Notes under the pieces: generated by a model
The model's input: the letters and a program-made list of their open reading frames with translations, nothing else
What the model was told of the DNA's origin: nothing
Database searches by the model: none
Part shown: positions 1-64,000 of the stretch, piece after piece
How positions within the stretch are numbered: position 1 is the first letter of the stretch
How the letters are laid out: every line of letters starts with the position of its first letter
NCBI GenBank assembly: GCA_016191145.1
Contig: JACPPD010000007.1
Span: 91,158-155,157 of the forward strand
Origin: Ignavibacteria bacterium
Lineage (GTDB): Bacteria > Bacteroidota > Ignavibacteria > Kapaibacteriales > Kapaibacteriaceae
DNA: 64,000 nucleotides
Reading direction: 5' to 3'
Program-made: the position numbers and the translations under genes

Positions 1-28
1 TAATGTCGGTTATCGTCTGAAAAAGCAA

Positions 29-1081
29 ATGAGTAAAGATTTGACAATAGAGCACCATCACGAGACCCATAGTACGGGGAATCGACCAGTACACGAAAGC
101 ACCCATCATCCCGAAGGGGGCGAGGTATTCACGCATTTGATTTCGGAGATTGGCGACACGTACGAGCTGAATCTGTTCTTCGTAAGACTGCCCATTCTCC
201 CCGTTATCCTTGTTGATGATGGCATTCATATATATCCGAATCTTCACGTCATGGAAGAATCGGGTGCGTTTACACTGCACCACAGCAAGGCTCCTTTTAA
301 GATGGTCAGTACAACGAAGGTAGATGCTGCCGGCAACCCTCTGGCGCCAGCTCTCAACCTGTCTGTTACCAACTATGTTGCCTACGAATGGATAGCGATG
401 GCAATTGTAACCATCCTGTTCCTGATTGCGAGGCGCCGTTACATAGAGCATGCCACGGAAGCTCCAAAGGGCATTCAGAATCTTTTGGAATCGATCGTGG
501 TTTATATCCGCGACGAAATTGTTGTTCCCAACGTTGGAACAGTGAAACGGGCTGTAAGGCTGATGCCGTATATCATGTCGCTGTTCTTCTTTATTCTTAC
601 GCTAAACCTACTTGGACTCATTCCCGGATGGCAGGCTGCAACTGGGGCACTCGGAATAACAATGGCATTGGCGCTCACATCGTTTGTTGTGGTCAACTAT
701 ATCGCATTCAAGGATGCAGGACCTCGTGCCTGGTTCAGCCACCTGCTTGGCGGCGCTCCTGCGTATATCGCGCCCATCATGGTGCCCATTGAAATAGTAT
801 CGTTGTTTACTAAGCCATTTGCTTTGATGATTCGTTTGTTTGCAAACATGACGGCCGGGCACATCGTGATTCTGTCGCTGTTGGGGCTCATCTTCTTTTC
901 AAAAAGCTGGTTTGTAACGCCAATCAGCGTGGGATTTTCCGTTTTCATCTATTTGCTGGAACTACTGGTTGCATTCTTGCAGGCTTACATCTTTGCAATG
1001 CTGACGTCTGTATTTGTCGGGCTTGCCCTTGGAGATCATGCCCACGCTGATAATCATCACGAAACTGAACGACTTCATTAA
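29..1081 (+). CDS. atpB: F0F1 ATP synthase subunit a
   Basis: 350-aa ORF. The C-terminal two thirds are polytopic with the a-subunit signature (LMPYIMSLFFFILTLNLLGLIPG ... RLFANMTAGH with the conserved Arg). The N-terminal extension is His/acidic-rich, so the true start may be internal. Followed directly by atpE. Confidence 0.8.
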   Translation: MSKDLTIEHHHETHSTGNRPVHESTHHPEGGEVFTHLISEIGDTYELNLFFVRLPILPVILVDDGIHIYPNLHVMEESGAFTLHHSKAPFKMVSTTKVDAAGNPLAPALNLSVTNYVAYEWIAMAIVTILFLIARRRYIEHATEAPKGIQNLLESIVVYIRDEIVVPNVGTVKRAVRLMPYIMSLFFFILTLNLLGLIPGWQAATGALGITMALALTSFVVVNYIAFKDAGPRAWFSHLLGGAPAYIAPIMVPIEIVSLFTKPFALMIRLFANMTAGHIVILSLLGLIFFSKSWFVTPISVGFSVFIYLLELLVAFLQAYIFAMLTSVFVGLALGDHAHADNHHETERLH

Positions 1082-1124
1082 CTGATAACATTAACAATCA
1101 ACAACTAATCTCATCGGAGGAACA

Positions 1125-1355
1125 ATGGAAGCAGTAGCATTTGCGTGGCTTGGCGCCGGTATCGGCGTAGGCGTTACGGTTTTTGGTGTAGGCACTGGTA
1201 TTGGCCGGCTTGCCGCCGCCGCTCTCGAAGCTAGTAGTCGGCAGCCAGAGAATGCCGGAGACATACGAACGACGATGATCATCGGCGCAGCACTCATCGA
1301 AGGCGTTGCGTTGCTTGCAGGCGTCATTTGTATTCTTCTTGCATTCAAATCATAA
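1125..1355 (+). CDS. atpE: F0F1 ATP synthase subunit c
   Basis: 76-aa proteolipid with two TM helices, a Gly-rich helix 1 and a conserved carboxylate in helix 2 (ALIEGVALL). GGAGG Shine-Dalgarno 5 nt upstream. Confidence 0.9.
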   Translation: MEAVAFAWLGAGIGVGVTVFGVGTGIGRLAAAALEASSRQPENAGDIRTTMIIGAALIEGVALLAGVICILLAFKS

Positions 1356-1444
1356 GTGTATTGGCCCTGCCCGGCGGCAGGGTCAGTGTCGGGTTGCTCT
1401 GTGGAACATTCCGACATTGACTCTCCACGCTTAACAAAACGTCT

Positions 1445-1939
1445 ATGCCAGCTTTTTTAGATCTGAATCCCGGTCAGATTATTTGGACCCTGATCAACTT
1501 TTCACTCTTCGTTTTCATCATTGGGAAATATGGATGGCAACCGATGATGAATGGTTTGGCTGCACGCGAAAAAGCAATACATGATGCGATACAGGGTGCT
1601 GAGGATGCCAACGCTCATGCAAATGCAATCCTTAAGGAAAACAGGGAGAGCATCGCCAAAGCACAGGCCGAGATGATGTCCATTGTTCGCGATGGCAAGA
1701 CTCAGTCTGAAGCTCTGGTGCGGCAGGCTGCCGAAGAGGCCTCTGCCATTAAACTTCAGAAGGTGAAGGAAGCTGAACGAGATATTGACAGACAAAAAGA
1801 AGAAGCCATAAAGGAGATCCGCGAAGAGGTTTCGAATATGGTTGTTAAGGCAACTGAGAAACTAATTGGCCGAACCATGCAGACCGAAGATCATAAGCAT
1901 ATTGTTGATAATTACGTTAACGAATTGTCAAAGAACTGA
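1445..1939 (+). CDS. atpF: F0F1 ATP synthase subunit b
   Basis: 164 aa with one N-terminal TM helix followed by a long charged Ala/Glu/Lys-rich helix. Position between atpE and atpH. Confidence 0.8.
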   Translation: MPAFLDLNPGQIIWTLINFSLFVFIIGKYGWQPMMNGLAAREKAIHDAIQGAEDANAHANAILKENRESIAKAQAEMMSIVRDGKTQSEALVRQAAEEASAIKLQKVKEAERDIDRQKEEAIKEIREEVSNMVVKATEKLIGRTMQTEDHKHIVDNYVNELSKN

Positions 1940-1946
1940 TACCGTA

Positions 1947-2486
1947 ATGTCCTCTCACGTAATCGCCCATCGCTATGCTCAGGCTGTCTTCGACCAGGCT
2001 GTCAGCAGTAATCAGGAAGAAGTTGTCGAGAAAGATCTCGCAACTATGAAGGCCATCAATACAGCCGTGCCAGAATTGTTTCGCATACTTAAGAGTCCGA
2101 TTATCGACACGTGGCGCAAAAAGAAGATTGCACAAGAAGTTTTTAAAGATCGACTTTCCCCGCTTACGCTGAGTTTTGTTACACTCATATTGGAAAAGGG
2201 AAGAGAGTCATTTGTACTCGACATCATCAGCCAATATGGTAAACTAATGGATGAACGTAGAAACATTATGCGGGTCGAAGTAACGTCGGCTAAGCCGCTG
2301 GATGACAGTTCAAAATCTCATCTGGAAACATCGTTAGAAAAACTGACCAATAAGAATATCAGCGCTACTTACCGCGAAGATGCGAGTCTTCTCGGGGGCT
2401 TGAGTGTTCTTATCGGCGATAAGGTATATGATGGTTCGCTGCGGCAGCAGTTGCGGAATCTAAAGTTGAAACTGGCGAGCGAGTGA
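1947..2486 (+). CDS. atpH: F0F1 ATP synthase subunit delta (OSCP)
   Basis: Starts MSSHVIAHRYAQAVF, the typical delta N-terminus (ARRYAxALF). The ORF-track start at 1866 would overlap atpF. About 180 aa, sits between atpF and atpA. Confidence 0.75.
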   Translation: MSSHVIAHRYAQAVFDQAVSSNQEEVVEKDLATMKAINTAVPELFRILKSPIIDTWRKKKIAQEVFKDRLSPLTLSFVTLILEKGRESFVLDIISQYGKLMDERRNIMRVEVTSAKPLDDSSKSHLETSLEKLTNKNISATYREDASLLGGLSVLIGDKVYDGSLRQQLRNLKLKLASE

Positions 2487-2527
2487 TTCCCATACATTGT
2501 AAATGAATTTAATTAAGGAATGAAACG

Positions 2528-4078
2528 ATGGCAGAAGTGAAGGCCGAAGAAATTTCTGCAATACTTCGCAGGCAGCTTGCAGGGTTTGAACCGCAGACCG
2601 ATATCTCGGAAGTTGGCACCGTCCTGCAGGTTGGTGATGGTGTTGCCCGGGTATACGGACTTACGAAAGTAATGGTATCGGAACTCATCGAGTTTCCGAA
2701 TAACGTATTCGGAATGGTACTCAACCTCGAAGAGGACAGTGTTGGCGTTGTTCTATTTGGTGATGACTCACTTGTTAACGAAGGAGATCAGGCGCGTAGA
2801 ACTAGTCGTGTTGCTTCCGTTCCTGTTGGAGAGGCATTGATAGGCCGTGTGGTTAATCCACTGGGTTTGCCGCTCGATGGCAAGGGGCCGATTAAAACCG
2901 ATCACTACCTGCCTATTGAACGTAAAGCGCTCGGAGTTATCGACAGACAGCCCGTAACCGAGCCGCTGCAGACAGGAATCAAGGCTATCGATTCGTTGAT
3001 CCCCATCGGAAGGGGTCAGCGAGAACTGATCATTGGCGACCGTCAGACAGGTAAGACGGTTATTGCAGTAGATACAATTATCAATCAGCGTCATACCCAT
3101 ACCAGGGAAGCACAAGAGCGCGGCATCAAGCCGATGTATTGCGTATATGTTGCAATTGGACAGAAGGGCTCGACAGTTGCAAACGTTGTTGCAACTCTCG
3201 AAGAGTATGGCGCAATGGAATACACAACAGTTGTAAATGTTTCTGCATCCGATCCGGCTCCTCTTCAGTTTATCGCGCCATACTGCGGCTGCTCGATTGG
3301 GGAATATTTTCGCGACAGTGGCAGGCACGCCCTGGTTATCTACGACGATCTCTCAAAACAAGCGGCTGCCTACAGGCAGGTGTCGCTACTCCTGCGCCGT
3401 CCACCCGGACGCGAGGCATACCCCGGCGATGTATTCTACCTTCACAGCCGCCTTCTTGAACGCGCTGCCAAGCTTAACGATTCTTTGGGAGGGGGCTCGT
3501 TAACGGCTCTGCCGGTAATTGAAACTCAGGCTGGCGACGTAGCAGCATATATCCCGACGAATGTAATTTCTATTACTGACGGACAGATCTACCTTGAACC
3601 AAATCTTTTCAACGCAGGTATTCGCCCTGCATTGAATGTTGGGATTTCCGTTTCTCGCGTAGGCGGTAATGCCCAGATAAAGGCAATGAAGAAGGTGGCA
3701 GGACCGCTCAAACTAGAGCTTGCACAGTATAGAGCACTGGAAGCATTTGCAAAGTTTGGTTCAGACTTGGATAAGACAACACAACAACAACTGCGTCGGG
3801 GAGCACGGTTGATGGAGGTTATGAAGCAGCCTCAATACTCACCAGTTCCGGTCGATGAGCAAGTAGTGGTGATCTTTGCAGCTACCAACGGATACATGGA
3901 TGAATTACCGGTAGAAGCCATAAAGCGCTACGAAAACGAACTTCTCTCGCTTATGCACAGTACCCATGCCGATGTGTTGGATGCTATCTCCGTCGAGAAA
4001 GCCTTAACCGACTCAATAGTAGAGAATCTGAAGTCAATTATAAACACATTTACAGAACGCTTTACAGCGTCGCTGTAA
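2528..4078 (+). CDS. atpA: F0F1 ATP synthase subunit alpha
   Basis: 516 aa with P-loop GDRQTGKT and strong global similarity to alpha subunits ([45 protein letters not shown]). Confidence 0.95.
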
Positions 4079-4086
4079 TTCAATTC

Positions 4087-5052
4087 ATGCCAATGATTGT
4101 TCTGACGGGCGGCGCGGGTTTCATCGGCAGTTGCATGTTGGCAACCCTTAACGCATCGGGGTACACCGATGTGCTAATCGTAGACTCATTGCGTTCCGGT
4201 GACAAATGGAAGAATCTTGTTGGTCATTCCTTCCTCGACATTGTTAGCAAGGAGAACTTCCGCGAAATGATGATGACGGGTGTCGATGAAGGGATTGAGA
4301 CCCTGATTCATTTTGGCGCGTGTTCCACAACAACGGAAAGAGATGCAGATTATCTATACGACAACAACACGAGGTACTCGCAGGAAGTGGCTGAATTCGC
4401 ATTCCGTCAGGGTGCGCGTCTCATCTACGCGAGTTCGGCAGCAACGTATGGTGATGGCAGCAAGGGCTACAGCGATGATGAGCGGTTGCTACTCCCGCTA
4501 AATATGTATGGATACTCTAAATACTTGTTCGATGAATGGGTAAGAAGTAATGGATACGATGGGTCTTGTGTTGGTCTGAAGTTTTTTAACGTCTATGGTC
4601 CTAATGAATACCATAAAATAGATCAGGCAAGCATGATCTACAAAGCAGTGCAGCAGATTGCTCAAACTGGAAGTGTGAAGTTGTTTGCGTCGAACGATCC
4701 ACAGTATCCAGATGGCGGACAGATGAGAGATTTCATTTACGTTAAGGATGCCTGCAAGGTAGTTATGTGGCTAATGAAATCCCCGCAAATCAATGGTATT
4801 TTCAATTTCGGATCCGGCACGGCTCGCACTTGGAACGATGCTGCACGCGCAGTATTCGCTGCTATGGAGTTGGAACCGCATATTGAGTACATCGAAATGC
4901 CAAAAGAGCTAAAGCTGCAGTATCAAAACTTCACACAAGCCCAAATGTCTAAACTCAGGAATTATATTCCCACAATGTCATTCTCAACTCTCGAAGAAGG
5001 TGTTGCCGATTACGTAAAGAATCATCTTGTGCAATCATGGCAATATTATTGA
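4087..5052 (+). CDS. hldD: ADP-L-glycero-D-manno-heptose 6-epimerase
   Basis: 321 aa with N-terminal Rossmann motif TGGAGFIGS. Collinear similarity to E. coli HldD/RfaD along the full length (YASSAATYG, NMYGYSKYLFDE, FFNVYGPNE, FNFGSG). Confidence 0.85.
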   Translation: MPMIVLTGGAGFIGSCMLATLNASGYTDVLIVDSLRSGDKWKNLVGHSFLDIVSKENFREMMMTGVDEGIETLIHFGACSTTTERDADYLYDNNTRYSQEVAEFAFRQGARLIYASSAATYGDGSKGYSDDERLLLPLNMYGYSKYLFDEWVRSNGYDGSCVGLKFFNVYGPNEYHKIDQASMIYKAVQQIAQTGSVKLFASNDPQYPDGGQMRDFIYVKDACKVVMWLMKSPQINGIFNFGSGTARTWNDAARAVFAAMELEPHIEYIEMPKELKLQYQNFTQAQMSKLRNYIPTMSFSTLEEGVADYVKNHLVQSWQYY

Positions 5053-5063
5053 TCGGCTAATCC

Positions 5064-5948
5064 ATGGCTACACTACGTGAAACACGAACAAGGATCAGCT
5101 CTGTTCGAAACATTTCAAAGATCACACAGGCAATGCGAATGGTTGCTGCAGCCAAACTGCGGCGCGCAGAAGAAGCCATCAAGTCGGCGCGGCCATTTGC
5201 GCGGCAACTGGAAAAGATTTTGTTCAACATTGCAAAAGCCGAAACCGATTTCGTACACCCATTTCTCGAAAAGCGTGCAGCGGTAAATTCTGTTCTGCTG
5301 ATTGTTGTTTCCAGCGATCGGGGATTATGCGGAGCATTTAATGCAAATCTGATGAGGGTGGTTGGCACACGGAATGTACTGCTGAGAAAAGACAATCCAA
5401 ACGTAGACATATCTGTTGTTACCGTTGGCAAGCGCGCCATTAATTCAATGCGCCGAACTAAAGAAAAAATTCTTGCTGAATTTCCCGACGTATTCAACAA
5501 GCTTGATTATTCAGTTGCAGTTGAATTATCGCACATTGCCGTTAATGCATTTACTACCGGTCACGCAGATAGGATCGAAATCATTCACAACGAATTCGTT
5601 TCTATCATCAGGCAGGAAGTCAAGGTTCTTCAGCTTCTCCCGATCGAACCCGCCGTGGTGAAGGGCGAAACAACTAAGGAAGCCAACGTCGATTACATTT
5701 TTGAACCTACAAGAGCACTGCTGGATGCAATTCTGCCGCTGTATTTGAACGCTCAGGTCTGGCGCACATTGCTGGATTCCAACGCTGCAGAGCACGGAGC
5801 CCGGATGATGGCTATGGATAACGCCACAACGAATGCAAGAGATCTCATCAAGGCGCTGCAGCTCATGTATAACCGGGAACGCCAGGCAGCCATCACTAAA
5901 GAGATGCTGGAAATTGTTGGCGGAGCTGAAGCTCTTTCAAGCACGTAA
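5064..5948 (+). CDS. atpG: F0F1 ATP synthase subunit gamma
   Basis: 294 aa. N-terminus MATLRETRTRISSVRNISKITQAMRMVAAAKLRRAEE and C-terminus ITKEMLEIVGGAEAL are classic gamma-subunit signatures. Confidence 0.9.
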   Translation: MATLRETRTRISSVRNISKITQAMRMVAAAKLRRAEEAIKSARPFARQLEKILFNIAKAETDFVHPFLEKRAAVNSVLLIVVSSDRGLCGAFNANLMRVVGTRNVLLRKDNPNVDISVVTVGKRAINSMRRTKEKILAEFPDVFNKLDYSVAVELSHIAVNAFTTGHADRIEIIHNEFVSIIRQEVKVLQLLPIEPAVVKGETTKEANVDYIFEPTRALLDAILPLYLNAQVWRTLLDSNAAEHGARMMAMDNATTNARDLIKALQLMYNRERQAAITKEMLEIVGGAEALSST

Positions 5949-5954
5949 ATCTCA

Positions 5955-6488
5955 ATGCAGAGCCGACCGACATTTTTTTCGCTTCGGTCCCTGGCCCTCG
6001 CTGCTGCGATGGTAACTTTCTATACAATCCTGGTTTCCGTAGACTTCGGTGGGTACAATCCGTATGCTGAATCGTATAGGTCCCGCATTGGACTCTATGC
6101 AAGCAAACTTGATACTCTTGCACTGATCACGTCGTGGAACAAAAAGATGTTCCTTCGGCACCTTGCGAATTTCGAGATACCCAGGTACGTAGCCCAACAC
6201 ATCCAGCAGGGCGACACAGTACTCCTGCCCCCTTGGGAATATGCGGCCCAGTACATCGAGGTGGATCCAACGTGGACAGATCCGCGAGTGTTTACTTACA
6301 TGACGGGCTTTCAGCCAATTGTAGCCTTTAACGATTCCTTGCGGTGGAAGAGCGCTAACACGTACATTGTTTTGGAGGGGGCATCCATCTGGCTGGCACG
6401 AAGAGGAGACCGGACAAATATTGATTCGTTGCTCAATGAATATCGACGTCTGGCTGCAACGAATCCGAACAACGTTAAGTCGCTATGA
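5955..6488 (+). CDS. hypothetical protein with N-terminal signal/TM anchor
   Basis: 177-aa ORF with a hydrophobic N-terminus. No recognisable family. Overlaps the next gene by 4 bp, which suggests an operon. Confidence 0.5.
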   Translation: MQSRPTFFSLRSLALAAAMVTFYTILVSVDFGGYNPYAESYRSRIGLYASKLDTLALITSWNKKMFLRHLANFEIPRYVAQHIQQGDTVLLPPWEYAAQYIEVDPTWTDPRVFTYMTGFQPIVAFNDSLRWKSANTYIVLEGASIWLARRGDRTNIDSLLNEYRRLAATNPNNVKSL

Positions 6489-7840
6489 TAGCAGCTATCA
6501 TCATAATTCTTCAGATAGTAACTGGATTTGGTATTCTGGCGCAATGCCGTTTTCTTTCGATGCGTGCCGCTATTATTCCGTTAGCTTTTCTTGTCGGATC
6601 GTTTGTTCACTCCATGCTATTCTTCACAGCCGATATCTTCTCAATTGGACTCAGCCAATCATCAATGATTGTTACAGCAGGCCTGTGCGCTGTGATTTCG
6701 CATTTACGGTTGCGTCCGGTTATTGAATTCTACAATTATTTAGTACTCTTTCCAAAGTTCACGCTGCAGATGCACGACGTTGTTAGCATAGTTATTGCAT
6801 CGGGTCTTGCGTATTACGTTGTGTGGGCTGCGTGGTACTGGCCTGTTACTCCATTCGATGCTATGGCAGGAATTGATTTGGTTGCACGGCAGACGGTCGA
6901 AGAGGGTACGATTGCAAACCGTGTGTTTTTCGAGTCGTCTCTTACAAGCAATCTGTCTAATCAACCATTCTATGCCCCCTATGCAATGCTTATGCAGGTA
7001 ATGTACAGGTTGATGGGCTTCACGTTTGGTCAGCTATGGGTGTCGTTTGTAGCCATAGCATTTTCATGGATAGTATGGATAGCCTTGCGGCAAGTGTGCC
7101 ACGCATTCATTGCAAATGTTCTGTGGTTTTTCTTTCTGCTGACGCCGGAAATTTTGGGCTATACATATCTGTTGCAGACTGATTACGCTAACGCTGCGTT
7201 CTTTAGCACTGGCGTGTTGATGTTAGTTGCTGGCCTCAGAAGTGATTCTAAAGCACACTTTACTGTCTCGGCATTTTTATTCTCAGCAGCATGTTGGTCT
7301 CGATCAGAGACTATTGCCATTGTAATGGCTGGAGTAATTGCATCGATACCATTATTCCGCAAGGCGATGGCATGGCGAGAAGTCTTTCTGCAGTCGGGCA
7401 AGGTAATTGGCGCATCGCTCATTTCATTTCTATTGTGGTCAGCATACTACGTGCCCTTCCGTTTGCCGATCCAGCCTGATCTATCCTGGGAGCTGAAAGG
7501 AAACGCTTTGCAACGTTTGTTACAGGTGATACCAGATACATTTCAGCATGTAATCATCAACACGCATCTGTGGGGTTGGGCTTTTATATTGTTTGTGATA
7601 ATGTTCGGCATAAGTTGGATTACGACGCGAACGCCGGGACGGATGGCGCTACTGCTGTGGATTGCCGTAACACTTCTGTGTCTGGTGGTTATATCATCGG
7701 TATTTCAATCGGCAATAGTGGAATTAACATTACGCCGAGGTATTTTCAAGATTATTCCGCTCATCATCATTTTAATTGGTTCGTTGCCATTGATTCGTAT
7801 TTGGAGTGAGCGATTGCGGCAATGGGAATTTGGGGCATAA
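6485..7840 (+). CDS. polytopic integral membrane protein (GT-C-like topology, function unknown)
   Basis: 451 aa with about 11-12 predicted TM helices separated by short loops and an acidic motif (PFDAMAGIDLV) in the first extracytoplasmic loop. Resembles GT-C glycosyltransferases or polymerases but has no diagnostic motif. Confidence 0.55.
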   Translation: MIAAIIIILQIVTGFGILAQCRFLSMRAAIIPLAFLVGSFVHSMLFFTADIFSIGLSQSSMIVTAGLCAVISHLRLRPVIEFYNYLVLFPKFTLQMHDVVSIVIASGLAYYVVWAAWYWPVTPFDAMAGIDLVARQTVEEGTIANRVFFESSLTSNLSNQPFYAPYAMLMQVMYRLMGFTFGQLWVSFVAIAFSWIVWIALRQVCHAFIANVLWFFFLLTPEILGYTYLLQTDYANAAFFSTGVLMLVAGLRSDSKAHFTVSAFLFSAACWSRSETIAIVMAGVIASIPLFRKAMAWREVFLQSGKVIGASLISFLLWSAYYVPFRLPIQPDLSWELKGNALQRLLQVIPDTFQHVIINTHLWGWAFILFVIMFGISWITTRTPGRMALLLWIAVTLLCLVVISSVFQSAIVELTLRRGIFKIIPLIIILIGSLPLIRIWSERLRQWEFGA

Positions 7841-7846
7841 CCACAA

Positions 7847-8689
7847 ATGTCGAAGCTGCTTTTCATATTTATTTCCGGTATCGTAACACTGTTGGCGTTG
7901 TGGGCGTTGAGCGCCTACGTGTCGCGACTGTTTGTAAAACGATCCATACAGCATCTGCTTCGTTCCATTGGTAAGGAGCCCCTTCCAAACTTTTCATCAC
8001 AATTGTCGCGAATACTGCCAGAACCTGTGAAGAGGTATCTGCATTTTGCACTAAAGGAGGGTCAGAAAAACATTCGTTATGCCATCTTAACACAACAGGC
8101 ATCGTTCAGACATCGGCCTGACAGTACATGGTTTACTGTTCGTTCAACAGAGTACATTTCAGGGATGGAACCCGGATTTGTATGGGATGCTGTGCTGAGA
8201 CACAATACCTTCTGGTGGAGAACTGCAAAGCTGAGTTATATGCATGGCATAGGGTACGGACACATCAAGCTGTTTGGAGCATTAACGCTGCAGGAGCATG
8301 AAGGACGAGAGACCGACGTTTCAATGCTCTTCCGTTATTTGAGTGAATTGGTTTGGCTGCCGACGGGGCTGATTCCTACAAAGACCCTTCGGTGGGAAGC
8401 GATCGACGATAATTCTGCCTTGGCAATCATCAGCGACGGTGGGATAAAGGTCGAAGCTACGTTTCATGTAAATCAGGCAGGTGAAATTGATCGTATTAAA
8501 ACGACGCACAAATTCCGCGATCATAAGAGTGGTTTTGAGCAGCAGCCTTTCACCCTTGAGTGCAGAGCGTATCGGGATGTAGAGGGAGTGATGATTCCCA
8601 CACGGGTAGATTTCATCTGGAATCTTGAATCGGGTGACTTCCGGTACGGCCAATTTGAAATTGTTGATGTTAGATATTTTTATAATTAA
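7847..8689 (+). CDS. hypothetical protein (N-terminal TM anchor)
   Basis: 280-aa ORF, 7 nt after the previous gene. No recognisable domain. Confidence 0.5.
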   Translation: MSKLLFIFISGIVTLLALWALSAYVSRLFVKRSIQHLLRSIGKEPLPNFSSQLSRILPEPVKRYLHFALKEGQKNIRYAILTQQASFRHRPDSTWFTVRSTEYISGMEPGFVWDAVLRHNTFWWRTAKLSYMHGIGYGHIKLFGALTLQEHEGRETDVSMLFRYLSELVWLPTGLIPTKTLRWEAIDDNSALAIISDGGIKVEATFHVNQAGEIDRIKTTHKFRDHKSGFEQQPFTLECRAYRDVEGVMIPTRVDFIWNLESGDFRYGQFEIVDVRYFYN

Positions 8690-8692
8690 CAC

Positions 8693-10066
8693 ATGAAGAG
8701 CCGCACGATTTTCAGATGCTCATCATGCGGTCACATCGCATCGAAATGGCTCGGCAGATGTCCTTCCTGTGAATCCTGGGATACTATGATTGAGGAAGTT
8801 CAGCATGCATCCTCCAGGAGCGTCGCGAGTAAGAAAGGAAGGTCTAATGGCAGTGTGCTCACTGTAGAGCATCTCGACTCAATCAACAGCATTGAAAAGG
8901 GGAGAATCATAACCTCCATTCAGGAACTGGACCGTGTTCTTGGCGGTGGAGTTGTTCCGGGCAGCGTTGTGCTGATAGGGGGCGATCCGGGAATGGGTAA
9001 AAGCACGCTTGCTCTGCAAATTGCCGCTGCTGTTGGTGATCGCTTTGGTCCCTCCCTTTATGTTACCGGCGAAGAGAGTCTTCAGCAGCTGAAACAACGT
9101 GCTGAACGTCTAGCGCTCAGTGTGAAAAATATTCACGGCGCTGCTGAGACCAATATTGAAACAATCGCTCAGGCGATAATTGCCGTACGACCCTCGATTG
9201 TTGTTATCGACTCTATCCAGACGATGGCAACCGGGCTGATGGAGTCTTCGGCAGGGAGCGTAGCACAGGTTCGTGAGTGCACAGCATTGCTGACGAAAAT
9301 CGCAAAGGCGGAATCCATCCCTATCCTGCTCATCGGTCACGTTACCAAGGACGGCTTTATTGCTGGTCCTAAAATTCTTGAACACATGGTTGATGCAGTA
9401 CTTCAATTTGAAGGTGAAGAACGATATGCATATCGTGTTCTGCGGGCACTAAAGAATAGGTATGGATCGACGAATGAGATTGCCGTTTTTTCTATGATGG
9501 AAAGGGGCTTACAAGGCGTCAGCAATCCATCGCAAGTGTTGCTGTCCGGCAGAAACTCCGATGCGCCGGGAACCGCAGTAGTTGCCGTTATCGAAGGAAC
9601 AAGACCGCTGCTAGTAGAAATTCAGGCATTGGTCTCGCACAGTGGTTTCAGCATGCCGCAGAGAGTAAGCACCGGGTACGACGGCAAGAGGCTGCAAATG
9701 ATAATTGCCGTGCTCGAAAAGCGCTGCGGAATAACGCTTAGGCAGCACGACGTGTTTGTGAATGTTGCCGGAGGCTTCTCGTTTCAGGACCCTGCGATGG
9801 ATTTAGGAGTAGCTATCGCCATCGTATCATCGGTCTACGACACGCAAATTCCTTCAGATGTATCTTTTATGGGTGAAGTGGGATTAACAGGAGAAATTAG
9901 GCAGGTGACACAAATCGACAAGAGAATTGCTGAATCACGAAGAATGGGACTAGTTAAAACTTATATTCCGAAATTAGACGTTCCAGGTCAGCCCGATGGC
10001 CTTGTTGAATTTGGGAAACTACAACATGTAATTCACGATTTGTTCGTCGTGACCGCCAATGGATGA
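8693..10066 (+). CDS. radA: DNA repair protein RadA/Sms
   Basis: N-terminal zinc ribbon CSSCGH...CPSC, RecA-like P-loop GGDPGMGKSTLALQ, KNRYG motif and a C-terminal Lon-like domain. Confidence 0.9.
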   Translation: MKSRTIFRCSSCGHIASKWLGRCPSCESWDTMIEEVQHASSRSVASKKGRSNGSVLTVEHLDSINSIEKGRIITSIQELDRVLGGGVVPGSVVLIGGDPGMGKSTLALQIAAAVGDRFGPSLYVTGEESLQQLKQRAERLALSVKNIHGAAETNIETIAQAIIAVRPSIVVIDSIQTMATGLMESSAGSVAQVRECTALLTKIAKAESIPILLIGHVTKDGFIAGPKILEHMVDAVLQFEGEERYAYRVLRALKNRYGSTNEIAVFSMMERGLQGVSNPSQVLLSGRNSDAPGTAVVAVIEGTRPLLVEIQALVSHSGFSMPQRVSTGYDGKRLQMIIAVLEKRCGITLRQHDVFVNVAGGFSFQDPAMDLGVAIAIVSSVYDTQIPSDVSFMGEVGLTGEIRQVTQIDKRIAESRRMGLVKTYIPKLDVPGQPDGLVEFGKLQHVIHDLFVVTANG

Positions 10067-10667
10067 GGAGCTACTTAAGAGATTCCTGGAAGGGGATGAA
10101 CGCGCATTTGTGGAGTTAATGCGCAAATACAAAGAGCCGATTACATCGTTTAGTTATCGGTTCCTCGGCGACTATGACGATGCAGTTGATATTGCTCAGG
10201 AAACCTTTGTACGGCTTTATCGCTTCGCTCACACCTTCCAGGGCGAAGTAAAGTTCACAACATGGCTGTATGCCATCGCAGCCAATCTTGCGCGTTCAGA
10301 ACTAAAACGTTACCGCCGGAGAAACGGAGTTTCCATCCAAACTGCATTCCGGCAGTCTGAAGATTCTGATGCCTGGGATGTACCCGACGAAACGTACCGT
10401 CCGGACGAACGCGTCGACAGAACTCGCGTTGCCATGGAAGTGCAGACTGCACTCATGAGAGTGTCGCCATCCTACAGGGAAATGGTTATCCTCAGAGATA
10501 TTCAGCAGCTTACCTATGAGGAGATTGCCGGGATTACTAATACTGAAATGGGTACAGTTAAAAGCAGAATCAATAGGGGTAGGGCACAGCTCCAGGAGCT
10601 ACTTAAATCCCTTTATGAAGAGGTTTTTGGAACAACGAAGACTATCGAACCGTCTGACGACAACTGA
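10059..10667 (+). CDS. RNA polymerase sigma-70 factor, ECF subfamily
   Basis: 202 aa with region 2 (DIAQETFVRLYRF ... TWLYAIAANL) and region 4 (LTYEEIAGITNTEMGTVKSRINRGRAQL) signatures. Overlaps radA by 8 bp. Confidence 0.85.
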   Translation: MDEELLKRFLEGDERAFVELMRKYKEPITSFSYRFLGDYDDAVDIAQETFVRLYRFAHTFQGEVKFTTWLYAIAANLARSELKRYRRRNGVSIQTAFRQSEDSDAWDVPDETYRPDERVDRTRVAMEVQTALMRVSPSYREMVILRDIQQLTYEEIAGITNTEMGTVKSRINRGRAQLQELLKSLYEEVFGTTKTIEPSDDN

Positions 10668-10670
10668 AAA

Positions 10671-11054
10671 ATGAAAAATTTGTCACGCATTCAAACGCCA
10701 GACGATTTCGAGCAGGAAATTTTTGTACGGGCTCTCCTTTCACGACTCGAGACTCCGGAACTCAACCCTGCTTTTGATACGCAAGTTCTAAGAAGAATTA
10801 GTAAATCCACGCCTAAGGCTTGGGGATTTATTTCTGCGGTACTGGCTGTTGTAATTACTGGGGTAATGATATGGTGGATTTCAGCGCCAGATATCGTCAG
10901 AGTTGCAAGTGTGCCAACCATTAGCCCATACCAGATAAATTTAGAGCACCTGCCTCCCGCCCCCTACCATGAATATGTAGTTGTGGAACGTAATCCTGGT
11001 AAGTCTGCCGTTAAGAAGAGGGATCATATTACGCCTGGGGTATCCGGGTATTGA
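10671..11054 (+). CDS. putative membrane anti-sigma factor
   Basis: 127-aa ORF 3 nt downstream of the ECF sigma gene, with a single central TM helix. The call is by position only. Confidence 0.4.
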   Translation: MKNLSRIQTPDDFEQEIFVRALLSRLETPELNPAFDTQVLRRISKSTPKAWGFISAVLAVVITGVMIWWISAPDIVRVASVPTISPYQINLEHLPPAPYHEYVVVERNPGKSAVKKRDHITPGVSGY

Positions 11055-11094
11055 GTCTCAGGCTCCGTATCTTTCGGCGCAGCATTAATAGTAA

Positions 11095-12276
11095 TTGCGC
11101 CATAACATGTTCGAGAAGGAACTTGATAGGGAACGAAAGGGACTGAAATCTCTCATTTCCCTTTCAGAACCATACGTAAAGATTGAGGCAATTACTGCCA
11201 CTGATAGCGTCCACCCCGCATACCGCGCCTATTTTGAGGCCGAAGTTGCGTGGTGGATTCACGAAGAGCGTGCTATTCGGACGTCGAACCCAAGGTTCGA
11301 TACTGCGAGCAGCAGAGTGCGTGACCTTGCCCAAAAGCTTGACGCCGAATTTGTAAAAAATGCAAGGTTCGATCACGAAGAGCTCAGTGCAACAATCGAT
11401 GCCGCAGTAAGAACGCGCCTAAATTTTTTATGCCGTCCGCGTACTACACTTAAGTGGTTCGTTTACCGAGGCGAACCCACAAAGCCAATTCAGGAAGTCT
11501 TATTGCGACTTGGTTTTTTTTACGACTACAGTTATCTAACGGATGGAATTCGCTCGTGGGCAAGGTCGCGCAGTCCCAATGATTCAGGATCGTTTGAAAT
11601 TCTTTCAATCATCGAATTTGAAAGGATTGTTGAGAAAGTAGACAACGACGGGATTCTCGACCTTTCTCAGGATGAATTTGTGAGCCTGCTGACACCTTTG
11701 TATGAGTTTTTTTCCAGTGCGGCTCCGGATATCCCGCCGGAGACAGTACCGACGGAAGCTGTAATTATTTTTCTCGACGATAAGGGGGCTATACCAATTT
11801 CACAAGCACTCGAACGCATGCTGTATCGGGAGGATCTCAAATACCTTACCCGATCGAAGTTCCTCGATGTGATTGATGAGGTGATTCGCGGACTCGAAAG
11901 CGAAGACACCCTTATGCGGGAAACCGAAGGCTCTGTGGCAAAGCCATACGGTGAAGGCAAAGCCCCGGATCCTTTTGCCGCAGACGAATACGGTGCAAGT
12001 GCCCTAGACACCGAAGAGCATGCCATGAGCATCGTCGATCTGCGCCGCTTAAAGTTTGCCGAATTCGTCGACGGAGCGCAGAGAGAGCGTTTTACGGAGA
12101 AGTTGTTTGCGGGAGATTCGCGTGTTATGGAAGATGTTTTGCAGGACGTACTATCGTGCAGTCAGTGGAAGGATGCTATGGCAAGGCTCGACCGCTGGTA
12201 TGCGCGCAATTCCATAGAGCCGAACAGCGCTCCTGCCATGGAGCTCGCTCATGCATTGAACCGGACGTACAGATGA
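11095..12276 (+). CDS. hypothetical acidic protein
   Basis: 393-aa ORF with no recognised domain. Its stop overlaps the obg start (ATGA). Confidence 0.5.
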   Translation: MRHNMFEKELDRERKGLKSLISLSEPYVKIEAITATDSVHPAYRAYFEAEVAWWIHEERAIRTSNPRFDTASSRVRDLAQKLDAEFVKNARFDHEELSATIDAAVRTRLNFLCRPRTTLKWFVYRGEPTKPIQEVLLRLGFFYDYSYLTDGIRSWARSRSPNDSGSFEILSIIEFERIVEKVDNDGILDLSQDEFVSLLTPLYEFFSSAAPDIPPETVPTEAVIIFLDDKGAIPISQALERMLYREDLKYLTRSKFLDVIDEVIRGLESEDTLMRETEGSVAKPYGEGKAPDPFAADEYGASALDTEEHAMSIVDLRRLKFAEFVDGAQRERFTEKLFAGDSRVMEDVLQDVLSCSQWKDAMARLDRWYARNSIEPNSAPAMELAHALNRTYR

Positions 12277-13271
12277 ACTTTATCGATACTGCTGCTGTTA
12301 CAATCAAGGCAGGGGATGGCGGTAAGGGGCATGTATCGTTCAGGCGAGAAAAATATGTTCCCAAAGGCGGACCCGACGGCGGCAATGGCGGCGACGGTGG
12401 CAGCATTGTTGCCGTTGCCGACACCCAACTTGGGACACTTCTTGACTTTCGTTATAAACGAATTTATAAAGCTCCATCGGGCAATCCCGGCTCTACAAGC
12501 CGATGCACAGGCAGCAGCGGCGAAGATGTAATCCTCCGAGTTCCCTGTGGCACCATCATTAGAAATCGAATGACGGGAGAACAACTTGCCGATCTTGCAT
12601 CAGATGGGTCGTCCGTTGTACTTGCCCATGGAGGCAGGGGAGGCAGGGGAAATTCAGAATTTGCCACCAGTGTGAACCAAACTCCCCGTTATGCCGAGCC
12701 TGGCACTCCCGGAGAAGAGCTGCTCATCGATCTGGAACTCAAGCTGCTTGCCGATGTCGGACTTGTCGGTTTTCCCAATGCCGGGAAGAGCACGCTTATC
12801 AGCGTAGTCTCGGCGGCACGCCCGAAGATTGCCGATTATCCGTTCACAACGCTTACTCCCAACCTGGGGATGGTGCGCGTGGGCGAAGGACGGTCGTTTA
12901 CCATTGCCGATATTCCCGGGCTCATCGAAGGAGCCCACGAGGGTAAGGGGCTTGGAATCCAGTTTTTACGGCACATTGAGCGTACAGCCGTCCTGATCTA
13001 CCTCATCGAATGCACCGATCCGAAACCGGAGAAAACGCTAAACATATTGAAGAATGAGCTTTCCAGTCACAACATTTCCCTTATGAACAAGCCCTACTTA
13101 ATAGTGCTGTCGAAGGCCGACCAGCTCGACGCAGCCCAACGTACTCAATTGGAACAAAGTAGATTTGCAATTGGTAACCGGGCACGTCTGCTTTCTGCCG
13201 TTAGCGGAGCCGGAGTTCAGGAATTAATGGAAGAGTTATGGAGCTATGTGATTCAAAGCAGAGTTCTTTAA
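12273..13271 (+). CDS. obg: GTPase Obg/CgtA
   Basis: Starts MNFIDTAAVTIKAGDGGKGHVSFRREKYVPKGGPDGGNGGDGG, the Obg fold glycine-rich N-domain, followed by GFPNAGKST (G1) and DIPGLIEGA (G3) motifs. The track ORF start at 12156 is an upstream artefact. Confidence 0.9.
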   Translation: MNFIDTAAVTIKAGDGGKGHVSFRREKYVPKGGPDGGNGGDGGSIVAVADTQLGTLLDFRYKRIYKAPSGNPGSTSRCTGSSGEDVILRVPCGTIIRNRMTGEQLADLASDGSSVVLAHGGRGGRGNSEFATSVNQTPRYAEPGTPGEELLIDLELKLLADVGLVGFPNAGKSTLISVVSAARPKIADYPFTTLTPNLGMVRVGEGRSFTIADIPGLIEGAHEGKGLGIQFLRHIERTAVLIYLIECTDPKPEKTLNILKNELSSHNISLMNKPYLIVLSKADQLDAAQRTQLEQSRFAIGNRARLLSAVSGAGVQELMEELWSYVIQSRVL

Positions 13272-13674
13272 AGAATTGGCACGGCTCTTGTGAGGAAGCG
13301 ATTGCCATTAGGGTCGATCTTCGATAAGTACCGTTATTACGGGGGATAATCGGAGGATCCTGGGTGTGAACCTGTGAAATTGTCTTCACAGGTGGTGTGC
13401 TATCAGAATTTCGAAAGTAAGCTTTGACGCAGATGTTACTTAAGGGCACAATCGTTGGAAATGAAATCATCCTTAGTGGATGTGTGCATTTCACGTTTGG
13501 CGCAATCATCTGTCAGAGGTATTTTAGCGGCGCATTGGAGGCACCGCTCACCCGGTTGGGGGGTGGTGTGCGCTATTCCATCATTGGGGGCGGATTACAG
13601 GCAGTGTATGAGAGATAGATACTTTTGGGCCGGACCGGGCAAAACCGTTCCGAACAAACATTTGGAAAATGCAT

Positions 13675-13700
13675 GGCGCCGAAGGCGCCTTTTGGTGTTT
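13675..13700 (+). terminator. GC hairpin plus T-tract (terminator/attenuator-like) in leader of giant gene
   Basis: GGCGCC-GAA-GGCGCC followed by TTTTGGTGTTT, about 80 nt upstream of the SD-supported start at 13779. Confidence 0.4.
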
Positions 13701-13778
13701 ACTAATAAAATGGATAATCAAAAAAGTTTTGAAAACAAGACAGTCATTATCAATCGTAACTCTTTCTCGGAGGATTGT

Positions 13779-16700
13779 ATGAATCGTTTCGATTCCGCGT
13801 TATCTGCGCGGCAACGGGGCGGTGGGTTTGTTGAACGGTTCAAGGCCGTAGCAGCCACGCTGTTGTCGTTGCTTGTTGTGGGTTCTATTGCGGCATCGGC
13901 TCAGCCGACCCTTACACACGTCGGACCGCCACCGCCAGCAGCAGTATTCACCGCAGGTCAAATTTGCTCGGGCCAGACACCACAATTCGAAGTAGGTACC
14001 ACAGCCAAGCCTGTAACAACCTACAACTTGGTTGAGGGGAACGTAGCGCTCGAAGCCGAAGTTGGAGCCACTGATATCATTGGCAACCTCGGCGACGACC
14101 AGGTGTGGAAACTACCCGCGGGCGATATTCAGGCGGCAGCAGGGGGGAACTTTATATTCGAATTCTTTGGTCAGCCGCACAATCTCTCCACAGAGGGTTT
14201 GTTTATCGGTACAAACGGATTTGTTCGGTTCCAGGATGGCGATCCCACCAACGATGCAAACGTTGAACTGCTCGAAACGGGAATCATTGCCCAAAACATT
14301 CCGAATGTGGCCGGACCAAACGGTGCCGCCTACTTCCTGAATATTGACCTTGCACCACAGGCTGGTGAAGATGTCGACTGGGAAATTCAGGATGTTAATG
14401 GTGGTGATGCCCTGGTTCTCACGTTCCGGGATGTGTCTCAGTACAATCCTCTGCTAGTGTATCCATACCAGCAGGTTGAAGTACAGATTATTCTGTATCC
14501 GAACAATCACCCAAACACGCCAAATATGATCGAAGTCCGCCTGGGCAACTGGCCGGACCCGAACGTTATCCCTGCGCGCGTGCACACTATTGGTGTTGAG
14601 AACCAGTGCGGAACTGTTGCCTATGCTGATGCAGACCACAACGCCGATACATGGGCTGTTGCCAATGCTGCAGGCGAAGTAGCTGGCTATTCGATAACAT
14701 TCGATCCTCAGGCAGGAGCATCTCAAACGCTGACAACGACTCTCTATGTTGTTGGACCAAACGGTGTTATTAATACCTATTCAACATCGAGTGCGTCACC
14801 GGATGATATTACCAGATCTGGAGCTACGGCTGGTACAACGGGAATACCTGTTAGTATAACGTCGAATACTGCAGTTACGTCTGTAACTCCTGCAGGGCAG
14901 CTTACATTTTTTGCAGTCGTTGAATACGAAGACTGTATAATTGAAGTAACAAACACTGTAACGCTTACCGTAAATCCAACACCCACTGCGGTAACCATTA
15001 CCGGACCGGTGAACGTTTGTGTTGGTACTAACTATAATTACAATGTCCCGCTAAACAACGGTAATACGTATTCGTGGACATCTACCGATGGTTTCGCGAC
15101 GATTACGCCGGCAATACCCACCATTAATGCAAATACCGCAACGGTTAATTGGGCAACCGGATCAAACGGTGGCACAGCTCAGACTCTCACAAGTACGGAA
15201 ACAACGCCGGCAGGATGCCAGGCTGTTCATACTGTTAACGTCACTGTGTACACGGTGCCTAACGGAACCATTTCCGGTCCCACGCCAGTTTGTGCGAATT
15301 CGGCCGGCAATGTGTATTCAATTTCTGGTGGACCGTACGGAGCGTACCAATGGTCGATTACTGGCGCTCCTGCCGGAACTACAACGGGATCAACAACAGG
15401 GACGACGTTTTCCGTAAACTGGGGTGATTTTGCCCAGCCAGGTACTGCTCAATTCCCGCAGGTCAGGGTTACCGTTTCCAACGGTCCTGGCGGCCTGTGC
15501 TCGTTTACCGCAACTCCGCTTGTTGTTACGGTTAACCCGCGTCCACCTGTAAAGACAATCACTGCATCGGATGCTACTCCATGCGTAAACCAGACTATCA
15601 CGTATAGTGTGGGCCTTACCGCTGGCAACAACTATGCATGGACTGCGGCTGGCGGAACCTTCGCCTATACCAGTCCTGGTGCATACGTTAACGGCACACC
15701 TACGCTGAACCTGAATTCGGTTCAGTTGCAGTGGACAAATGCAGGTAGTGGTCGGTCTATGACGGTGAATGAAACAACACCTCAGGGTTGCCTTCGGACA
15801 ACAACGATGTCAGGTATTGTTGTAGAAGCATTACCGACGCCAGTCATTACCGGACCGTCGATTAACGTTTGCGGTTACCTTGCATCTGCCGGTGGCAACC
15901 CATCGTTTAACACTGTTCCTAACCCAATCCAGCACACCTACGCAGTTGCAGTTCCAAATGCATCAAATACGTATGCTTGGTCAATACCTGCAGCTTCAGG
16001 GTATATCGTTTCAGCTGGACCTGGGACACCATCGCCGACGCCGGGACCAGGTATTACATCTGTGTCTGGTCTGAACGTTACGCAGATAACAGTTCGTTGG
16101 AACAACCCGGCTATATCTGTTGCCCGCACTGTTAACGTTACAGAAACATCTGTTAACAATTGTGCAGGAAATGCTCCGACGTTCAACCTTACAGTGGTTC
16201 ATACACCAGAAGCTGCTAACTTCTCACTTGCAGGACCTGGTATTACAACTACCGATCCGTGTGCGAACACAACAGGTGTTATTTACACTGGTACGACAAC
16301 ACTACCGGCTGGAACACTTCAGCAGGTATATGTCCTTGCTGGTGGAACGCTTGTGTCTTCAGTCGATGCTTACCCGAATGTTACGGCAACGGTCAATTGG
16401 GGTAACGCAGCTACAGGAACACTTCGTCACGAAGCCACTGCTCCGACGGGTTGCGTGTCGTACGAAGAGTACGTTATAACAATTCGTCCGCTTCCAGAAG
16501 CCGATATTACAGGACCATCAACGGTCTGCGGTGGAACAACGGGCCAGGTTTATGGCGTTACCAACATCCAGAATGGCCCAATCACTCACAGTTGGTCATT
16601 TGCCAGTAACCCGGGTGGAATCGCATCGTTCCCGGGCGCAACAACGAACTCTACAGTAACGGTTGACTTTGCTAATCCTGGGGCTCAAACGATTGTTGTT

Positions 16701-19700
16701 CTTCAAGACTTCATCACCGGTCCTGGGCCATGGCTGTGCACGAACACCATTACCTACAACATCACCGTTAACCCAACTCCAGCGGCGCCAATTATTGCAG
16801 GCGCCGATGGTGGTGGAACTCCCGAGTATGTCTGCGCTGGCACCACTGAAGGGTACACTGTAACAGGTATAGGTGGTGGTACAACAACCATATCGGTTGT
16901 TGGTGGAACTCCAAGTCAGACAATTTTTGCCGGTGCAGGTCCGTTCAACTTCAACGTTACCTGGGGCTTTGTACCTGGTGGCGGTGCAGGAAGCATAACA
17001 GCCACTATTACACTGAACAACTGCCCAAGTACTCAAACGGTATTTCCAGTTACGGTTTCTCCGCTGCCGGCAGTGCCAATCTTTGAGTATTCTTTGGACA
17101 ACGTCACGTTCAGTACAACAATTCCGCCACTCTGCGTTTATAATGTCCCATTTTATGTTCGAGTACAGAACAGCACGGCAGGCGTAACATACAACTGGAA
17201 TGAATATCCCCAGATCTGCTGGCCTACTGCTTCTGCATCGGATAATCCTGGCGGTGGCACCAACGAATTGTGGACCATTACGAACTGGAACTGTGCGCAC
17301 CCGGCAAACGAGCTTTACATTGTTGCTTACGCACAAGACGATATCACCGGTTGTATTTCTCCTGGAACCGGATTGCCGGCTCCATGGACAGGTTTAGGTG
17401 CACCCTATACCAGCTCGCCAGCAGTCGTTGTTGCCCCGGTTCCGACTCCAGTTATTTCCGGCCCAACAGACGCATGTAATAACGTCTTCGATCCGGCTGG
17501 GATGAATGGAGCGACGGTTGACGCCGATCCTACCTCGTATACCTACACATACTCAACACCGCAAGTAGTTGGCAACTCCTATTCGTGGACTGTTACAAAC
17601 GGTTATGTGGTTGCTACATCAACGGACGGTGGGTCCACATGGACATACCTGAACCCCGTTGCAACAACGAATGGCGCACCAATTCTGAATGCTAATACCG
17701 TTCAGGTAGTGTTCTACGGACCAACACCGGGCAAGGTGAAGGTATCGGAAATTGCTCCGGGCGGATGTCAGGCAACAACCCTCGACTATAACGTAAATCT
17801 GAATCCATTCCCAATAGCGCAGTCTCTGGTATCTTGGTCACCCGAAGTGTGCTCTGGTGATTGGGGACTGTTAGCATCATTTAATTCCGAAGCAACCTTT
17901 ACCTACCGTGTTGAGACTTCGACAGACGGAGGGTCTACGTGGACGCCAACGCCTGGAGTAGGAACGCAGACTGGTAATGGTGGAGGTCTCTTATGGTTTA
18001 TTCCACCAGCATCAATCCCATATACTGCAGTTCCACCGAACATTACAACGTATACATTCAGGATAACTGCTCAGCACACCGCAACGGGTTGTGGATGGTA
18101 TCCAGTGTCGAACACGGATATCATCAACGTTAATCCGAAGCCGGCAGACAACATTCCTGTGGTAAACACCACACCGTTAACCTGCGAAGGTGATAACGTT
18201 GTTGTCGAAGTTGGCGATGGCGGCACACCATCGGAAAGCTGGGTGCAGTATCAGCTCATGCGTCGGCAGATCGCAGATCTTTCGACAGGAGCACCGATTG
18301 CACCAACACCGTACACATACGTTGGCAGTCCCCAAGTTGGTAATGGTATCGGGTCCATTCAGTTAATTGACAACACCGCTCCGGCAGGGGGCTATCCACT
18401 CCTGAATGCCGACGTATATCAATACCAAGTTGAAGCGGTAACAGACATGGCTCCTGCGCCGCCGCCCAATATTCAGTGCACAACTATGCTCGCCCAGACC
18501 GTCACTGAAAGAGTCTTTGCTCTTCCATTGGCACAGGTGGTGAGCTACACGCCAAATCCAATTTGCTGGGAAGCTGATCTTACGGTTGATCTTTCCGGTT
18601 CGCAGGATGGCGTTGAATATGAAATTCTCCGCGACGGTTTGAGCATGGCACCACCAGTTATCGTTGATGGTAATGGCGGACCTGTTCAAGTTATCGTACC
18701 TGCAGTGCAAGTGATGCCATCGAATCCGCTTTTCCCAACGGCTGTTGTGTTCTCTACACAGGCACGCTTGCGTACAGAGGCATTCCCACCATACGACAGA
18801 CCTATTCCTCCGTCGTCGTGTCCCAATACTTTCGGCTACGAAGAAGTTACCGTCAATCCAAAACCAGTGGCAGTTATCAATGGACCAGACGTAGCATGCG
18901 GCCCTTCTACAGTTGATTACACACCAGGACCATGGTGGGGTGGCTGGCCTTCTACATACGACTGGGCAATCCTGTTTGCAGCCGATCCGTATCCGGCCCC
19001 ACACAGCGATCCGCCTGTGGGCACGACTCCGCTATTTGCGAACAACACAGGATTTGGTACTGTAGATCCGTTCACAGTAGACTGGGGTGTTCACCTCTTG
19101 AGCTGCGATGGAACGTACAACCCGATTACGGTTGTGCTTCAGATGATTGAAACGAACCTGTTCAATTGTCCGGATACTGCATTCAAGGAAATCACAATCG
19201 AGCCTACACTCAGCGACGCTGTTATCAGCGGACCTACTCAGGCTTGTATCTATGGTGGTTTCGAACAACACCTAACAACGTACACCATCAGCCGTCCGAA
19301 TCCATGCATCTTCCCGGCAGGAACGACCTTCTTATGGAGCATGCCAACCGGACCGGTAATTGGCGTCATTCGCTCAGGTCAGGGTACTCCGACCATCGTT
19401 GTTGAGTGGACGCAAACTGGCGGCACTAACATCGGTACTATTCAGAGCACTGTAACACTTCCGCCGTCGCACGGTGGTTGTGCAACAACTGTGACCTACG
19501 ATGTGATTGTATATCCGCTGCCGCAGCCAATCGTGGTTGGACCCACATCGGTTTGCCAGGGCGATCAGAACGTGATTTACACTGCCGACTACTATGCCAC
19601 GGACAATTATGAGTGGATCGTTGTTGGCGGTACAATCAACGGCGGTTCCGGCTCAGGCACTATTGCCGATCCAGGTTACCTATCCAATCTTGCAGCCAAC

Positions 19701-22700
19701 ACAATCTCTGTTAACTGGCTTGATCAGGCAAATCCGAATGCCTATGTAAGACTCAATCAGGTAAGCGCAGCAGGTTGCTACAACACCAACACATTGCAAG
19801 TGACCGTGAACCCAACACCGACACCGGTAATTGGTGGTCCGGCAATCGTTTGCGACAACAGCGTTTATCAGTACTCTACGCAGAGCAACGCGCCCAACAA
19901 CGTGTATCAGTGGACGATCAGCGGTAATGCCGTTATCAACAATGGTGCAAATCAGGCGACCGTGACAATTCAAACGGGCGCCATCGGTGGAGGAACGCAA
20001 TTTGTTCTCGAGCTTACGGAAACCGTACAGGCTACCACCTGCACCAAGACCGTATCGCGAACCATTGACATTGTTGAGAAGCCGAATCCAACAATCACCC
20101 GCATTACTGCAGGTGGCGCAGTTGGTGGTGCATGCCTCAATCAGACAATCGAGTATGGCGATACCGATCCGGTAGCTGGCAACCCAGGGTACTCCTACAT
20201 GTGGACGGTGTATAACGGTTCAATCAGTGGATCGAACACTGCATCAACTGTGATTGTAACATGGAATACCATTGGCACCGGAACTGTAACACTTGCCAAG
20301 TGGCACACCAGCTCGCAGTGTACAACCACTGTAAGCATGGACGTCAACATCACCGCTCCGCCACAGCCGGCCATTTCCGGTCCGCTGCAGGTTTGCGGTG
20401 AAGGCGAGTACACATACAGCACTCCGTTTGTTGTTGGCAACACCTATGAATGGACAATCAGCGGCAACGGTACTATTACCTCCGGCGCAAACACGAATGC
20501 GGCCGTTATCAAATTTGATAATCCGCTTCCTGGATCAACGCTGAGTGCCGACATAACGGTTACAGAAAGCACAACACTCAGTGGATGTGAAGCAAGTGCC
20601 GTGGTAGAGGTTACTATCAACTACCAGCCACAGGTCCAAAACATAGATCGAATCGCTCCTGCAGGTCCAGTTGGACAAGCATGTCTGATGGATCAGATTA
20701 CCTATGCACTGCCAAACAACAACCCTGGTTCCACCTATCAGTGGACAGTTACCGGTGGCTCCATCGTTGGCAGCTCAACGAACTATGATGTAACCGTACA
20801 GTGGACCAGCGCTGGTGCACAGGTTCTCACAGTAGTTGAAACGGACGCATCTGGAGCCTGCGAAGCAACGTCGACGCTGAACGTCTCCGTGACGTACAAA
20901 CCAACACCTGCTATCTCGGGACCAGTGGCGCCTTGTACAGATGTTGATATCACGTACAGCACGCCAGCAGTGCCTGGCAGCACTTATCAGTGGTCGATTA
21001 CGCCGGGTGTTGGATACATTATGCTTACGGGTACAACATCCAATTACATTACCGTGAGATTCACAGCAGCTGGACCGTACACGATAACGCTTACCGAAGC
21101 AAACGGTCCGTGCGAAGTCACAACTTCTGTTGATATCAACGTTACCCAGCTTCCAACGCCCCTTATCACCAGAGTTTCGCCTCCTGGTAATGCGCAGTTG
21201 GCTTGCGAAGGCGACATTATCACCTATTCAACACCCGAAGTTGCAGGTAATTCCTACCTCTGGACGGTTGTTGGCGGTGGTACAATTCTCGGCTCCAACA
21301 CTTCGAATGAAGTAACAGTACAGTGGGTATCGCAGGGTACACATGCCCTGACAGTTCTCGAGACGACTCCGGGTGGCGGCTGCTTCGATGAAGCCACGCT
21401 TTGGGTTACAGTTACCTACAAGCCGACACCGAACATCAATGGTGCCAACGTTGCTTGTATCGAGAAGATCCTCACGTACTACACACCGGCAGTTGCAGGC
21501 GACACCTATGAATGGAGCATCACACCTGCCAATTCATTCTCTCCAGTTGTTGGCTATCCGAATTCAAACAGCATTACAGTTCAGTGGATTCTCCCTGGTC
21601 TGCATACTGTGACAGTAACTGAAACAAACGTTGCTGGCGGATGTGTGACAACCGTCTCCATGGATGTTCAGGTGAATGAAATTCCTGCACCATTCATCAC
21701 ATCGCCGACAGGTTATGGCAACCCTCCGGGACGCCGACCTGGCATCGTTTGCAACTTCAGTACGCACACGTATACAACGTTCCCAACACCTGGCAACACC
21801 TTCCACTTCTTTGTGACAGGTGGTACCATCATCGGCAACCCATACACTAACCAAGTTGTGGTTGAATGGGGTCCGGCTGGTATAGGTACAATCTGGGTAG
21901 TTGAGACAGTTCCAGGATCCGACTGCATCACGACGAAGCTCGACTCCATCGACATTCGTCCGACACCTGCACCGACCATCACTGGATCCAGCAATCCATG
22001 CGGCAACAGTCTCCAAACCTATTCAACGCCATTCGTTGCTGGTAACAGCTATGAGTGGACAGTTGTGGGAGCTGCATCTTGGTTTGTTGTTCCTGGTAAT
22101 CCGAATCAGATTCGTGTAACGTGGAATAGCCCAGTATGGCCAAACACTATTGCTGGCAGCGTCAGCGTTACCGAATGGGTCACGGATGTACTGCCTGATA
22201 AGTCATGCATCAATTCAACAACCCTTAACGTCACGGTACGCCCGAACCCACCAGTACCGACCATTACCGATACGTCTGTGGTTTGCGCAACCGACCTAAC
22301 GGATACACCGGCTACGATTAATCAGGTCACCTATTCATCGAGCGATCCGGGTGGCGTAAGCTTCCTGTGGACTATCTCGTCGAATGGTACCATCATCGGC
22401 AGCTCGACTTCTTCTTCGGTTCAGGTACAGTGGACAAACACGGGATTGACGCCGACGACAGGCACAATCACTGTTCGCCACACCTCGATACCTTGGGGTT
22501 GCGAAAACACTGCTTCGATGACGGTGACGATCAATCCATTGCCACGTCCTAACATTACTGGCGACCTCTCTGCTTGCCAGAACACAATCCATGCATACAG
22601 TACTCCTGGCTTACCAGGGCATTCTTACAGCTGGACTGTAGGTGGTGGGAACATCATTCGTTCGGGACAGGGAACACCAAACGTTATGGTTGAATGGACA

Positions 22701-24173
22701 CTTCCGGGTACCTATACTCTTACAGTGTCTGAAACCAACACGTACCGTTGTACTGCACAGGATCAGATCAGCGTGACCGTGAATGAGCTTCCGGATGTGA
22801 CGATCACTGCATCAGGTCCGACCACGTTCTGTCAGGGTGGCGACGTCACTCTCACTGCACCAATCGGATTTGAATCATACGTGTGGTCTACTGGCGAGAC
22901 GGCTCGCAGCATCGTGGTTCGTACTACTGGTCAGTATTGGGTTAAGGTCACCAACGAGTTTGGCTGCTCCAACAACTCCGATACAATTACCATTAACGTC
23001 TTCCCAAGCACGCTGCCAATCATTACTGTAAGCGGACCAACAACATTCTGCGAAGGTGGCTCTGTTGTTCTCACCGCTCCGTCGGGCTTCTCTAACTATC
23101 TGTGGTCGACAGGCGAAACATCGCAGTCAATCACGGTTACGCAGAGCGGCACCTACACAGTAACAATTGCAGACAACAACGGATGTACTGGAACATCAAC
23201 AGAAGTCGATGTTGTTGTGAACCCGAAACCGGCTCCAATCCTGACAGTTGTTGGTTCAACAACAGTTTGCTCAGGGGATAGCGTAGAAGTAAGGGCACCG
23301 GCTGGATACGTTTCCTACACGTGGATTTCAACGTCAGCTACCAACTATGGAACTGGACGCACGATCTTCGTTAGCCAGCAAGACGAAATCTACGTTGAGG
23401 TTGTTGATCTGAATGGATGCGTTGGCCAGTCGGATACGGTCAGCATCGAAGTTAGTCAGATTACACAGCCAGTAGTTATTCCAAGCGGACCAACAACGTT
23501 CTGCGAAGGCGGTTCTGTTGTACTCTCAGCTCCAGCAGGGTTTGCGTCCTACATCTGGTCGAATGGTGCTACAACACGCGAGATAACAGTCGAAGATGGC
23601 GGTGAATACTCAGTAACCGTCGTGAATGCTGTTCTCTGCGTGGCTGCTTCATCCAAGACAGAAGTAACGGTGAATCCGCTTCCGGAACGGCCATCAATCG
23701 AGCGCAGAGGAGATACTTTAAAGGCAATCTCCCCTGTAGCTGAAGCTTGGCAGTGGTACAAAAATGGAACTGAGATCACTGGCGCAAATGCTTCGTTCTT
23801 CATCGTTACGCAGGCAGGTATCTACCGCGTAGCAATCAAAGATGACAACACATGCTCGGCCATTTCAAATGGATTCGACGTGATTCTTACCGGTCTTGAT
23901 GATGATGTGGTTGCAGGAAAGGTCGGAGACATCAGACTCTACCCGAACCCAACAACCGGTATGTTCACTATCGAAGCTGATATTGCAAAATCCGGTGTGG
24001 TTTCCATCGAACTCGTCAACACTGTTGGCGAAATTGTGAAGACGATCACCGACGATTCGCAAGGCGGAGCGTTCAAGAAATCCATCGACATGGGAACACT
24101 TGCAAGTGGTGTATATAATGTAGTCGTCACGAGTGCTAACCAGCGCTGGACGGTACGGTTGGTTCGTCAGTAA
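13779..24173 (+). CDS. giant (~3460 aa) cell-surface adhesin-like protein with ~30 tandem Ig-like modules and T9SS C-terminal sorting domain
   Basis: GGAGG 5 nt upstream of ATG 13779, then a signal peptide (RFKAVAATLLSLLVVGSIAASA-QP). A roughly 400-aa N-terminal domain of unknown family is followed by about 26 repeats of ~85-90 aa (consensus P.P.ITGP..VC.G..Y.Y......G.TY.W.V.GG.I..G.......V.W...G...LTV.ET...GC, two Cys each). Four to five modules of a second type follow (GPTTFCEGGSV.LTAP.GF.SY.WS.GET...I.V...G.Y.V.V....GC). The C-terminus (LYPNPTTGMFTIEADIAKSGVVSIELVNTVGEIVKT...LASGVYNVVV...) matches the Por/T9SS CTD pattern. The ORF-track start at 13455 lies upstream of the hairpin and SD and is rejected. 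Confidence 0.85.
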   Translation: MNRFDSALSARQRGGGFVERFKAVAATLLSLLVVGSIAASAQPTLTHVGPPPPAAVFTAGQICSGQTPQFEVGTTAKPVTTYNLVEGNVALEAEVGATDIIGNLGDDQVWKLPAGDIQAAAGGNFIFEFFGQPHNLSTEGLFIGTNGFVRFQDGDPTNDANVELLETGIIAQNIPNVAGPNGAAYFLNIDLAPQAGEDVDWEIQDVNGGDALVLTFRDVSQYNPLLVYPYQQVEVQIILYPNNHPNTPNMIEVRLGNWPDPNVIPARVHTIGVENQCGTVAYADADHNADTWAVANAAGEVAGYSITFDPQAGASQTLTTTLYVVGPNGVINTYSTSSASPDDITRSGATAGTTGIPVSITSNTAVTSVTPAGQLTFFAVVEYEDCIIEVTNTVTLTVNPTPTAVTITGPVNVCVGTNYNYNVPLNNGNTYSWTSTDGFATITPAIPTINANTATVNWATGSNGGTAQTLTSTETTPAGCQAVHTVNVTVYTVPNGTISGPTPVCANSAGNVYSISGGPYGAYQWSITGAPAGTTTGSTTGTTFSVNWGDFAQPGTAQFPQVRVTVSNGPGGLCSFTATPLVVTVNPRPPVKTITASDATPCVNQTITYSVGLTAGNNYAWTAAGGTFAYTSPGAYVNGTPTLNLNSVQLQWTNAGSGRSMTVNETTPQGCLRTTTMSGIVVEALPTPVITGPSINVCGYLASAGGNPSFNTVPNPIQHTYAVAVPNASNTYAWSIPAASGYIVSAGPGTPSPTPGPGITSVSGLNVTQITVRWNNPAISVARTVNVTETSVNNCAGNAPTFNLTVVHTPEAANFSLAGPGITTTDPCANTTGVIYTGTTTLPAGTLQQVYVLAGGTLVSSVDAYPNVTATVNWGNAATGTLRHEATAPTGCVSYEEYVITIRPLPEADITGPSTVCGGTTGQVYGVTNIQNGPITHSWSFASNPGGIASFPGATTNSTVTVDFANPGAQTIVVLQDFITGPGPWLCTNTITYNITVNPTPAAPIIAGADGGGTPEYVCAGTTEGYTVTGIGGGTTTISVVGGTPSQTIFAGAGPFNFNVTWGFVPGGGAGSITATITLNNCPSTQTVFPVTVSPLPAVPIFEYSLDNVTFSTTIPPLCVYNVPFYVRVQNSTAGVTYNWNEYPQICWPTASASDNPGGGTNELWTITNWNCAHPANELYIVAYAQDDITGCISPGTGLPAPWTGLGAPYTSSPAVVVAPVPTPVISGPTDACNNVFDPAGMNGATVDADPTSYTYTYSTPQVVGNSYSWTVTNGYVVATSTDGGSTWTYLNPVATTNGAPILNANTVQVVFYGPTPGKVKVSEIAPGGCQATTLDYNVNLNPFPIAQSLVSWSPEVCSGDWGLLASFNSEATFTYRVETSTDGGSTWTPTPGVGTQTGNGGGLLWFIPPASIPYTAVPPNITTYTFRITAQHTATGCGWYPVSNTDIINVNPKPADNIPVVNTTPLTCEGDNVVVEVGDGGTPSESWVQYQLMRRQIADLSTGAPIAPTPYTYVGSPQVGNGIGSIQLIDNTAPAGGYPLLNADVYQYQVEAVTDMAPAPPPNIQCTTMLAQTVTERVFALPLAQVVSYTPNPICWEADLTVDLSGSQDGVEYEILRDGLSMAPPVIVDGNGGPVQVIVPAVQVMPSNPLFPTAVVFSTQARLRTEAFPPYDRPIPPSSCPNTFGYEEVTVNPKPVAVINGPDVACGPSTVDYTPGPWWGGWPSTYDWAILFAADPYPAPHSDPPVGTTPLFANNTGFGTVDPFTVDWGVHLLSCDGTYNPITVVLQMIETNLFNCPDTAFKEITIEPTLSDAVISGPTQACIYGGFEQHLTTYTISRPNPCIFPAGTTFLWSMPTGPVIGVIRSGQGTPTIVVEWTQTGGTNIGTIQSTVTLPPSHGGCATTVTYDVIVYPLPQPIVVGPTSVCQGDQNVIYTADYYATDNYEWIVVGGTINGGSGSGTIADPGYLSNLAANTISVNWLDQANPNAYVRLNQVSAAGCYNTNTLQVTVNPTPTPVIGGPAIVCDNSVYQYSTQSNAPNNVYQWTISGNAVINNGANQATVTIQTGAIGGGTQFVLELTETVQATTCTKTVSRTIDIVEKPNPTITRITAGGAVGGACLNQTIEYGDTDPVAGNPGYSYMWTVYNGSISGSNTASTVIVTWNTIGTGTVTLAKWHTSSQCTTTVSMDVNITAPPQPAISGPLQVCGEGEYTYSTPFVVGNTYEWTISGNGTITSGANTNAAVIKFDNPLPGSTLSADITVTESTTLSGCEASAVVEVTINYQPQVQNIDRIAPAGPVGQACLMDQITYALPNNNPGSTYQWTVTGGSIVGSSTNYDVTVQWTSAGAQVLTVVETDASGACEATSTLNVSVTYKPTPAISGPVAPCTDVDITYSTPAVPGSTYQWSITPGVGYIMLTGTTSNYITVRFTAAGPYTITLTEANGPCEVTTSVDINVTQLPTPLITRVSPPGNAQLACEGDIITYSTPEVAGNSYLWTVVGGGTILGSNTSNEVTVQWVSQGTHALTVLETTPGGGCFDEATLWVTVTYKPTPNINGANVACIEKILTYYTPAVAGDTYEWSITPANSFSPVVGYPNSNSITVQWILPGLHTVTVTETNVAGGCVTTVSMDVQVNEIPAPFITSPTGYGNPPGRRPGIVCNFSTHTYTTFPTPGNTFHFFVTGGTIIGNPYTNQVVVEWGPAGIGTIWVVETVPGSDCITTKLDSIDIRPTPAPTITGSSNPCGNSLQTYSTPFVAGNSYEWTVVGAASWFVVPGNPNQIRVTWNSPVWPNTIAGSVSVTEWVTDVLPDKSCINSTTLNVTVRPNPPVPTITDTSVVCATDLTDTPATINQVTYSSSDPGGVSFLWTISSNGTIIGSSTSSSVQVQWTNTGLTPTTGTITVRHTSIPWGCENTASMTVTINPLPRPNITGDLSACQNTIHAYSTPGLPGHSYSWTVGGGNIIRSGQGTPNVMVEWTLPGTYTLTVSETNTYRCTAQDQISVTVNELPDVTITASGPTTFCQGGDVTLTAPIGFESYVWSTGETARSIVVRTTGQYWVKVTNEFGCSNNSDTITINVFPSTLPIITVSGPTTFCEGGSVVLTAPSGFSNYLWSTGETSQSITVTQSGTYTVTIADNNGCTGTSTEVDVVVNPKPAPILTVVGSTTVCSGDSVEVRAPAGYVSYTWISTSATNYGTGRTIFVSQQDEIYVEVVDLNGCVGQSDTVSIEVSQITQPVVIPSGPTTFCEGGSVVLSAPAGFASYIWSNGATTREITVEDGGEYSVTVVNAVLCVAASSKTEVTVNPLPERPSIERRGDTLKAISPVAEAWQWYKNGTEITGANASFFIVTQAGIYRVAIKDDNTCSAISNGFDVILTGLDDDVVAGKVGDIRLYPNPTTGMFTIEADIAKSGVVSIELVNTVGEIVKTITDDSQGGAFKKSIDMGTLASGVYNVVVTSANQRWTVRLVRQ

Positions 24174-24201
24174 GAATTGACCACTGCAATATGAAAATAT
24201 A

Positions 24202-24236
24202 GAAGGCCGCACCTAGGTGCGGCCTTCTTTATTTTG
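24202..24236 (+). terminator. rho-independent terminator of giant gene
   Basis: GAAGGCCGCAC-CTAG-GTGCGGCCTTC perfect 11-bp stem followed by TTTATTTTG, about 30 nt after the stop codon. Confidence 0.85.
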
Positions 24237-24262
24237 TAACCACATGATCGCTCGTGTATCTT
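24234..24262 (+). promoter_or_regulatory. candidate sigma70-like promoter (TTGTAA-N17-TATCTT) reading into the heptamer repeat
   Basis: The -35-like hexamer overlaps the terminator T-tract and the -10-like hexamer ends 2 nt before the repeat. Sequence match only. Confidence 0.3.
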
Positions 24263-24263
24263 T

Positions 24264-24431
24264 AGTTCAGGGTTCCAGGTTCAAGGTTCCAGGTTCAGGG
24301 TTCCAGGTTCAGGGTTCAAAGTTCAAGGTTCAAAGTTCAAGGTTCCAGGTTCAGGGTTCAAGGTTCCAGGTTCAGGGTTCAAGGTTCCAGGTTCAGGGTT
24401 CCAGGTTCCAGGTTCCAGGTTCATAGTTCCA
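24264..24431. repeat. perfectly phased heptanucleotide tandem repeat (RGGTTCM)x24
   Basis: 24 contiguous 7-nt units (AGTTCAG GGTTCCA GGTTCAA ... AGTTCCA) with no indels. Sits between the terminator and the SD/start of the next gene. The track ORF 24217..24426 is only a translation of this repeat. Confidence 0.9.
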
Positions 24432-24471
24432 AGTGGTCGTAGTGCCGGGTGCCAAGTGCCAGGGAGTAATT

Positions 24472-25335
24472 ATGCAGGATTTATTCTTAGAGCTTATTGG
24501 AAACCGTGCAAAGTTCCAATTGCCATTTGTGTTGCTATTGTGCCTGCCTATTATGCAGGTATTGGCTGCATCGGGTGGCGTATCCCGTCAGAGCGCCTTC
24601 GGGTGCGGTCCCGGCGGATGCCATGGACCTACGGCCAGCTCCCAGACATCTGCTCGCATTAAGGAGGAGGAGTATGGTAGGCTGTCTTTTGAGCCGAATG
24701 AAAAGAGGAAGCTAACTCTTATTATAAATAACAATAACCGTCCGGCAGTCGGCTGCAATATTTCGGTTAAGACTACGAAGGGCGGCTACACAAATGCCGG
24801 GACACTTTCGACAATTCAGGGACAGGGACTGAGATTGTTGATTGGCGAGCTCACGCATGATTTCCAGCCTAAGGCTATGGCCTACGGTGAAGTACAATTT
24901 GAATTCGAATGGACGGCGCCACCTTCTGCAGGCACATACTTTCTGCATGCTGCAGTGAATGCCGTCAATATGAATGGTATTGCCGACGGCAACGACCAGT
25001 GGCAGGTAATGCAGGCAGTCGAAATCACCGTTTCGCCAACTAATTCTGTTTTCGAACAGAACAGCTCCAATCAGGCGCAAATCACGCCCCTTCCCGCTCA
25101 CGAACAAGTTAGCATTCACGCTCTGGTAGGGGGCGATGAAGCTGTGGATCTAAGAATCTTCGACATCTCTGGAAATATTGTTAAAGTAGCGTCGATCCGG
25201 CCGATGAATAACAATGTTGACTTTCTGTGGAATGGAACCGACGACGCTGATAGGCCTCTCCCGTCAGGCTTGTATCCTTTCAATATTGTTGCACCTGAAG
25301 CCGTCATCCGAGGCATCATTCTCTTTGAACGGTAA
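24472..25335 (+). CDS. secreted protein of unknown function with T9SS C-terminal sorting domain
   Basis: GGGAG SD 5 nt upstream, then a signal peptide (FVLLLCLPIMQVLAA). The C-terminal ~75 aa (VDLRIFDISGNIVKV...FLWNGTDDADRPLPSGLYPFNIV) fit the T9SS CTD pattern. Contains an unusual CGPGGCH motif. Confidence 0.6.
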   Translation: MQDLFLELIGNRAKFQLPFVLLLCLPIMQVLAASGGVSRQSAFGCGPGGCHGPTASSQTSARIKEEEYGRLSFEPNEKRKLTLIINNNNRPAVGCNISVKTTKGGYTNAGTLSTIQGQGLRLLIGELTHDFQPKAMAYGEVQFEFEWTAPPSAGTYFLHAAVNAVNMNGIADGNDQWQVMQAVEITVSPTNSVFEQNSSNQAQITPLPAHEQVSIHALVGGDEAVDLRIFDISGNIVKVASIRPMNNNVDFLWNGTDDADRPLPSGLYPFNIVAPEAVIRGIILFER

Positions 25336-25343
25336 CTGATTTT

Positions 25344-27668
25344 GTGAATGACAAGAAACCTATACTACATCAATCATTATCGGTTGGACTTCTAACACTG
25401 ATTGTATTCCTGTGTACAGCAGAAGTGAATGCGCAGTGGAAGAAACTTAACCTTCCTGGACAATATGCCAGTGGTTACTATCTCGATGTCTTCTTCCTAA
25501 AAGATAATCCCAACTATGGTTGGGCCTGCAGTATTGAAGGCTTTGTTGTAAGGACGACAGATGGTGGAGTAACCTGGCAGGGGAGTCGCACTTCCCGAAG
25601 CTTTTTGGAAAGTGTTCAGTTTTTAACGCCAACAATTGGCTATACATCGGGGCCTGCGGGTATTTATAGGTCGGACGACGGTGGCGCAACATGGAAAGAC
25701 ATTACACCACTTTCGTTAAATCTAAACCCAGGGAGCGGATTCCAGAACTCGCCATGGGGAAGCTATTTTATTAACCAAAATGAAGGTGTATTCCTTGCAG
25801 ATGGGTGCGGAAGTGTTCAGAGATTTTATCGCACAACCGACGGTGGCCAGAACTGGCAATACACAGTGGATAATATTGCCAATGGAAAACTCTCCGATGC
25901 TCTGATATTCCGAGACGGTTCTGGATTTGCTGTTGGAAGCGGCGTGCTTTGGAGAACAACCGACTATGGCGCGAACTGGGTCTTTCATTCATTCACCGGA
26001 TCTCGCATTTGGACAGAGGAACTAACATTCTATGCAGGCAGCATTCTGCTTCCTACTGCCGGGAATGACTGCGACGGCGCTCCAACCGGGATCGGCTCGC
26101 TGCGATACTCGACAGATAATGGTTTTAACTTTCGAGAGTTTCAAACCAATGCTAACATGTTTGGCTCCTTCCTACTCGATAAAAATCGGGGTTGGGGTGT
26201 GGGTAGTAACGCATCCGTTTATTATACCGAAGATGCCGGAAGAACCTGGGTATTGAGGAACTGTGGTATCAAGGGAGATATGGACGATATCTTCTTCCTC
26301 GACGACACAACAGGATGGGTTGTGGGCAATGGAATATACCGTTCAAACTTTAATCAACCCGAAAATCCTGTTCTGATTGAACCAGATTCAAACTTGATTG
26401 AATTGTGTAAAGGCGATTCAGTTTTTATCAGGGCTTCAGATGGTTTCTCCCAATACCGATGGAACGATGGAGTTTGGTCTCAAGGAAGATTAGTAAGTGC
26501 AGAAGGAACGTACATTGTAAGCGCATTTAATGAATTAACGTGCAACATTTTGTACGACACGTTAACCATAAAGTATAAACCCAGCAAGGATCCTGTAATT
26601 GAAGCCAGCAAGACAGAGATTTGTGAAGGAGATTCCATTGAACTGCGACTGGTTGGAGACTTCGTTTCACAGTCGTGGTCGACAAAGGATTCATCAAAGT
26701 CGATACGAATACGAAAGAGTGGAGTTTATTCGGTTACCACATTAGACATCTTTGGCTGCAGGCGAACAGCGTACAGTCCCTTTATCACGGTTCGCCCTTT
26801 ACCAGAACCAGTGATTACTGCAAACCGTAGTACAACAATTTGTATTGATGAAACAGTAACGCTGTCTGCCCCGCCCGGTTTAGATAAGTATGTTTGGTCG
26901 AATGGTTCAACCGAGCGGGCAATAGTAGTTAGCAAAGCTGGCAAGTATGCAGTGACTGTAACTAATGAATATGGCTGTACTGCAACATCGGACTCGGTTA
27001 GCATTACCGTACTTGATACAAAAAATAAAATTGAAATAAATCTCAGTAGTACAAATGGTGATTTTATTATTGCTGATCAAATTGTTGGGGAGAAAAGCTG
27101 TAATTATCTCACAATTCGCAACGTATCGTTAACGGAAGATCTCGTAATTGCTAAGCCTTGGATAATCGGCAATGTGATGTTTTCCATTCCTCAAGCACAG
27201 TTGCCAATTCGTATAGCTCCTCAACAAACCGCCACGCTCGAGCTGTGTGCCTCGGCAATTGACACAGGGTTGATTGAGGATACACTCTATTTGCCAGATA
27301 CATGCTCCCCAACACTAGTACCTTTGAAGACCAGAGGAACGTCGTTGGCATTTGAAGGTACGTCGAGATGCAGCGTTGGCGTTTCGACACTTGTGATCCG
27401 TGCAGGTAAAACATATCGTTTATCTGCCCCTTACCCAATGCCGGCTAATCAGCAGTTTGCCATAGAAGTTGAACCAGCAGCTTCGCAAACAACAGCAAGT
27501 ATGTTTGATGCACTGGGAATCGAACGTGTCCGGGCAAATGTTATTAGATTGGACAAGAATTCGCTCATTGAGTTTCGTACGGACAACCTGCCGGTTGGTG
27601 TTTATCAGGTTGTTATTGAAATTGATGGAGACGTAGTCAAATCGTATACAACGATAATACAGCGGTAA
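25344..27668 (+). CDS. secreted BNR-repeat (sialidase/Ycf48-like beta-propeller) protein with Ig-like modules and T9SS C-terminal domain
   Basis: Signal peptide, then six or more BNR/Asp-box motifs (TTDGGVTW, SDDGGATW, TTDGGQNW, TTDYGANW, STDNGFNF, TEDAGRTW). Three modules are homologous to the type-2 modules of the giant protein (ICIDETVTLSAPPGLDKYVWSNGSTERAIVV..GKYAVTVTNEYGC). The C-terminus is CTD-like (YPMPANQQFAIEV...VGVYQVVIEIDG). Confidence 0.75.
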   Translation: MNDKKPILHQSLSVGLLTLIVFLCTAEVNAQWKKLNLPGQYASGYYLDVFFLKDNPNYGWACSIEGFVVRTTDGGVTWQGSRTSRSFLESVQFLTPTIGYTSGPAGIYRSDDGGATWKDITPLSLNLNPGSGFQNSPWGSYFINQNEGVFLADGCGSVQRFYRTTDGGQNWQYTVDNIANGKLSDALIFRDGSGFAVGSGVLWRTTDYGANWVFHSFTGSRIWTEELTFYAGSILLPTAGNDCDGAPTGIGSLRYSTDNGFNFREFQTNANMFGSFLLDKNRGWGVGSNASVYYTEDAGRTWVLRNCGIKGDMDDIFFLDDTTGWVVGNGIYRSNFNQPENPVLIEPDSNLIELCKGDSVFIRASDGFSQYRWNDGVWSQGRLVSAEGTYIVSAFNELTCNILYDTLTIKYKPSKDPVIEASKTEICEGDSIELRLVGDFVSQSWSTKDSSKSIRIRKSGVYSVTTLDIFGCRRTAYSPFITVRPLPEPVITANRSTTICIDETVTLSAPPGLDKYVWSNGSTERAIVVSKAGKYAVTVTNEYGCTATSDSVSITVLDTKNKIEINLSSTNGDFIIADQIVGEKSCNYLTIRNVSLTEDLVIAKPWIIGNVMFSIPQAQLPIRIAPQQTATLELCASAIDTGLIEDTLYLPDTCSPTLVPLKTRGTSLAFEGTSRCSVGVSTLVIRAGKTYRLSAPYPMPANQQFAIEVEPAASQTTASMFDALGIERVRANVIRLDKNSLIEFRTDNLPVGVYQVVIEIDGDVVKSYTTIIQR

Positions 27669-27730
27669 TAGGATACGTATGTCCGAATATCAGTTCCTGT
27701 GTATTTTAGTGGCTGAATAACCAAAGAACT

Positions 27731-28126
27731 ATGGCAACTATCATTTCGCTTGATCCGCGTGTTACGCGCATGGAAATCGGTGTTGATTCCGCACAGGAAG
27801 CAGTGCCAAAGAACGCCTTGGATCAGTTTCAGACGTTTGAAGTTTTTCATCAGCAAAAGCGCGGTGCTCACCACGTTCACGTTGGGTCGGTACATGCCCC
27901 CAACTCAGAAATGGCTCTTGTGTTTGCAAAGGAGCAGTATGGCCGCAGAGGACAGACAGTTAACATTTGGGTAGTTAGTACCGACCATGTTCTAACGATG
28001 CGTGGCGAGGATGCAGACGTCTTTGAAACAACGCCTGAAAAGAAATATCGCGATGTGGCTGCATATATGGTCCGCAACAAGGTGGAAGCGTTTAAGAAAT
28101 CGCAGAAGGAAGGGGGCGATGAATAA
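27731..28126 (+). CDS. paaB: 1,2-phenylacetyl-CoA epoxidase subunit B
   Basis: Core FEVFHQQKRGAHHVHVGSVHAPNSEMALVFAKEQYGRRGQTVNIWVV matches the PaaB family signature (EVF.R...G..H.HVGS.HA.....AL..AR..Y.RR.E..SIWVV). A ~35-aa N-terminal extension means the start may be internal. Confidence 0.8.
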   Translation: MATIISLDPRVTRMEIGVDSAQEAVPKNALDQFQTFEVFHQQKRGAHHVHVGSVHAPNSEMALVFAKEQYGRRGQTVNIWVVSTDHVLTMRGEDADVFETTPEKKYRDVAAYMVRNKVEAFKKSQKEGGDE

Positions 28127-28881
28127 TGAATTCCGACGCGATAAAGGACTTGTTGCTAAGAGTTGCAGACGATGAGCTAATCATTGCACATCGGCATTCA
28201 GAATGGACCGGACTCGGGCCGCTGCTCGAAGAAGATATTGCCTTCAGCTCCATTGCCCAGGATAAGCTGGGTCATGCACAAGCATTGTATTCAATTCTCC
28301 ACGAAAAATTTTCACTTGCAACTCCCGATGAAATGGCGTTTATGAGGAGTGAAGTCGATTTGCGCTGTTGTCATCTTGTTGAATTACCGAATCAAGACTA
28401 TGCATTTAGTCTAATGCGACATTTTCTGTACGATGCAGCCGAATATCTCCGCTACTCCATGCTAACAAAAAGCACATTTGAGCCTTTGGCGCAGTTGGCA
28501 CGAAAGGTTCACGGAGAAATTAAATATCATTTATATCATGCCACTACCTGGGTTGTGCAGCTTGGCGGGAATGGTACTACAGAGAGTCACGACAAAATGC
28601 AGAGAGCATTAGATGAGGTGTGGCCGTTTGCTCTGGGCATGTTCGAACACGGACCGTATGAAGAACAGCTAAAGACTGAGGGTATTTTTAATGGTGAAGA
28701 CGAACTGAAGATTACCTGGCTCAATTATGTTAAAGACATATTGAACAGGGCTGCGTTAATTATTCCGGCAGATGCAAAGCATGTGTTAGGAGGTCGGCAT
28801 GGTTATCACACCGAATATATGGCGCCGTTACTTCTTGAAATGACGGAAGTGTATCGCACTGATCCTGCTGCAGAATGGTAA
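28126..28881 (+). CDS. paaC: phenylacetate-CoA oxygenase subunit PaaC-like (ferritin-like)
   Basis: 251 aa with ferritin-like four-helix features (LLLRVADDELIIAHRHSEWTGLGPLLEEDIAFSSIAQDKLGHAQALY) and a length typical of PaaC rather than PaaA. Adjacent to paaB and paaD. Confidence 0.65.
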   Translation: MNSDAIKDLLLRVADDELIIAHRHSEWTGLGPLLEEDIAFSSIAQDKLGHAQALYSILHEKFSLATPDEMAFMRSEVDLRCCHLVELPNQDYAFSLMRHFLYDAAEYLRYSMLTKSTFEPLAQLARKVHGEIKYHLYHATTWVVQLGGNGTTESHDKMQRALDEVWPFALGMFEHGPYEEQLKTEGIFNGEDELKITWLNYVKDILNRAALIIPADAKHVLGGRHGYHTEYMAPLLLEMTEVYRTDPAAEW

Positions 28882-28882
28882 G

Positions 28883-29368
28883 ATGACTGTACCTCAAATC
28901 ATAGAGCATCTGCACAGCGTTAAAGACCCAGAAATCCCAACCATTTCTGTTGTAGACATGGGCATCGTGAGCAAGGTTGAGATGCAGTCTCTGGATAGAG
29001 TGGTGGTGACAATCACACCAACATTCGTTGGCTGTCCTGCTTTGGAAGTGATGAAGCGAAACATTGAACATGCAGTCATGGGGATTGGAATAAAATATGT
29101 TGATGTTATTGTAAGTTATGATATTCCCTGGTCGTCGAATAGAATAACTGAGCAGGGTCGTGCAGCGCTGCTAAAGCACGGTCTAGCTCCACCGGTACGT
29201 TACGACGATACAGTGGAGCTTCAGCTTGATGTTCTCAATGAAACTCCATGTCCGTTTTGCGGCAGCATGAAAACCATCTTGAAATCGCCATTCGGACCTG
29301 CTCTATGCAGATCTCTTCATTACTGCAACAACTGCTTACAGGCGTTTGAATCGTTTAAGCCAGTCTAA
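28883..29368 (+). CDS. paaD: phenylacetate-CoA oxygenase subunit PaaD (DUF59/MIP18 family + C-terminal zinc ribbon)
   Basis: 161 aa with a DUF59-like N-terminus (HLHSVKDPEIPTISVVDMGIV...TITPTFVGCPALEVM) and a C-terminal CPFCGS...CNNC zinc ribbon. Confidence 0.75.
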   Translation: MTVPQIIEHLHSVKDPEIPTISVVDMGIVSKVEMQSLDRVVVTITPTFVGCPALEVMKRNIEHAVMGIGIKYVDVIVSYDIPWSSNRITEQGRAALLKHGLAPPVRYDDTVELQLDVLNETPCPFCGSMKTILKSPFGPALCRSLHYCNNCLQAFESFKPV

Positions 29369-31500
29369 TATAGATTGATCGTTGTCTGAACAAAGTATTG
29401 CCTGCCAACAAGGGCGGGGATTAATACTGGATTTAACACATCTGCAATATTGTTGATACCTACAGTAACGGTTAAATCTTTTATCATTCCGATTTCAAAT
29501 TTTCGCATTAAGGCAGTATTCCATACTATATAGCCTGCAACGTATTCATCTGGCCTATCCAGAACCTTCCTGGGGGGCTGACTCATCACAATGCCATTCT
29601 TATCGAGAGATTCATCGCCGTACTTCCCAACAAATTGTGCCCTGATATTTGCACTCCATGTACGGTCGGTGTTATCGAATTGAATCCTGAGTGTTCCGCT
29701 ATTGGCCGAACGGTTCCACAGTCCGCCATAGGCCTCACGGGTTAGCTGTTCGTTAATGGTGCCTGCCGTTCCCGCGTCGATTGCCTCCAGCACTTCTACA
29801 TCCTTTGCATCAAGGAATTGATAGCTGGCCGAAAGGCTATACGTTCCGGCTGAATTCGTAGACAGCGCCATAGTAAAACTGAATTCAACTCCTTGTGTGT
29901 AAGCCCTTGTAAGATTGCGGTATGAGTATACGCTTCGATTGTCAATGGTACCGTAGAGGTAGTACTCAATAAGATTATACAGGTTGTTTCTAAACAATCG
30001 TAGCGAGGCGTTGTACAAAATCGTTAAATCAGGCGACAAGTCACGCTGACCATCCTCATATCGAATTCCGAGATCGTACGAAACACTCCGTTCGGCTTCC
30101 AGTGTAGTGCCTAGGCGTGCTGCTCCAATCAAATCGTAACCAGCGCCGGGAAGTCTGTTGGAAAAATTTATATAAAGCTGACGGAAGTCCGGGGCCTTGA
30201 AGCCTGTGCCAATGGCTCCGGAGAGTCTGACGTGTTCTCCCGGTTTCCACAGTACGGCAAATCGTGGACTGAGCGCCTGACCATAAACATTGTTATTATC
30301 GAACCTGAGACTTAACACATAGGAAATCCAGTCGTTGGGTAAGCCTTCCCATTGTGCAAAACCAACACCTGTTCTGTACAACGGTCGTCCGCCGGAACTG
30401 TCGGAATCTGCATAACGAGTGCCGTAAATGTCGTCGTATAAAAATTCACCCCCTAACGTCATCCTGTTTGATTCGCCAAACAGCAAATCGTACTGGGCAT
30501 AGGTTCGAAAAATTCTTCGCGTTAAGTCGTCGAGAGCACTTCCGCTGCCTTGAGAAACATCGAAGTTATAACGTTCCTGATAAGACGAAGCATAGGTGTT
30601 CAGCCTGAGCCGTGCCCGTCCGGCAGTCCATTCAACGCCAGAGTTGGCTGAGAGATCCCACTGTTGCACGCTGCCCGAATTTGTGGCAACCTGACCCAGT
30701 ACACTCTCGACAAACTCGCCTCTTGATTCCGATACGAAGCCACGCAGCCACGTCAAGAGTTTCCAGTGTTTATCTATCCGCCAGAGAACTTTTGCCTGTG
30801 CGGTTCCATCCTGAAACCCGGAGTAGGGAAACTGAAGTGTGTCGTATTGAACGGAAAACGGCTGCGACCTTTTATAATCGATAAACGACGTTAATTCTAC
30901 GTCGGACGAACCAAAACCTAATTCACTGCGGATTTCCGACGGTCCGTTTGTCAACGTCTGTAATAGCACACTGCCACTGAATCCGTCCCGAGGCGTTTCT
31001 GTAATTATGTTTATAACTCCTGCCAAAGCTTCGCTGCCGTACATACTAGACATTGGACCCTTTACAACTTCGACACGGTCGATGTTGCCCACAGAGATTC
31101 TTGTTAAGTCAATCACTCCCGCTATGCGGCCAATCACTGGCTGACCGTCGATGAGAATAAGCGTATAGTCGGGACTTAGTCCATTCATTTGAATACCCGG
31201 CCGAATGCCGCCTTGCAGCAGCAATCCGGGCTGCTCTTTCAGCAAGTCACCGAGACCAACCATTGAAGTCGTCTTTATCTGCTGCTGATCTATCAGCTCT
31301 ATCCTCACTGGCGAGTCCTTAAGACGAACAGTATTGCGGGTACCCGTAACAACTACCTGCCGGGCTAATACGCTTCGAATACTGTCAGACGCTCTGTGAG
31401 CAGTCAATGAGTCGGGTACATCGGAAAACGCTTCCATAGCAAACGAAGTCAATGAAAACGCGCAGATGATAAATTGTACAAGTATGTTACGCAGCATCAA
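29365..31500 (-). CDS. TonB-dependent outer-membrane receptor
   Basis: Signal peptide, then a plug domain (VVVTGTRNTVRLKDSPVRIELI...IDRVEVVKGPMSSMYGSEALAGVINIIT), about 600 aa of beta-barrel with alternating aromatic pattern, and a terminal aromatic residue. Confidence 0.85.
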   Translation of the reverse strand: MMLRNILVQFIICAFSLTSFAMEAFSDVPDSLTAHRASDSIRSVLARQVVVTGTRNTVRLKDSPVRIELIDQQQIKTTSMVGLGDLLKEQPGLLLQGGIRPGIQMNGLSPDYTLILIDGQPVIGRIAGVIDLTRISVGNIDRVEVVKGPMSSMYGSEALAGVINIITETPRDGFSGSVLLQTLTNGPSEIRSELGFGSSDVELTSFIDYKRSQPFSVQYDTLQFPYSGFQDGTAQAKVLWRIDKHWKLLTWLRGFVSESRGEFVESVLGQVATNSGSVQQWDLSANSGVEWTAGRARLRLNTYASSYQERYNFDVSQGSGSALDDLTRRIFRTYAQYDLLFGESNRMTLGGEFLYDDIYGTRYADSDSSGGRPLYRTGVGFAQWEGLPNDWISYVLSLRFDNNNVYGQALSPRFAVLWKPGEHVRLSGAIGTGFKAPDFRQLYINFSNRLPGAGYDLIGAARLGTTLEAERSVSYDLGIRYEDGQRDLSPDLTILYNASLRLFRNNLYNLIEYYLYGTIDNRSVYSYRNLTRAYTQGVEFSFTMALSTNSAGTYSLSASYQFLDAKDVEVLEAIDAGTAGTINEQLTREAYGGLWNRSANSGTLRIQFDNTDRTWSANIRAQFVGKYGDESLDKNGIVMSQPPRKVLDRPDEYVAGYIVWNTALMRKFEIGMIKDLTVTVGINNIADVLNPVLIPALVGRQYFVQTTINLY

Positions 31501-31513
31501 AAAGCATTAGCTA

Positions 31514-34500
31514 TCAGGGCATCCAGGCAATTGAATAGGCATATCGTTGAGTTGGTGAGTCTACAATTACATGATATAGTCCACTGGCCGCCTGAGTCAT
31601 ATTCAGCCTGATAAGTATGTCGGACTCTTCAGCCAAGCCGCGAATACCAACATCTTCCCTGATTATGCGACCTTCCACGGAAACAATGCGAACAATAAAC
31701 GATCCGGGCTCACCGCCGGAAATCAATACATCGATAGCGCCTGACGATGGTTTGGGCAGAACTAACACATTTGTTGGTGGGAAGAGTTTAAACATACGTT
31801 GAGGCAGACCACACCCAGTAATATAAAGTTCACCGGGAGTAGACTTAGGTGTGGGGCAGACAACATCTGTCCACTCAACATCTTCCCACACCAAGGTGCC
31901 AACGTCATCTTTTCCTAAAAGTGTCATTCCACGCACTTCGGTAATTTTCTGACGTTTTGTAACGATAAGTAAATCATTAAACGTCAGGTAGGCGCGGCGC
32001 TCATTGTTTCTCAACCCTGGAACGAGTGTACCCCTATCGGTACTCTGCGGAATGAACAAATCTGCCTGCATTATCAGTGTGGCTTTTAGTTTTGAGACAC
32101 GCAATGGCAGTAGTTCTTGTGCCACATCAACGTAGATTGGAATGCCTGCGCTTCGCTCACCCACGTTGGCCGTAACGGAGCCTGCGACGATCCGAACACT
32201 TGCAGTATCAATTACCGTTACTGTTAAATACTTTGTTTCGGTGCATCCCAGAGCATCAACACCAATCACTTGATACACCGTAGTCACCTGCGGCGCTGCT
32301 ATTGGATTAGAGCTGGAAACATCACTCAATCCATCAGGCGGATCCCACCTATATGATGCTGCACCGGTAGCAAGCAATTCTACCTGTGAGCCAAAACAAA
32401 TACTTGTATCACGTGAAAGTGTTAGATCGAGGTTTGAGACGAACACGGTAACGGAGTCGATAGCTGTACATGAACCGTTTGTGGCTGTAAGAGTATACGT
32501 TGTGGTTGTTGCTGGTGAAGCAATCGGCGAGAGAATGAACGGATCACTTAAACCAGCAGTAGGTCGCCACTCGTAGCGCTCTGCGCTTCCTGTAGACGAC
32601 AATCGAATGGATGCCCCCTTACAAAGCTCCAAATTAGCGCCTGCATCGATGAGCGGCGATGGTGTTACCGAAATGGTGATCGTATCGAAAGTTGAACATC
32701 CGGCACTTGTGCGCGCTTCTGCAATGTATGTTGTTGTCACTGTCGGCGAAGCAATGACTGTCCTTCCGGTATCGCTGCTAAGACCGGCTGATGGCGACCA
32801 CAGAACTGTGGGCGTACCTGTAGATGCATAGAGAGACGTCGACATTCCCAGGCACAGATCTGTGTTCGGTGACTGAACTTCGATAGGTGAAGCCTCATTA
32901 ACCTTAATCGTAATCACAGAGGTATCGGAACATGAGCCAGCCTTGCCAATCACTCTGATCCTCGATTCACTAAATAATATTACAACTGCAGAATCGCCAA
33001 CGGCCTGAATAATTCCGTTGCCACTCCAGGAATAATCAGTTGCATTGCCGCTTGCATAAATAACGAAGCGCTCACCGGAACAGACAACTGCAGGGCCGGA
33101 AAGCGTTGTCTGTACAGATTCAACTACTGTTACAACAACTGTGTCGGAAACAACGCAACTATCGACTCGCATCGTAACCACATACGATGTTGTTTGCGTT
33201 GGCTTAGCTATTGGGTTAGCAATATTGGGATTGCTTAATCCAGTGGCAGGCGCCCACTGATACGATGCTGCTCCAGAGGCAGTCAGCACCACCGAATCGC
33301 CGTTACAGACAGAGAGATCGGGTCCAACAGAAGGACTGGTAACCGTAACCACAACGAAAGCTGTATCGAAACAACCCTCTGCAGATGTTCCAATAACCCT
33401 GTATTTCGTTGTTGTCAGGGGGCTTGCAGTGGGTGCCGCAGATGTTGAATTCGAAAGTCCGGCGGCAGGAGACCACACATACGACTGAGCGCCACTTGCC
33501 GTTAGCTTTACAGATCCACCCTTACATATCCGCGAATTTCCAGTAACGCTAACCTGGGGTGGAAAGAGGACTCGCACCCATGTAGTTACGGTATCGCTTC
33601 CGTACAAGTTTGATACAATCAGAGTGACTGGAAATGAGCCGGCCGAATTGTAACAAATTTTAGGAGAACGCTCCCTCGACGTCGAAGGATTTCCTCCAGG
33701 CGTCTGCCAGTACCACGAATCAATGAATCCCTTGCTGTCATCTACAAGGCGAAGGCATTCGCCTATACAGGTCGATAATTCCTGAATCCTCGCTATGGGC
33801 TTTCTGCAAGCGCCATCACCTGGCCTGAACTGTAAAAGCATACTGCCGGGGAAGTTTGGAAGGCCCGCTCTGACTTCGCCAATAAGGACAACGGCAGAAT
33901 CCTGCAAGCCCGGACTAGGCATGGAAGGCGTGTTGAAACGAGCCAATATGTTTGTGCCGGGGCGGCCAATATAGATTTTAGCGTCGGGGCCAAGCTGCAG
34001 CGGCATCCACCCCTCCGAACTACCAAACCATGCTACGGATTCCTTCGATGACAGTATCACGCTTGGATCGTCTGAGTCAACAAACCACCTGTAGATCGTT
34101 GAGCCCTGTGCGGGATATTCAGTGGTAACGGCTGTGTATACGTACTTGTTATCGATGGAAAAAGACGCACCATAATGTGTGCCTATTCTGGTTCCGTTGA
34201 AAAGGTCGACCTGATCGTAAACAACACCGGTTGCACGATCTACATTGAACAGTAACGACAAACCCGAAGACGAAGTGATAACAAGTTTTGAACCGCTTGG
34301 CGATGTTTGCATCTGGCCGGCATCGCGGATATCGTAACCATTTTTAATAACAGATACCACCGGTATCTTTGAAATGCCTGCTGATGTTAAGTGAAACGAA
34401 ACGAATGCAGGGATATTTCTCTTTCGGGCTATGATCCACCAGCCGCCCCCTTCACAATCGGGTGTGGCTGTTACATGTTCGGTTATATCATCTTCCAAAA

Positions 34501-35044
34501 TCTCATTTTTAACAACTACGTCGCCATACCCATCTTCGCGGCGCATATCAACAATCGAGTATTTAAGACAAAAACATCTACCGTTAATGTTGCTCGAAGT
34601 AATTGGAGCTGGGTTAACAACAATGTAACTAAATGTATTTCCTGGCATTGGAAGAATAAGGGCGCTTTGCGACGTCGATTTATCTCCATGCAATCCTGTG
34701 CCATTCGGCATTGGATTGTGTAGCCGGTTCCAAATTGTTACGCCATCGGTATAAAACAGCATTTCACCATTTGACAGGCGAGATATCGTAGCGCTGCCTT
34801 CAAAGGTATTGATCTGCCCACCCGTTAGCACTTCCGGATCGCCGTCGAGAAACGTGATTCCGGCGTTGGCGCCGAAGTACCAATTCTTGGCAAGATTCTG
34901 CGCTTCTGCACGCTGCGCAATTACAAGCACGCAGGCAGCGGTGATGCAAAAAACCACCCCGAGGCATAAACGCCCCTTTCCCCCTGAATCATATAGGGTT
35001 ACCCTTTGCACTACAATGTTGGAATTTACACTAAAAGGCGACAC
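31514..35044 (-). CDS. large secreted protein: N-terminal beta-rich domain + ~8 Ig-like repeats + T9SS C-terminal domain
   Basis: Signal peptide (CLGVVFCITAACVLVIAQRAEA), then a ~400-aa N-terminal domain (NWYFGANAGITFLDG...LFYTDG). Repeats of ~80 aa follow (C.GGSV.LTASGA.SY.W.PA.GLS...A.P..TT.Y.V.G....GC.DT..V.V). The C-terminus (DVLISGGEPGSFIVRIVSVEGRIIRE...ASGLYHVIVDS) fits the T9SS CTD. Confidence 0.75.
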   Translation of the reverse strand: MSPFSVNSNIVVQRVTLYDSGGKGRLCLGVVFCITAACVLVIAQRAEAQNLAKNWYFGANAGITFLDGDPEVLTGGQINTFEGSATISRLSNGEMLFYTDGVTIWNRLHNPMPNGTGLHGDKSTSQSALILPMPGNTFSYIVVNPAPITSSNINGRCFCLKYSIVDMRREDGYGDVVVKNEILEDDITEHVTATPDCEGGGWWIIARKRNIPAFVSFHLTSAGISKIPVVSVIKNGYDIRDAGQMQTSPSGSKLVITSSSGLSLLFNVDRATGVVYDQVDLFNGTRIGTHYGASFSIDNKYVYTAVTTEYPAQGSTIYRWFVDSDDPSVILSSKESVAWFGSSEGWMPLQLGPDAKIYIGRPGTNILARFNTPSMPSPGLQDSAVVLIGEVRAGLPNFPGSMLLQFRPGDGACRKPIARIQELSTCIGECLRLVDDSKGFIDSWYWQTPGGNPSTSRERSPKICYNSAGSFPVTLIVSNLYGSDTVTTWVRVLFPPQVSVTGNSRICKGGSVKLTASGAQSYVWSPAAGLSNSTSAAPTASPLTTTKYRVIGTSAEGCFDTAFVVVTVTSPSVGPDLSVCNGDSVVLTASGAASYQWAPATGLSNPNIANPIAKPTQTTSYVVTMRVDSCVVSDTVVVTVVESVQTTLSGPAVVCSGERFVIYASGNATDYSWSGNGIIQAVGDSAVVILFSESRIRVIGKAGSCSDTSVITIKVNEASPIEVQSPNTDLCLGMSTSLYASTGTPTVLWSPSAGLSSDTGRTVIASPTVTTTYIAEARTSAGCSTFDTITISVTPSPLIDAGANLELCKGASIRLSSTGSAERYEWRPTAGLSDPFILSPIASPATTTTYTLTATNGSCTAIDSVTVFVSNLDLTLSRDTSICFGSQVELLATGAASYRWDPPDGLSDVSSSNPIAAPQVTTVYQVIGVDALGCTETKYLTVTVIDTASVRIVAGSVTANVGERSAGIPIYVDVAQELLPLRVSKLKATLIMQADLFIPQSTDRGTLVPGLRNNERRAYLTFNDLLIVTKRQKITEVRGMTLLGKDDVGTLVWEDVEWTDVVCPTPKSTPGELYITGCGLPQRMFKLFPPTNVLVLPKPSSGAIDVLISGGEPGSFIVRIVSVEGRIIREDVGIRGLAEESDILIRLNMTQAASGLYHVIVDSPTQRYAYSIAWMP

Positions 35045-35133
35045 ATTCTCAACCTATGTAATGTGTTTTTTACTCAAATGTGAACACCCTATTACCCTAG
35101 ATTTGCCAAGGCACAAGCCACATAAAGGACTAG

Positions 35134-35838
35134 ATGGAAAAGAAGATTTTAGTTGTCGACGACGAGCAAGACATCGTTGACCTCATCTCTTACAACCTAG
35201 GCAAGGAAGGCTACAAGGTTTTCACAGCATCGAATGGCACAAAGGCTGTGGAAGTGGCTACGGCACTGCATCCCGATCTGGTGATCCTCGACATCATGAT
35301 GCCGGGTATGGACGGCTTTGACGTGTGCCGTACTCTTCGTAGGAATGCATCAACGCAGTCCGTAGCAATCATGTTTTTAACTGCAAAATCCGGGGAAATT
35401 GATCAGATACTTGGCCTGGAGCTTGGCGCCGACGACTATATTCAAAAGCCAATCAGTCCGCGGGTTTTAATTGCGCGTGTGAAAACGATTTTGAGAAGAG
35501 GCACGGAAACGGTTCGAACGGAAACGATTGCAGCTCCGGAAATACTGCAGATTGGCGCACTGGAAATCAACCGACAGAACTATACCATCCGCGTCGATAA
35601 AAAGGAAATATTCTTTCCTAAAAAAGAATTCGAACTGCTAGCCTTTCTTGCTGCTAATACTGGCAAAGTATTTTCGCGCGAATCGCTTCTCCGACGGATA
35701 TGGGGAGAAAGCGTCTATGTTATCGATAGAACGGTTGATGTTCACATATCAAAAATTCGCGAAAAAATTGCCCCTTATAGCAGTTGGATAGAAACAGTTA
35801 AAGGTGTTGGTTATCGTTTCAGAGAGCAACTCTCATAA
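35134..35838 (+). CDS. two-component response regulator, OmpR/PhoB family
   Basis: Receiver domain (ILVVDDEQDIV...LDIMMPGMDGF) and winged-helix output (SRESLLRRIWGESVYVIDRTVDVHISKIREKI...VKGVGYRF). Confidence 0.9.
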   Translation: MEKKILVVDDEQDIVDLISYNLGKEGYKVFTASNGTKAVEVATALHPDLVILDIMMPGMDGFDVCRTLRRNASTQSVAIMFLTAKSGEIDQILGLELGADDYIQKPISPRVLIARVKTILRRGTETVRTETIAAPEILQIGALEINRQNYTIRVDKKEIFFPKKEFELLAFLAANTGKVFSRESLLRRIWGESVYVIDRTVDVHISKIREKIAPYSSWIETVKGVGYRFREQLS

Positions 35839-35847
35839 CTTGCATAC

Positions 35848-36933
35848 ATGTCGGTGCTTTCCCGTAAGCAGCCTTTTCATCGCGTCTCAGTAATCTGGAC
35901 CGCCATTGCTATATCGGCTGTTGTGCTGCTGTTCCTTGCAGTTGCCGGAGTGTATACTCCAAATATTGCAGCACAGTTTGGCGCTCTGCGCCTTGCGGCT
36001 CTGATTGTAAGCATTGTCCTGATTGGATTTGGAATTCATTGGGCACACATACGCTCATTGGAGCGGCGTGTGCTGCATCCACTGCAACGGGTAGCAGACA
36101 TCACACAGGCAATTGTTGATGGTGCAGTGTCGGGTCAGATAGATCTTGATAAGGACACCGTTCAGGATGTTGTAATAGTGTCGGAGGCAGTGAATAGGCT
36201 TGCACAAAAGGCTACTCGCGACGTTTCCGAAATGAAGCGCCTCGAGCGCGTCAGGAGTGAGTTTATCGGCAACGTTTCGCATGAATTGCGTACACCAATA
36301 TTCAGCGTCCAAGGCTACCTTGAAACCTTGCTGGACGGCGCCATAGACGACGCCAACGTTAGCAGGCAATTTTTAGAGAAGGCTTATCAGAATGCACTGA
36401 GATTAAATGCACTTCTTAGCGATCTGATAGATATATCGCGAATCGAAAGTGGTGAACTGCGTTTGTCGTTTCGGTATTTCGATATCGCAGATGTATTAAA
36501 AGAGGTTGTCCAGACAATGGAAATCAGGAGCCTGCAAAAAAACGTTCACATTGCAATCGACGTTGAGCCGAATGCGGACTTAACTGTGTACGGCGATAAA
36601 GAACGACTAACGCAGGTGATGACGAATCTGATAGACAATGCAATTAAGTATAGCGTAGAAAAGGGATTTGTAACAGTTAAAGCCTTCAGACACGATGGCC
36701 ACGTAAGGATATCCGTTAGTGACAATGGCATTGGCATTGCGCCAGAGCATCATCCAAGAGTGTTTGAACGGTTCTATCGCGTAGATCGGGACAGATCGAG
36801 GGCAGTGGGTGGAACCGGACTCGGTTTGGCGATTGTTAAACATATTTTGGAAGCGCACCAAGCACCAATTACTCTTCACAGTGAGCAAGGGGCTGGAACA
36901 ACGATAAGCTTCGAGTTGAAGGCAGCTACCTGA
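35848..36933 (+). CDS. two-component sensor histidine kinase
   Basis: Two N-terminal TM helices, an H-box (FIGNVSHELRTPI) and an HATPase_c domain with N and G1/G2 boxes (LIDNAIKYS, DNGIGI, GGTGLGLAIV). Confidence 0.85.
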   Translation: MSVLSRKQPFHRVSVIWTAIAISAVVLLFLAVAGVYTPNIAAQFGALRLAALIVSIVLIGFGIHWAHIRSLERRVLHPLQRVADITQAIVDGAVSGQIDLDKDTVQDVVIVSEAVNRLAQKATRDVSEMKRLERVRSEFIGNVSHELRTPIFSVQGYLETLLDGAIDDANVSRQFLEKAYQNALRLNALLSDLIDISRIESGELRLSFRYFDIADVLKEVVQTMEIRSLQKNVHIAIDVEPNADLTVYGDKERLTQVMTNLIDNAIKYSVEKGFVTVKAFRHDGHVRISVSDNGIGIAPEHHPRVFERFYRVDRDRSRAVGGTGLGLAIVKHILEAHQAPITLHSEQGAGTTISFELKAAT

Positions 36934-39793
36934 TTACGGTTATACGCTCGGGTAGAATGGTCTGGCTGGTTCGCATTGTAAGAGTATAAGAACCAACGGG
37001 AACCTGCATTAAATTCACCAGGAGTGACTGACCGGACTGATACCAGCTTGCGGAATGCGTAGTCCCATGAATGTCAATAAGATTACAATCGTCTATTTGA
37101 ATGCCAACTTCAAGTCCAATCATTACGTGCGTCGCCGCCGGCTGAGGATACACAACATGTACAGCCTGAGTTTGGTCGGTTACCGACGTCAACTGCTCAA
37201 TTGAGAAATCGTCAAAATAAAATCCGTCAGACTGCTTGGTGACATTCGACCTGAACCTCAAACGGAACAGAAGAGTGTCGCGTACTACCAATTCACGCCC
37301 TGTTATCCTGGCCGTCCCATATCGCCATGCATCGTCACCCTTTGTTGTGTCTGCCCAGCGATCATCGAGCGATGAGTTCCACCATGCTAGTACGCTCCAT
37401 TTACCATCGAAACCATATCCAGATTTTGTTTCCAAGAACATTGTATCACCTGGATCGATAAATGCAGCAACGCGCCACGAGAGTATTACATCATTTCCTT
37501 CCGTGGAAGGAAATGGTTCGGAAAATGGGTAGAGATAGACGGTGTCTTTGGATGATCGCGCGTAAGGTCCGACGGAAGAATCGGTGTACGATGCCGGCTC
37601 GGAGAAATAAAAATTGTTAGTTGTGTCCCATGATCCTTTAGTGACAAGGTATCTGGGCTTGGCACTGAAATTTTCAAAGTAGTTGGCTAGGCTGCCAGCA
37701 TACACAACAGTAGTATCTGAGAAGGGAGAGCTATTGCTCTCATCGTCGACAACAGCAGAGCTGATTCTATACCAACCACGTTCGCCAACATATACATTAA
37801 ACGTAATTGTCCTGCCGGTATCACTCGGTTCAACATCAAAATCGAATACAAACGAATTCGCCCGAATCCGGATAGTATCAAGATTTACGAGTTTGGTAAC
37901 GCCATCGAGCCGCGTAGTGGGGATGGTTAATACCACTGTTACAGAATCAAGTTCGCTACCGTTCGCAGACATGACGGTGGGAATGCCCGGCAATTTGGAT
38001 CCACCAGCAAATGCAGAAGCATAACGAGGTGAACTGACAGATGGCCCGGAAGCGGCAACGAGTTTGTATTGATATTCAGAGTACCTTACAAGACCAGTAT
38101 CTTTCCATGATAGGATGGAGACCGGAGTTTGAAAAACTGAATCTCCATCACGATAGATGATAAAAAACGTGTTTGCTGAGTCAAGGGGCTGGCCAAACGA
38201 TCGCTGCGTAATAGCACTCCACTCCAGCAATATCGATGTTGGCTCATCAGCTAATGTTGTTGCTGTAAACTCCGCGGGTGGTTCGGGTGCATCAACCGGT
38301 ATCACGCTTGTATAGACGTCGTTGTCTGATTTGTTCGATGGAGTCACATTCCGCATGTCAACCCACGACGGATAAATACGCCCCTTATAAAAATCACATC
38401 CGCTATAGTCACCAGCAAAGGTGTTTCCCTGGAAAGGATTCTGACGCAGATCATTTATTCCATCGCCAACCAGCCTGTCCGTCCAGTTGCTTCCGCCGTC
38501 AGACGTGTAGCTGACGTAGCTGTTTACGAGAAGGTTTTGTGCATCATTCCTACTATCAAGGTACATAACTGCCACATCGCCATTAGTCGGATCTAGCGCA
38601 ATCCACGGCCAAAATTGATCGTTAGTTGTATCGGAATGAACAATCCGAGGAGACGACCATGTTTGGCCATTATCCGTCGAGCGTGAAAAGTAAACATTTG
38701 GATAATTATCGGCAGCCCAGCACAAATACAGCCATCCATTTCGTGAACCGCCAGTGTTGTCGATAACAAGTGTCGGATACGCTTCAGCGCGAACAACTCC
38801 CTTTACACGCGAATTAGTCTGCTTGCTGATTTCGATCTTTTCGCCGAACGGCTGATAGGTGTGGATTATCTCAGGTTGAGTCCACGACGCACCTCCATCC
38901 GAAGACCGCGCGTACCGTATAGCACTCTCCGTCCCGCTGTTCCACACTACATGTACATTTCCATTGGGTGCCGTTCGTGCAAGTGGAAAACTCTGCCCAA
39001 ATGTAGGATCATCGCTGGAGCTGGCAAATCGATTGCTGACGTTTGTTGGTGCCGACCATGTTAAACCACGGTCGGTGCTAAATGAAATTACAATCTGCGT
39101 GGATGTATCTGCATTGATAACTCGTTTCCAGGGAATGTATATCCGACCCCTATACGGCGAGGTTCTGCTGGTATCCACGTGGATGTAGTATTTATCTTCA
39201 AATGCACTATCGGCCGTTTGCTGCCCTGTGTGAATGATGACGGGCACATGCTTCGGGTTCCACGTTGCACCGGCATCGGTGGTTACCGAAACAAATACAC
39301 CATTCTCACCAAACTGCGAATTATCGACTCGGTTAAAACCGCCATAACACAAAAATCCTCGTCCCTCGTGGTCGAAGCTTACAGATGGATCGTTGCTCGA
39401 CGCCCAACCCACCCTTGCTTTCCCGAGATTAGTGTTCTGCCATGTAAGGCCTCCATCGGTGGAGTGATACGCCCACGTCGACGAACCATCGCGATAATCA
39501 ACAGCAGATGCAATCAGATGTAATGGATTGGTGGGGTTTACCGCAATTGATGATTCATTCTGTGTGGGTAGCGGGTCATCCTCTTCGATAATCGTGTTCA
39601 CATTCAGGAATAACGACGGGAATGGAACTGACTGCATCATCGGAATCATCGGTAGCTTTTGAGCCCCTTCACTTTGTTCAATGGGTGTTGGATGAGCTCG
39701 TTCAAAATTCCGTTCGTGTGGATTTACCGTCTGTGCATGGAGCAGAATTTGAACAGCCAGTAACATAACTACAGCAATAACGGCGGCTTTCAT
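36926..39793 (-). CDS. secreted BNR/sialidase-like beta-propeller protein with FN3-like region and T9SS C-terminal domain
   Basis: Signal peptide MKAAVIAVVMLLAVQILLHAQ, with the internal Met start preferred because it avoids overlap with the upstream gene. Six or more Asp-box motifs (STDGGLTW, TDAGATW, STDRGLTW, SSDGGASW, STDNGQTW, TSDGGSNW). The C-terminus (VVYPQPAATHVMIGLEV..IDIHG...GSYTL) is CTD-like. Confidence 0.7.
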   Translation of the reverse strand: MKAAVIAVVMLLAVQILLHAQTVNPHERNFERAHPTPIEQSEGAQKLPMIPMMQSVPFPSLFLNVNTIIEEDDPLPTQNESSIAVNPTNPLHLIASAVDYRDGSSTWAYHSTDGGLTWQNTNLGKARVGWASSNDPSVSFDHEGRGFLCYGGFNRVDNSQFGENGVFVSVTTDAGATWNPKHVPVIIHTGQQTADSAFEDKYYIHVDTSRTSPYRGRIYIPWKRVINADTSTQIVISFSTDRGLTWSAPTNVSNRFASSSDDPTFGQSFPLARTAPNGNVHVVWNSGTESAIRYARSSDGGASWTQPEIIHTYQPFGEKIEISKQTNSRVKGVVRAEAYPTLVIDNTGGSRNGWLYLCWAADNYPNVYFSRSTDNGQTWSSPRIVHSDTTNDQFWPWIALDPTNGDVAVMYLDSRNDAQNLLVNSYVSYTSDGGSNWTDRLVGDGINDLRQNPFQGNTFAGDYSGCDFYKGRIYPSWVDMRNVTPSNKSDNDVYTSVIPVDAPEPPAEFTATTLADEPTSILLEWSAITQRSFGQPLDSANTFFIIYRDGDSVFQTPVSILSWKDTGLVRYSEYQYKLVAASGPSVSSPRYASAFAGGSKLPGIPTVMSANGSELDSVTVVLTIPTTRLDGVTKLVNLDTIRIRANSFVFDFDVEPSDTGRTITFNVYVGERGWYRISSAVVDDESNSSPFSDTTVVYAGSLANYFENFSAKPRYLVTKGSWDTTNNFYFSEPASYTDSSVGPYARSSKDTVYLYPFSEPFPSTEGNDVILSWRVAAFIDPGDTMFLETKSGYGFDGKWSVLAWWNSSLDDRWADTTKGDDAWRYGTARITGRELVVRDTLLFRLRFRSNVTKQSDGFYFDDFSIEQLTSVTDQTQAVHVVYPQPAATHVMIGLEVGIQIDDCNLIDIHGTTHSASWYQSGQSLLVNLMQVPVGSYTLTMRTSQTILPERITVIR

Positions 39794-41739
39794 AAGGGAC
39801 TCCAACCAAAGTCTCGCACCATTGTTTGTACGGCGTGTTCAAACCGACCTACATTGTCGTCGCGTTCGTTTCTCATCATCGTAACAATATTTATCATCGT
39901 CAGTAGCCTTGCCGGTGATTTTCTATCGTGTGTAATACGTGTTGCCTCTGTGAGCAGGGCACGCCCTTTCTGTTCGTCGTTATTTGCCAGCGCAAGCACT
40001 GCACGAACGTTTAGCAGCATTACCTTGTCGTCTGCCGACCTTACCGATTCTACCCCCGCTTCGTCGAGCAGTGCCTCTGCATCCTTCATCGCCTGCATTG
40101 CAATGCACGCCCTTGCAGCAATGCAGCGAGCAATTATCCGCTCATGACTTGTGAGAGTCTTCCGCTGCAATACATCTAATGCTAATCGGCGGGCACTCTG
40201 AGGCTCATTGTTTAACAGGTGCTCACACGCAGATCCCAGAATGATTACTGCCATTTGATGCCGTTCAGAAGATGTGCTTTCCGGTGCCGCAGGTTCTTCG
40301 GAAAGATCGACGGTTTCTGATGAAACCGTTTTAATCAGGAGTTCCGCCCTGATAAAATCCGAAGTATCGAATGCACCTATCATCTCAGCTCCAACTGCGG
40401 CAGACTCCAGCATGGCATTCATGGTAGCTTCATTCTCTGCTTCCGAACTATGTGCTGCTATGAATGCTGCAATCTGAAAACGAATTTCATCTACTGACGC
40501 TGCGTTGTGCTCCCGCGATAGAATTTCGACGATGCGTTGATGTATGTGTTTTCGTTCTTCATATTCCGGGTAGTGCAGGAAGTGCAGAAATGCAACGCTC
40601 GTTGTAAATTCATACGTCGTGGTTTTAAGTCCATACCTTGTCCGCATACCCACACTCTTTACACATCCTGTTTGCATTTGAATTCTGCGCAGTGTCCTGA
40701 CGGCCGACAACACATCGGTGTTCATCAGAGACGAAGCAAGGAAGGCAGTGAATTCTCTGCCCTCTGCTGCACAAAGCGATAGCGTGATAGCATCCTGCTC
40801 AGAGATTTCGTGAAGTGTAAAATCTGTGTAGGGATGATCGCTCAGCTTCACTCCGCTCTCTGATAGAGCAGTGTCGGGGATTACACCATCCTTACCGATC
40901 TGATTTGTGCGTTCGAAGTACCGAATGTATTCTACGAGGACTCCGGGGATTCCGGCGCTCCGCTCATGAAGCATCTGAACCTGCTTATCCGTTGGTTTTA
41001 GGTAGGGGGCATGTAATTCAATAATCTTCGCAACATCATCAATATTTATAGTATCTAGGTGAAGAGTTCGCGCAGCGGCATTTGTATGCTGCAGTAGCGA
41101 TGCTAATTGGAGATTTGATCTATTGGCAACAGATGGAGTTACACACCAAATCAGCAGGATTGGCTGGGCAGATGGTTCTTCCAGCAGCCTCTTTACTACT
41201 TCAACACTTTGCGCATCCGACCAGTGTCCATCGTCGATTAAAAGTATCAGCGGAGTTTGGGCAGCAACCCGACGCAATGTTGTGATGCAATCATCGACAG
41301 CGGCGCGTTTTTTTTGCTGAAGGGCAGCCGTTTCCTTTCTGAATTCAGTAACGTCTTGCGATATCGCTTTGATGGCGTAAAAAATGTCGCCGGCTATCGG
41401 TATCGATGCCAGCACAGACATCCCAATATTCACAGCGAGTCGCTTTCGGGCAGCCCTCTCTGTGTTTAGGAAGACCTGCTCCAGAGCATATCCAAACGGC
41501 TGCAGCGGCTGAATTGCCGATACGTTAAACGAGCCTATTGGTGGGCGACAATCTACCCTGACGATTGAATGTTCACCTACGCTGCCACCGAATGTTTCCT
41601 GAACGGCACTTAACACATAGCTCTTACCCGAACCCGGTTCGCCGGTAATGAACAATACATCGCCCTTGCCCTTGCGCCATTGTGCCACCGACTCATCGAT
41701 ACGACTTGCAAGATGTGTTCGTCCAATAATCTTCATCAA
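39790..41739 (-). CDS. STAND-type NTPase (AAA_16-like P-loop + TPR-like helical repeats), paralog 1
   Basis: Walker A GEPGSGKS, Walker B LILLIDDGHWSD and a C-terminal ~350 aa of alpha-helical TPR-like repeats. Similar in architecture and motifs to the protein at 47161..49395. Its start overlaps the upstream membrane-protein gene by 4 bp. Confidence 0.7.
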   Translation of the reverse strand: MMKIIGRTHLASRIDESVAQWRKGKGDVLFITGEPGSGKSYVLSAVQETFGGSVGEHSIVRVDCRPPIGSFNVSAIQPLQPFGYALEQVFLNTERAARKRLAVNIGMSVLASIPIAGDIFYAIKAISQDVTEFRKETAALQQKKRAAVDDCITTLRRVAAQTPLILLIDDGHWSDAQSVEVVKRLLEEPSAQPILLIWCVTPSVANRSNLQLASLLQHTNAAARTLHLDTINIDDVAKIIELHAPYLKPTDKQVQMLHERSAGIPGVLVEYIRYFERTNQIGKDGVIPDTALSESGVKLSDHPYTDFTLHEISEQDAITLSLCAAEGREFTAFLASSLMNTDVLSAVRTLRRIQMQTGCVKSVGMRTRYGLKTTTYEFTTSVAFLHFLHYPEYEERKHIHQRIVEILSREHNAASVDEIRFQIAAFIAAHSSEAENEATMNAMLESAAVGAEMIGAFDTSDFIRAELLIKTVSSETVDLSEEPAAPESTSSERHQMAVIILGSACEHLLNNEPQSARRLALDVLQRKTLTSHERIIARCIAARACIAMQAMKDAEALLDEAGVESVRSADDKVMLLNVRAVLALANNDEQKGRALLTEATRITHDRKSPARLLTMINIVTMMRNERDDNVGRFEHAVQTMVRDFGWSPL

Positions 41740-42713
41740 CGATTATCCTCATGCAAATTCGATTTCGGAGTAGCCATTAAAGCGCGAACAAGAAGCTCAG
41801 TTTCACTATTCGTGAGTCCCTCGATGGTGTGCCCCCTTGCATCAGAGAAAATCGATCTGTCGATGGAATCCTCTGCGCGTCCGTACATCAAGATTGCGGC
41901 GTATGTGATAAGGAGAATAAATTCCAGTCCCAGCGCTGACAGCACCATGCTGGGATCTGTTGCCGGCAGGAACTTAAGCCCCCTGACACCAATCACGATA
42001 ATGAGAATTGCCGCTCCCATGTATACCAAGCCTAGCACGGCATTGCTATAGCGGTCTGTGAAATACTCACGCATGTAAAATTTTATAGCATCGTGTGCTT
42101 TTAGAAATCTAAAAATACCGGAAGAGTTTCTCCACAACACTGCGCGACGCAGAAGTTCCAGATCCGGAAATGTGATGTGATATATATCGGCCAGATCGTG
42201 CAATCTTCTAGTATCGGAATTTATTATCTCGTTAGTTAGAGAAAGAATCTCCTGAGGCGTGTGTTCTCCGAACTGAATAAAGGCAAGCCGATCCAACGCA
42301 AGAAGTATTTCCCTTTCAATCTTTTGCCGAAGGTAACCGGAGGGGAAAAGAGACGTCAGCAAGGCCGCAAGAGTAAAGCTGCCTACGAGAACCAGCGGCG
42401 TGAGTGCGAGTATGGGTCTGAACAGATATTCCGCAACATACACGTTCCGTGGATCGACGAGTGCCCACACCGTAATCAAGCCAGTGGTAACGTGTTCAAC
42501 GGGGCGGTTCTCCGTCATTTGGTAGGAGACGACGGCTCCATCGTAAACCACACGGCTTCGGAGGAACGTCTCGAAAAACAGTTCAAACAGCGGTACGAAC
42601 ACGCAGTAAAACAGTGCCACAGCCAGCAATCCAATCAACATCCAAAATGCGACAACCTGCAATGGCGTGTGCCTGCTGAGCTCAACAACTCGGGTACGGG
42701 TGGTACTTGACAT
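41736..42713 (-). CDS. hypothetical integral membrane protein (2+2 TM with ~110-aa soluble middle)
   Basis: 325-aa ORF with two TM helices near the N-terminus and two near the C-terminus. No recognisable family. Translationally coupled to the STAND NTPase gene. Confidence 0.5.
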   Translation of the reverse strand: MSSTTRTRVVELSRHTPLQVVAFWMLIGLLAVALFYCVFVPLFELFFETFLRSRVVYDGAVVSYQMTENRPVEHVTTGLITVWALVDPRNVYVAEYLFRPILALTPLVLVGSFTLAALLTSLFPSGYLRQKIEREILLALDRLAFIQFGEHTPQEILSLTNEIINSDTRRLHDLADIYHITFPDLELLRRAVLWRNSSGIFRFLKAHDAIKFYMREYFTDRYSNAVLGLVYMGAAILIIVIGVRGLKFLPATDPSMVLSALGLEFILLITYAAILMYGRAEDSIDRSIFSDARGHTIEGLTNSETELLVRALMATPKSNLHEDNR

Positions 42714-42766
42714 ACATTAAGATAGCGGGTTGAACTCATATTCTGGTATCCGTATATGAAACGACC

Positions 42767-43186
42767 CTACTGCTGCTCAATCCACTCTATAACTCTTGCC
42801 TTTATCTGATCCCTGATTGTTCGAGTCTGTGCCAGAATCTCTTCTTCAGTTCCCCGAAGTGCAGATGGGTCCGGGAAATTCCAGTGGAGCCGCTGAAAGG
42901 CGCCGGCGATGTATGGACAGCGCTCGGCGCCGGCATCGTCGCATACGGTGATAACGGTGTCTACTGTGGGATTTGCCGACAGAAATTCATCCACGGTTTT
43001 TGTGGAATTGTTGGAGATATCGATCCCATCTTCCATCATTACCCTAACTGCTATGGGATTGAGAATGCCCGCCTCGAGACCTGCACTTTCTGCATGTACC
43101 AAATGGCCGTAGAAGTGATTCATATATGCCTGAGCAATCTGACTGCGAGCGCTGTTGTGAATGCAAACAAATAGTATGTGTTTCAT
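42767..43186 (-). CDS. arsC: arsenate reductase, LMW-PTPase/thioredoxin-coupled type
   Basis: 139 aa with a P-loop ILFVCIHNSARSQIA (CX5R) and a downstream Cys pair CDDAGAERCP, as in pI258/Bacillus ArsC. Confidence 0.8.
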   Translation of the reverse strand: MKHILFVCIHNSARSQIAQAYMNHFYGHLVHAESAGLEAGILNPIAVRVMMEDGIDISNNSTKTVDEFLSANPTVDTVITVCDDAGAERCPYIAGAFQRLHWNFPDPSALRGTEEEILAQTRTIRDQIKARVIEWIEQQ

Positions 43187-43190
43187 TGTC

Positions 43191-43904
43191 CTAACTTATT
43201 ATTTCCGACATGCAGGCTTCGCAACATTGCCTTCCGTGCGTTCTGCAACAGAGCATTACTGCAGTGAGGGCACCGAGAGTGGGCGATGCAACGTAGATCC
43301 ATAGATGGCTGATGTTACCTGACGCGACGGCAGGTCCAATACTTCTAGCTGGATTCATGGATGCGCCGGATATGGGGCCGCCTACATACGCCTCCACTGC
43401 AATCAGCGCACCAATGGTTACGGCAACGCTCCAAAGGGCAAACGTCTTTGATTGCTGCAAATACAGTATGGTGTACATTAGCAGGAATGTGAATGTAAAT
43501 TCAATTAATATCGATAGCGCAATGCCTCCTGTTGGATTCGTCGTCCCAAGGTCGGCATCTGCCGACGTTACGGCCATCAGAGTAAATGAAGCGAGAATGG
43601 CGCCGAGAATCTGTGATACAATGTACATGAAGGCACGATTCCGATTGATTTGTCCCGCAGTCAGAAATCCAAGTGTTACTGCAGGGTTAATGTGAGCTCC
43701 GCTGGTTTTGCCAAAGGCAAGGATCATGAGCGCAACTGCACCTCCAAAGGCAATGCCGCTGGCAAGCATTGGATTGACGAAAGGCACTATGTGCTGCATG
43801 GCTATGACGCCAGTACCGACGAAGACCAGGAAGAACGTTCCCGTAAACTCAGCTATAAATCTCTTCATACCTTCGTTTTGAGAATGGAGAGGTTTTCGCC
43901 CCAC
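43191..43904 (-). CDS. MIP-family channel (aquaporin/aquaglyceroporin)
   Basis: Six TM helices with two NPA boxes (SGAHINPAVT and SMNPARS). The true start is probably the internal Met (MKRFIAEF...). Unusual Cys-rich C-terminal tail CCRTHGRQCCEAC. Lies 4 nt upstream of arsC. Confidence 0.8.
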   Translation of the reverse strand: MGRKPLHSQNEGMKRFIAEFTGTFFLVFVGTGVIAMQHIVPFVNPMLASGIAFGGAVALMILAFGKTSGAHINPAVTLGFLTAGQINRNRAFMYIVSQILGAILASFTLMAVTSADADLGTTNPTGGIALSILIEFTFTFLLMYTILYLQQSKTFALWSVAVTIGALIAVEAYVGGPISGASMNPARSIGPAVASGNISHLWIYVASPTLGALTAVMLCCRTHGRQCCEACMSEIIS

Positions 43905-44395
43905 GGACCAACATGGTCTGAATACTGTTTTGCAATTACACGAACAATTTGCATGATGTGATTGAGATCGTGTGCTGCCCAGGTGGCAAGAAGGTTTTTT
44001 AGTGATACCCGACCAATCGAAGGATGCAGACCAATAAGAGAGAATTGTTTTTCGGTGAGATTCATTCTGCGAAGAGTTTTGATGTTGGCCAGACGCAGCG
44101 CTTCAAACTCGTCGAGAAGATTGTTCAACGTCTTGCCTTTCGACTCAGTGAGTTGTGCAAACCGATCGAACGGTTCAAACGCCTCGGTATCGCCGTGTTC
44201 GAGGATTTTATTCAGCCTTGGCATCCAATGTTGTCTATCTCCATGGATAAGATGGCCGACAACATCGTACGGACTCCATGATTCGCCCCCTTCATTGTTA
44301 TGCGTCCATTCTTCGTCGAGACCCTGCAACAAATATCTGAGCACGGATGGTGTTCGTTCGATGATTTCAATAGTGTGGTCAAGAGTAAAATTCAT
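43865..44395 (-). CDS. DinB/YfiT-like (DinB_2 superfamily) putative metal-dependent thiol transferase/hydrolase
   Basis: 176 aa with a His-containing four-helix-bundle pattern (VVGHLIHGDRQHW...HDLNHIMQI) typical of DinB_2 proteins. A weak, family-level call only. Confidence 0.45.
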   Translation of the reverse strand: MNFTLDHTIEIIERTPSVLRYLLQGLDEEWTHNNEGGESWSPYDVVGHLIHGDRQHWMPRLNKILEHGDTEAFEPFDRFAQLTESKGKTLNNLLDEFEALRLANIKTLRRMNLTEKQFSLIGLHPSIGRVSLKNLLATWAAHDLNHIMQIVRVIAKQYSDHVGPWGENLSILKTKV

Positions 44396-44469
44396 TATCG
44401 GGCTCCGCTGTGAACATCAATGCATGACGACAAATAGAAACACAATCATAACAGTTTGAAGATTCATGG

Positions 44470-44518
44470 CATGTTATGAAAATGAAATGGGTCGCCCGGT
44501 ATATACCGAGCGACCCAT
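44470..44518 (-). terminator. rho-independent terminator downstream of dnaK
   Basis: 9-bp stem ATGGGTCGC/GCGACCCAT, extended by the internal palindrome CCGGTATATACCG. Followed on the minus strand by the U-rich TTCATTTTCAT. Confidence 0.5.
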
Positions 44519-44545
44519 AGTATTAATCGGCCGGGTTGATTTGAA

Positions 44546-46465
44546 TTACTTGTCTTCGTCCACAACCGTGAAGTCGGCATCTTCAACCTTCTGTCCACCC
44601 GGTGCCGCTCCGGCTGCCGATGATGGCTCTCCGTCTTGAGTACTTTGCTGCTGACTACCAGTAGCCGATGCTTCCTGATACATCTTCGTGGATGCTTCGC
44701 TCCACAATTGGTTCAGGGCATCCATTGCCGGACGGATATCGGAAGCATTGTTCTTAATTGCATCCTGCAGCCTATCCTTAGCCTTTGTAATCCGATCAAC
44801 GGTGTCGGTATCGAGTTTGTCCTTGAATTCATTGAGCTGTTTCTCTGTACTGTAAACAAGGTTATCAGCTTGATTCCTCAGCTCAATTTCTTCCTTGCGC
44901 TTCTTGTCTTCGGCAGCGTGTTCCTGAGCATCGCGTTTCATCTTCTCAACTTCGTTCTTATCCAAACCACTCGAGCCAGTGATGCGAATGTTCTGTTCTT
45001 TGTTAGTTGCTTTGTCTTTTGCAGTAACACTAAGAATTCCATTCGCATCGATATCGAAAGTTACCTCGATCTGCGGAATGCCGCGAGGCGCCGGAGGGAT
45101 GCCGTCGAGATGAAATTTGCCGAGTGTTTTGTTGTCGGCAGCCATTGGCCTCTCGCCCTGCAGGATGTGAATCTCAACAGATGGCTGACTATCCGACGCA
45201 GTCGAGAACGTTTCTGTTTTCCTATGCGGAATGGTTGTGTTTGACGATATCATCGGAGTCATTACGCTGCCCATGGTTTCGATTCCAAGGGTAAGGGGCG
45301 TTACATCGAGCAGCAACACATCCTTAACATCGCCGGAGAGCACGCCTCCCTGGATTGCAGCACCAACTGCAACAACTTCGTCGGGATTAACACCCTTCGA
45401 TGGATCCTTGCCAAAGAAGTTCTTTACCAATTCCTGAATCTTTGGAATTCTGGTTGAGCCCCCTACAAGAATTACTTCATCAATTTGTGAAGGAGTAAGA
45501 TTTGCATCTCGCAATGCAACTTCGCACGGTTTAAGAGACCGATCGAACAGATCTGTACACAACTGTTCGAATTTTGCTCGCGTGATGTTTACGTTGAGGT
45601 GCTTGGGACCTTCCTGTGTGGCAGTGATGAAGGGTAAATTCACATCTGTCTGCAACATTTGTGATAGCTCCATCTTGGCCTTCTCTGCTGCCTCGCGCAA
45701 ACGCTGCAGAGCCATCGGATCCTTGCGAAGGTCTATACCTTCCTGCTTCTGAAATTCATCTGCGAGATAGGTAACAAGACGGTGGTCGAAGTTATCGCCA
45801 CCCAGATGCGTGTCGCCATTTGTAGACTTCACCTCGAACACGCCTTCGCCAATTTCAAGAATGGAGATGTCGAATGTTCCGCCTCCAAGGTCGTACACGG
45901 CAACAGTCTGATTCTGACCTTTTTTATCAAGTCCGTACGCAAGCGCTGCTGCAGTAGGCTCGTTGATAATTCTTCGTACCGTTAAGCCTGCGATTTCGCC
46001 TGCATCCTTTGTTGCCTGACGTTGTGAATCGTTGAAGTATGCTGGTACTGTAATCACGGCTTCGGTGATTTTTTCGCCCAGATAATCTTCGGCTGTTTGC
46101 TTCATCTTCTGAAGTATCATGGCCGATATTTCAGGGGGCGAGTAATGCCTTCCGTCGATATCAACTCGTGCCGTGTTGTTGTCGCCCGAAACAACGGCGT
46201 ACGGAACTGCCTTGGCTTCGTCTGTTACCTCGCCAATCTGACGTCCCATAAATCTCTTTATGGAATACACGGTGTTTTTTGGATTGGTAACAGCCTGACG
46301 TTTCGCAGCTTGTCCTACGAGACGCTCGCCACCTTTAGTGAATGCCACAACAGAGGGTGTAGTACGCATACCTTCGCTGTTTGCAATTACAATCGGCGAA
46401 GCGCCCTCCATTACGGCAACCACAGAGTTCGTGGTTCCCAGGTCGATTCCGATAATTTTTGCCAT
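44546..46465 (-). CDS. dnaK: molecular chaperone DnaK (Hsp70)
   Basis: 639 aa starting [18 protein letters not shown], with the DLGGGTFD and [12 protein letters not shown] motifs. AAGGAAA SD 8 nt upstream. Confidence 0.95.
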
Positions 46466-46477
46466 TAATTCTTTTCC

Positions 46478-46918
46478 TTACTTGATAGAGATTTCTTGTT
46501 CCTTAGGTTTTGATGGCTCTGCTTTCGGGATCGAAACATTCAGAACGCCATTCTCAAACGATGCATCGACTTTTGATGTGTCGAGATTATCAGGCAATGC
46601 AAAGGAACGTGTGAAAGAACCCCAGCTGCGTTCTACACGCAGGAAATTCTTTTCTTCCGTTTTTTCTTCGCGTTTCTTTTCTCCACGAATCGTCAGGACG
46701 TTACCATCGGTGATGGCGATCTTCACGTCACTCTTTACCAATCCCGGAAGTTCTGCATGAAATGTAATGCTGGTATCTGTGTCGGCAATATCAACACGCG
46801 GTGAAAAGTCTCCGATTTCAAATCGGACGCCACCTCGGTTTACATCGTCGAAAACTTCGCCTACTCTGCGGAGCATATTATCGAATCCGCGGAACGGATC
46901 AACTTTGATGATTCCCAT
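46478..46918 (-). CDS. small heat-shock protein, Hsp20/alpha-crystallin family
   Basis: Alpha-crystallin domain (FHAELPGLVKSDVKIAITDGNVLTIRGEKK...ENGVLNVSIP). The start was chosen at MGIIKVDPF because AGGAGA sits 6 nt upstream. The longer track ORF running to 47047 is rejected. Confidence 0.8.
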   Translation of the reverse strand: MGIIKVDPFRGFDNMLRRVGEVFDDVNRGGVRFEIGDFSPRVDIADTDTSITFHAELPGLVKSDVKIAITDGNVLTIRGEKKREEKTEEKNFLRVERSWGSFTRSFALPDNLDTSKVDASFENGVLNVSIPKAEPSKPKEQEISIK

Positions 46919-47014
46919 TTTGGGTCTCCTAGAAAAATGTGACTGGTACATTGTATTTCTCCTTGAGGTGAACCAACCTGGTAAAAGCGTGCCAAGCACG
47001 ATAATCTGCCATTC

Positions 47015-47053
47015 TGACGCATGGGGATCTGAATGATGATTCTTCATGCGTCA
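47015..47053. promoter_or_regulatory. inverted repeat TGACGCATG-N21-CATGCGTCA in divergent hsp20 / STAND-2 intergenic region
   Basis: Perfect 9-bp arms (10 of 11 when extended) centred between the two divergent starts. Candidate operator. Confidence 0.4.
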
Positions 47054-47160
47054 AAATGGTGTTCTACCCTCTGCCATTTGTTCATACCCTTAGGTATCCC
47101 GAAGTTCGTAGCCCTATGAGAGCCAGCTTACTAAAAAATCTATGTACTCCGAAGGAGAAG

Positions 47161-49395
47161 ATGCCTGTCACGTTTTTGCTCGGTGATGCAGGCATGGGCA
47201 AAACAACACTCCTGCGCGAAGTTGAAGTACACTTGAATGCGCATGGCGATGAGCGATGTGTTTTAGCTGATTGTTCTGCACCTGTTGCCGGTATCGATGT
47301 TGGTAGTGTCGAAGCGTTGCATCCATGGATTGCAGTGATGAAAGCGTTGGCAACAACCAACGACAAGTCTAAGACACAATCGCTTGTGACAGACCTTGCA
47401 ATGGCATGGATAAAATTCGTTCCAATTGTTGGCGACCTTGTAGAATCAACGGTGAGTACCGTTGGCATCGTCCGACGTCACAGGCAATCAACCACTGAAC
47501 AACCCACAAGTAAGGAGCATGTATTTCAACAATGCATTTCATTTTTTAATGCCGTTGGTGAAAAACAAAAACTTGTTATCATTATTGACGATGCACATTG
47601 GGCCGATAATTCTTCAGTCAACCTGCTATTTGCATTGGCGCGATCTGGCACTCCCAATATCAGATACATTGTAGCCTACAGACCATTCGACGTGGCAAGT
47701 ACACATGGCGGAGAAGAGCATCATCTTGCTCGCATCAATCGTGAACTCACACGTTATGAATTGTGCGAAAACATCGAAGTACCACCTTTGACCGATGAAG
47801 AGGTCCGTAGTCTGTGCGGCACAATTGCCGGCCATTCTGATGATGAAATCGTTCAGAAAGTAAAGAAATTTAGCGGCGGAAACCCTCTGCTCGCGTTGGG
47901 ATGGATGGAAGGGGGCAAGGTAGCCGCATCCGTCGAAGCAATCGTGGTGGAGCGCATTCGCAGATTGGACACCGATTTGCGCAGCTTGCTGATGCTTGCC
48001 GCTGCAGAGGGTGAGACATTCACTTCGCACGTTATACGCCAACTCTCCACGTATCAGCCAATGGCAATTGCATCAATGTTGCGCAGAGCCGAAGCTGAGC
48101 ATGGTCTGATAAGGGCTCTGGGCAAGATGCCTGTGTATTCAACGGAAACACCGGCGTATGTATTTAGCAACCAGGCTATTCACCGAGCTTTGGAGGCAAT
48201 GCTCGGAACCGAGGAGCGAGAACTTGCTCACGGTACGATTGCAGATATTTTGACTGATGAGAGATCCAGCCTCGGCATGTCGGATTCAGAGTGGATGGCT
48301 GTGAGTGTCCGGCTTGCTGTGCATTTGGAATTGTCTGACAGGCAGCAAGAATCGGCCGCGGTTTACATGGAAATTGCACAGCGGGCATGGCAGCTCTATG
48401 CAGAGCACGAGGCATTGACGGCAATCTCAAATGTGTATCGGTTACTAGGTTCAGTTGCATCGGCAATCAGCGCCGACAAAGAGATAAGGTTGAACGCTCT
48501 CGATCTTGAATCGCGTATCCATCAATTTGCCCACCGTATGTCCGAGGTAGAACATAGTACTGAAATGCTGAGAACGTTTGCTCTTGAATGTGGAAGCAGC
48601 AAGGCTGCAGTAAACGCTCTTGTCCGTCGGGCACAGATTGCAAACATGAATGGCAATCCCGAAGAAGTACACACCTATGCGATACAAGCGCTGGATGAAG
48701 CTACGCGAATAGCATACGTCGACGGAATGCGTGGCGCTACATCGATGTTGGGTATGTGGCACGAAGCCAATGGAAGACTCGATGATGCAGAAGCATGCTT
48801 TAGGGCGACGTTCGAGTACGCAGTTACTGAACAATCGGACAAATTCAAAGCAACATCGTTAGTAAACATTGGTAGAATCTTCACTCACAGAAGTATGTAT
48901 CAAGAAGCGTTAGAGTGTTTTAACAACGCTGTGGAAATGTTGGAGCGTGAACGGGATTGGGACGGCATGGCGAGAGCACTAAGTAACGTAGGGATTTGTC
49001 GGGTAGAACTCGGTTTGTTTCCAGAAGCGGCAGCGGCATACGAACGTGCGCTCGAACTAAACGAAAGAATTGGGAGCAGGATCGGCGCGTCGTCGATTCG
49101 AACAAATCTTGGTCAGTTGTTGCTTCGGCAAGACAAGGTAGAAGAATCGTTGGAGCAATTCGAAAAGAGCATCAACCTGAAACGGGAGCTCGCGGACCCT
49201 TATGGTTTGGCTATCGCACTCTATTCAAAGGGACTTGCACTCAGTGAAAGCGGCCGGTTTGAAGAGTCCTTTGAAATCCTGGAAGAGGCAATACAATCGG
49301 CTGAAGAGTCGGGGGAAATGTTAGTCATCAAGGAAGTCAACCGCATCACAGAGATTGTGCGCAGGGCATCTGCCGGGCGAAAGTCAGAACATTAA
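47161..49395 (+). CDS. STAND-type NTPase (AAA_16-like P-loop + TPR repeats), paralog 2
   Basis: AGGAG SD 6 nt upstream of MPVTFLLGDAGMGKTTLL (Walker A). Walker B VIIIDDAHWADNS and a C-terminal run of clear TPR units (NIGRIFTHRSMYQEALECFNNAVEM; SNVGICRVELGLFPEAAAAYERALEL; ...). No DNA-binding or effector domain is evident. Confidence 0.7.
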   Translation: MPVTFLLGDAGMGKTTLLREVEVHLNAHGDERCVLADCSAPVAGIDVGSVEALHPWIAVMKALATTNDKSKTQSLVTDLAMAWIKFVPIVGDLVESTVSTVGIVRRHRQSTTEQPTSKEHVFQQCISFFNAVGEKQKLVIIIDDAHWADNSSVNLLFALARSGTPNIRYIVAYRPFDVASTHGGEEHHLARINRELTRYELCENIEVPPLTDEEVRSLCGTIAGHSDDEIVQKVKKFSGGNPLLALGWMEGGKVAASVEAIVVERIRRLDTDLRSLLMLAAAEGETFTSHVIRQLSTYQPMAIASMLRRAEAEHGLIRALGKMPVYSTETPAYVFSNQAIHRALEAMLGTEERELAHGTIADILTDERSSLGMSDSEWMAVSVRLAVHLELSDRQQESAAVYMEIAQRAWQLYAEHEALTAISNVYRLLGSVASAISADKEIRLNALDLESRIHQFAHRMSEVEHSTEMLRTFALECGSSKAAVNALVRRAQIANMNGNPEEVHTYAIQALDEATRIAYVDGMRGATSMLGMWHEANGRLDDAEACFRATFEYAVTEQSDKFKATSLVNIGRIFTHRSMYQEALECFNNAVEMLERERDWDGMARALSNVGICRVELGLFPEAAAAYERALELNERIGSRIGASSIRTNLGQLLLRQDKVEESLEQFEKSINLKRELADPYGLAIALYSKGLALSESGRFEESFEILEEAIQSAEESGEMLVIKEVNRITEIVRRASAGRKSEH

Positions 49396-49422
49396 GCGAT
49401 GCAAATCTGAAGTAGTGCGGAA

Positions 49423-49911
49423 TTATAACAACCGACGTGCACCGATATAGCGCAAACTCCAGTACCGATCCGACATCTGAGTAATTATTACTCCGCTTGT
49501 TGTCGAAGAATGGATAAATGCGTTATCGCCAATAAATATTCCAACATGCGATACGCCCTTGCCAGATGTATTGAAAAACACAAGATCGCCAGGGGCGAGT
49601 GCTGATGGCTGGACTGCTTTGCCCGACGAAAAGAGCTCAGACGAAGTTCTGGGCACCATTATCTGTGCTGTCGCAAAGCAATAAAAAACAAATCCCGAAC
49701 AATCGAAACAATCTGGTGTTTGGCCATTTAAGCAATAGGGCGATCCCTTTAGCTGGGCAGCAGTTTGTAGGACTTTGTCGGTCACGTCATTGCCTGTTTT
49801 CCGAATAGAAGTAGTGGAAGAACAAGCGGCAATAACACAACCAATTACAATGGAAACTGCAACTGCTTTTGCCAACTGAATATCACCTCTTAGCTGTTTG
49901 CGTATCATCAT
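49423..49911 (-). CDS. NlpC/P60 (C40) family peptidoglycan endopeptidase lipoprotein
   Basis: Lipobox VIAACSS, catalytic Cys context FDCSGFVFYC and a downstream His (SHVGIFIG). Confidence 0.75.
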   Translation of the reverse strand: MMIRKQLRGDIQLAKAVAVSIVIGCVIAACSSTTSIRKTGNDVTDKVLQTAAQLKGSPYCLNGQTPDCFDCSGFVFYCFATAQIMVPRTSSELFSSGKAVQPSALAPGDLVFFNTSGKGVSHVGIFIGDNAFIHSSTTSGVIITQMSDRYWSLRYIGARRLL

Positions 49912-50827
49912 TCTTTTGCTCTGGGTTCATGAGAGAAAGAATAATCGATGTGGCGAGAATAAATGCTATCGAGCACAGTGTCCACTCGATAGGAATTGGA
50001 AAATGGTCGTGAACGATCATCTTGACGCCGATCAACGATAGTATGACGCTCAGACCATATTTGAGGTAGTGGAATAAACCCATGACGCCGGCGATAACAA
50101 AGAACAGCGACCTGAGCCCCATAACAGCAAAAATATTTGATGTAAATACGACGAACGTGTCTTTTGTAATAGCAAAGATTGCTGGGATAGAATCTATTGC
50201 AAATACAAGATCGGTGATTTCAACAACAATCAGTACAACCATTAGCGGAGTGAAATATCGTAAGCCATCGATAACAACGATAAAATGATCCTGACGATAG
50301 TCCTTGGTAAGCCTGAGTTTTCTTTGAATAAATCTCACAATGCTATTGTCGCCAATATCCTCTTCGTCTTGCGTTACAAATGCCATACGGATACCGGTGA
50401 ATACAAGAAAGGCGCCGAACACGTAGAATACCCAGTGTATGTTAGCCAGCAGCATGGCGCCAAATGCGATGAGACTTCCACGCATGACGATTGCGCCAAG
50501 AATACCCCAGAACAACACTTTGTGATGGTACTGAGGCGCAACCTTGAAATACCTAAGGATGAGAATGATAACAAAGATGTTATCTACGGACAGTGATTGC
50601 TCTAAGAGATACCCGGCAAAAAATTCCTTACCAGCAACTGGCCCCCTGGTGTAATACACAAAGGCGTTAAATGCAAGCGCAAGCACAACCCAAAACGTTG
50701 TCCACCCAATCGCTTCGCTCAGCTTTGCTACGTGCGGTGTGCGGTTGAACACACCCAGGTCCATCGCCAGCAGGAGCGCTACGAGTGTGAGGAAACCTAT
50801 GTAAAGCCAGATATCGGGTATGGCCAT
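49883..50827 (-). CDS. TerC-family integral membrane protein
   Basis: Polytopic, with TerC signatures (DNIFVIILI, acidic residues in TM helices). An ATG start at 50827 (MAIPDIW...) is preferred over the track GTG at 50872 because the latter lies only 5 nt from polA. Confidence 0.75.
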   Translation of the reverse strand: MAIPDIWLYIGFLTLVALLLAMDLGVFNRTPHVAKLSEAIGWTTFWVVLALAFNAFVYYTRGPVAGKEFFAGYLLEQSLSVDNIFVIILILRYFKVAPQYHHKVLFWGILGAIVMRGSLIAFGAMLLANIHWVFYVFGAFLVFTGIRMAFVTQDEEDIGDNSIVRFIQRKLRLTKDYRQDHFIVVIDGLRYFTPLMVVLIVVEITDLVFAIDSIPAIFAITKDTFVVFTSNIFAVMGLRSLFFVIAGVMGLFHYLKYGLSVILSLIGVKMIVHDHFPIPIEWTLCSIAFILATSIILSLMNPEQKNDDTQTAKR

Positions 50828-50844
50828 AAGCGCTGCTGCAGAAG

Positions 50845-53715
50845 ATGCAAATGTACAATCCGGTATATTCACGGCTCATGGGACCGCTAATATTAGTCGA
50901 CGGGTTTTCACTCGTATTTCGAGCATATCATGCGCTTCGAAACAGCGGCATGGAATCTGCAAACGGCGAACCGACATTTGCAGTTTTTGCTTTTGCCAAT
51001 ATTCTAACGTCGTTGCTCGACAAGCATCACCCGGATGCAATTGCCGTGGTGTTCGACACGGCTACGCCCACGTTCCGTCACGAATTGTACGACCAGTACA
51101 AGGCTAACCGCGATGCCTTCCCGGAAGACCTTGTGCCGCAATTGGCTCGTATCAAGCAACTCATTTCCCTTATGGGGCTTGAGCAAGTTGAAATGCCGGG
51201 ATATGAGGCCGATGATATCATCGGCACCATTGCAGCCCGTGAATCGCAGGATGGACATGAGATTCTATGCCTAACGTCCGATAAAGACTACTTTCAACTT
51301 GTGACGGATAAGGTAAAAGTCCTCCGCCCGGGAAAGGACATAAACACGTATGAGACCTACGATCCCGACCTGGTAAAGGAGCGGTTTGGAGTGCCGCCCG
51401 GCAAGGTGATCGACGTCCTTGCCCTCATGGGAGATTCCGTCGATAATGTTCCAGGTGTGAAAGGAGTTGGAGAAAAGACGGCAAAACCCCTCGTAGAGCA
51501 GTTCGGATCCATCGAGAATATTTATGTAAACATAGATAATATTGAAAAGGTTTCGTTGCGAAAAAAACTGGAAGAGTCAAAAGACCTTGCATTCTTATCG
51601 AAGAAACTGGTGACAATTCATAGGGATGTTCCAATCAACGCAAAGCGTGTTATGCTCGAGCGAAAACCTATGGACTACGCAGCCATTGATGAACTGTGTG
51701 CCGAGCTTGGATTTACAACCCTTAGGAACAAATTCAGAAAGTATGCCGAATCTGCAGGCGTTGAGTTAGAAACCATTTTAAATGACTCGAAGGGGGCAGG
51801 TAGCGGAGAATCTGATGGATTGAGTGAGACGCAGATTTCACGTCAAGCCGATAAGCTAAAAACAATTAGCGATGTTAACCATACTTATGTTCTGGTTGAT
51901 ACACCCGGAGGGCTCGACGAGTTGGTAAACGAATTGAAGAATGTTAAGGAACTAAGTGTAGACCTCGAGACGACTGGATTAGATGCAATGCAATGCAGTA
52001 TTGTCGGCATCTCTCTATGTGCAAAGGAAGGCCACGCGTTTTACATTGATGTCGACGATCCCATAGAAACACCCACTGGCGCTTTGTTTACATCGGGAAG
52101 TGAGCGCCATGGTCTCGATGTGCAGCTTGTGATTGAATCTCTCAAGCCACTGCTGCACAATCAAAGCATTAGCAAGATTGGACAGAACCTGAAGTTCGAT
52201 GCCCTGATTCTTAAGCGTTACGGCATAGATGTGCAGCCCATAGCGTTCGACACTATGCTTGCAAGTTTTATCCTTGATCCAGACAGGCATCATAGCCTCG
52301 ATGCTCTTGCCGAGCGCTGGCTGAGTTACAAGACCGTTCCCATCACTGATTTGATTGGAGAAAAACGTGGGCAGCAAAAATCAATGAAGGATGTAGATCT
52401 GCAATTGATCACTGAATATGCCGGCGAAGATTCTGATGTTGCATTGAAATTGAAGCACATGATGTACGCAGTGCTAAAAAGGGAAAAGCTCCTTGAACTT
52501 GCAGAAACCGTTGAGTTTCCATTGGAACGTGTTCTTGTGACGATGGAATTCAATGGCGTGAGAATTGACTCCAATGCGCTTGGAGACCTTGCAGATTTTA
52601 TGAGAAAGGAGGCAGCTCGGCTCGAAAAGGAAGTGTGGAAGGAAGCCGGCGAAGAGTTCACCATTGGATCGCCAAAACAGCTTGCCGAAGTGTTGTTCGA
52701 AAAAATGATGCTACCCGCTGGCAGAAAAACCAAGACCGGTTATTCGACGGATTCGGGTGTTCTTTCCGAACTGGCAGAATCGTTCCCGATTGCACAAATG
52801 GTGCTGGATTACAGACAGGTTGAAAAGCTTCGATCGACCTACGTAGAAGCCTTGCCTCGGCTCATCAATCCACGCACAGGACGCGTTCACACAACCTACA
52901 ACCAGACTGTTGCTGCTACAGGTCGGTTGTCATCGACAGATCCAAATCTTCAAAATATTCCTATCCGAACAGAGCTTGGGCAACGGATACGAAAGGCATT
53001 CGTAGCGCAGGCAAGTGATGCCGTAATAATGTCTGCCGACTACTCTCAAATTGAACTGAGAATTATGGCTGGAATATCTCAGGATGAAAATCTTATCGCT
53101 GCGTTTAATGATGGCGCAGACATCCACAAGTCGACTGCTGCGATTTTGTTTGGTGTTTCCACGGACAAGGTAACAAGCGAACAACGCCGTATTGCCAAGA
53201 CTACTAACTTCGGAATCATGTATGGTCAGGGCGCCTTTGGATTATCTCAGCAACTTGGAATTTCACGATCCGAAGGACAACAAATAATTGCGAATTACTT
53301 TGAAAAATATCCCGGCATCAAGCGCTACATGGACGAGACTGTACGGCTGACGCGAGAGCGCGGTTTTGCAACAACACTGCTCGGACGTCGCCGATATTTT
53401 CCACAAATCAGCAGCAGCAATCGTCAGCTTCAGGCGGCCGCCGAACGCGCTGCCGTGAACACTCCCATTCAGGGTACTGCTGCCGACATGATGAAAAAGG
53501 CGATGATCAGCATTCATACACGTATGGAAAAGGAAGGGTTTAATTCGTTAATGATGCTTCAGGTGCATGATGAACTTGTATTCGAGGCAAAGAAATCGGA
53601 AGTGAAGGAATTGCAAAAGTTAGTTACAGATGAAATGGAGCATGCGCTACCTCTTAAAGGCGTACCGATTGTGGTAGAAACGGGAGTTGGCGAGTCGTGG
53701 TACGAAGCTCATTGA
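50845..53715 (+). CDS. polA: DNA polymerase I
   Basis: 5'-3' exonuclease N-terminus (PLILVDGFSLVFRAYHAL), a 3'-5' exonuclease-like middle, and polymerase motifs A (DYSQIELRIMA), B (RRIAKTTNFGIMYG) and C (LQVHDELVFE). A start at 50878 is also possible. Confidence 0.9.
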   Translation: MQMYNPVYSRLMGPLILVDGFSLVFRAYHALRNSGMESANGEPTFAVFAFANILTSLLDKHHPDAIAVVFDTATPTFRHELYDQYKANRDAFPEDLVPQLARIKQLISLMGLEQVEMPGYEADDIIGTIAARESQDGHEILCLTSDKDYFQLVTDKVKVLRPGKDINTYETYDPDLVKERFGVPPGKVIDVLALMGDSVDNVPGVKGVGEKTAKPLVEQFGSIENIYVNIDNIEKVSLRKKLEESKDLAFLSKKLVTIHRDVPINAKRVMLERKPMDYAAIDELCAELGFTTLRNKFRKYAESAGVELETILNDSKGAGSGESDGLSETQISRQADKLKTISDVNHTYVLVDTPGGLDELVNELKNVKELSVDLETTGLDAMQCSIVGISLCAKEGHAFYIDVDDPIETPTGALFTSGSERHGLDVQLVIESLKPLLHNQSISKIGQNLKFDALILKRYGIDVQPIAFDTMLASFILDPDRHHSLDALAERWLSYKTVPITDLIGEKRGQQKSMKDVDLQLITEYAGEDSDVALKLKHMMYAVLKREKLLELAETVEFPLERVLVTMEFNGVRIDSNALGDLADFMRKEAARLEKEVWKEAGEEFTIGSPKQLAEVLFEKMMLPAGRKTKTGYSTDSGVLSELAESFPIAQMVLDYRQVEKLRSTYVEALPRLINPRTGRVHTTYNQTVAATGRLSSTDPNLQNIPIRTELGQRIRKAFVAQASDAVIMSADYSQIELRIMAGISQDENLIAAFNDGADIHKSTAAILFGVSTDKVTSEQRRIAKTTNFGIMYGQGAFGLSQQLGISRSEGQQIIANYFEKYPGIKRYMDETVRLTRERGFATTLLGRRRYFPQISSSNRQLQAAAERAAVNTPIQGTAADMMKKAMISIHTRMEKEGFNSLMMLQVHDELVFEAKKSEVKELQKLVTDEMEHALPLKGVPIVVETGVGESWYEAH

Positions 53716-53730
53716 GCTAATTTTGTGTAA

Positions 53731-55218
53731 ATGTCGTTTTTAGTTGCCCTTTTGCTCGGAGTCATCCAGGGTCTTACAGAATTTATTCCGATATCAAGTA
53801 CTGCACATCTTACGATTGCAGGAAGTCTTCTTGGGACGATCGACCCAAATAATCCTGAATCGTGGACTGCATTTATTGCTACCATTCAACTAGGTACGTT
53901 AGTTGCCGTAACTGTTTTTTTTCGACGAGATATCATTTCGATGTCGAAACACTTTTTCGTTGAAAATTTTGGCTCAGGCAGATTGCCTGTCAAGGACCAG
54001 AGTCGCGATTCGCGCATGACTTGGTTTGTTATTGCCGGCACTGTTCCGGTAGTTGCAGTAGGCCTTGCCTTCAAGGATTTAATTGAAGGATCGCTCACTA
54101 AGGATTTACACATCATTGCGTCGAGTCTGATTGTTGTTGCCATTCTTCTTTGGATAGCCGAGCGTAAGGCAACGTTTACGAGGACGTCAGCTCAATTGAA
54201 TTTTCTTGATGCAATGATTATCGGATTTGCACAAGTGCTAGCTCTCATTCCGGGCTCGTCGAGAAGCGGAACAACCATTATGGCTGGACTTTTCAGGGGG
54301 CTTACACGCGAACATGCAGCCAGGTTTTCGTTTTTATTGTCCATACCCGCAATTTTGGGTTCAGGCATTCTTGAGTTTGCGGGGGAAGTTTCACATTTGA
54401 ATTGGGAAGAGTCGGGAGCTGCATTGTTAATTGCAACACTTGCATCGATGATAAGCGGTTATTGGTCGATAGCATTTCTGCTGCGTTACCTGCGAACGCG
54501 AAACATGAACGCTTTCATTATTTATCGAATTGCGCTTGGCGCCGCGCTGTTACTTACGGCTTGCTCTTCCGATACAGGGCAGCGCGAGGGAACAGACATT
54601 GCACGAGAGATGAGTCCGCCATATGCTACGGTTGATTCAGCAGCAAATAATTTTGCGCAAACGCCGGCGGATACTTCCGTGATAACGGATGTGGTTGATC
54701 TTCGCACTTCTGCAGGTACCATAACGCTTGGATTGTACGGCAAGGATGCCCCGCTTACTGTGAAAAATTTTCTCGGACTGGTAAGAAAGAAATTTTACGA
54801 TGGAATTCTGTTCCACCGCGTTGCAAAGAATTTTGTGATACAGGTTGGCGATCCTAAAACTCGCGATGCAAATGCCAGAGCCGAGTGGGGCACAGGCGGT
54901 GAGACTGCAGATGGGAAGCCCCTTCCCGAAGAACTCGATGCATCGGCGCCATCGGCAAAAGCGGGGTATCAATTTGGAGTTGTGGCTATGGCAAGAACCG
55001 CGGAACCGAATTCTGGTACGAGTCAGTTTTTTATTTGTCTTGAAAAAGCTGCAGCATTGCCGCACCAATACACGATATTCGGCCGTGTGATTGATGGTTT
55101 AAAAGTTGTTTCTCAAATTGGTAATGTCGAGTTTGAGAAAACGACTCCCGACGCAATAGAGGGGATTCCAAGGAAAGCTGTGGTAATTAAAAGCATTCGC
55201 CTACGAAAACTTAACTGA
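53731..55218 (+). CDS. uppP: undecaprenyl-diphosphate phosphatase (UppP/BacA) fused in-frame to a cyclophilin-type peptidyl-prolyl isomerase
   Basis: Residues 1-~280 are a BacA-type polytopic protein (FIPISSTAHL...PGSSRSGTT...FIIYRIALGAALLL). They continue without a stop through a lipobox-like LLTAC and linker into a cyclophilin domain (FHRVAKNFVIQVGDP...SQFFICL). Confidence 0.7.
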   Translation: MSFLVALLLGVIQGLTEFIPISSTAHLTIAGSLLGTIDPNNPESWTAFIATIQLGTLVAVTVFFRRDIISMSKHFFVENFGSGRLPVKDQSRDSRMTWFVIAGTVPVVAVGLAFKDLIEGSLTKDLHIIASSLIVVAILLWIAERKATFTRTSAQLNFLDAMIIGFAQVLALIPGSSRSGTTIMAGLFRGLTREHAARFSFLLSIPAILGSGILEFAGEVSHLNWEESGAALLIATLASMISGYWSIAFLLRYLRTRNMNAFIIYRIALGAALLLTACSSDTGQREGTDIAREMSPPYATVDSAANNFAQTPADTSVITDVVDLRTSAGTITLGLYGKDAPLTVKNFLGLVRKKFYDGILFHRVAKNFVIQVGDPKTRDANARAEWGTGGETADGKPLPEELDASAPSAKAGYQFGVVAMARTAEPNSGTSQFFICLEKAAALPHQYTIFGRVIDGLKVVSQIGNVEFEKTTPDAIEGIPRKAVVIKSIRLRKLN

Positions 55219-55245
55219 TTACATTATTTACAAAGGCACGATAAC

Positions 55246-55794
55246 ATGATTGGAACACTTTTTTCAACGCTTGTCCTAATTGGAGCATTAATGTCGGACA
55301 CACAACCTCAGTACATCATATCGGTCCGACAGGGCAACCACGATATGGGAAAAATTCGAATTCAACTTTGGCCATCAGTTGCACCCAAGCACTGTGCCTT
55401 CTTTGAAGCCCGTGTTTCGGAGGGATGGTATAACGGCTCGGCATTTCACCGCATTGTTCCCGGATTTGTAATTCAGGGTGGAGATCCAAATTCGAAGAAT
55501 CAGCCTAAGGAAACGTGGGGTCAGGGTGGCTGGCCGGAAAAGGTACCAGCAGAATTCAACGAAAAGCACCATGTAAAGGGTGTATTGTCAGCAGCCCGGA
55601 CTAACGATCCAAATAGTTTCGGCGGACAGTTCTTTATTTGCCTGGGCGACGTCAGCCATCTGAATGGGAAGTACACTGCATTTGGAGAAGTTGTGTCGGG
55701 CATGGAAGTCGTTGATGCAATAGCGGCAGTTCCAGTGGATGCCGACACGCGCCCGTTGGAAAAAATCGAAATGACGATTGAGAAGGTTAAGTAA
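55246..55794 (+). CDS. peptidyl-prolyl cis-trans isomerase, cyclophilin type (probably periplasmic)
   Basis: N-terminal signal-like segment MIGTLFSTLVLIGALMS, then a cyclophilin core (FHRIVPGFVIQGGDP...GGQFFICLGD). Confidence 0.85.
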   Translation: MIGTLFSTLVLIGALMSDTQPQYIISVRQGNHDMGKIRIQLWPSVAPKHCAFFEARVSEGWYNGSAFHRIVPGFVIQGGDPNSKNQPKETWGQGGWPEKVPAEFNEKHHVKGVLSAARTNDPNSFGGQFFICLGDVSHLNGKYTAFGEVVSGMEVVDAIAAVPVDADTRPLEKIEMTIEKVK

Positions 55795-55813
55795 TGGAAC
55801 TGATAACCACGCT

Positions 55814-57379
55814 ATGATAACTAAATTTAGTTATGTGTTCTTCGCTGTTATCGTAATAGCGTTAGGTATCGGTTTGAATGCAGCATCGGCTCAAGAAGCC
55901 GATACGCAGCAGGTTGACTCCATGTACCTGCCGGTTAATCTGGGACCGTCGGTGAATGGACCGTACGATGATATTCTGCCGGTGATTTCACCGGACGGGC
56001 AGACGCTGTATTTCTGCAGAAGTCAGGCGCCGGAAAACATCGGTGGGGGCAGACAGGATATTTGGGTAAGCGAGCTGCTGCCAGATGGTTCGTGGAGTGT
56101 GGCGCGAAACATTGGTGTACCGCTGAATAATCGCGACAACAACTACATGTGTTCGATTACTCCGGATGGGAACACGGCTGTTGTTGCCGATGCGTATAGC
56201 GACCCCAAAAACACTCAGCGAAGTGTTGCAATGTCGTTTCGCACAAAGGGAGGATGGTCTATCCCTCGCCCCCTAACCATTAAAAATTATTACAATAAGA
56301 ATCGCTTCCATGAATTCTCATTGGCCAACGACGGGAAAACGCTGCTGATGGCAATTGAACGAAACGATTCAAAGGGTGGTAAGGACCTGTATGTATCGTT
56401 CAGACAGCCAGACAGCACCTGGAGCGAGCCGCAGAACTTAGGCAACGTTGTTAATACCATTGGACACGAAGCAACTCCATTTATCGCGTCTGATAATTCC
56501 TCGTTATACTTTTCATCAGACGGGCATCGCGGCTATGGAGGCTTTGATGTATTTGTAACCAGAAGGCTCGATTCAACGTGGACTGTGTGGAGCCAGCCCG
56601 AAAATCTTGGTCCGCTCATCAACACTGCCCGCTGGGACATCTACTACACCATTCCAGCGTCTGGTGATTACGCCTATTATGTTTCTTTCTCAAATAGCTT
56701 TGGGTTGGGTGATATTTTTAAGATCAAACTTCCCGAAACTGCACGTCCGCGTCCTGTTGTACTTGTTAAGGGGCGAGTACTGAACAAGAAGACGTTAGAA
56801 CCAATCGAAGCAGACATTGCCTACGAGGAATTACCATCGGGTAAGGAATTGGGGATTGCACGTTCCACTCCGGAAACTGGCGCCTATAAAATTGTGCTCC
56901 CAGCCGGTATGAAATATGGCTTCCGGGCATCTGCGCCTGGATTCATTTCCGTAAACGAAAATCTAGATCTCTCACAGATTGCGGAATACACGGAAATCAC
57001 TCGAGACTTATACCTTGTTCCAATAGAAGAGGGAAGCGTAGCACGCATCAACAATATCTTTTTTGATTATGATAAGTGGAATTTGCGTCCGGAGTCTTTT
57101 CCCGAATTGGATCGGGTTGCACAGATGCTCGCGGCAAACCCAACGATGATTGTAGAACTCGCCGGCCACACCGATAGTGTTGCATCAGACCAGTACAATC
57201 TGCGATTGTCGGACAAGCGTGCGAATTCCGTTGTTCAGTATCTATTTACGACCCATAAAATCAGCCTTAATCGAATCAAGCCTAAGGGTTATGGCGAAAG
57301 TCGGCCTGTTGCCAGTAATGCCACACCGGAGGGGCGTCAGGAGAATCGTCGCGTCGAAATGGTGATTCTTAAGAAGTAG
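55814..57379 (+). CDS. OmpA-family protein with TolB-like (PD40/WD40-like) beta-propeller and OmpA C-terminal peptidoglycan-binding domain
   Basis: Signal peptide MITKFSYVFFAVIVIALGIGLNAASAQ. PD40-like repeats (PDGQTLYFC, PDGNTAVV, NDGKTLLM, SDNSSLYFSS). C-terminal OmpA domain (NIFFDYDKWNLRP...LAGHTDSVASDQYNLRLSDKRANSVVQYL...RRVEMVI). Confidence 0.8.
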   Translation: MITKFSYVFFAVIVIALGIGLNAASAQEADTQQVDSMYLPVNLGPSVNGPYDDILPVISPDGQTLYFCRSQAPENIGGGRQDIWVSELLPDGSWSVARNIGVPLNNRDNNYMCSITPDGNTAVVADAYSDPKNTQRSVAMSFRTKGGWSIPRPLTIKNYYNKNRFHEFSLANDGKTLLMAIERNDSKGGKDLYVSFRQPDSTWSEPQNLGNVVNTIGHEATPFIASDNSSLYFSSDGHRGYGGFDVFVTRRLDSTWTVWSQPENLGPLINTARWDIYYTIPASGDYAYYVSFSNSFGLGDIFKIKLPETARPRPVVLVKGRVLNKKTLEPIEADIAYEELPSGKELGIARSTPETGAYKIVLPAGMKYGFRASAPGFISVNENLDLSQIAEYTEITRDLYLVPIEEGSVARINNIFFDYDKWNLRPESFPELDRVAQMLAANPTMIVELAGHTDSVASDQYNLRLSDKRANSVVQYLFTTHKISLNRIKPKGYGESRPVASNATPEGRQENRRVEMVILKK

Positions 57380-57404
57380 GCACCAAACACTAAATTCGTG
57401 CGAT

Positions 57405-59333
57405 ATGATTAACATTACCCTGCCCAATGGCGACGTGAGACAGTATCCTGAAGGCACTACCGGCACAGACATTGCCAAGAGTATCGCCGAAGGTCTTGCG
57501 CGGAATGCATTGGGCATTTTCGTTAACAATGTACCATACGATTTGTCGCGTCCGATAACATCCGACGCAAAGATAAAAATAGTTACATTCGATGACGACG
57601 AGGGCAAGGCAATTTTCTGGCATTCATCTGCCCACCTGATGGCAGAGGCATTGGAAGATCTGTATCCCGGTGTAAAATTTGGAATCGGTCCGCCTATTGA
57701 GCGCGGGTTTTATTACGACGTAGACCTTCCTGGCGATATGAAACTCTCAATCGACGACTTACCGGCGATTGAGTCTAAGATGTCGGAACTCGTAAAGCGA
57801 GATGTACCATATCAGCGGATCGAAATCGAGTGGGAAGACGCAGTAGCATACTTCAGGGAAAAAGGCGACGAGTATAAGCTCGAACTGCTTGATGGATTGA
57901 AGGATCAGGAGGTAACCTTTTACACTCAGGGAAACTTCACGGATCTGTGCCGTGGCACGCACGTGCCTTCCACGGGAATGCTCAGATTCCCCAAGCTCCT
58001 GTCCGTTGCAGGCGCATATTGGCGGGCCGACGACACGCGCAAGATGCTCACTCGCATCTACGGCATTTCGTTTCCAAAAAAACAAATGCTTGAGGACTTT
58101 CTTAAACAACGTGAGGAAGCAGAACGGCGCGACCACCGGAAGCTTGGTCGAGAATTAGAAATCTATCTCATAACACCCTTGATTGGAGGGGGCTTGCCAG
58201 TGTGGCTCCCCAACGGAACTATATTACGTCGAACACTAGAGGCCTTCCTACGCAGTGAACAGCTTAAACGTGGCTATCAGGAAGTGATTACACCTCACAT
58301 TGGAAATTTGGAACTTTATAAGACCTCTGGTCATTACCCATACTATGCCGATTCGCAGTTCGACCCGATAACAGTCGAAGACGAACAGTATTTGCTGAAG
58401 CCGATGAACTGTCCGCACCACCATCAGATTTATGCATCGAAACCCAAATCATATCGGGATTTACCATATCGAATTGCAGAGTTTGGCACTGTGTACCGGT
58501 ACGAGCAAAGCGGTGAATTGAATGGCCTGAGTCGGGTGCGCGGTTTCACACAGGATGATGCGCACATCTACTGCACACAAGATCAGCTTAAGGACGAGAT
58601 CAAGAATGTTGTGGAGCTCACGCAGCTTGTTTTTGGGACGTTTGGAATGGAGGTTACTACACGACTTTCGTTTCGCGACGATAATGCAGAGAAGTACGGC
58701 GGCGACTTACGGTTCTGGGAGCGCTCTCAAAACGAAATCAAGGAAGCTGCCGACGAGATGGGGCTTGAATATTTCATTGGCATTGGCGAAGCGGCTTTCT
58801 ACGGTCCTAAAATCGATTTCATTGTTCGCGATGCAATTGGCAGAAAGTGGCAACTGGGAACAGTGCAGGTGGATTACGTGATGCCGGAGCGATTTCAGCT
58901 GGAATATGTTGGAGCCGACAACGCCAAGCACCGTCCCGTTATCATCCACCGTGCTCCATTCGGCTCTATGGAACGATTCATCAGCATTTTGATAGAACAT
59001 TATGCAGGCAACTTTCCCTTTTGGCTGGCTCCCGTGCAGGTAAGCATCCTACCTATTGCCGAGGCGCATCATTCGTTTGCAATGGATTTGCTAGCCGAAT
59101 TTGAGCGCATGGGCTTGCGAATACACTGCGATGTGCGAAAAGAAAAGATCAACAGAAAGATTGCCGAAAGCGAGCAAAAGAAAGTGCCCTATGCTCTTAT
59201 CATCGGTTCTAAAGAAATTGATAATGACTCAGTTGCTGTTCGCATTCATGGAGAAGGAGACAAGGGTCTGATGAAAGTAAATGATATTAAGGAATTGTTT
59301 ATTAGGTTAAATAGTGCGACGAGATTTGGTTGA
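57405..59333 (+). CDS. thrS: threonine--tRNA ligase
   Basis: 642 aa with a TGS N-domain, class II core motifs (FRDDNAEKYGG..., GTVQVDYVMPERF) and a C-terminal anticodon-binding domain. Confidence 0.95.
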   Translation: MINITLPNGDVRQYPEGTTGTDIAKSIAEGLARNALGIFVNNVPYDLSRPITSDAKIKIVTFDDDEGKAIFWHSSAHLMAEALEDLYPGVKFGIGPPIERGFYYDVDLPGDMKLSIDDLPAIESKMSELVKRDVPYQRIEIEWEDAVAYFREKGDEYKLELLDGLKDQEVTFYTQGNFTDLCRGTHVPSTGMLRFPKLLSVAGAYWRADDTRKMLTRIYGISFPKKQMLEDFLKQREEAERRDHRKLGRELEIYLITPLIGGGLPVWLPNGTILRRTLEAFLRSEQLKRGYQEVITPHIGNLELYKTSGHYPYYADSQFDPITVEDEQYLLKPMNCPHHHQIYASKPKSYRDLPYRIAEFGTVYRYEQSGELNGLSRVRGFTQDDAHIYCTQDQLKDEIKNVVELTQLVFGTFGMEVTTRLSFRDDNAEKYGGDLRFWERSQNEIKEAADEMGLEYFIGIGEAAFYGPKIDFIVRDAIGRKWQLGTVQVDYVMPERFQLEYVGADNAKHRPVIIHRAPFGSMERFISILIEHYAGNFPFWLAPVQVSILPIAEAHHSFAMDLLAEFERMGLRIHCDVRKEKINRKIAESEQKKVPYALIIGSKEIDNDSVAVRIHGEGDKGLMKVNDIKELFIRLNSATRFG

Positions 59334-59334
59334 A

Positions 59335-59556
59335 TTAACTGCTCCTATGTGTATAATTTGTCGGTTTGGATATAGGAGCACCGGTTTCGTTGTAGAATTC
59401 TGCTAATGTTTCAATTAAGTCAAGACCCATTTTAGTGGCTTCCTCATAGGTGGCTCCATGAGTCTTTGCATTCCGAAATTCAGGAATCGTAACAATGAAT
59501 GCGTCGTCGTCATCTGACCATTCAACGATCATGGTGTAGTGAATGTTGTCTTTCAT
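59335..59556 (-). CDS. hicB: type II antitoxin, HicB family
   Basis: 73 aa. IVEWSDDDDAFIVTIPEFRNAKTHGATYEEATKMGLDLIETLAEFY matches the HicB/UPF0150 pattern (IPELPGC.S.G.T.EEAL.N..EAI). Confidence 0.6.
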   Translation of the reverse strand: MKDNIHYTMIVEWSDDDDAFIVTIPEFRNAKTHGATYEEATKMGLDLIETLAEFYNETGAPISKPTNYTHRSS

Positions 59557-59750
59557 GATTTGATAGATTTGATAGCGTCATCAACAATTTTGATAATATA
59601 CAGTTTTGCATCCGATCCATCACTTCCCGAGAGTACGATGAGTACTTTACTTTTAGCATGGTACCAATTTTCGTGACGTCCCTTTCCTTGCGATCGAATG
59701 AAACCACAGCGCTGTAATTTTGAGCGCAATTCACGCATCTTAAGAGGCAT
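59553..59750 (-). CDS. hicA: type II toxin, HicA (YcfA-like) family
   Basis: 65 aa from the internal Met MPLKMRELRSKLQRCGFIRSQGKGRHENWYH..., matching the HicA pattern (L...GF.....GSH..Y.H). Overlaps hicB by 4 bp. The longer track ORF running to 59912 is rejected. Confidence 0.5.
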   Translation of the reverse strand: MPLKMRELRSKLQRCGFIRSQGKGRHENWYHAKSKVLIVLSGSDGSDAKLYIIKIVDDAIKSIKS

Positions 59751-59792
59751 GCTCTTAAGTGGACGTACTCCAATATCTTGTGACAGGTTGTT

Positions 59793-60197
59793 ATGATGAG
59801 TTCGGACAATGCAGTCGATCGAGAACATCCCGGGAAAAAACAGCTCACAGAAAAAGTTCGGGTGTTGCATCCCGGTACTCACGAACACCACATCTTTCTC
59901 TGTGCCGATCAAACCGAGCCTAAATGTTGTTCAAGAGAGGTCGGACTTGCATCGTGGGAGTATCTTAAACAGGAGCTGAGAAAACGCGAACTCGATGTTC
60001 CAGGCAAGGTGTATAGAACAAAAGCGAATTGTCTTCGCATGTGTGCAATGGGTCCGATTGCAGTGGTTCACCCCGATAACGTTTGGTATCACTCTTGTAC
60101 TCCAAAGGTTTTGGATAGAATTATAGAAGAGCATTTAGTTAATGGCAAGCCAGTGGAAGAATATAGGATTCGTGCCGAGACTGAAGGTAATCCATAA
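59793..60197 (+). CDS. thioredoxin-like [2Fe-2S] ferredoxin-family protein
   Basis: 134 aa with a four-Cys pattern in thioredoxin-like spacing (HIFLC...CC...x...[20 protein letters not shown]). Confidence 0.45.
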
Positions 60198-60236
60198 GGA
60201 CATCGATTAGCCATCGTCTTACCAAGGTTTCAAACT

Positions 60237-60878
60237 TCACACAAGATTCTCAACCACGTATAGCCATAGCGCAATGCCTGCAAGCCCGAGCGGGACTATG
60301 ACTCCTGTCCAGGATGCAATTGTTTTAATTCTTGCTATGTTCTGTCGTGGTATAAACCTGAATGAAAAGAGAGAACTTCTGATTCCATGCCTTAGATGCG
60401 ATGCAAGAGCTAGCATGGACAGTGTATAGAACGCAGTATAGGGGAGTGAGGCAAATGCAGAATGAGCTTCGGTATACAGATCAAACCCCTTTGTTTCAAG
60501 AATCCTGTTTGGGATGAAAAATCGCAGAAGGTGAATGATAAGAAAAATTAAGATGACAACGCCAGTATAGCCGACAAAACGTGTCGAAAAGTATTTAGGC
60601 TTGGGAAGGTTTGGGTTCCGGCGCTGAATTTGCCTGTGATGCAGGCGCATCACTAAACCAACAACGATATGCGTGATGAACAACGCGAACAAAGCCCCCT
60701 CCAATACCCTTACGAAAATCGATGTGCCAAGAGAGGCGGTGTACCAACGGTATGGTTCTGGATTGCTCAGCAATAAAAGAGCGTTGCCAATCAGGTGTTC
60801 AACAAGGAAGAGCAGCAAGAGTGCTCCAGTGAGCGCTTCCAAATTTTTCCGCCCAAGTGGAGTTCTCAGAGAAATCAT
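60237..60878 (-). CDS. five-TM cytochrome b-like membrane protein (SdhC/b558-like), putative
   Basis: 213 aa with five TM helices and conserved His in TM helices (EHLIGN, THIVVG, SHLRHG), as in the dihaem succinate dehydrogenase cytochrome b558. No sdhA/sdhB genes lie adjacent, so the call is weak. Confidence 0.35.
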   Translation of the reverse strand: MISLRTPLGRKNLEALTGALLLLFLVEHLIGNALLLLSNPEPYRWYTASLGTSIFVRVLEGALFALFITHIVVGLVMRLHHRQIQRRNPNLPKPKYFSTRFVGYTGVVILIFLIIHLLRFFIPNRILETKGFDLYTEAHSAFASLPYTAFYTLSMLALASHLRHGIRSSLFSFRFIPRQNIARIKTIASWTGVIVPLGLAGIALWLYVVENLV

Positions 60879-60889
60879 AGAGCTGAATG

Positions 60890-62218
60890 CTACGCTGTTG
60901 CTTGTTTAGGCAGTACGCGGCGCAGAAAAAGTAGACCGAAAATTGATGAGAGCAGCGACCCCGTGATGATGCCAAGCTTTGATATGTTTAGGTCTGCAGG
61001 AGCAACAAAGGCCAGGTTGGCGACGAACAAAGCCATGGTAAATCCAATGCCGCAGATAATGCTGACGCCATAGATCTGAAGAAGCGAAACATTTTTTGGA
61101 AGTACGGCTAGCTTGAGTCTGACCAAGCCCCATACCGCTGCAGTAATACCAACCTGTTTGCCGATGAATAAACCAAATACAATTCCCAAACCAACAGGGG
61201 TATAGAGTTTACTCAGGGATGATGTATCGATTACGACGCCAGCGTTCACAAGTGCAAACACCGGAATGATTGCAAACGACACCCACCCCTGCAATGCGTG
61301 CTCTATCCGGTGCAATGGCGATTGAACTGCCTCGCACATTTCTTCGAGAGCGTGCACATTGTCCATCTGAATTCCTTCCTCTTCATCATTCACAACCTTG
61401 TGCCGAATCTTCCTTATGATGTCGGCAGCGCGTTCGGAAAATCCCACTGAATCAATTTTCGCATCAGCCGGAATCGTTAGCGCCAAAACAACACCTGCAA
61501 TTGTTGGGTGTATCCCTGAAAATAAAATCAAAACCCATAGTGCGACGCCAAAAATTGCATAGTACATCACGGACTTTATTCCAATACGGTTCCCACCGTA
61601 GAGTATGCAGGTGACGATTCCTGCTGCAAGCAATACAGACAGGTTGAGTTCTGAACTGTAAAACAATGCGATAACCAATACTGCAAGTAAGTCGTCGGCT
61701 ATTGCAAGCGCAGCAAGAAAGACCTTTAAACCGATGGGAACACGGGGTCCAAGGAGTGCAAGAACACCCAGGGCAAACGCAATGTCGGTTGCAACGGGAA
61801 TCCCCCATCCCCTGATTGCCGGTGTGCCCGCGTTAAACGCAGCATAGATTGTGCCTGGGCCAATCATGCCGAAAACAGCGGCAATTAACGGAAGGATTGC
61901 ACGCTTTGTTGTTGATAATTCACCAACAAGAATTTCTCGCTTAATCTCTAAACCAACAACCAGAAAGAACAAAACCATCAGCCCATCGTTAACGAATCGT
62001 TCGAATGGGAAATAAAGCTGAAACCATGATAGGGTAACTGAGATCGGCTGATGAAGTAATTGATGGTAACTCTCCTGAAATGGAGAGTTACTCCAGATTA
62101 GGGCAATGGCCGTTGAAACCAGGATGACGATGCCTCCGGACGTCGACCTTTTGAAAAACTCCTGGAATGAAGTTTCGATTACAGAACGAATCTGCTTTAG
62201 GTTGGTTTTGATCATCAC
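60890..62218 (-). CDS. nhaA: Na+/H+ antiporter NhaA
   Basis: 442 aa with 12 TM helices and the NhaA-family conserved Asp pair region (LAALAIADDLLAVLVIA). Confidence 0.85.
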   Translation of the reverse strand: MMIKTNLKQIRSVIETSFQEFFKRSTSGGIVILVSTAIALIWSNSPFQESYHQLLHQPISVTLSWFQLYFPFERFVNDGLMVLFFLVVGLEIKREILVGELSTTKRAILPLIAAVFGMIGPGTIYAAFNAGTPAIRGWGIPVATDIAFALGVLALLGPRVPIGLKVFLAALAIADDLLAVLVIALFYSSELNLSVLLAAGIVTCILYGGNRIGIKSVMYYAIFGVALWVLILFSGIHPTIAGVVLALTIPADAKIDSVGFSERAADIIRKIRHKVVNDEEEGIQMDNVHALEEMCEAVQSPLHRIEHALQGWVSFAIIPVFALVNAGVVIDTSSLSKLYTPVGLGIVFGLFIGKQVGITAAVWGLVRLKLAVLPKNVSLLQIYGVSIICGIGFTMALFVANLAFVAPADLNISKLGIITGSLLSSIFGLLFLRRVLPKQATA

Positions 62219-63087
62219 TGATTTAACAAGCTTTCACAATAAGCCCTATACGACGAAATTGGCAGCGTGGCGATGGATTTTACATATTGCTCGCGCGTTA
62301 ATAAGCCCGTTCGCAGTGCAACCTCCTCGAGACAGGCAATCTTTAAACCCTGACGCTTTTCTATGGCGTGAATAAATGTGCTGGCATCTAAAAGGCTCTC
62401 GGGCGTACCGGTGTCCAGCCATGCAATGCCCCTTCCGATTTTCACAATATTTAGTTTATCCATTTTTAGGTAAGCGTTATGTATGGCAGTAACTTCCAAT
62501 TCGCCTCTGGCACTTGGCTTTAGGGAGGAGGCAATGCTGCAAACGTCGGAATCGTAAATGTACAGTCCGGGAATGGCAAGCGTTGATTTCGGCTGCAACG
62601 GCTTTTCCTCAATAGAAATCACGCGTCCGGAGTCGTCGACTTCCACAACGCCGTATCGTTGTGGATCGGTTACTGCATAGCCAAAAATCGTTGCTCCGGT
62701 GTTCGCGCGTATTGCATTGCGTAGAAAATCGAGCTTACCATAAAACAAGTTGTCGCCCAGAATCAGAACAACCTGACTGTTTGAAATAAATGTCTGTCCG
62801 AGTATAAACGCTTCGGCAATTCCGCGCGGCTGCTCCTGGACTTCATACGTAAGCGAAATTCCAAATCGAGAGCCATCGCCAAGAAGAGTTTGAAAGGCAG
62901 GTGCATCGTGTGGTGTAGAGATGATTAGTACGTCTTTGATGCCTGCCATCATTAGCGTCGACAAAGGGTAATAGATCATCGGTTTGTCGTACACCGGCTG
63001 CAATTGCTTCGAAAACACTGCAGTCATCGGATGCAGTCGAGTGCCGCTTCCGCCGGCCAGGACAATTCCTTTTGTAGACTTTTGCAT
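62215..63087 (-). CDS. rfbA: glucose-1-phosphate thymidylyltransferase
   Basis: Starts MQKSTKGIVLAGGSGTRLHPMT, the nucleotidyltransferase G-rich loop, with RfbA-wide similarity along the ORF (YVYDSDV.. region, KIACLEE). Confidence 0.9.
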   Translation of the reverse strand: MQKSTKGIVLAGGSGTRLHPMTAVFSKQLQPVYDKPMIYYPLSTLMMAGIKDVLIISTPHDAPAFQTLLGDGSRFGISLTYEVQEQPRGIAEAFILGQTFISNSQVVLILGDNLFYGKLDFLRNAIRANTGATIFGYAVTDPQRYGVVEVDDSGRVISIEEKPLQPKSTLAIPGLYIYDSDVCSIASSLKPSARGELEVTAIHNAYLKMDKLNIVKIGRGIAWLDTGTPESLLDASTFIHAIEKRQGLKIACLEEVALRTGLLTREQYVKSIATLPISSYRAYCESLLNQ

Positions 63088-63137
63088 CTGCCGTTCTGCG
63101 ATTAAAAAAGGGATGCAAGTTACAACCGATGCCTGCG

Positions 63138-63809
63138 TTAATCGGTGTCGGTGTTCACAGCTCGGTGTCGAACCAATTTTGCTCGCACGAGAAAGATTAC
63201 CATCTCGGCAATGTTTGTTGCATGGTCGGCCATTCGCTCAAGATCATGGAGGACAAACAGCAGGTTCGATCCTGCTCGAACAAGCTTGCTGTCTTCTTCC
63301 ATCAATGCGATGAGCTTGGCAGACATCGAATAGTAAATGTCGTCGACGGTTGAATCACTTGGAAGTATATGGTCGGCAAGGTCGGGATCGTTATTGATGA
63401 AGGCATCCAGACTTGCCTTGAGCAAACGAAACATTGAATTGGAAAGATGCTCTATTTCGATTCGCTTGCCGAGTTCAACCGATTCTGGAGAATTAATTAC
63501 GACGCTGGCGATTGCGCCTGCCATATCGCCAATCCGCTCCAGTTCATTATTGATTTTAATAGCGGAAAGCAACAATCGAAGGTCGCTGGCAACGGGTTGG
63601 TTCAATGCGAATATTCGCTGGCAAAGTTTATCAATTTTTAGATCAAGCTTGTCTACCTTGTTATCGCGGTCAATCACAATGGCAGCCAATTCGCGGTTAC
63701 CCTCCTGAAGGGAGCGAAGGGCAAATTCAACCTGCTCTTCTACCAGAGAACCCATGCGGATGAGTCTGGTTCGTAGCTTATCGAGATCTTCTTCAAATGG
63801 TTTTATCAT
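63138..63809 (-). CDS. phoU: phosphate signalling/transport regulator PhoU
   Basis: 223 aa with two PhoU repeats (DxxxD-containing helices: VIDRDNKVDKLDLKID and LHDLERMADHATNIAE). Confidence 0.9.
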   Translation of the reverse strand: MIKPFEEDLDKLRTRLIRMGSLVEEQVEFALRSLQEGNRELAAIVIDRDNKVDKLDLKIDKLCQRIFALNQPVASDLRLLLSAIKINNELERIGDMAGAIASVVINSPESVELGKRIEIEHLSNSMFRLLKASLDAFINNDPDLADHILPSDSTVDDIYYSMSAKLIALMEEDSKLVRAGSNLLFVLHDLERMADHATNIAEMVIFLVRAKLVRHRAVNTDTD

Positions 63810-63848
63810 GACGTAGGGTATGACGACGTGAGAGGGGGTATTTGCATG

Positions 63849-64000
63849 TTAACCAAATCGACCCGTTATGTAATCTTCCGTTTCTTTCACGCTCGGACTT
63901 GTAAATAACGTTCGTGTTCTGTCGAATTCAATCATCCTTCCCAGCAGAAAAAAGCCGGTGTAATCGCTTACGCGCGCAGCCTGCTGCATGTTGTGCGTTA
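63849..64000 (-). CDS. pstB: phosphate ABC transporter ATP-binding protein, C-terminal fragment (truncated by window edge)
   Basis: The reverse-strand translation ends ...[42 protein letters not shown], a typical PstB C-terminus. Sits immediately upstream of phoU. Confidence 0.7.

Follow-up and report, generated by a model that had tools for sequence, protein, structure and literature searches.

Five genes clustered within 26 kb of the stretch of DNA analysed here (64,000 nucleotides, hereafter the window) most probably encode genuine Sec-exported type IX secretion system (T9SS) cargoes, each with a type A C-terminal sorting domain (CTD), and they appear to be part of a fixed-order, Kapaibacteria/Ignavibacteria-like backbone rather than an island, a reading to which we assign a probability of about 0.7. 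The reading builds on domain architecture, tail homology, synteny and gene overlaps, which we describe below as observed, and the cargo cluster itself is real and fairly ordinary.

Five candidate cargo genes are clustered in the window

The NCBI record describes a metagenome-assembled genome named 'Ignavibacteria bacterium' (locus tags HYX66_04905/04930). The lineage of the block is the class Kapaibacteriia (= Eximiradiia) within the Bacteroidota. An ORF check of the window located all five cargo genes where a first-pass annotation of the DNA had placed them: G1 (13455/13779-24173, plus strand), G2 (24433/24472-25335, plus strand), G3 (25344-27668, plus strand), G8 (31514-35044, minus strand) and G11 (36926-39793/39805, minus strand). 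For G1, G2 and G11, the starts chosen in that annotation (13779, 24472 and 39793) are those that yield a signal peptide. Every cargo starts with a single signal peptide and ends in a C-terminal domain of ~80 residues; its sole hydrophobic segment is N-terminal and is followed by an AxA-like site, with no other transmembrane (TM) segment. The Sec signal peptides were called from inspection and hydropathy only. The description of the locus as a dense cargo cluster was upheld by a clade-tuned CTD HMM, which matches these five ORFs and no further ORF across the 64 kb, with five surface-protein genes within 26 kb and zero in the remaining 38 kb. Ig-repeat and BNR proteins are present among the cargoes as described, although G2 is a small choice-of-anchor V protein rather than one of the large Ig-repeat proteins, and G8 also has a beta-propeller.

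The five tails belong to one sorting-domain family

The proposal that all five proteins end in T9SS CTDs was to be abandoned if the tails failed CTD models, and three of the five do fall below the curated cut-offs, although profile-profile, orthologue and structure tests rescue them. A T9SS type A sorting domain is the best or second-best library match for all five C-terminal domains. Relative to curated cut-offs of 23 bits for TIGR04183, 27 bits for PF18962 and 27 bits for FlgD_ig, whole-protein scans placed G1 above both CTD cut-offs (PF18962 42.2 bits, TIGR04183 32.4 bits) and G3 borderline under both (24.0 and 17.7 bits, respectively). G2 scored 15.9 bits against TIGR04183 and 32 bits against FlgD_ig, the latter above its cut-off, and FlgD_ig is the best Pfam match of this protein (32-33 bits). 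The whole-protein scans of G8 and G11 returned zero CTD matches at E<=0.01. When the last ~95 residues alone were scanned against TIGR04183 and PF18962, G1 scored 41.4 and 47.9 bits and G3 scored 23.2 and 28.0 bits, narrowly over both cut-offs, whereas the tails of G2 (17.1 and 17.1 bits), G8 (14.7 and 17.8 bits) and G11 (14.9 and 19.0 bits) stayed below them, at 14.7-19.0 bits and E 0.002-0.02. In this tail scan the type A model ranks first in four of the five and second in G2, behind FlgD/FlgD_ig models, and it is nearly fully covered by the alignments of the G2, G8 and G11 tails. The type B check came back empty, with zero TIGR04131 matches among the five tails at E<=10; CHU_C/PF13585, also type B, matched G2 alone (14 bits, E 0.058) and 0 of 41 G8-orthologue tails. 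CHU_C does occur among remoter homologues of the G8 body.

A curated cut-off is an operational criterion for a CTD, and homology was tested directly by profile comparison. Alignment of orthologue tail profiles with hhalign gave probabilities of 84-99 % in 9 of 10 pairs, including 97.9 %, 97.2 % and 97.3 % for the G1 tail against G3, G8 and G11, respectively, and 96.4 % and 94.9 % for the G2 tail against G3 and G11. The direct comparison of G2 with G1 reached only 35 %, and the link between them runs through G3 and G11. In control comparisons, seven Ig-like segments from the interior of G8 gave <=13 %. PF18962 is matched at E<=0.05 by 27 of the 41 G8-orthologue tails, and many G3 and G11 orthologues carry PF18962 or the NCBI name 'T9SS type A sorting domain-containing protein'. 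The G8 tail, the sole tail modelled, forms a 7-strand sandwich (pLDDT 96.1), and a PDB search with this model returned the CTDs of PorU (6za2), NucA (8glk_D) and mirolase (8qb1) at ranks 2-10, with Foldseek E-values that are weak for so small a domain (1e-3 to 1e-2) and with generic Ig folds interleaved among the CTD matches. All five tails share an xPxP start, a D/N-x-x-G loop and a G-x-Y strand, and all five sequences contain the conserved Gly motif of the beta3-beta4 loop, whose Gly is functionally required in RgpB (PMC11285876). The domain always lies at the extreme C-terminus. Because of the profile-profile comparison, the orthologue scans and the G8 sandwich model, we place G2, G8 and G11 in the CTD family, and the sequences indicate that all five tails belong to one domain family with the type A T9SS CTD.

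On this basis, we infer a route for the secretion and surface anchoring of the cargoes. The signal peptide would be removed, which would expose an N-terminal Gln in four of the five cargoes, and the cargo would fold in the periplasm. The T9SS translocon would then recognise the 7-strand CTD, a PorU-type sortase would cut it off, and the cargo would be anchored at the cell surface or set free. The first-pass annotation found no T9SS machinery in the window, which holds for core genes: none of gldK/L/M/N, sprA/sov, porV and porU was found among the ORFs scanned in the 64-kb window and the syntenic loci. The sole machinery-like gene in the window, which that annotation had passed over, is a sub-threshold PorE-like gene at 55778-57379 on the plus strand (NF052230 T9SS_PorE 236 bits, cut-off 600; CHU_0125 family 245 bits, cut-off 620). 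Like PorE (PG1058), a T9SS periplasmic lipoprotein, its product combines a PD40 propeller with OmpA_C and aligns to positions 149-600 of the 648-position model; unlike PorE, it lacks the N-terminal TPR part, and the CHU_0125 OmpA-like family is matched equally well. Published reports raise the possibility that Ignavibacteriota and Chlorobiota have T9SS genes (PMC11285876, PMC5837995).

The block is collinear among relatives

The flanks had been described as housekeeping genes, which is correct for the atp genes and obg on the left and for dnaK and polA on the right, but genes for a membrane protein, an AAA_16 ATPase, ArsC, a MIP channel and DinB precede dnaK. In relatives, which are metagenome contigs, the order atp…obg–G1–(G2)–G3–paaBCD–TonB receptor–G8–response regulator/histidine kinase–G11–AAA ATPase…dnaK is kept, and the interval is collinear together with both flanks in every sufficiently long contig (L081-L083, L085-L088, L092 and L093-L115). 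Variation of the obg..dnaK interval, a check that the first-pass annotation had proposed, is confined to G1 length, G2 presence and a few small genes (arsC, MIP). Identity to these relatives is 84-95 % for DnaK and only 40-60 % for the cargo proteins. No tRNA was found in the window, no direct repeats bound or flank the block, and no integrase or transposase Pfam domain was matched in the ORFs scanned. The GC content of the block is 0.45-0.52 vs 0.44-0.49 in the flanks, and the mild rise is limited to the repeat-rich G1 (0.50-0.52 vs about 0.47). The families SusD, GH, PL, CE and CBM are absent from all ORFs between 13 and 43 kb. Since the gene order is fixed among relatives, we read the G1-G11 block as fixed chromosomal backbone of the clade and not as an accessory or glycan-use island. 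The synteny reaches equally through the housekeeping flanks and is therefore uninformative on functional coupling of the units within the block.

Judged by the terminator after G1, the intergenic distances of 9, 63 and 13 nt and the gene overlaps, the block appears to be divided into five or more separate transcription units. G1 by itself would form one, ended by a strong terminator, and G2-G3-paaBCD would form another. G8 followed by the TonB receptor would make up the third, with the PhoB/PhoR-like regulator-kinase pair as a divergent fourth, and the membrane protein, AAA_16 ATPase and G11 genes, with their overlapping stop and start codons, would be the fifth.

G1, G2 and G3 precede an incomplete paa set

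G1 (13779-24173, plus strand) encodes 3,464 residues with a signal peptide, ~30 or more Ig-like repeats of ~90 residues that cover residues ~390-3380 and include 8 PKD_6 stretches (PF19408, 1.3e-48), and a type A CTD at ~nt 23937-24170. Thirteen stretches of G1 match the Ig_7-like repeats of GhpA (9flp; 6e-79). Orthologues positioned after obg in relatives range from 1,058 to 3,516 residues, and G1 reads as a predicted giant fibrillar surface protein or adhesin whose repeat number differs between lineages. It is followed by an intrinsic terminator (24201-24238, plus strand; 12-bp stem in which 8 pairs are G-C, followed by a T tract), and L087 and L088 have the same hairpin 3' of their G1 orthologues. 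Between the terminator and G2 lies a 7/14-nt tandem repeat (24265-24431; GTTCAAG x22.7, or GTTCAAGGTTCCAG x11.9) that stops 40 nt before the G2 start codon and that L087 and L088 lack in their homologous spacers.

The 287-residue G2 (24472-25335, plus strand) has a signal peptide, a choice-of-anchor V domain (NF041895 84.4 bits, cut-off 42) with the conserved GCGxxxCHG motif, and a FlgD_ig/CTD-like sandwich at ~nt 25084-25332; it is absent in L098, L100 and L111. Starting 9 nt after G2, G3 (25344-27668, plus strand) encodes 774 residues with a signal peptide, a Ycf48-like BNR beta-propeller (PSII_BNR 4e-15; PDB Ycf48 6e-11) and a type A CTD at ~nt 27432-27665, and is 100 % identical to MBI2793976.1.

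The paaBCD fragment reported by the first-pass annotation lies at 27731-29368 on the plus strand, beginning 63 nt after G3, and its genes abut or overlap (paaB 27731-28126, paaC 28126-28881, paaD 28883-29368). The trio occupies the equivalent position in L086-L088, L098 and L111. It resembles the PaaABCDE phenylacetyl-CoA epoxidase operon in that paaC (TIGR02158, 243 bits) and paaD (TIGR02159, 154 bits) score at the equivalog level, above cut-off, and paaB nearly so (TIGR02157, 82 bits, cut-off 85). Unlike that operon, it sits behind two secreted-protein genes, it is accompanied by neither the catalytic paaA nor the reductase gene paaE in the window or in the syntenic loci, and the di-iron ExxH motif was not found in its PaaC.

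G8 is paired with a TonB-dependent receptor beside a two-component system

G8 (31514-35044, minus strand; 1,138-1,176 residues) has a signal peptide, a 7-bladed beta-propeller at nt 33740-34912 (model pLDDT 93), PKD and Ig_7-like repeats at ~nt 32207-33739, and a divergent type A CTD at nt 31517-31792 that ends in W-M/L-P, with the basic C-terminal residues missing. Ten stretches match the Ig_7-like repeats of GhpA (5e-93), and the protein is 100 % identical to MBI2793981.1. The gene for a 711-residue TonB-dependent receptor (29365-31500) follows 13 nt downstream on the same strand, and its product carries Plug and barrel Pfam domains and matches CirA in the PDB (1e-32). Its best NCBIfam matches, TonB-B12 (145 bits) and TonB-hemin (125 bits), are all far under cut-off, and its sequence points to the CirA/BtuB/heme class rather than to a SusC-like receptor. 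No riboswitch, cobalamin-type included, was found. We predict that G8 would act as a propeller on an Ig stalk at the cell surface, partnered with an outer-membrane importer of a small ligand.

The receptor and a two-component system had been reported as embedded among the cargoes, and both are. The latter (35134-36933, plus strand) comprises an OmpR/PhoB-type response regulator (35134-35838) and a histidine kinase (35848-36933), is divergent from the G8-receptor unit, and is kept beside G11 and G8 in relatives. The top-ranked models are the Bacteroidetes PhoB NF053854 for the regulator (252.5 bits, cut-off 270) and PnpS (301 bits, cut-off 400) and PhoR (276 bits, cut-off 334) for the kinase, which by hydropathy has a PhoR-like topology of two TM helices with an ~11-residue loop between them. 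A phoU gene lies 26 kb from the pair in the same window, with no adjacent pst operon. The spacer shared by G8 and the regulator gene contains conserved elements, and no binding-site motif was established from five sequences. The pair would be the most plausible regulator of the G8-receptor unit.

G11 is coupled to an AAA_16 ATPase

G11 (36926-39793, minus strand; 955 residues) has a signal peptide, a BNR_2 beta-propeller and a divergent type A CTD at ~nt 36929-37183. Its homologues number more than 1,000, many of them with PF18962, and beyond the clade the homologues of both G3 and G11 stand alone. Likeness of G11 to sialidases goes no further than BNR_2 at 47 bits and PDB sialidases at E 0.002 across residues 295-438, which correspond to two blades. 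Its orthologues carry the NCBI name exo-alpha-sialidase. Upstream on the same strand are genes for an AAA_16 P-loop ATPase (39790-41739) and a 4-TM membrane protein (41736-42713), whose stop and start codons overlap. G11 is translationally coupled to the ATPase, its ATG overlapping the ATPase stop codon (ATGA). Between Walker A and Walker B, the ATPase has a conserved hydrophobic insert or hairpin (NIGMSxLASxPIAGDIFYAIK), and the trio is kept in L081-L083, L085, L086 and L092. In 14 of the 120 best G11 homologues (~12 %), AAA_16, TM and BNR parts are fused in a single protein of ~1,600 residues, which occurs in at least 4 clades; the signal peptide of these orthologues is an internal TM segment, after which an AxA|Q-type signal-peptidase site is retained. 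Such fusions behind a cytoplasmic-type ATPase fit T9SS export only if signal peptidase cuts the internal segment. The coupling of G11 to the ATPase, plus the fusion in several related lineages, is the most unusual point of the locus.

We entertain, as an improbable proposal, that the 4-TM protein, the ATPase and G11 constitute an undescribed envelope module in which a membrane-associated ATPase is tied mechanistically to an exported BNR-propeller protein. One possible meaning of the trio is a cytoplasmic partner dedicated to exporting or assembling a T9SS cargo, with the fusion as a self-cleaving 'polyprotein', and another is a STAND-like transmembrane sensor whose outer domain retains a CTD-like fold.

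Alternative explanations of the block

The block had been interpreted as an accessory surface/glycan-interaction locus, and an island of this kind, possibly horizontally acquired between housekeeping genes, would account for five surface-protein genes in 26 kb with none in the other 38 kb, for the BNR and 'sialidase-like' domains, for the TonB receptor and for the somewhat higher GC over G1. However, all long relative contigs, down to 84 % DnaK identity, share one gene order between the atp operon and dnaK, no tRNA, bounding repeats or integrase/transposase domain accompanies the block, and the mildly raised GC tracks the Thr/Val/Gly/Pro-rich repeats of G1. The glycan part fares no better, as the receptor is not SusC-like, no SusD, glycoside hydrolase, CBM or other CAZyme is present, and the weak likeness of G11 to solved sialidases spans two blades only. 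We consider such an island very improbable. Another objection concerns the tails of G2, G8 and G11, which might be ordinary Ig-like or FlgD_ig-like sandwiches on proteins that stay periplasmic or in the inner membrane, with G11 perhaps the extracytoplasmic part of an ATPase-linked complex. The scores of all three under curated cut-offs, the FlgD_ig match of G2, the single polypeptides with N-terminal AAA_16 and an internal TM segment among G11 homologues, and the lack of core T9SS genes among the ORFs scanned are consistent with that objection, which we nevertheless find unlikely: hhalign separates comparisons to the bona fide G1 CTD (97 %) from those to internal Ig domains (<=13 %), the domain is invariably C-terminal, many orthologues pass PF18962, T9SS CTDs rank near the top of the structural matches, and the fused orthologues retain the signal-peptidase site after the hydrophobic segment.

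It is similarly doubtful that the whole block is one integrated nutrient-acquisition regulon (e.g., for phosphate or a metal cofactor) in which the PhoB/PhoR-like pair controls the surface binders, the receptor and paaBCD. The top-ranked matches of regulator and kinase, the tiny loop between the two TM helices of the kinase, the divergent arrangement of the pair and the G8-receptor unit and the conserved elements in their shared spacer, the phoU gene and the adjacency conserved among relatives all favor a regulon. Against it, the PhoB and PhoR scores lie under curated cut-offs, gene order within the block is no more strongly conserved than across the housekeeping flanks, G3 and G11 homologues are solitary outside the clade, the five spacer sequences established no binding-site motif, and the units lie on different strands, two of them separated by a terminator. 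Taken together, these comparisons favor five T9SS type A cargo genes within a conserved backbone. This reading provides concrete, well-delimited cargo candidates from a barely studied Kapaibacteria/Ignavibacteria branch. Curated CTD thresholds miss three of the five cargoes here, which suggests that cargoes of such lineages are likely undercounted wherever clade-tuned profiles are not applied. The block is also a cautionary case, in which a functional cluster between housekeeping genes looks like an island and is conserved backbone, and the recurrent fusion of AAA_16 to a CTD-bearing propeller offers a testable lead on cargo handling before the T9SS.

Comparison with known systems

Surface binders encoded beside TonB transporters (SusC/SusD loci, HmuY-HmuR, BtuG-BtuB) resemble G8 and its receptor, with G8 directly upstream on the same strand and a dedicated regulator adjoining the pair. 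Unlike in those systems, the receptor is a 711-residue barrel of the CirA/BtuB/heme class and not SusC, and its partner is a predicted T9SS cargo rather than a SusD-, HmuY- or BtuG-type lipoprotein; the window also differs from a polysaccharide utilisation locus in having neither a SusC/SusD pair nor CAZymes. The Aureispira grappling hook GhpA (9flp) and SprB-type adhesins share with G1 and G8 the Ig_7-like repeats and variable repeat number. This likeness is confined to generic repeat modules, GhpA-type proteins have other terminal domains, and the CTD of G1 is type A and not type B, with hook heads, gliding and predation lacking support here.

The closest counterparts are the T9SS type A cargoes of Porphyromonas gingivalis (RgpB, PorZ/PorU), Tannerella forsythia (mirolase) and Flavobacterium johnsoniae (NucA). 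Unlike these, the proteins described here come from a Kapaibacteriia/Ignavibacteria-like host rather than from the studied species of Bacteroidia and Flavobacteriia, three of their tails are too divergent for curated cut-offs, and the G8 tail lacks the basic C-terminal residues; their secretion, cleavage by PorU and anchoring by A-LPS are putative. Like them, the five proteins combine a signal peptide with a ~80-residue 3+4 beta-sandwich, G1 and G3 pass the type A models, the G8 tail model matches the CTDs of PorU, NucA and mirolase, and the beta3-beta4 Gly is retained.

Gene content of the obg-dnaK interval

The ORF listing and family scans of the window agree with the coordinates and the parts list of the first-pass annotation. 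Downstream of obg, which ends at 13271, three genes for putative type IX secretion system (T9SS) cargoes lie on the plus strand, G1 (13779-24173, 3,464 aa), G2 (24472-25335, 287 aa) and G3 (25344-27668, 774 aa), followed on the same strand by paaB, paaC and paaD (27731-29368). A TonB-dependent receptor (29365-31500) and the fourth cargo gene, G8 (31514-35044, 1,138-1,176 aa), occupy the minus strand, and an OmpR-family response regulator (RR, 35134-35838) and a histidine kinase (HK, 35848-36933) the plus strand. The fifth cargo gene, G11 (36926-39793, 955 aa), an AAA_16 ATPase gene (39790-41739) and the gene for a 325-aa protein with four hydrophobic helices, predicted to be transmembrane (41736-42713), are again on the minus strand; Pfam and NCBIfam returned no match for this membrane protein. 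Beyond it lie arsC, a MIP channel, DinB, dnaK and hsp20. The atp operon, ADP-heptose epimerase, radA, an ECF sigma factor and two unknown genes are found in the left flank; in the right flank, the series goes on with a STAND/TPR ATPase, NlpC/P60, TerC, polA, a UppP-cyclophilin fusion, a PD40 and OmpA protein, thrS, NhaA and, at the window edge, phoU (63138-63809; 197 bits, above cut-off).

Several of these genes have features of their own. At this locus the paaBCD genes stand without paaA and paaE and directly follow two secreted-protein genes, an arrangement conserved across the clade (loci L086, L087, L088, L098 and L111 of relatives); the ExxH di-iron motif is absent from PaaC. The STAND/TPR protein (47056-49395, 779 aa) is the second AAA_16/STAND ATPase here and carries TPR repeats; its gene is divergent from hsp20-dnaK, an arrangement kept in L082, L083, L085 and L086. 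A single ORF (53731-55218) joins an undecaprenyl-diphosphatase (BacA/UppP, residues 1-275) to a cyclophilin-type peptidyl-prolyl isomerase (residues 320-490) and is followed by a separate, second cyclophilin gene.

C-terminal sorting domains of the five proteins

We conclude that all five proteins carry a type A C-terminal T9SS sorting domain (CTD), with high confidence for G1, G3, G8 and G11 and moderate confidence for G2. In whole-protein scans, G1 alone scored above the CTD cut-offs (PF18962, 42.2 bits with a cut-off of 27; TIGR04183, 32.4 bits with a cut-off of 23); G3 gave a significant yet sub-threshold match, G2 matched FlgD_ig, and no CTD match was returned for G8 or G11. Because the tails of G8 and G11 were missed in this way, the last ~95 residues of each protein were scanned on their own. 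The bit scores for TIGR04183 and PF18962, respectively, were 41.4 and 47.9 for G1, 23.2 and 28.0 for G3 (slightly above both cut-offs), 17.1 and 17.1 for G2, 14.7 and 17.8 for G8, and 14.9 and 19.0 for G11. The match covered nearly the full model and lay at the extreme C-terminus in every tail, and the type A model was the best match in four tails and second behind FlgD/FlgD_ig models in that of G2. The type B model gave no match in any of the five tail scans, and CHU_C (PF13585) reached 14 bits in the G2 tail only. In the comparison with TIGR04183 and TIGR04131 that the first-pass annotation had proposed, G1 and G3 pass as type A, whereas G2, G8 and G11 fall short of the curated thresholds.

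Because three tails miss these thresholds, homology among the tails was tested directly by hhalign, using tail alignments built from 120 G11, 120 G3 and 73 G8 homologues and from three orthologues each of G1 and G2. The G1 tail scored 97.9 % against G3, 97.2 % against G8 and 97.3 % against G11, and G3 scored 98.9 % against G11; the G2 tail scored 96.4 % against G3 and 94.9 % against G11 but just 35 % against G1. Seven internal Ig-like segments taken from G8 (PKD, Ig_7 and five others) served as the control and reached at most 13 % against those profiles, where the G8 tail reached 96.6-97.3 %. Of 41 G8-orthologue tails scanned one by one, 27 matched PF18962 with E<=0.05 (the best at 9.5e-6); CHU_C was matched by none of the 41. 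A type B (CHU_C) assignment for G8, considered for its Ig_7 domain, was rejected on testing. Precomputed PF18962 matches are present in many G11 and G3 orthologues, and NCBI labels several of these orthologues 'T9SS type A sorting domain-containing protein'.

Residues 1085-1176 of G8 were modelled by AlphaFold as a 7-strand sandwich (pLDDT 96.1), and the ten top PDB matches of this model include the CTDs of PorU (6za2), of NucA in a T9SS translocon complex (8glk_D) and of mirolase (8qb1). At 1e-3 to 1e-2 the E-values were weak, in line with the small size of the domain, and the G8 tail profile gave marginal matches only against PDB sequences (mirolase 0.037, PorZ 0.045). All five tails begin with xPxP and contain a D/N-x-x-G loop as well as a G-x-Y strand; secretion of RgpB requires the Gly of the beta3-beta4 loop (PMC11285876). 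A single N-terminal hydrophobic segment, with an AxA-type site after it, is present in each cargo, and Gln directly follows the predicted signal-peptidase site in G1, G3, G8 and G11 (after ASA, VNA, AEA and LHA, respectively), which in four of the five cargoes fits the 'Bacteroidetes Q-rule' (PMC5837995). A clade-tuned CTD HMM detected the five proteins and no other ORF in the 64 kb. Taken together, the hhalign comparisons with their controls, the orthologue scans and the G8 tail model bear out the earlier claim that the five C-termini show the T9SS pattern.

No core T9SS component was found among the window ORFs scanned. The PD40 and OmpA_C protein (55778-57379) scored 236 bits with the PorE T9SS model (cut-off 600) and matched the CHU_0125 OmpA-like family equally well (245 bits, cut-off 620). 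According to published surveys, Ignavibacteriota, Chlorobiota and other FCB phyla may have T9SS genes (PMC11285876, PMC5837995).

Architecture of the five proteins

The earlier description of three large Ig-repeat and two BNR proteins calls for revision: Ig repeats are present in two proteins (G1, G8) and propellers in three (G3, G8, G11), and G2 is a small choice-of-anchor protein. From residue ~390 to ~3380, G1 is built of Ig-like modules, ~30 or more in number and each of ~90 aa, with 30-45 % mutual identity, eight of which match PKD_6. The choice-of-anchor V domain of G2 scored 84 bits (cut-off 42), and the choice-of-anchor domain class is defined by co-occurrence with alternative C-terminal anchors. 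This domain opens with a GCGxxxCHG motif (CX4CH; residues ~44-52, window ~24600-24630) that is kept in the L087 and L088 orthologues and resembles, at the level of sequence, a variant c-type heme-attachment motif. Against PDB sequences, G2 matched FlgD alone (E 0.3).

G3 has Ycf48-like BNR propeller repeats. At its start, G8 has a 7-bladed propeller modelled with confidence (pLDDT 93.3, pTM 0.92), for which a fold search returned generic 7-bladed propellers only (TM <=0.55), so that no ligand can be inferred for G8. G11 has a BNR_2 propeller with a marginal likeness to solved sialidases (E 0.002), and its reading as a sialidase was rejected as unsupported.

Conservation of gene order in relatives

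MBI2793976.1 (HYX66_04905) and MBI2793981.1 (HYX66_04930), both from the MAG 'Ignavibacteria bacterium', match G3 and G8, respectively, at 100 % identity. Homologues come from hosts named Candidatus Kapabacteria, Kapaibacterium, Ignavibacteria and Chlorobi bacterium OLB, and NCBI taxonomy places Kapaibacteriia (= Eximiradiia) within Bacteroidota. Related contigs were gathered from three starting points, namely G11, G3 and the unknown gene upstream of obg. Six loci (L081, L082, L083, L085, L086, L092) show the order hsp20-dnaK-(DinB/MIP/arsC, variable)-membrane protein-AAA_16-G11-HK-RR-G8-receptor-paaDCB-G3, and L087 and L088 the order G1-G2-G3-paaBCD-receptor-G8-RR-HK-G11, with G1 orthologues of 3,516 and 3,466 aa that carry PKD_6 and Por_Secre_tail. 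The order atpF/H/A-epimerase-atpG-…-radA-(ECF sigma)-unknown-obg-G1 is found in 10 of 12 long loci; L113 and L114 stop short of obg. In loci gathered via G11, identity to the window is 84-95 % for DnaK, 52-86 % for G11, 40-45 % for G8, 59-62 % for the receptor and 61 % for PaaC. A distant G3 homologue (37 % identical) and G11 homologues (44-48 %) lie in unrelated gene contexts, and a genome scan with DnaK, which gives a rough placement only, returned among the matches listed relatives at <=78 % that share hsp20-dnaK only.

The first-pass annotation read the interval as an accessory glycan-interaction island and asked whether it varies among relatives. The gene content of the obg-dnaK interval is not variable within the clade; what varies is G1 repeat number, the presence of G2, and arsC/MIP. 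G1 orthologues range from 1,058 to ~3,500 aa across lineages, the short forms being equivalent to G1's C-terminal third, and in L098 (12349-15525), L100 and L111 the orthologue is just 1,058 aa, with G3 directly after it and no G2. The window contains no tRNA in a tRNA scan, no direct repeats bounding the interval and no mobility genes, which together with the kept gene order argues against an accessory island. GC ranges over 0.45-0.52 in the interval and 0.44-0.49 in its flanks, with elevated values tracking the Thr/Val/Gly/Pro-rich G1 repeats. As for a glycan locus, the receptor is not SusC-like, and neither SusD nor a CAZyme is present among the ORFs from 13 to 43 kb. The collinearity continues through the housekeeping flanks and so reflects shared ancestry; taken alone, it does not show that the units are functionally coupled.

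Predicted transcription units and the two-component system

The best-supported model is that the cargo genes would be a set of independently transcribed genes. Scans for sigma-70 promoters and terminators gave counts not above shuffled expectation, except for a terminator with a 12-bp stem after G1 that is kept in relatives. G2, G3 and paaBCD follow one another with successive gaps of 9 and 63 nt plus overlaps, the G8-receptor gap is 13 nt on the same strand, RR-HK is divergent from G8, and the genes for the membrane protein, AAA_16 and G11 are joined by stop/start overlaps (cccTTATGAaa at the AAA_16/G11 junction). The spacer that separates the G1 terminator from the start of G2 contains a 167-nt tandem array (24265-24431) of a 7-nt GTTCAAG unit (22.7 copies) or a 14-nt unit, which the corresponding spacers of L087 and L088 lack. 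Changes in repeat number could alter expression of G2-G3-paaBCD, or the array could be neutral.

The receptor is a barrel of the CirA/BtuB/heme class (PDB CirA, 1e-32), with its best NCBIfam matches far below cut-off; an Rfam search found no riboswitch and so offers no cobalamin clue. G8 and the receptor may act as a surface-capture and import pair, probably controlled by the neighbouring two-component system. PhoB ranked first for the RR (252.5 bits, cut-off 270) and PhoR/PnpS for the HK (301 bits, cut-off 400), and the HK has a PhoR-like topology with two TM helices and a loop of ~11 residues; judged from these similarities, the pair (35134-36933) may be the Pho regulator of this organism. 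Aligned across five genomes, the G8/RR spacer diverges too strongly for an RR binding site to be defined, and its only recurring elements are two. A TAnnTTTG-like box, which we take to be a Bacteroidetes-type -7 promoter element, lies at ~35085-35115, ~25-30 nt before the RR start codon, and is kept in the L085 and L087 spacers. Upstream of it, a GTAAT/GTTAC…TTTTAC element is present in all five spacers compared. Secretion of the cargoes, the ligand and the regulation are all points that we infer.

Recurrent fusion of the AAA_16 ATPase to G11

The AAA_16 and G11 genes of the window (36926-42713) are separate and overlap at ATGA. Among the best 120 G11 homologues, 14 are AAA_16-BNR fusions of ~1,600 aa with the ATPase in front (P0017, P0018, P0024-26, P0029, P0032, P0035, P0047-49, P0058, P0061 and P0071), and a fused gene lies at 10001-14797 of L092. 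The fused proteins are continuous in sequence, several without an internal Met, and the former signal peptide has become an internal hydrophobic segment, at whose end an AxA-type site followed by Gln is retained. The gene neighbourhood of P0058 is identical to that of the split pair (hsp20-dnaK-…-arsC-membrane protein-[fusion]-HK-RR-G8), and a neighbour-joining tree places the fused forms in four or more clades, with split forms interspersed. The recurrence of fusion and fission speaks for a functional link of this one cargo with a cytoplasmic or membrane-associated ATPase. Residues 105-123 of the ATPase, between Walker A and Walker B, form a strongly conserved hydrophobic insert (NIGMSVLASIPIAGDIFYAIK). 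A PDB sequence search with the ATPase gave no match, and the family comprises ~87 clusters at E<=1e-30 in a representative search, mostly stand-alone proteins of ~650-700 aa that offer no functional clue. The AAA_16-G11 fusion is the sole element here that goes beyond routine annotation.

Comparison with known systems

Overall, the observation of five cargoes is confirmed, and the reading as an accessory glycan island is not supported. The locus adds a further set of T9SS type A cargoes, an already known class of protein, from a poorly studied lineage and within a conserved chromosome backbone. Among described proteins, the Aureispira grappling-hook protein GhpA has a repeat region that is matched by 13 stretches of G1, and in G8 the propeller is followed by PKD and by Ig_7 repeats like those of GhpA (E 5e-93).

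Follow-up and report, generated by a model that had tools for sequence, protein, structure and literature searches.

The giant gene in the window (the whole 64,000-nucleotide stretch of DNA analysed here) encodes a 3,464-residue protein that is probably a cell-surface fibre exported through type IX secretion (T9SS), tethered at its C-terminus and bearing a ligand-binding head at its tip. Profile comparisons show the core of this head to be a remote, divergent homolog of the NIDO (nidogen-like) domain of animal matrix proteins, and the NIDO-like tip is the sole unusual feature of an otherwise ordinary giant bacterial surface protein. Giant T9SS fibres influence the way in which Bacteroidota-type bacteria attach, glide or catch prey. 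To our knowledge detailed work covers SprB and GhpA only, and the family described here adds an example from the Kapabacteria/Ignavibacteria lineage, on which little has been done. The annotation of the protein is solidly improved; current understanding is not overturned, and no new kind of system is proposed.

Reading frame, assembly and orthologs

An uninterrupted open frame spans 13455-24173 on the forward strand of the window. Within it, a single intact 10.4 kb ORF encodes the 3,464-residue product (~348 kDa, pI ~4.1), with exactly the coordinates given for one giant gene in the initial annotation. The protein is already covered by an NCBI record, under a generic name. The gene and the elements that precede it are:

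13496-13527, + strand: promoter-like element of the Bacteroidota type (TTTG at 13496-13499, 20 nt, then TATTTTAG at 13520-13527)
13675-13700, + strand: GC hairpin GGCGCC-GAA-GGCGCC followed by TTTTGGTGTTT, from a terminator scan
13769-13774, + strand: ribosome-binding site (GGAGGA), separated from the ATG by 4 nt, read from the sequence and conserved in the ortholog loci L001 and L002
13779-24173, + strand: giant gene, 3,464 codons plus stop (NCBI MBI2793974.1)

Translation most likely starts at the ATG at 13779, given that GGAGGA lies just ahead of it and that both the ATG and the N-terminal sequence MNRFDSA... are conserved in orthologs. An upstream in-frame ATG at 13608, from which the gene is called in the protein collection, was rejected because the conserved ribosome-binding site and N-terminal sequence belong to 13779. 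This difference in start explains why an exact look-up of the 3,464-residue product returned no record, the collection holding a 3,521-residue version.

An open frame of ~3,500 codons in DNA of ~50% GC cannot have arisen by chance. Repeat arrays in metagenome-assembled genomes (MAGs) are frequently misassembled, and an assembly artefact or decaying pseudogene was considered for this reason; its probability is negligible. The frame, whose breakage in the assembly the initial annotation had named as one observation that would refute it, is open across all 10.4 kb, and a 100% identical protein is present in the independent Logan assembly of SRR12113392. A JGI variant is 95.6% identical across the last 2,024 residues, with one gap. 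Direct DNA repeats within the gene are at most 58 nt long and at most 80% identical; among tandem repeats, TRF detected a 25-nt microrepeat but none with the period of a module. Orthologs are collinear and align end to end (40-69% identity). It is very unlikely that the array has been collapsed or misassembled, and the artefact or pseudogene reading is effectively already refuted.

The orthologs range from 2,910 to 3,744 residues with module order unchanged. Orthologous modules are 31-90% identical, whereas paralogous modules share a mean pairwise identity of only 28.6% (about 29%; maximum 49%), which places the origin of the array before the divergence of the lineages and bears out its earlier description as old and maintained. 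Among orthologs, conservation is higher in the cell-proximal half and variability greater in the distal half, a pattern that an exposed fibre tip would lead one to expect. The giant gene is vertically inherited in the Kapabacteria/Ignavibacteria lineage, and the order of its modules has long been maintained. A word-index search for homologs recovered very little of this family, yielding 1 and later 12 matches; the 40-69% identical orthologs that it missed were recovered by an exhaustive search and a metagenome scan. A scan of genome contigs found one partial ortholog only.

Head, stalk and sorting domain

The protein is divided, from N- to C-terminus, as follows (all on the + strand):

13779-13901, + strand: signal peptide, aa 1-41 (hydropathy and inspection)
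13902-14114, + strand: N1, small beta-rich module, aa 42-112 (AF2)
14115-14693, + strand: divergent NIDO-like core, aa ~113-305 (profile search, hhalign, AF2)
14694-14981, + strand: Ig0, the Ig-like module with which the head ends, aa 306-401
14982-17057, + strand: seven PKD_6 modules, aa 402-1093 (PF19408; iterated HMM built from the modules, E 1e-15 to 1e-21)
17058-17441, + strand: expanded four-Cys module derived from PKD_6, aa 1094-1221 (without Pfam hit)
17442-17798, + strand: a single PKD_6 module carrying long insertions, aa 1222-1340 (module HMM, E 6e-18)
17799-18863, + strand: three atypical Cys-pair modules of ~110-128 aa each, a central insert, aa 1341-1695 (without Pfam hit)
18864-22781, + strand: fourteen PKD_6 modules, aa 1696-3001 (PF19408, module HMM)
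22797-23687, + strand: four Ig_7 modules, aa 3007-3303 (PF19081, 53.2 bits, cut-off 27.3)
23688-23918, + strand: a fifth module, related to Ig_7, aa 3304-3380 (36% identity with Ig_7 module 2, E 4e-8)
23937-24170, + strand: type A T9SS C-terminal sorting domain (CTD), aa 3387-3464 (PF18962, TIGR04183; LYPNPTTG... GVYNVVV... RWTVRLVRQ)

The signal peptide noted earlier is upheld by hydropathy and inspection. Its n-region (MNRFDSA..RQRGGG) is extended and conserved, its hydrophobic core spans aa 23-38, and cleavage is predicted at ASA|Q42; orthologs have a signal peptide as well. Gln occupies the +1 position in all family members with the N-terminus read (P0001-P0006, the shorter relative P0007, and L002), in agreement with the Q-rule of Bacteroidetes (PMC5837995).

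The ~400-residue N-terminal domain had been assigned to no recognised family. It has no Pfam hit, as that description implied, but it is not one domain: the head is a composite of the N1 beta module, the divergent NIDO-like core and an Ig-like module. Structure prediction, which had been suggested for this region, gave a confident AF2 model that is almost all beta (pLDDT 84.6, pTM 0.81). This confidence was reached only with the 13-sequence alignment from the exhaustive search; with a 2-sequence alignment the pLDDT was 32. In N1, strands are predicted at aa 44-88 (pLDDT mostly >80), and modules of the same type are tandemly repeated in the unrelated proteins P0009 and P0014. The core has invariant residues at F125, F127, N146, G147, F151, P180, D190, P193, Q236, G272 and E274.

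The Pfam NIDO model (PF06119) does not match the window protein even at E <= 10, and just one of eight giant-family members reaches E 0.0036 with it. An exhaustive search with the family profile matched 21 proteins at E <= 0.001 among 1.84 billion representatives. Three distant matches, P0013, P0035 and P0040, score 33.4, 35.3 and 41.0 bits with the Pfam NIDO model (gathering score 25), and an HMM built solely from the family scores 50 bits on the same region of P0013. Alignment of the giant-family alignment to Pfam-positive bacterial NIDO proteins by hhalign gives a probability of 98.3% (E 1.9e-14, 145 columns). The family shares with animal NIDO proteins (nidogen, alpha-tectorin, MUC4) and with bacterial PEP-CTERM and other secreted proteins an extracellular location and the signature FxFxFFG...NGxxxF...PNxAIxxxxxDLxP...Q...GxEN. 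It differs from them in lying beyond the reach of the Pfam model and in the placement of the core between two beta modules, at the tip of a T9SS fibre. Distant relatives of the core occur in secreted multidomain proteins, beside Kelch propellers, a fibrinogen-C domain, PEP-CTERM or subtilase, a setting consistent with an extracellular binding module. No solved NIDO-like structure was found, either by sequence (head profile against the PDB) or by fold; PDB matches to MHC class I and PNP oxidase were at chance level and were rejected. The region at aa 42-401, modelled with confidence from 13 sequences, would be a practical object for structure determination and ligand screening.

About 30 tandem Ig-like modules had been described in the stalk, and ~31 of two main kinds were found. 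Searches with PKD models, another suggested check, matched PKD_6 (PF19408) at 158.5 bits (cut-off 25) over 11 stretches, and the iterated module HMM resolved 22 modules, which alternate in an A-B pattern across aa 2107-2726. The earlier count of ~26 divergent Cys-pair modules is met in part by these 22 clear PKD_6 modules; the remainder are not PKD_6 proper and comprise the expanded PKD_6-derived module and the three atypical ones. At the position of the expanded module, the orthologs P0003 and P0006 have an ordinary module of ~95 residues. The atypical modules are weakly similar to other modules, and are conserved position by position in orthologs (45-79% identity). The second type, previously counted as 4-5 modules, consists of four Ig_7 modules (PF19081) and the related module at aa 3304-3380, which also gives weak BiPBP_C and Ig_2 matches. 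The PKD_6 module profile matched no solved structure in the PDB, and hhalign links PKD_6 to Ig_7 weakly (37% probability), so the basis for assuming a beta-sandwich fold in the PKD_6 modules is their assignment to the Pfam family. Across the giant protein, neither N-x-S/T sequons nor the Bacteroidota O-glycosylation motif D-[ST]-[AILVMT] is enriched (for the latter, 7 sites against 11.8 +/- 3.2 expected), and Pfam scans detected no carbohydrate-binding module.

The C-terminus is conserved in orthologs, and the T9SS sorting domain proposed earlier can now be specified as type A, both models being above their cut-offs: PF18962 (cut-off 27) gives 42.2 bits for the full-length protein and 53 bits for its C-terminal piece, and TIGR04183 (cut-off 23) gives 32.4 bits. 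None of the core T9SS genes (sprA, porKLMN, porU/V) lies within the 64-kb window. A PD40+OmpA protein resembling PorE/CHU_0125 is encoded at 55778-57379, with scores of 236-245 bits against curated cut-offs of 600-620. This gene and two further T9SS-type cargo genes directly downstream of the giant gene suggest that the organism uses the T9SS route.

Proposed function of the probable fibre and its relation to known systems

Adhesion is the function that we infer for the giant protein, by analogy; its export, tethering and extension, and the nature of its ligand, would be as follows. Following what is established for the T9SS (PMC10202324), the protein would be exported by the Sec pathway, with cleavage exposing Gln42, and would fold in the periplasm. 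The type A CTD would be recognised by the T9SS and the protein moved across the outer membrane, where a PorU-type sortase would cut off the CTD and the new C-terminus would be tethered to anionic LPS, or the protein released. Some 33 Ig-type modules placed end to end would make up a stalk roughly 100-150 nm long, a scale taken from GhpA, which measures 240 nm with 52 Ig repeats plus its hook. The stalk is probably stiffened by the conserved Cys pair found in nearly every module. At its cell-distal end it would hold the compact head (N1, NIDO-like core, Ig0), which would be the ligand-binding part, most likely for an extracellular polymer or the surface of another cell. This proposal draws on the NIDO domain of alpha-tectorin, for which binding to collagenous matrix has been reported (PMC10802356). 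Animal matrix binding is the sole functional precedent for a head that Pfam leaves unannotated.

Tethering is not the only fate of such cargo: a significant subset of type A proteins ends up in the medium instead of being anchored (PMC10202324). The protein could then serve as a matrix or biofilm scaffold, its CTD cleaved, the fibre shed, and polymers or cells cross-linked through the head and Ig modules. Matrix organisation is the precedent set by animal NIDO proteins (PMC10802356), and a very acidic protein in which Thr, Ser and Gly are abundant would suit this role. Sequence features, however, do not separate release from anchoring, and the tight module order and near-constant ortholog length are better explained by a fibre of defined reach; release as a scaffold is held to be unlikely.

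Among the closest known systems is GhpA (grappling hook protein A) of Aureispira sp. CCB-QB1 (PDB 9flp and related; 10.1101/2024.01.29.577165), likewise a giant T9SS substrate. Its layout agrees with that of the window protein: a Sec signal peptide and a distal head at the N-terminus, then a long stem whose Ig-like repeats have conserved cysteines, and a sorting domain at the C-terminus. The Ig_7 profile matches the cryoEM-solved GhpA stem (9flp) with E 5e-74, and these modules are clear homologs of the stem repeats; this match is limited to the 4-5 C-terminal modules. Several parallel protomers might, as in the GhpA heptamer, pack into a stiff appendage, constant in length, for catching prey or particles, with the NIDO-like head replacing the hook, and the strongly conserved length and better-conserved proximal modules would suit lateral packing. 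Only ~5 of ~33 modules are of the GhpA type, however; the stalk is mostly PKD_6, and the 22-module PKD_6 profile does not match GhpA. The head profile has no match to GhpA at E <= 1, although the Ig-like stretch at aa 355-451 aligns weakly to GhpA 1185-1282, and the head of GhpA itself is a 1,400-residue hook in a protein of 5,898 residues (3,464 here). The genes ghpB (PorP-like) and ghpC (PorE-like) have no adjoining counterparts, the PorE-like gene being 31 kb away, and the window contains no genes for type VI secretion. The unenriched O-glycosylation motif leaves a GhpA-like glycan decoration unsupported. A hook of this build is very improbable for the window protein. More loosely, it is tempting, though quite unlikely to be right, to see a Kapabacteria counterpart of the Aureispira grappling hook, a multi-chain, rigid, fixed-length T9SS appendage that catches cells or particles with a NIDO tip; if true, the animal NIDO matrix domain would for the first time have a prokaryotic relative that is tractable and open to structural study.

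SprB of Flavobacterium johnsoniae, to which the initial annotation had likened the protein, is likewise a filamentous surface protein of very large size, repetitive and secreted by the T9SS. As a statement of family membership this likeness was not sustained. SprB has SprB repeats, a type B CTD and a dependence on the adjacent sprF. Pfam searches for SprB repeats (PF13573) gave no match in the whole protein at E <= 0.1 or in four pieces of it at E <= 10, there is no type B CTD (PF13585/TIGR04131), and no PorP/SprF-like gene is adjacent, the neighbours encoding choice-of-anchor V and BNR proteins. These differences also weigh against a motile adhesin carried by the gliding machinery in the manner of SprB or RemA, as does the lack of gld genes within the window. 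We know of no gliding in Kapabacteria. RemA carries a lectin domain and is much smaller; the head here is NIDO-like, and no RemA-type lectin domain was detected. RemA and other type A surface adhesins of Bacteroidota share with the protein the type A CTD (PF18962/TIGR04183), Ig-type repeats and the expected passage by PorV/PorU to tethering at the C-terminus (PMC10202324). What speaks for gliding is that a giant T9SS cargo has Ig-type repeats and that its CTD is of the type found in RemA. A gliding role is nonetheless very unlikely.

The preferred reading, a tethered fibre with a ligand-binding head, has a parallel in design in giant repeat adhesins of the type I secretion system (T1SS; SiiE, LapA/MpIBP type), whose long Ig-like stalk likewise distances ligand-binding domains from the cell. 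Those proteins are retained by their N-terminal end and bind through C-terminal regions, so that their polarity is opposite to that of the T9SS protein described here, and their repeats are Ca-binding BIg repeats in contrast to the Cys-pair PKD_6 and Ig_7 modules.

Two conserved neighbours follow the giant gene:

24433-25335, + strand: dn1, choice-of-anchor V domain and C-terminal FlgD_ig (CTD-like) domain
25344-27668, + strand: dn2, BNR/Ycf48-like propeller, Ig_7-like modules and T9SS CTD

The dn1 product matches NF041895 with 84 bits (cut-off 42). Most ortholog loci keep the order giant gene, dn1, dn2 (dn1 in most of L002-L013, with no dn1 match in L010 or L011; dn2 with 41-54% identity in L002-L013). 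This order, the BNR, Sortilin-Vps10 and F510_1955-glycosylhydrolase-like similarities of dn2 and its T9SS CTD, and a TonB-dependent receptor gene nearby would fit a substrate-capture fibre for polysaccharide use, holding cells on the polymer, with dn2 as a possible glycoside hydrolase. Yet the dn2 matches are far under the curated cut-offs (69 against 326 bits, 36 against 175), and the giant protein lacks a detectable carbohydrate-binding module. The giant gene is flanked by housekeeping genes, and the whole neighbourhood, including paaA/D and obg, the gene upstream of the giant gene, is equally syntenic, so that synteny says little on function and the linkage may reflect vertical inheritance only. 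Substrate capture is hardly probable at all.

The upstream leader

The promoter-like element at 13496-13527 is conserved in alignments of the window, L001 and L002. It fits what we take to be the TTTG/TAnnTTTG consensus of Bacteroidota promoters, a type outside the coverage of the sigma-70 scanner used on the leader, and is regarded as a candidate promoter. No Rfam family matched the window or the leader. The hairpin at 13675-13700 lies ~80 nt ahead of the start codon, within the conserved leader, and is invariant across three diverged genomes. It looks like an intrinsic terminator, and may act as an attenuator or mark the end of a small RNA. The conserved, structured leader with its terminator hairpin may regulate the giant gene by attenuation.

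The gene, its leader and its module architecture

The giant gene (13779-24173, + strand) lies in a frame open from 13455 to 24173 and encodes a 3,464-aa product. NCBI lists it under accession MBI2793974.1 with the name 'T9SS type A sorting domain-containing protein [Ignavibacteria bacterium]'; the MAG contig that carries it is 212 kb long. ATG 13779, the start chosen in the initial annotation, is likely the true start. GGAGGA lies 4 nt 5' of it, and the start-codon surroundings and MNRFDSA... N-terminus are kept in a Kapaibacterium MAG (locus L001, protein P0001) and a metagenome contig (locus L002), whose proteins are just 44-50% identical to the window protein. The concern that the frame might be broken in the assembly is answered by an independent Logan assembly of SRR12113392, in which the encoded protein matches at 100% identity and has its start assigned to the upstream in-frame ATG 13608. 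A JGI variant, aligned with a single gap, is 95.6% identical across the C-terminal 2,024 residues. At the module period TRF found no tandem DNA repeats; its sole find was a 25-nt microrepeat. Direct DNA repeats reach at most 58 nt, at ≤80% identity. This rules out misassembly as the source of the module array.

Despite the divergence of the proteins, the ~290-nt leader (13490-13778; ~4490-4773 in L001, ~160-451 in L002) is conserved at the DNA level across the three genomes. It contains a Bacteroidota-type promoter-like element (TTTG-N20-TATTTTAG), a conserved element (GGCGTATGA) and, at 13675-13700, an invariant GC hairpin with T-run that resembles an intrinsic terminator ~80 nt 5' of the ATG. 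RNAalifold, run on these three sequences only, gave 39 base pairs, with compensatory changes at 12; Rfam returned no family match for the leader, which could be an attenuator or small RNA. The signal peptide (13779-13904, aa 1-42) has a conserved long n-region, M-N/S-R-F/L-D-S-A ... R-Q-R-G-G, common to most orthologs. Its predicted cleavage site, ASA|Q42, places Gln at +1 in every ortholog whose N-terminus was read and is consistent with the Bacteroidetes Q-rule of Gln at that position (PMC5837995), despite the Ignavibacteria/Kapabacteria lineage label.

Thr (14.4%), Val, Gly and Pro are abundant in the protein and Lys is scarce (0.8%); most of its 68 cysteines occur as evenly spaced pairs. 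Scanned whole, it matched PKD_6 (PF19408; 158 bits in 11 stretches) and Por_Secre_tail in Pfam, and the type A sorting domain TIGR04183 in NCBIfam; the C-terminal piece scanned alone added four Ig_7 modules (PF19081, 53 bits). A module HMM, seeded with nine clear copies and then iterated over the protein, raised the PKD_6 count to 22.

Stalk modules and sorting domain of the giant protein (gene on the + strand)
aa 402-1093: first block of seven PKD_6 modules (iterated HMM)
aa 1094-1221 (window 17058-17441): expanded four-Cys module, 128 aa, with two extra cysteines
aa 1222-1340: single PKD_6 module (iterated HMM)
aa 1341-1695: three atypical Cys-pair modules of ~110-128 aa each, with no Pfam assignment
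aa 1696-3001: last block of fourteen PKD_6 modules (iterated HMM)
aa 3007-3303: four Ig_7 modules (PF19081)
aa 3304-3380: fifth, Ig_7-related module (36% identity to Ig_7 module 2, E 4e-8)
aa 3387-3464: C-terminal sorting domain, CTD (Por_Secre_tail, TIGR04183)

The earlier counts of ~26 modules of one type and 4-5 of a second were thus correct (22 PKD_6, the expanded module and three atypical ones; four Ig_7 and one related). The 128-aa form at aa 1094-1221 is shared with the closest ortholog. It is a lineage-specific expansion, since two more distant orthologs hold an ordinary PKD_6-like module of ~95 aa there.

The composite head and its NIDO-like core

The N-terminal ~400 aa had been described as one domain of unrecognised family. 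The first 414 aa indeed gave zero Pfam matches, but the head (aa 42-401) is composite. Its first ~70 residues (aa 42-112) resemble a module tandemly repeated in two other proteins, P0009 and P0014, and aa 306-401 behave as an Ig-like module. A word-index search with the head found one partial ortholog and nothing else. When 1.84 billion representatives were searched exhaustively with the profile, 21 matched at E ≤ 0.001. The head is present in full in five giant proteins (2,910-3,744 aa) and in part in a shorter relative, P0007; the remaining matches include unrelated secreted proteins aligned at the core only (profile positions ~120-300).

Three core-only proteins, P0013 from the exhaustive search and P0035 and P0040 from a later one, pass the Pfam NIDO (PF06119) gathering score of 25, with 33.4, 35.3 and 41.0 bits. 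Profile-profile comparison of the giant family alone with these three gave 98.3% probability (E 1.9e-14, 145 columns), and both groups carry the signature FxFxFFG, NGxxxF, PNxAIxxxxxDLxP, Q, GxEN. Run directly, the NIDO model did not match the window protein and reached one of eight giant-family members, at E 0.0036 only. Judged from these comparisons, the core is a remote relative of NIDO. In distant bacterial relatives it adjoins Kelch propellers, a fibrinogen-C domain, a subtilase or a PEP-CTERM anchor, all extracellular settings. The structure prediction proposed for this region, an AF2 model of aa 43-402 from 13 sequences, is confident and nearly all-beta (pLDDT 84.6, pTM 0.81), and its high pTM points to a single compact unit in which all three parts pack together.

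Age of the array

The PKD_6 modules share a mean pairwise identity of 28.6% (maximum 49%). Across aa 2107-2726 (window 20097-21956) two subtypes alternate, with best matches at i+2 (e.g., 49% and 46% identity), a pattern that indicates an ancient two-module super-repeat within the array. Orthologs align from end to end with the protein: P0002 (69% identity, 3,496 aa), P0003 (49%, 3,422 aa), P0006 (40%, 3,744 aa) and the L002 product (43.6%). Per-module identity between orthologs is 31-90% and exceeds the paralogous average in nearly every module; conservation is higher in the C-terminal, cell-proximal half than in the N-terminal half. Given these identities and the end-to-end alignment, the array predates the split of the ortholog lineages and has been held in register since, which bears out the earlier view of an old, maintained array. 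Scanning metagenomes with the C-terminal region turned up 411 relatives, of which the closest dozen are orthologs with open frames of 3,447 to >3,646 aa as far as the retrieved DNA reaches. The giant family is small and restricted to Kapabacteria-like genomes.

Proposed role, known systems and neighbouring genes

By sequence criteria the product is a genuine type A T9SS cargo as well as a PKD_6/Ig_7 repeat protein, in line with the overall description in the initial annotation. Giant T9SS Ig-repeat surface proteins are a well-known class, of which this is a previously uncharacterised member; what is new is that its head is composite with a NIDO-like core, that the array is demonstrably old, and that the family is small and restricted. 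A type A CTD sends a Sec-exported, folded periplasmic protein through the SprA/Sov translocon, after which PorV and the PorU sortase take off the CTD; the cargo then either has its new C-terminus joined to anionic LPS or is set free (PMC10202324). The giant protein would likewise be exported by Sec, cleaved at ASA|Q42, fold in the periplasm and cross the outer membrane via T9SS by its type A CTD; PorV/PorU would then remove the CTD and couple the new C-terminus to anionic LPS or release the protein. Because type A polarity leaves the C-terminus at the cell, the NIDO-like head would sit distally on a stalk of ~33 Ig-type modules. Scaling from the Aureispira grappling hook protein GhpA, 240 nm with 52 Ig repeats and a hook (10.1101/2024.01.29.577165), suggests a fibre length of the order of 100-150 nm. 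The sole functional precedent for NIDO is alpha-tectorin, which is reported to bind matrix or collagen (PMC10802356).

In view of the T9SS polarity, this precedent and the extracellular settings of the bacterial relatives, we consider an adhesin-type fibre, tethered and tipped with a binding head, the probable role. A shed matrix scaffold is the alternative that would correspond to release rather than LPS coupling. Likeness to SprB, the Flavobacterium johnsoniae gliding adhesin, had also been proposed, but SprB repeats (by HMM), a type B CTD and an sprF-like neighbour were all sought and all absent, which speaks against a gliding adhesin. A multimeric hook like GhpA draws on the Ig_7 profile, which matches GhpA at E 5e-74. 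The PKD_6 profile had no match at all in the PDB, and sites fitting the Bacteroidota O-glycosylation motif show no enrichment in the protein (7 vs 11.8 expected). The head profile has no GhpA match; aa 355-451, from the C-terminal half of the head's Ig-like module into the start of the first PKD_6 module, align weakly to GhpA 1185-1282. No PorP/SprF-like or PorE-like gene adjoins the giant gene. The protein resembles GhpA in layout without belonging to its family.

A substrate-capture fibre could act with dn2, the second of two T9SS-type cargo genes directly 3' (24433-27668). The first, dn1, encodes a choice-of-anchor V domain and FlgD_ig-type C-terminal domain; dn2 encodes a BNR/Ycf48-like propeller, Ig_7-like modules and Por_Secre_tail. 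Of the ortholog loci, 12/12 have dn2 after the giant gene and 10/12 have dn1, with no dn1 match found in L010 or L011; the order giant-dn1-dn2-paaA-paaD is kept in most of L002-L013. On the 5' side lie ATP synthase genes, radA, an ECF-type sigma factor gene, an unknown gene and obg, and radA-sigma-unknown-obg-giant recurs in L001. Since the housekeeping flanks are equally syntenic, the conserved order appears to show vertical inheritance rather than a functional operon.

A PD40+OmpA protein, PorE/CHU_0125-like, is encoded 31 kb from the giant gene (55778-57379); at 236-245 bits it falls short of the curated cut-offs of these families, and it may serve as a T9SS-associated peptidoglycan anchor. 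Elsewhere in the window, an NAD-dependent epimerase/dehydratase gene (4087-5052) splits the atp operon between alpha (2528-4078) and gamma (5064-5948), an unusual interruption. Two large AAA_16/STAND-type NTPases, one with TPR repeats, are encoded at 39790-41739 (-) and 47056-49395 (+), near dnaK and an aquaporin gene. A two-component system (35134-36933) lies between genes for two surface-protein-like products, a 1,176-aa PKD and Ig_7 protein with no CTD match reported (31514-35044, -) and a 959-aa BNR_2 protein (36926-39805, -).

Follow-up and report, generated by a model that had tools for sequence, protein, structure and literature searches.

A lineage-specific heptanucleotide repeat array between a conserved promoter-like box and genes for putative secreted proteins in Ignavibacteria

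Introduction

A 64-kb stretch of DNA from an Ignavibacteria MAG (the window, meaning the whole stretch that was analysed) carries 24 successive copies of a 7-nt unit in the space between two protein-coding genes. The question raised by this locus is what kind of element such an array is, and whether its unit number could affect the expression of the genes that follow it. The original prediction regarded the array as a possible slipped-strand switch in front of a gene for a T9SS cargo protein, or equally as a set of binding sites for a regulator. If unit number does tune expression, the "rheostat" control of surface and secreted proteins by SSRs, so far studied almost only in host-adapted pathogens, would extend to free-living bacteria of the FCB group.

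Results

Units and purity of the array

The following element was read from the sequence.

24264..24431, + strand: heptanucleotide array, 24 in-register units of the form R-GTTC-M-R with no indel

The units were GGTTCCA (nine copies), GGTTCAA and GGTTCAG (five copies each), AGTTCAA (two copies), and AGTTCAG, GGTTCAT and AGTTCCA (one copy each). The count of 24 was taken from a short-read MAG assembly, and an independent Logan contig, which breaks inside the array, supports the last ~7 units only. The array had been described as (RGGTTCM)x24 and perfectly phased; 24 units without an indel were indeed found, and the consensus was corrected in that one unit ends in T and the tract is impure. TRF resolved the array at two periods, namely 7, with 22.7 copies and 80% matches, and 14, with 11.9 copies and 86% matches; the scores were 199 and 222. 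Perfect repetition extended over at most 26 nt (3.7 units) at period 7; over all periods tested, the longest perfect tract spanned 24335-24401, with 67 nt at period 21. The phasing of the array is perfect, but at period 7 the array is impure. It consists of a head-to-tail unit within the 5-11-nt range and extends far beyond chance length, as heptanucleotide long SSRs do.

When the window was searched with GGTTCMRGGTTCMR, a degenerate two-unit pattern, allowing at most one mismatch, 22 matches were obtained in 64 kb against 0.19 expected in shuffles, and all 22 lay inside the array and on the + strand. A second such array was found nowhere else in the 64-kb window by TRF or by the degenerate pattern search, and a pattern search of the window detected no inverted copy on the - strand. 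In a literature search, the literal repeat strings matched nothing but Ig-kappa leader sequences of mammalian vectors.

Genes and signals around the array

The array is flanked by the following features.

13455-24173: T9SS-tailed giant gene (3572 aa), upstream of the array
24201..24228, + strand: intrinsic terminator hairpin of the giant gene (12-bp stem with 8 G-C pairs, 4-nt loop, T-run)
24234..24262, + strand: promoter-like box TTGTAA-N17-TATCTT, read from the sequence
24442..24462, + strand: second heptamer mini-array GTGCCGG GTGCCAA GTGCCAG, whose last 2 nt overlap the Shine-Dalgarno-like motif
24461..24466, + strand: Shine-Dalgarno-like AGGGAG, separated by 5 nt from the ATG at 24472
24472..25335, + strand: predicted secreted protein gene (287 aa), choice-of-anchor V domain and Ig-like/T9SS-like tail
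25344..27668, + strand: BNR/Ycf48-like protein gene (774 aa) with a candidate T9SS tail, 8 nt downstream of the 287-aa gene

The giant protein (3572 aa) ends in a clear C-terminal T9SS sorting domain. Its gene is closed, as had been stated, by a strong terminator, namely the G+C-rich 12-bp hairpin followed by a T-run; the hairpin is common to four orthologous loci and shows one compensatory change from an A-T to a G-C pair. Rfam gave sub-threshold matches only at the terminator, to generic terminator-containing leader/sRNA models.

Just upstream of the array, a sigma70-like pair TTGTAA-N17-TATCTT had been proposed. The pair is present and conserved; it is also weak, agreeing at 8/12 positions with the sigma-70 consensus, which may not be that of the host, and it was not listed by the consensus scan. 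It is largely kept in four orthologous loci, two of which lack the array and carry most of TTGTAA-N17-(T/A)ATCT(T/G). The sole support for the box as a putative promoter is that it is kept both where the array is present and where it is absent. The same box can also be read as TTTG-N20-TATCTTTA, and it is the sole intergenic match to the relaxed motif TTTG-N18-21-TAnnTTT in the window, which has too few intergenic regions to establish Bacteroidetes-type -33/-7 promoters for this genome.

On the downstream side, the array ends 40 nt before a start codon supported by a Shine-Dalgarno-like motif, in agreement with the original prediction (ATG at 24472, AGGGAG upstream). The 38 nt preceding this ATG (TCGTAGTGCC...GTAATT, 24434-24471) are 100% identical between the window and the orthologous locus L222, whereas the gene itself is 87.6% identical. 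The product, recorded as Ignavibacteria MAG hypothetical protein HYX66_04900, had been taken for a 288-aa CTD protein exported by the T9SS; it has 287 aa, and its profile scores were 84.5 bits for NF041895 (choice-of-anchor V), 32 bits for PF13860 (FlgD_ig) and 16 bits for TIGR04183, the last below the 23-bit cut-off. The T9SS tail of this protein is weakly supported. The 774-aa protein matched PF14870, PF02012 and PF18962 (24.0 bits, below the 27-bit cut-off), and both of its T9SS-tail matches (24.0 and 17.7 bits) were under the curated cut-offs. The order of the 287-aa and 774-aa genes is the same in all orthologous loci, and the two genes are probably co-transcribed. No candidate regulator gene was found beside the array, the neighbours being the giant T9SS, choice-of-anchor V, BNR and paa genes.

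Position of the array relative to the promoter-like box

The first nucleotide of the array (24264) lies 2 nt after the end of the -10-like hexamer (24262), and the consensus scan of the + strand detected no promoter-like pair in the array itself or in the 40 nt that separate it from the ATG; the + strand pairs listed by the scan lie only inside the downstream coding sequence. Since the array starts after the -10-like hexamer, it would belong to the 5' leader and not to the -35/-10 spacer. The suggestion that the array may be transcribed as a leader is plausible, because the box is kept in four loci, including two without the array. If the box is the promoter, the leader would be ~210 nt long with the array, compared with ~70-80 nt in the relatives without it. 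As in a contingency locus, the tract lies between a promoter-like box and the Shine-Dalgarno motif and ATG, the transcription start being placed from the position of the box; a pure tract long enough for high-frequency slippage, which is also characteristic of such loci, is not present. The transcription start and any effect of the array on expression are putative. The further claims of the original prediction, that unit gain or loss alters the -35/-10 spacing and that the array is a classic phase-variation switch, are not supported: the array is wholly downstream of the -10-like hexamer with no pair spanning or following it, the tract is impure, and adding or removing 7 nt in a leader would not shift any reading frame.

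The predicted fold of the leader RNA was not significantly stable relative to shuffles (z = -0.9), and the array was less structured than mononucleotide shuffles. Rfam 15 gave no match at gathering thresholds in the window; the sub-threshold matches fell on the terminator and none on the array. No G-quadruplex appeared in the minimum-energy fold of the array with quadruplex energies switched on. Resemblances to the tRNA T-loop (GGTTCRA), an RNase E site, a Rho rut site and an anti-Shine-Dalgarno pairing were short resemblances alone and were rejected; the Rho rut reading would require the array to run in the opposite orientation.

Orthologous loci

Five related contigs (L221-L225) were obtained by exact-protein look-ups and were grouped by the pairwise identity of the 287-aa gene into three array-bearing lineages, one of them that of the window, and one array-less clade.

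Window: gene identity 100%, array of 24 units
L222 and L221: gene identity to the window 87.6% and 87.7%, 19 units in L222, L221 cut inside the array
L225: gene identity to the window 89.2%, at least 4.7 units, contig cut
L223 and L224: gene identity to the window 75.4% and 74.7%, no array

The three array-bearing lineages share 84-89% gene identity and carry the array at the same site with different spacer composition. The array of L222, placed exactly as in the window, is composed of AGTTCAT (nine copies), AGTTCAA and GGTTCAA (four copies each), GGTTCAT and AGTTCGT. L221 and L222, which come from different samples, are identical at 895/896 positions over the flank and the gene; within the array, three AGTTCAT units stand against four, and AGTTCAA replaces GGTTCAA in L221, a difference that is a single case and is located where a k-mer-assembled contig ends. 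This change is what slippage in a perfect AGTTCAT run would be predicted to give. In L225, the end of the GTTC array is followed by six degenerate GTGCC-type heptamers, so that the GTGCCNN mini-array has six units there compared with three in the window and L222, which share the same mini-array sequence. L223 and L224 keep the terminator and most of the promoter-like box, and the leader beyond it and the first codons are unrelated to those of the window.

From this comparison, in which three lineages have the array and L223 and L224 do not, the array is taken to be lineage-specific, to have arisen once and to have been held at one site through 11-16% gene divergence with rapid turnover. The slipped-strand-type variability that had been anticipated is borne out in that the array is hypervariable between relatives (24, 19 and at least 4.7 units, and two loci without it). 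Differences in unit number and composition between related genomes are likewise a mark of long SSRs.

No contig was retrieved when the 287-aa protein and its database twin P0001 were looked up exactly, and an exact look-up of the 774-aa neighbour gave one Logan contig, ending inside the array. Metagenome scans based on the protein and on the exact 25-nt downstream flank gave no match, and a protein search with the 774-aa query gave no further close relatives having upstream sequence. Assemblies broke repeatedly at these arrays: two Logan contigs start or end in the array of the window or of L221, and the ~1-kb contig L225 starts in its own. Heptamer arrays break k-mer assemblies, and repeat counts from MAGs should therefore be treated with caution.

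Coding potential of the array

On the + strand, the array of the window is open in two frames and has one stop in the third, and a 7-nt unit would give a 7-aa repeat in any frame, so that a heptapeptide-repeat protein could in principle be encoded. The 69-aa ORF through the array would, however, begin within the terminator hairpin, and in the orthologous array of L222 every + frame is interrupted by 2-5 stops and every - frame by 6. Because the ortholog is stopped in all six frames, the array is judged to be non-coding and the 69-aa ORF an artefact, as originally proposed; the coding reading is refuted by the ortholog and can practically be set aside.

Period-7 arrays in other genomes and phages

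Four consecutive GGTTCMR units were searched for in 185,579 species-representative genomes, and at least 120 stretches were found. Host phyla among the matches listed were Acidobacteriota, Planctomycetota, Lentisphaerota, Desulfobacterota, Methylomirabilota, Bacteroidota, Ignavibacteriota, Proteobacteria, Patescibacteria and others. The arrays listed were often at contig ends, and several could occur in one genome. About 70% of those listed were intergenic by a crude ORF map, and among the matches listed their orientation relative to the flanking genes was inconsistent; where the neighbours were co-directional, the G-rich strand was, if anything, more often the template (36 matches listed versus 14), opposite to the arrangement in the window. 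Long heptad-on-heptad hairpins were seen in Acidobacteriota and are an intriguing lead alongside the dominance of period 7 described below.

In viral contigs, four-unit stretches of GGTTCMR were found 55 times (19 of these were pure GGTTCAG), compared with 8, 10, 26, 12 and 21 times for five composition-matched scrambles of GGTTCMR and 32 times for TAACTGA, a single published heptamer. Units of the GGTTC type are thus moderately enriched (2-7 times the scrambles), are not exceptional and are not commoner than TAACTGA.

Loci chosen only because they carry a GGTTC array, drawn from phages and from many phyla and totalling 1.3 Mb, were used for a census of periods. Arrays of at least 4 units numbered 279 at period 7, of which 71 were without the GTTC core and represented about 60 different heptamers; periods 4-6 and 8-12 gave 0-6 arrays each per collection, and at most 8 with two collections pooled. 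Different heptamers were also found adjoining one another, as GGTTTAA and GGTTCAA in a Galbibacter isolate, GGTTCAA and GGTGCAA, and GGTTCAA and AAATCGA; likewise, GTTC-type and GTGCC-type units are adjacent in the window. Because unrelated heptamers adjoin and period 7 dominates, the generating process appears to be period-specific and largely sequence-independent. The statement that such repeats are rare in bacterial chromosomes needs qualifying, as they form a recurrent, described class that is easily found in many phyla. Heptanucleotides were given as the most abundant class of long SSRs, with polymerase-related slippage proposed as their origin (Mrazek 2007, as summarised in PMC4679880), and the census fits the sequence-independent preference for 7-nt slippage that this summary attributes to the survey.

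Variation around the GTTC core

Positions 2-5 of the unit (GTTC) were invariant in 24/24 units of the window, variation being found at positions 1, 6 and 7. With L222 included, GTTC was invariant in 43/43 units, and the at least 7-8 variant states were all at the other three positions, a pattern with a probability of about 0.008-0.02 after correction for the choice of positions. In the GTTC-core arrays of other genomes, variation was clustered to 85% against 77% expected, a weak effect in that 88 of 2000 simulations reached the observed value; the non-GTTC heptamer arrays offered three impure ones, too few for this clustering test. These statistics are modest (p about 0.01-0.04) and indicative only, because units copied by slippage are not independent. 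Strict invariance of GTTC with varying positions 1, 6 and 7 would not be predicted by pure neutral slippage.

Discussion

Explanations weighed

The account that is favoured, with confidence somewhat better than even, is that the array is a slippage-generated, fast-evolving heptanucleotide SSR that makes the leader length variable, with a graded effect on expression. By this account, the array would have arisen in one Ignavibacteria lineage directly downstream of the conserved promoter-like box and would lie in the 5' leader transcribed from a two-gene operon that encodes secreted proteins of the T9SS type. As units of 7 nt and blocks of 21 nt were gained, lost or homogenised, the leader length would change, with the Shine-Dalgarno region left unaffected, and the outcome would be a modest, graded shift in mRNA level or translation rather than an on/off response, for which hmw1A (ATCTTTC)n is the precedent. 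Since the tract is impure, slippage may be slow and the effect on expression may be nil. An alternative of the latter kind, in which the array is a selectively neutral by-product of slippage that persists in a tolerant leader without any effect on expression, is unlikely but has to be taken seriously: relatives do without the array, its unit number and composition drift freely, the tract is impure, the arrays of other genomes have no consistent position or orientation relative to genes, about 60 unrelated heptamers form arrays in the same loci, and neither a significant RNA fold nor a match to a known RNA family was obtained for the array. It fits less well with the persistence of the array, at one site and with an unchanged GTTC core, across 11-16% gene divergence, or with the 100% conservation of the 38 nt after the array, and the addition of 168 nt to a leader right after the promoter-like box is unlikely to be wholly inconsequential. 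A spacing switch, in which unit number sets the distance between -35 and -10, is contradicted by the geometry of the locus. Promoter SSRs set spacing in this way in host-adapted pathogens; here, all 168 nt are downstream of the only conserved promoter-like pair, there is no such pair in the array or in the 40 nt to the ATG, spacers of 16-18 nt cannot arise between hexamers of the array in steps of 7 nt, and the tract is impure. With the array downstream of the box and impure at period 7, a classic on/off spacing switch is unsupported and has a very slight chance of being correct.

The remaining alternatives attribute a role to the unit sequence itself. A G-quadruplex element, built from G-runs that recur at 7-nt intervals and active in DNA or RNA, is suggested by the commonest variant elsewhere, GGTTCAG, which read as (GGGTTCA)n is a canonical G3N4 motif. 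The window, in contrast, has mostly GG runs and its GGG runs are at least 14 nt apart, so that the canonical four-run motif (loops of 1-7 nt) is not formed; the quadruplex-enabled fold uses none, and L222 is mostly AGTTCAT with single G's. This reading is very improbable. Better, although still doubtful, is the reading by analogy in which the array is a series of binding sites, each GTTC-N3 heptad binding one protein subunit, either as dsDNA, like the ribbon-helix-helix protein omega/ParB of pSM19035, or as ssRNA, like cold-shock/OB-fold proteins that cover ~7 nt each, so that a cooperative filament would block or modulate expression. It accounts for the constancy of GTTC in 43/43 units of two lineages with variation confined to three spacer positions, for the clustered variation in GTTC-core arrays of other genomes, for the perfect 21-bp higher-order period (two helical turns) and for the 2-7-fold excess of GGTTCMR arrays over five scrambled controls in viral contigs, and there are precedents in the omega heptads (PMC9499535) and in the heptamer binding of CspB discussed in PMC4679880. 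Against it, no candidate regulator gene adjoins the array, which is downstream of, rather than over, the -10-like box; unrelated heptamers adjoin GGTTC arrays here and elsewhere, which indicates a period-specific and not a sequence-specific process; the arrays of different genomes have no constant orientation to their neighbouring genes; and the statistics are modest, the units copied by slippage not being independent. A further reading, just as doubtful, is that period-7 arrays, with the GTTC-core one as an abundant class, are generated by, or serve as a binding platform for, some conserved machinery of the cell whose footprint is 7 nt, which could be a heptamer-expanding polymerase/repair complex or a coating OB-fold/ribbon-helix-helix protein. 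If so, the GTTC core, the 21-bp period, the nearly exclusive preference for period 7 in phages and many phyla and the Acidobacteriota hairpins would reflect function and not mutational accident, and the array of the window would be a filament of protein and nucleic acid, under regulation, in the leader of an operon for secretion cargo.

The wider interest lies partly in the census itself. Period 7 exceeded the other short periods tested by at least 30-fold in array-carrying loci, irrespective of unit sequence, a result that possibly matters more than the present locus, and such a census is a simple computational route into the old puzzle of why heptanucleotides dominate the long SSRs of bacteria.

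Comparison with known repeat systems

The cyanobacterial STRR units CCCCAGT, TTGGTCA and CAACAGT form highly dispersed multi-copy families within a genome. They are tandem heptanucleotides, reportedly described by Mazel et al. in 1990 as non-coding and of a function not known. STRR and the array of the window are alike in being tandem non-coding heptanucleotides, and their unit sequences differ. In plasmid pSM19035, promoters are overlaid by sets of 7-10 omega heptads (WATCACW), some direct and others inverted, beside the omega gene. A dimer of omega/ParB binds each heptad, and at least four contiguous 7-bp units are needed (PMC9499535). The array resembles this parS in its contiguous, gap-free 7-bp units, of which 24 exceed the required four; in contrast to it, the 24 units of the window are all direct, are chromosomal, lie downstream of the -10-like box and have no cognate gene at the locus.

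Among repeats in transcribed leaders, uspA2 of Moraxella catarrhalis carries (AGAT)n with a copy-number optimum for expression, as cited in PMC4679880; that citation describes a repeat that varies between strains and lies in the 5' UTR of the mRNA for a surface protein, which is the likeness to the array, and the differences are the tetranucleotide unit and the pathogenic host. In H. influenzae hmw1A/hmw2A, 9-28 copies of (ATCTTTC)n are transcribed in the 5' UTR, and expression is inversely related to copy number in a graded and not an on/off manner (PMC12721329, PMC2424069). As in that system, a 7-nt unit precedes a gene for a predicted secreted surface protein. The hmw tract is pure, however, and its G-rich complementary arm gives a long hairpin cleaved by RNase III (PMC12721329), whereas the array of the window is impure, has neither a complementary arm nor significant predicted structure, and belongs to a free-living host of groundwater type. 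Because the complementary arm is lacking and the tract is impure, the array may work like the hmw repeat but is not a member of the hmw type.

The closest published counterparts are non-coding repeats of environmental bacteria. TAACTGA heptamer repeats occur in Beggiatoaceae, Cyanobacteria and Bacteroidetes by a mechanism that is not known (MacGregor 2015, PMC4679880). [quoted passage not shown] The window has, with the unit RGTTCMR, one long array 40 nt from the start codon and none other in 64 kb. The survey by Mrazek does not, to our knowledge, include this unit or Ignavibacteria. The array agrees with the LSSR5-11 class (Mrazek, Guo and Shah 2007), as that class is summarised in PMC4679880, in consisting of tandem non-coding heptanucleotides in a free-living environmental bacterium, in its sporadic phylogenetic distribution and in the strong preference for period 7 over neighbouring periods. 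The array thus joins an already described class, the heptanucleotide long SSRs, and is no new kind of element.

Leader of the 287-aa protein gene

The following features of the window (and one of the orthologous, array-bearing locus L225) were considered:

24201-24228, terminator hairpin of the giant gene (3572 aa, T9SS-tailed)
24264-24431 (+), main array of 24 heptamers
24442-24462, mini-array GTGCCGG GTGCCAA GTGCCAG, downstream of the main array and ahead of the start codon
24472-25335, gene for the 287-aa protein
L225 41-82, six degenerate GTGCC-type heptamers

The 287-aa protein contains a choice-of-anchor V domain (NF041895, 84.5 bits), and its C-terminal tail gave an FlgD_ig match and, at 16 bits against a cut-off of 23, a weak match to the T9SS type A sorting domain. 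The terminator hairpin (columns 52-80 of the alignment of four orthologous loci) was kept in all four, with one compensatory pair change in the stem, A-T in the window and array-bearing L222 versus G-C in the array-free loci L223 and L224, and with dissimilar loops. Over window 24432-24525, compared with L223 3870-4000 and L224 4060-4190, the array-bearing lineage differed both in the rest of the leader and in the first ~17 codons of the 287-aa gene, encoding the signal-peptide n-region; homology was picked up again near ...FVL..C..MQVLAASGG.

The GTGCC mini-array is unrelated in sequence to the main unit, and its final 2 nt overlap the Shine-Dalgarno sequence in the window. Its copy number was 3 in the window and L222 versus 6 degenerate units in L225.

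Assembly breaks at the array

In the Logan (k-mer) contigs L001 (the window's own locus, 1-51) and L221 (an array-bearing orthologous locus, 1-49), the contig end or start falls within the array, and L225, a lone ~1-kb contig, also starts within its own array (1-35). The repeat thus interrupts assembly at short k, and the number of units given for the array in the MAG is best regarded as provisional.

Heptamer arrays in other loci

Among the matches listed, 279 period-7 tandem arrays with four or more units were counted in ~1.3 Mb of genome and viral loci (L002-L176), a sample that was fetched for GGTTCMR arrays and is thus biased towards genomes with heptamer arrays. The GTTC core was absent from 71 of the 279, and ~60 different heptamers were represented. 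Periods 4-6 and 8-12 gave 0-6 arrays each per collection (at most 8 pooled); period 7 accounted for nearly all arrays of this size in these loci.

Unlike heptamer arrays directly adjoined each other in four compound loci:

L067 7760-7996
L059 3880-3960
L066 562-650
L053 5223-5330

The compound arrays comprised GGTTTAA + GGTTCAA (cultured Galbibacter), GGTTCAA + GGTGCAA, GGTTCAA + AAATCGA and, in one case, GGTTCAA adjoining a T-rich heptamer-like tract.

Separate stretches of TGCTGMR, a scrambled control heptamer, numbered at least 9 in the 40-kb viral contig IMGVR_UViG_3300028840_003139 (L240, L241, L252, L255) and at least 6 in the 41-kb IMGVR_UViG_3300005578_000008 (L246, L251, L254, L259), which suggests that some phage genomes are peppered with a single heptamer.

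GGTTCAG variant and inverted array pairs

Pure GGTTCAG, equivalent to (GGGTTCA)n, was the most frequent variant in other genomes and viruses among the matches listed (48 of 120 genome and 19 of 55 viral stretches); it is telomere-like and a canonical G3N4 quadruplex motif. At co-directional gene pairs, the G-rich strand of the listed genome arrays was the template in 36 cases versus 14.

In Acidobacteriota MAGs, an inverted CTGAACC-type array was located 5-110 nt from a GGTTCAG-type array:

L002 2340-2520
L017 705-825
L041 4455-4620
L052 3900-4010
L060 3930-4115
L072 5095-5285

These intergenic pairs are predicted to form near-perfect hairpins of 110-190 nt (MFE, -60 to -127 kcal/mol), which resemble the repeat-arm hairpin of the (ATCTTTC)n 5' UTR of Haemophilus influenzae hmw1A/hmw2A.
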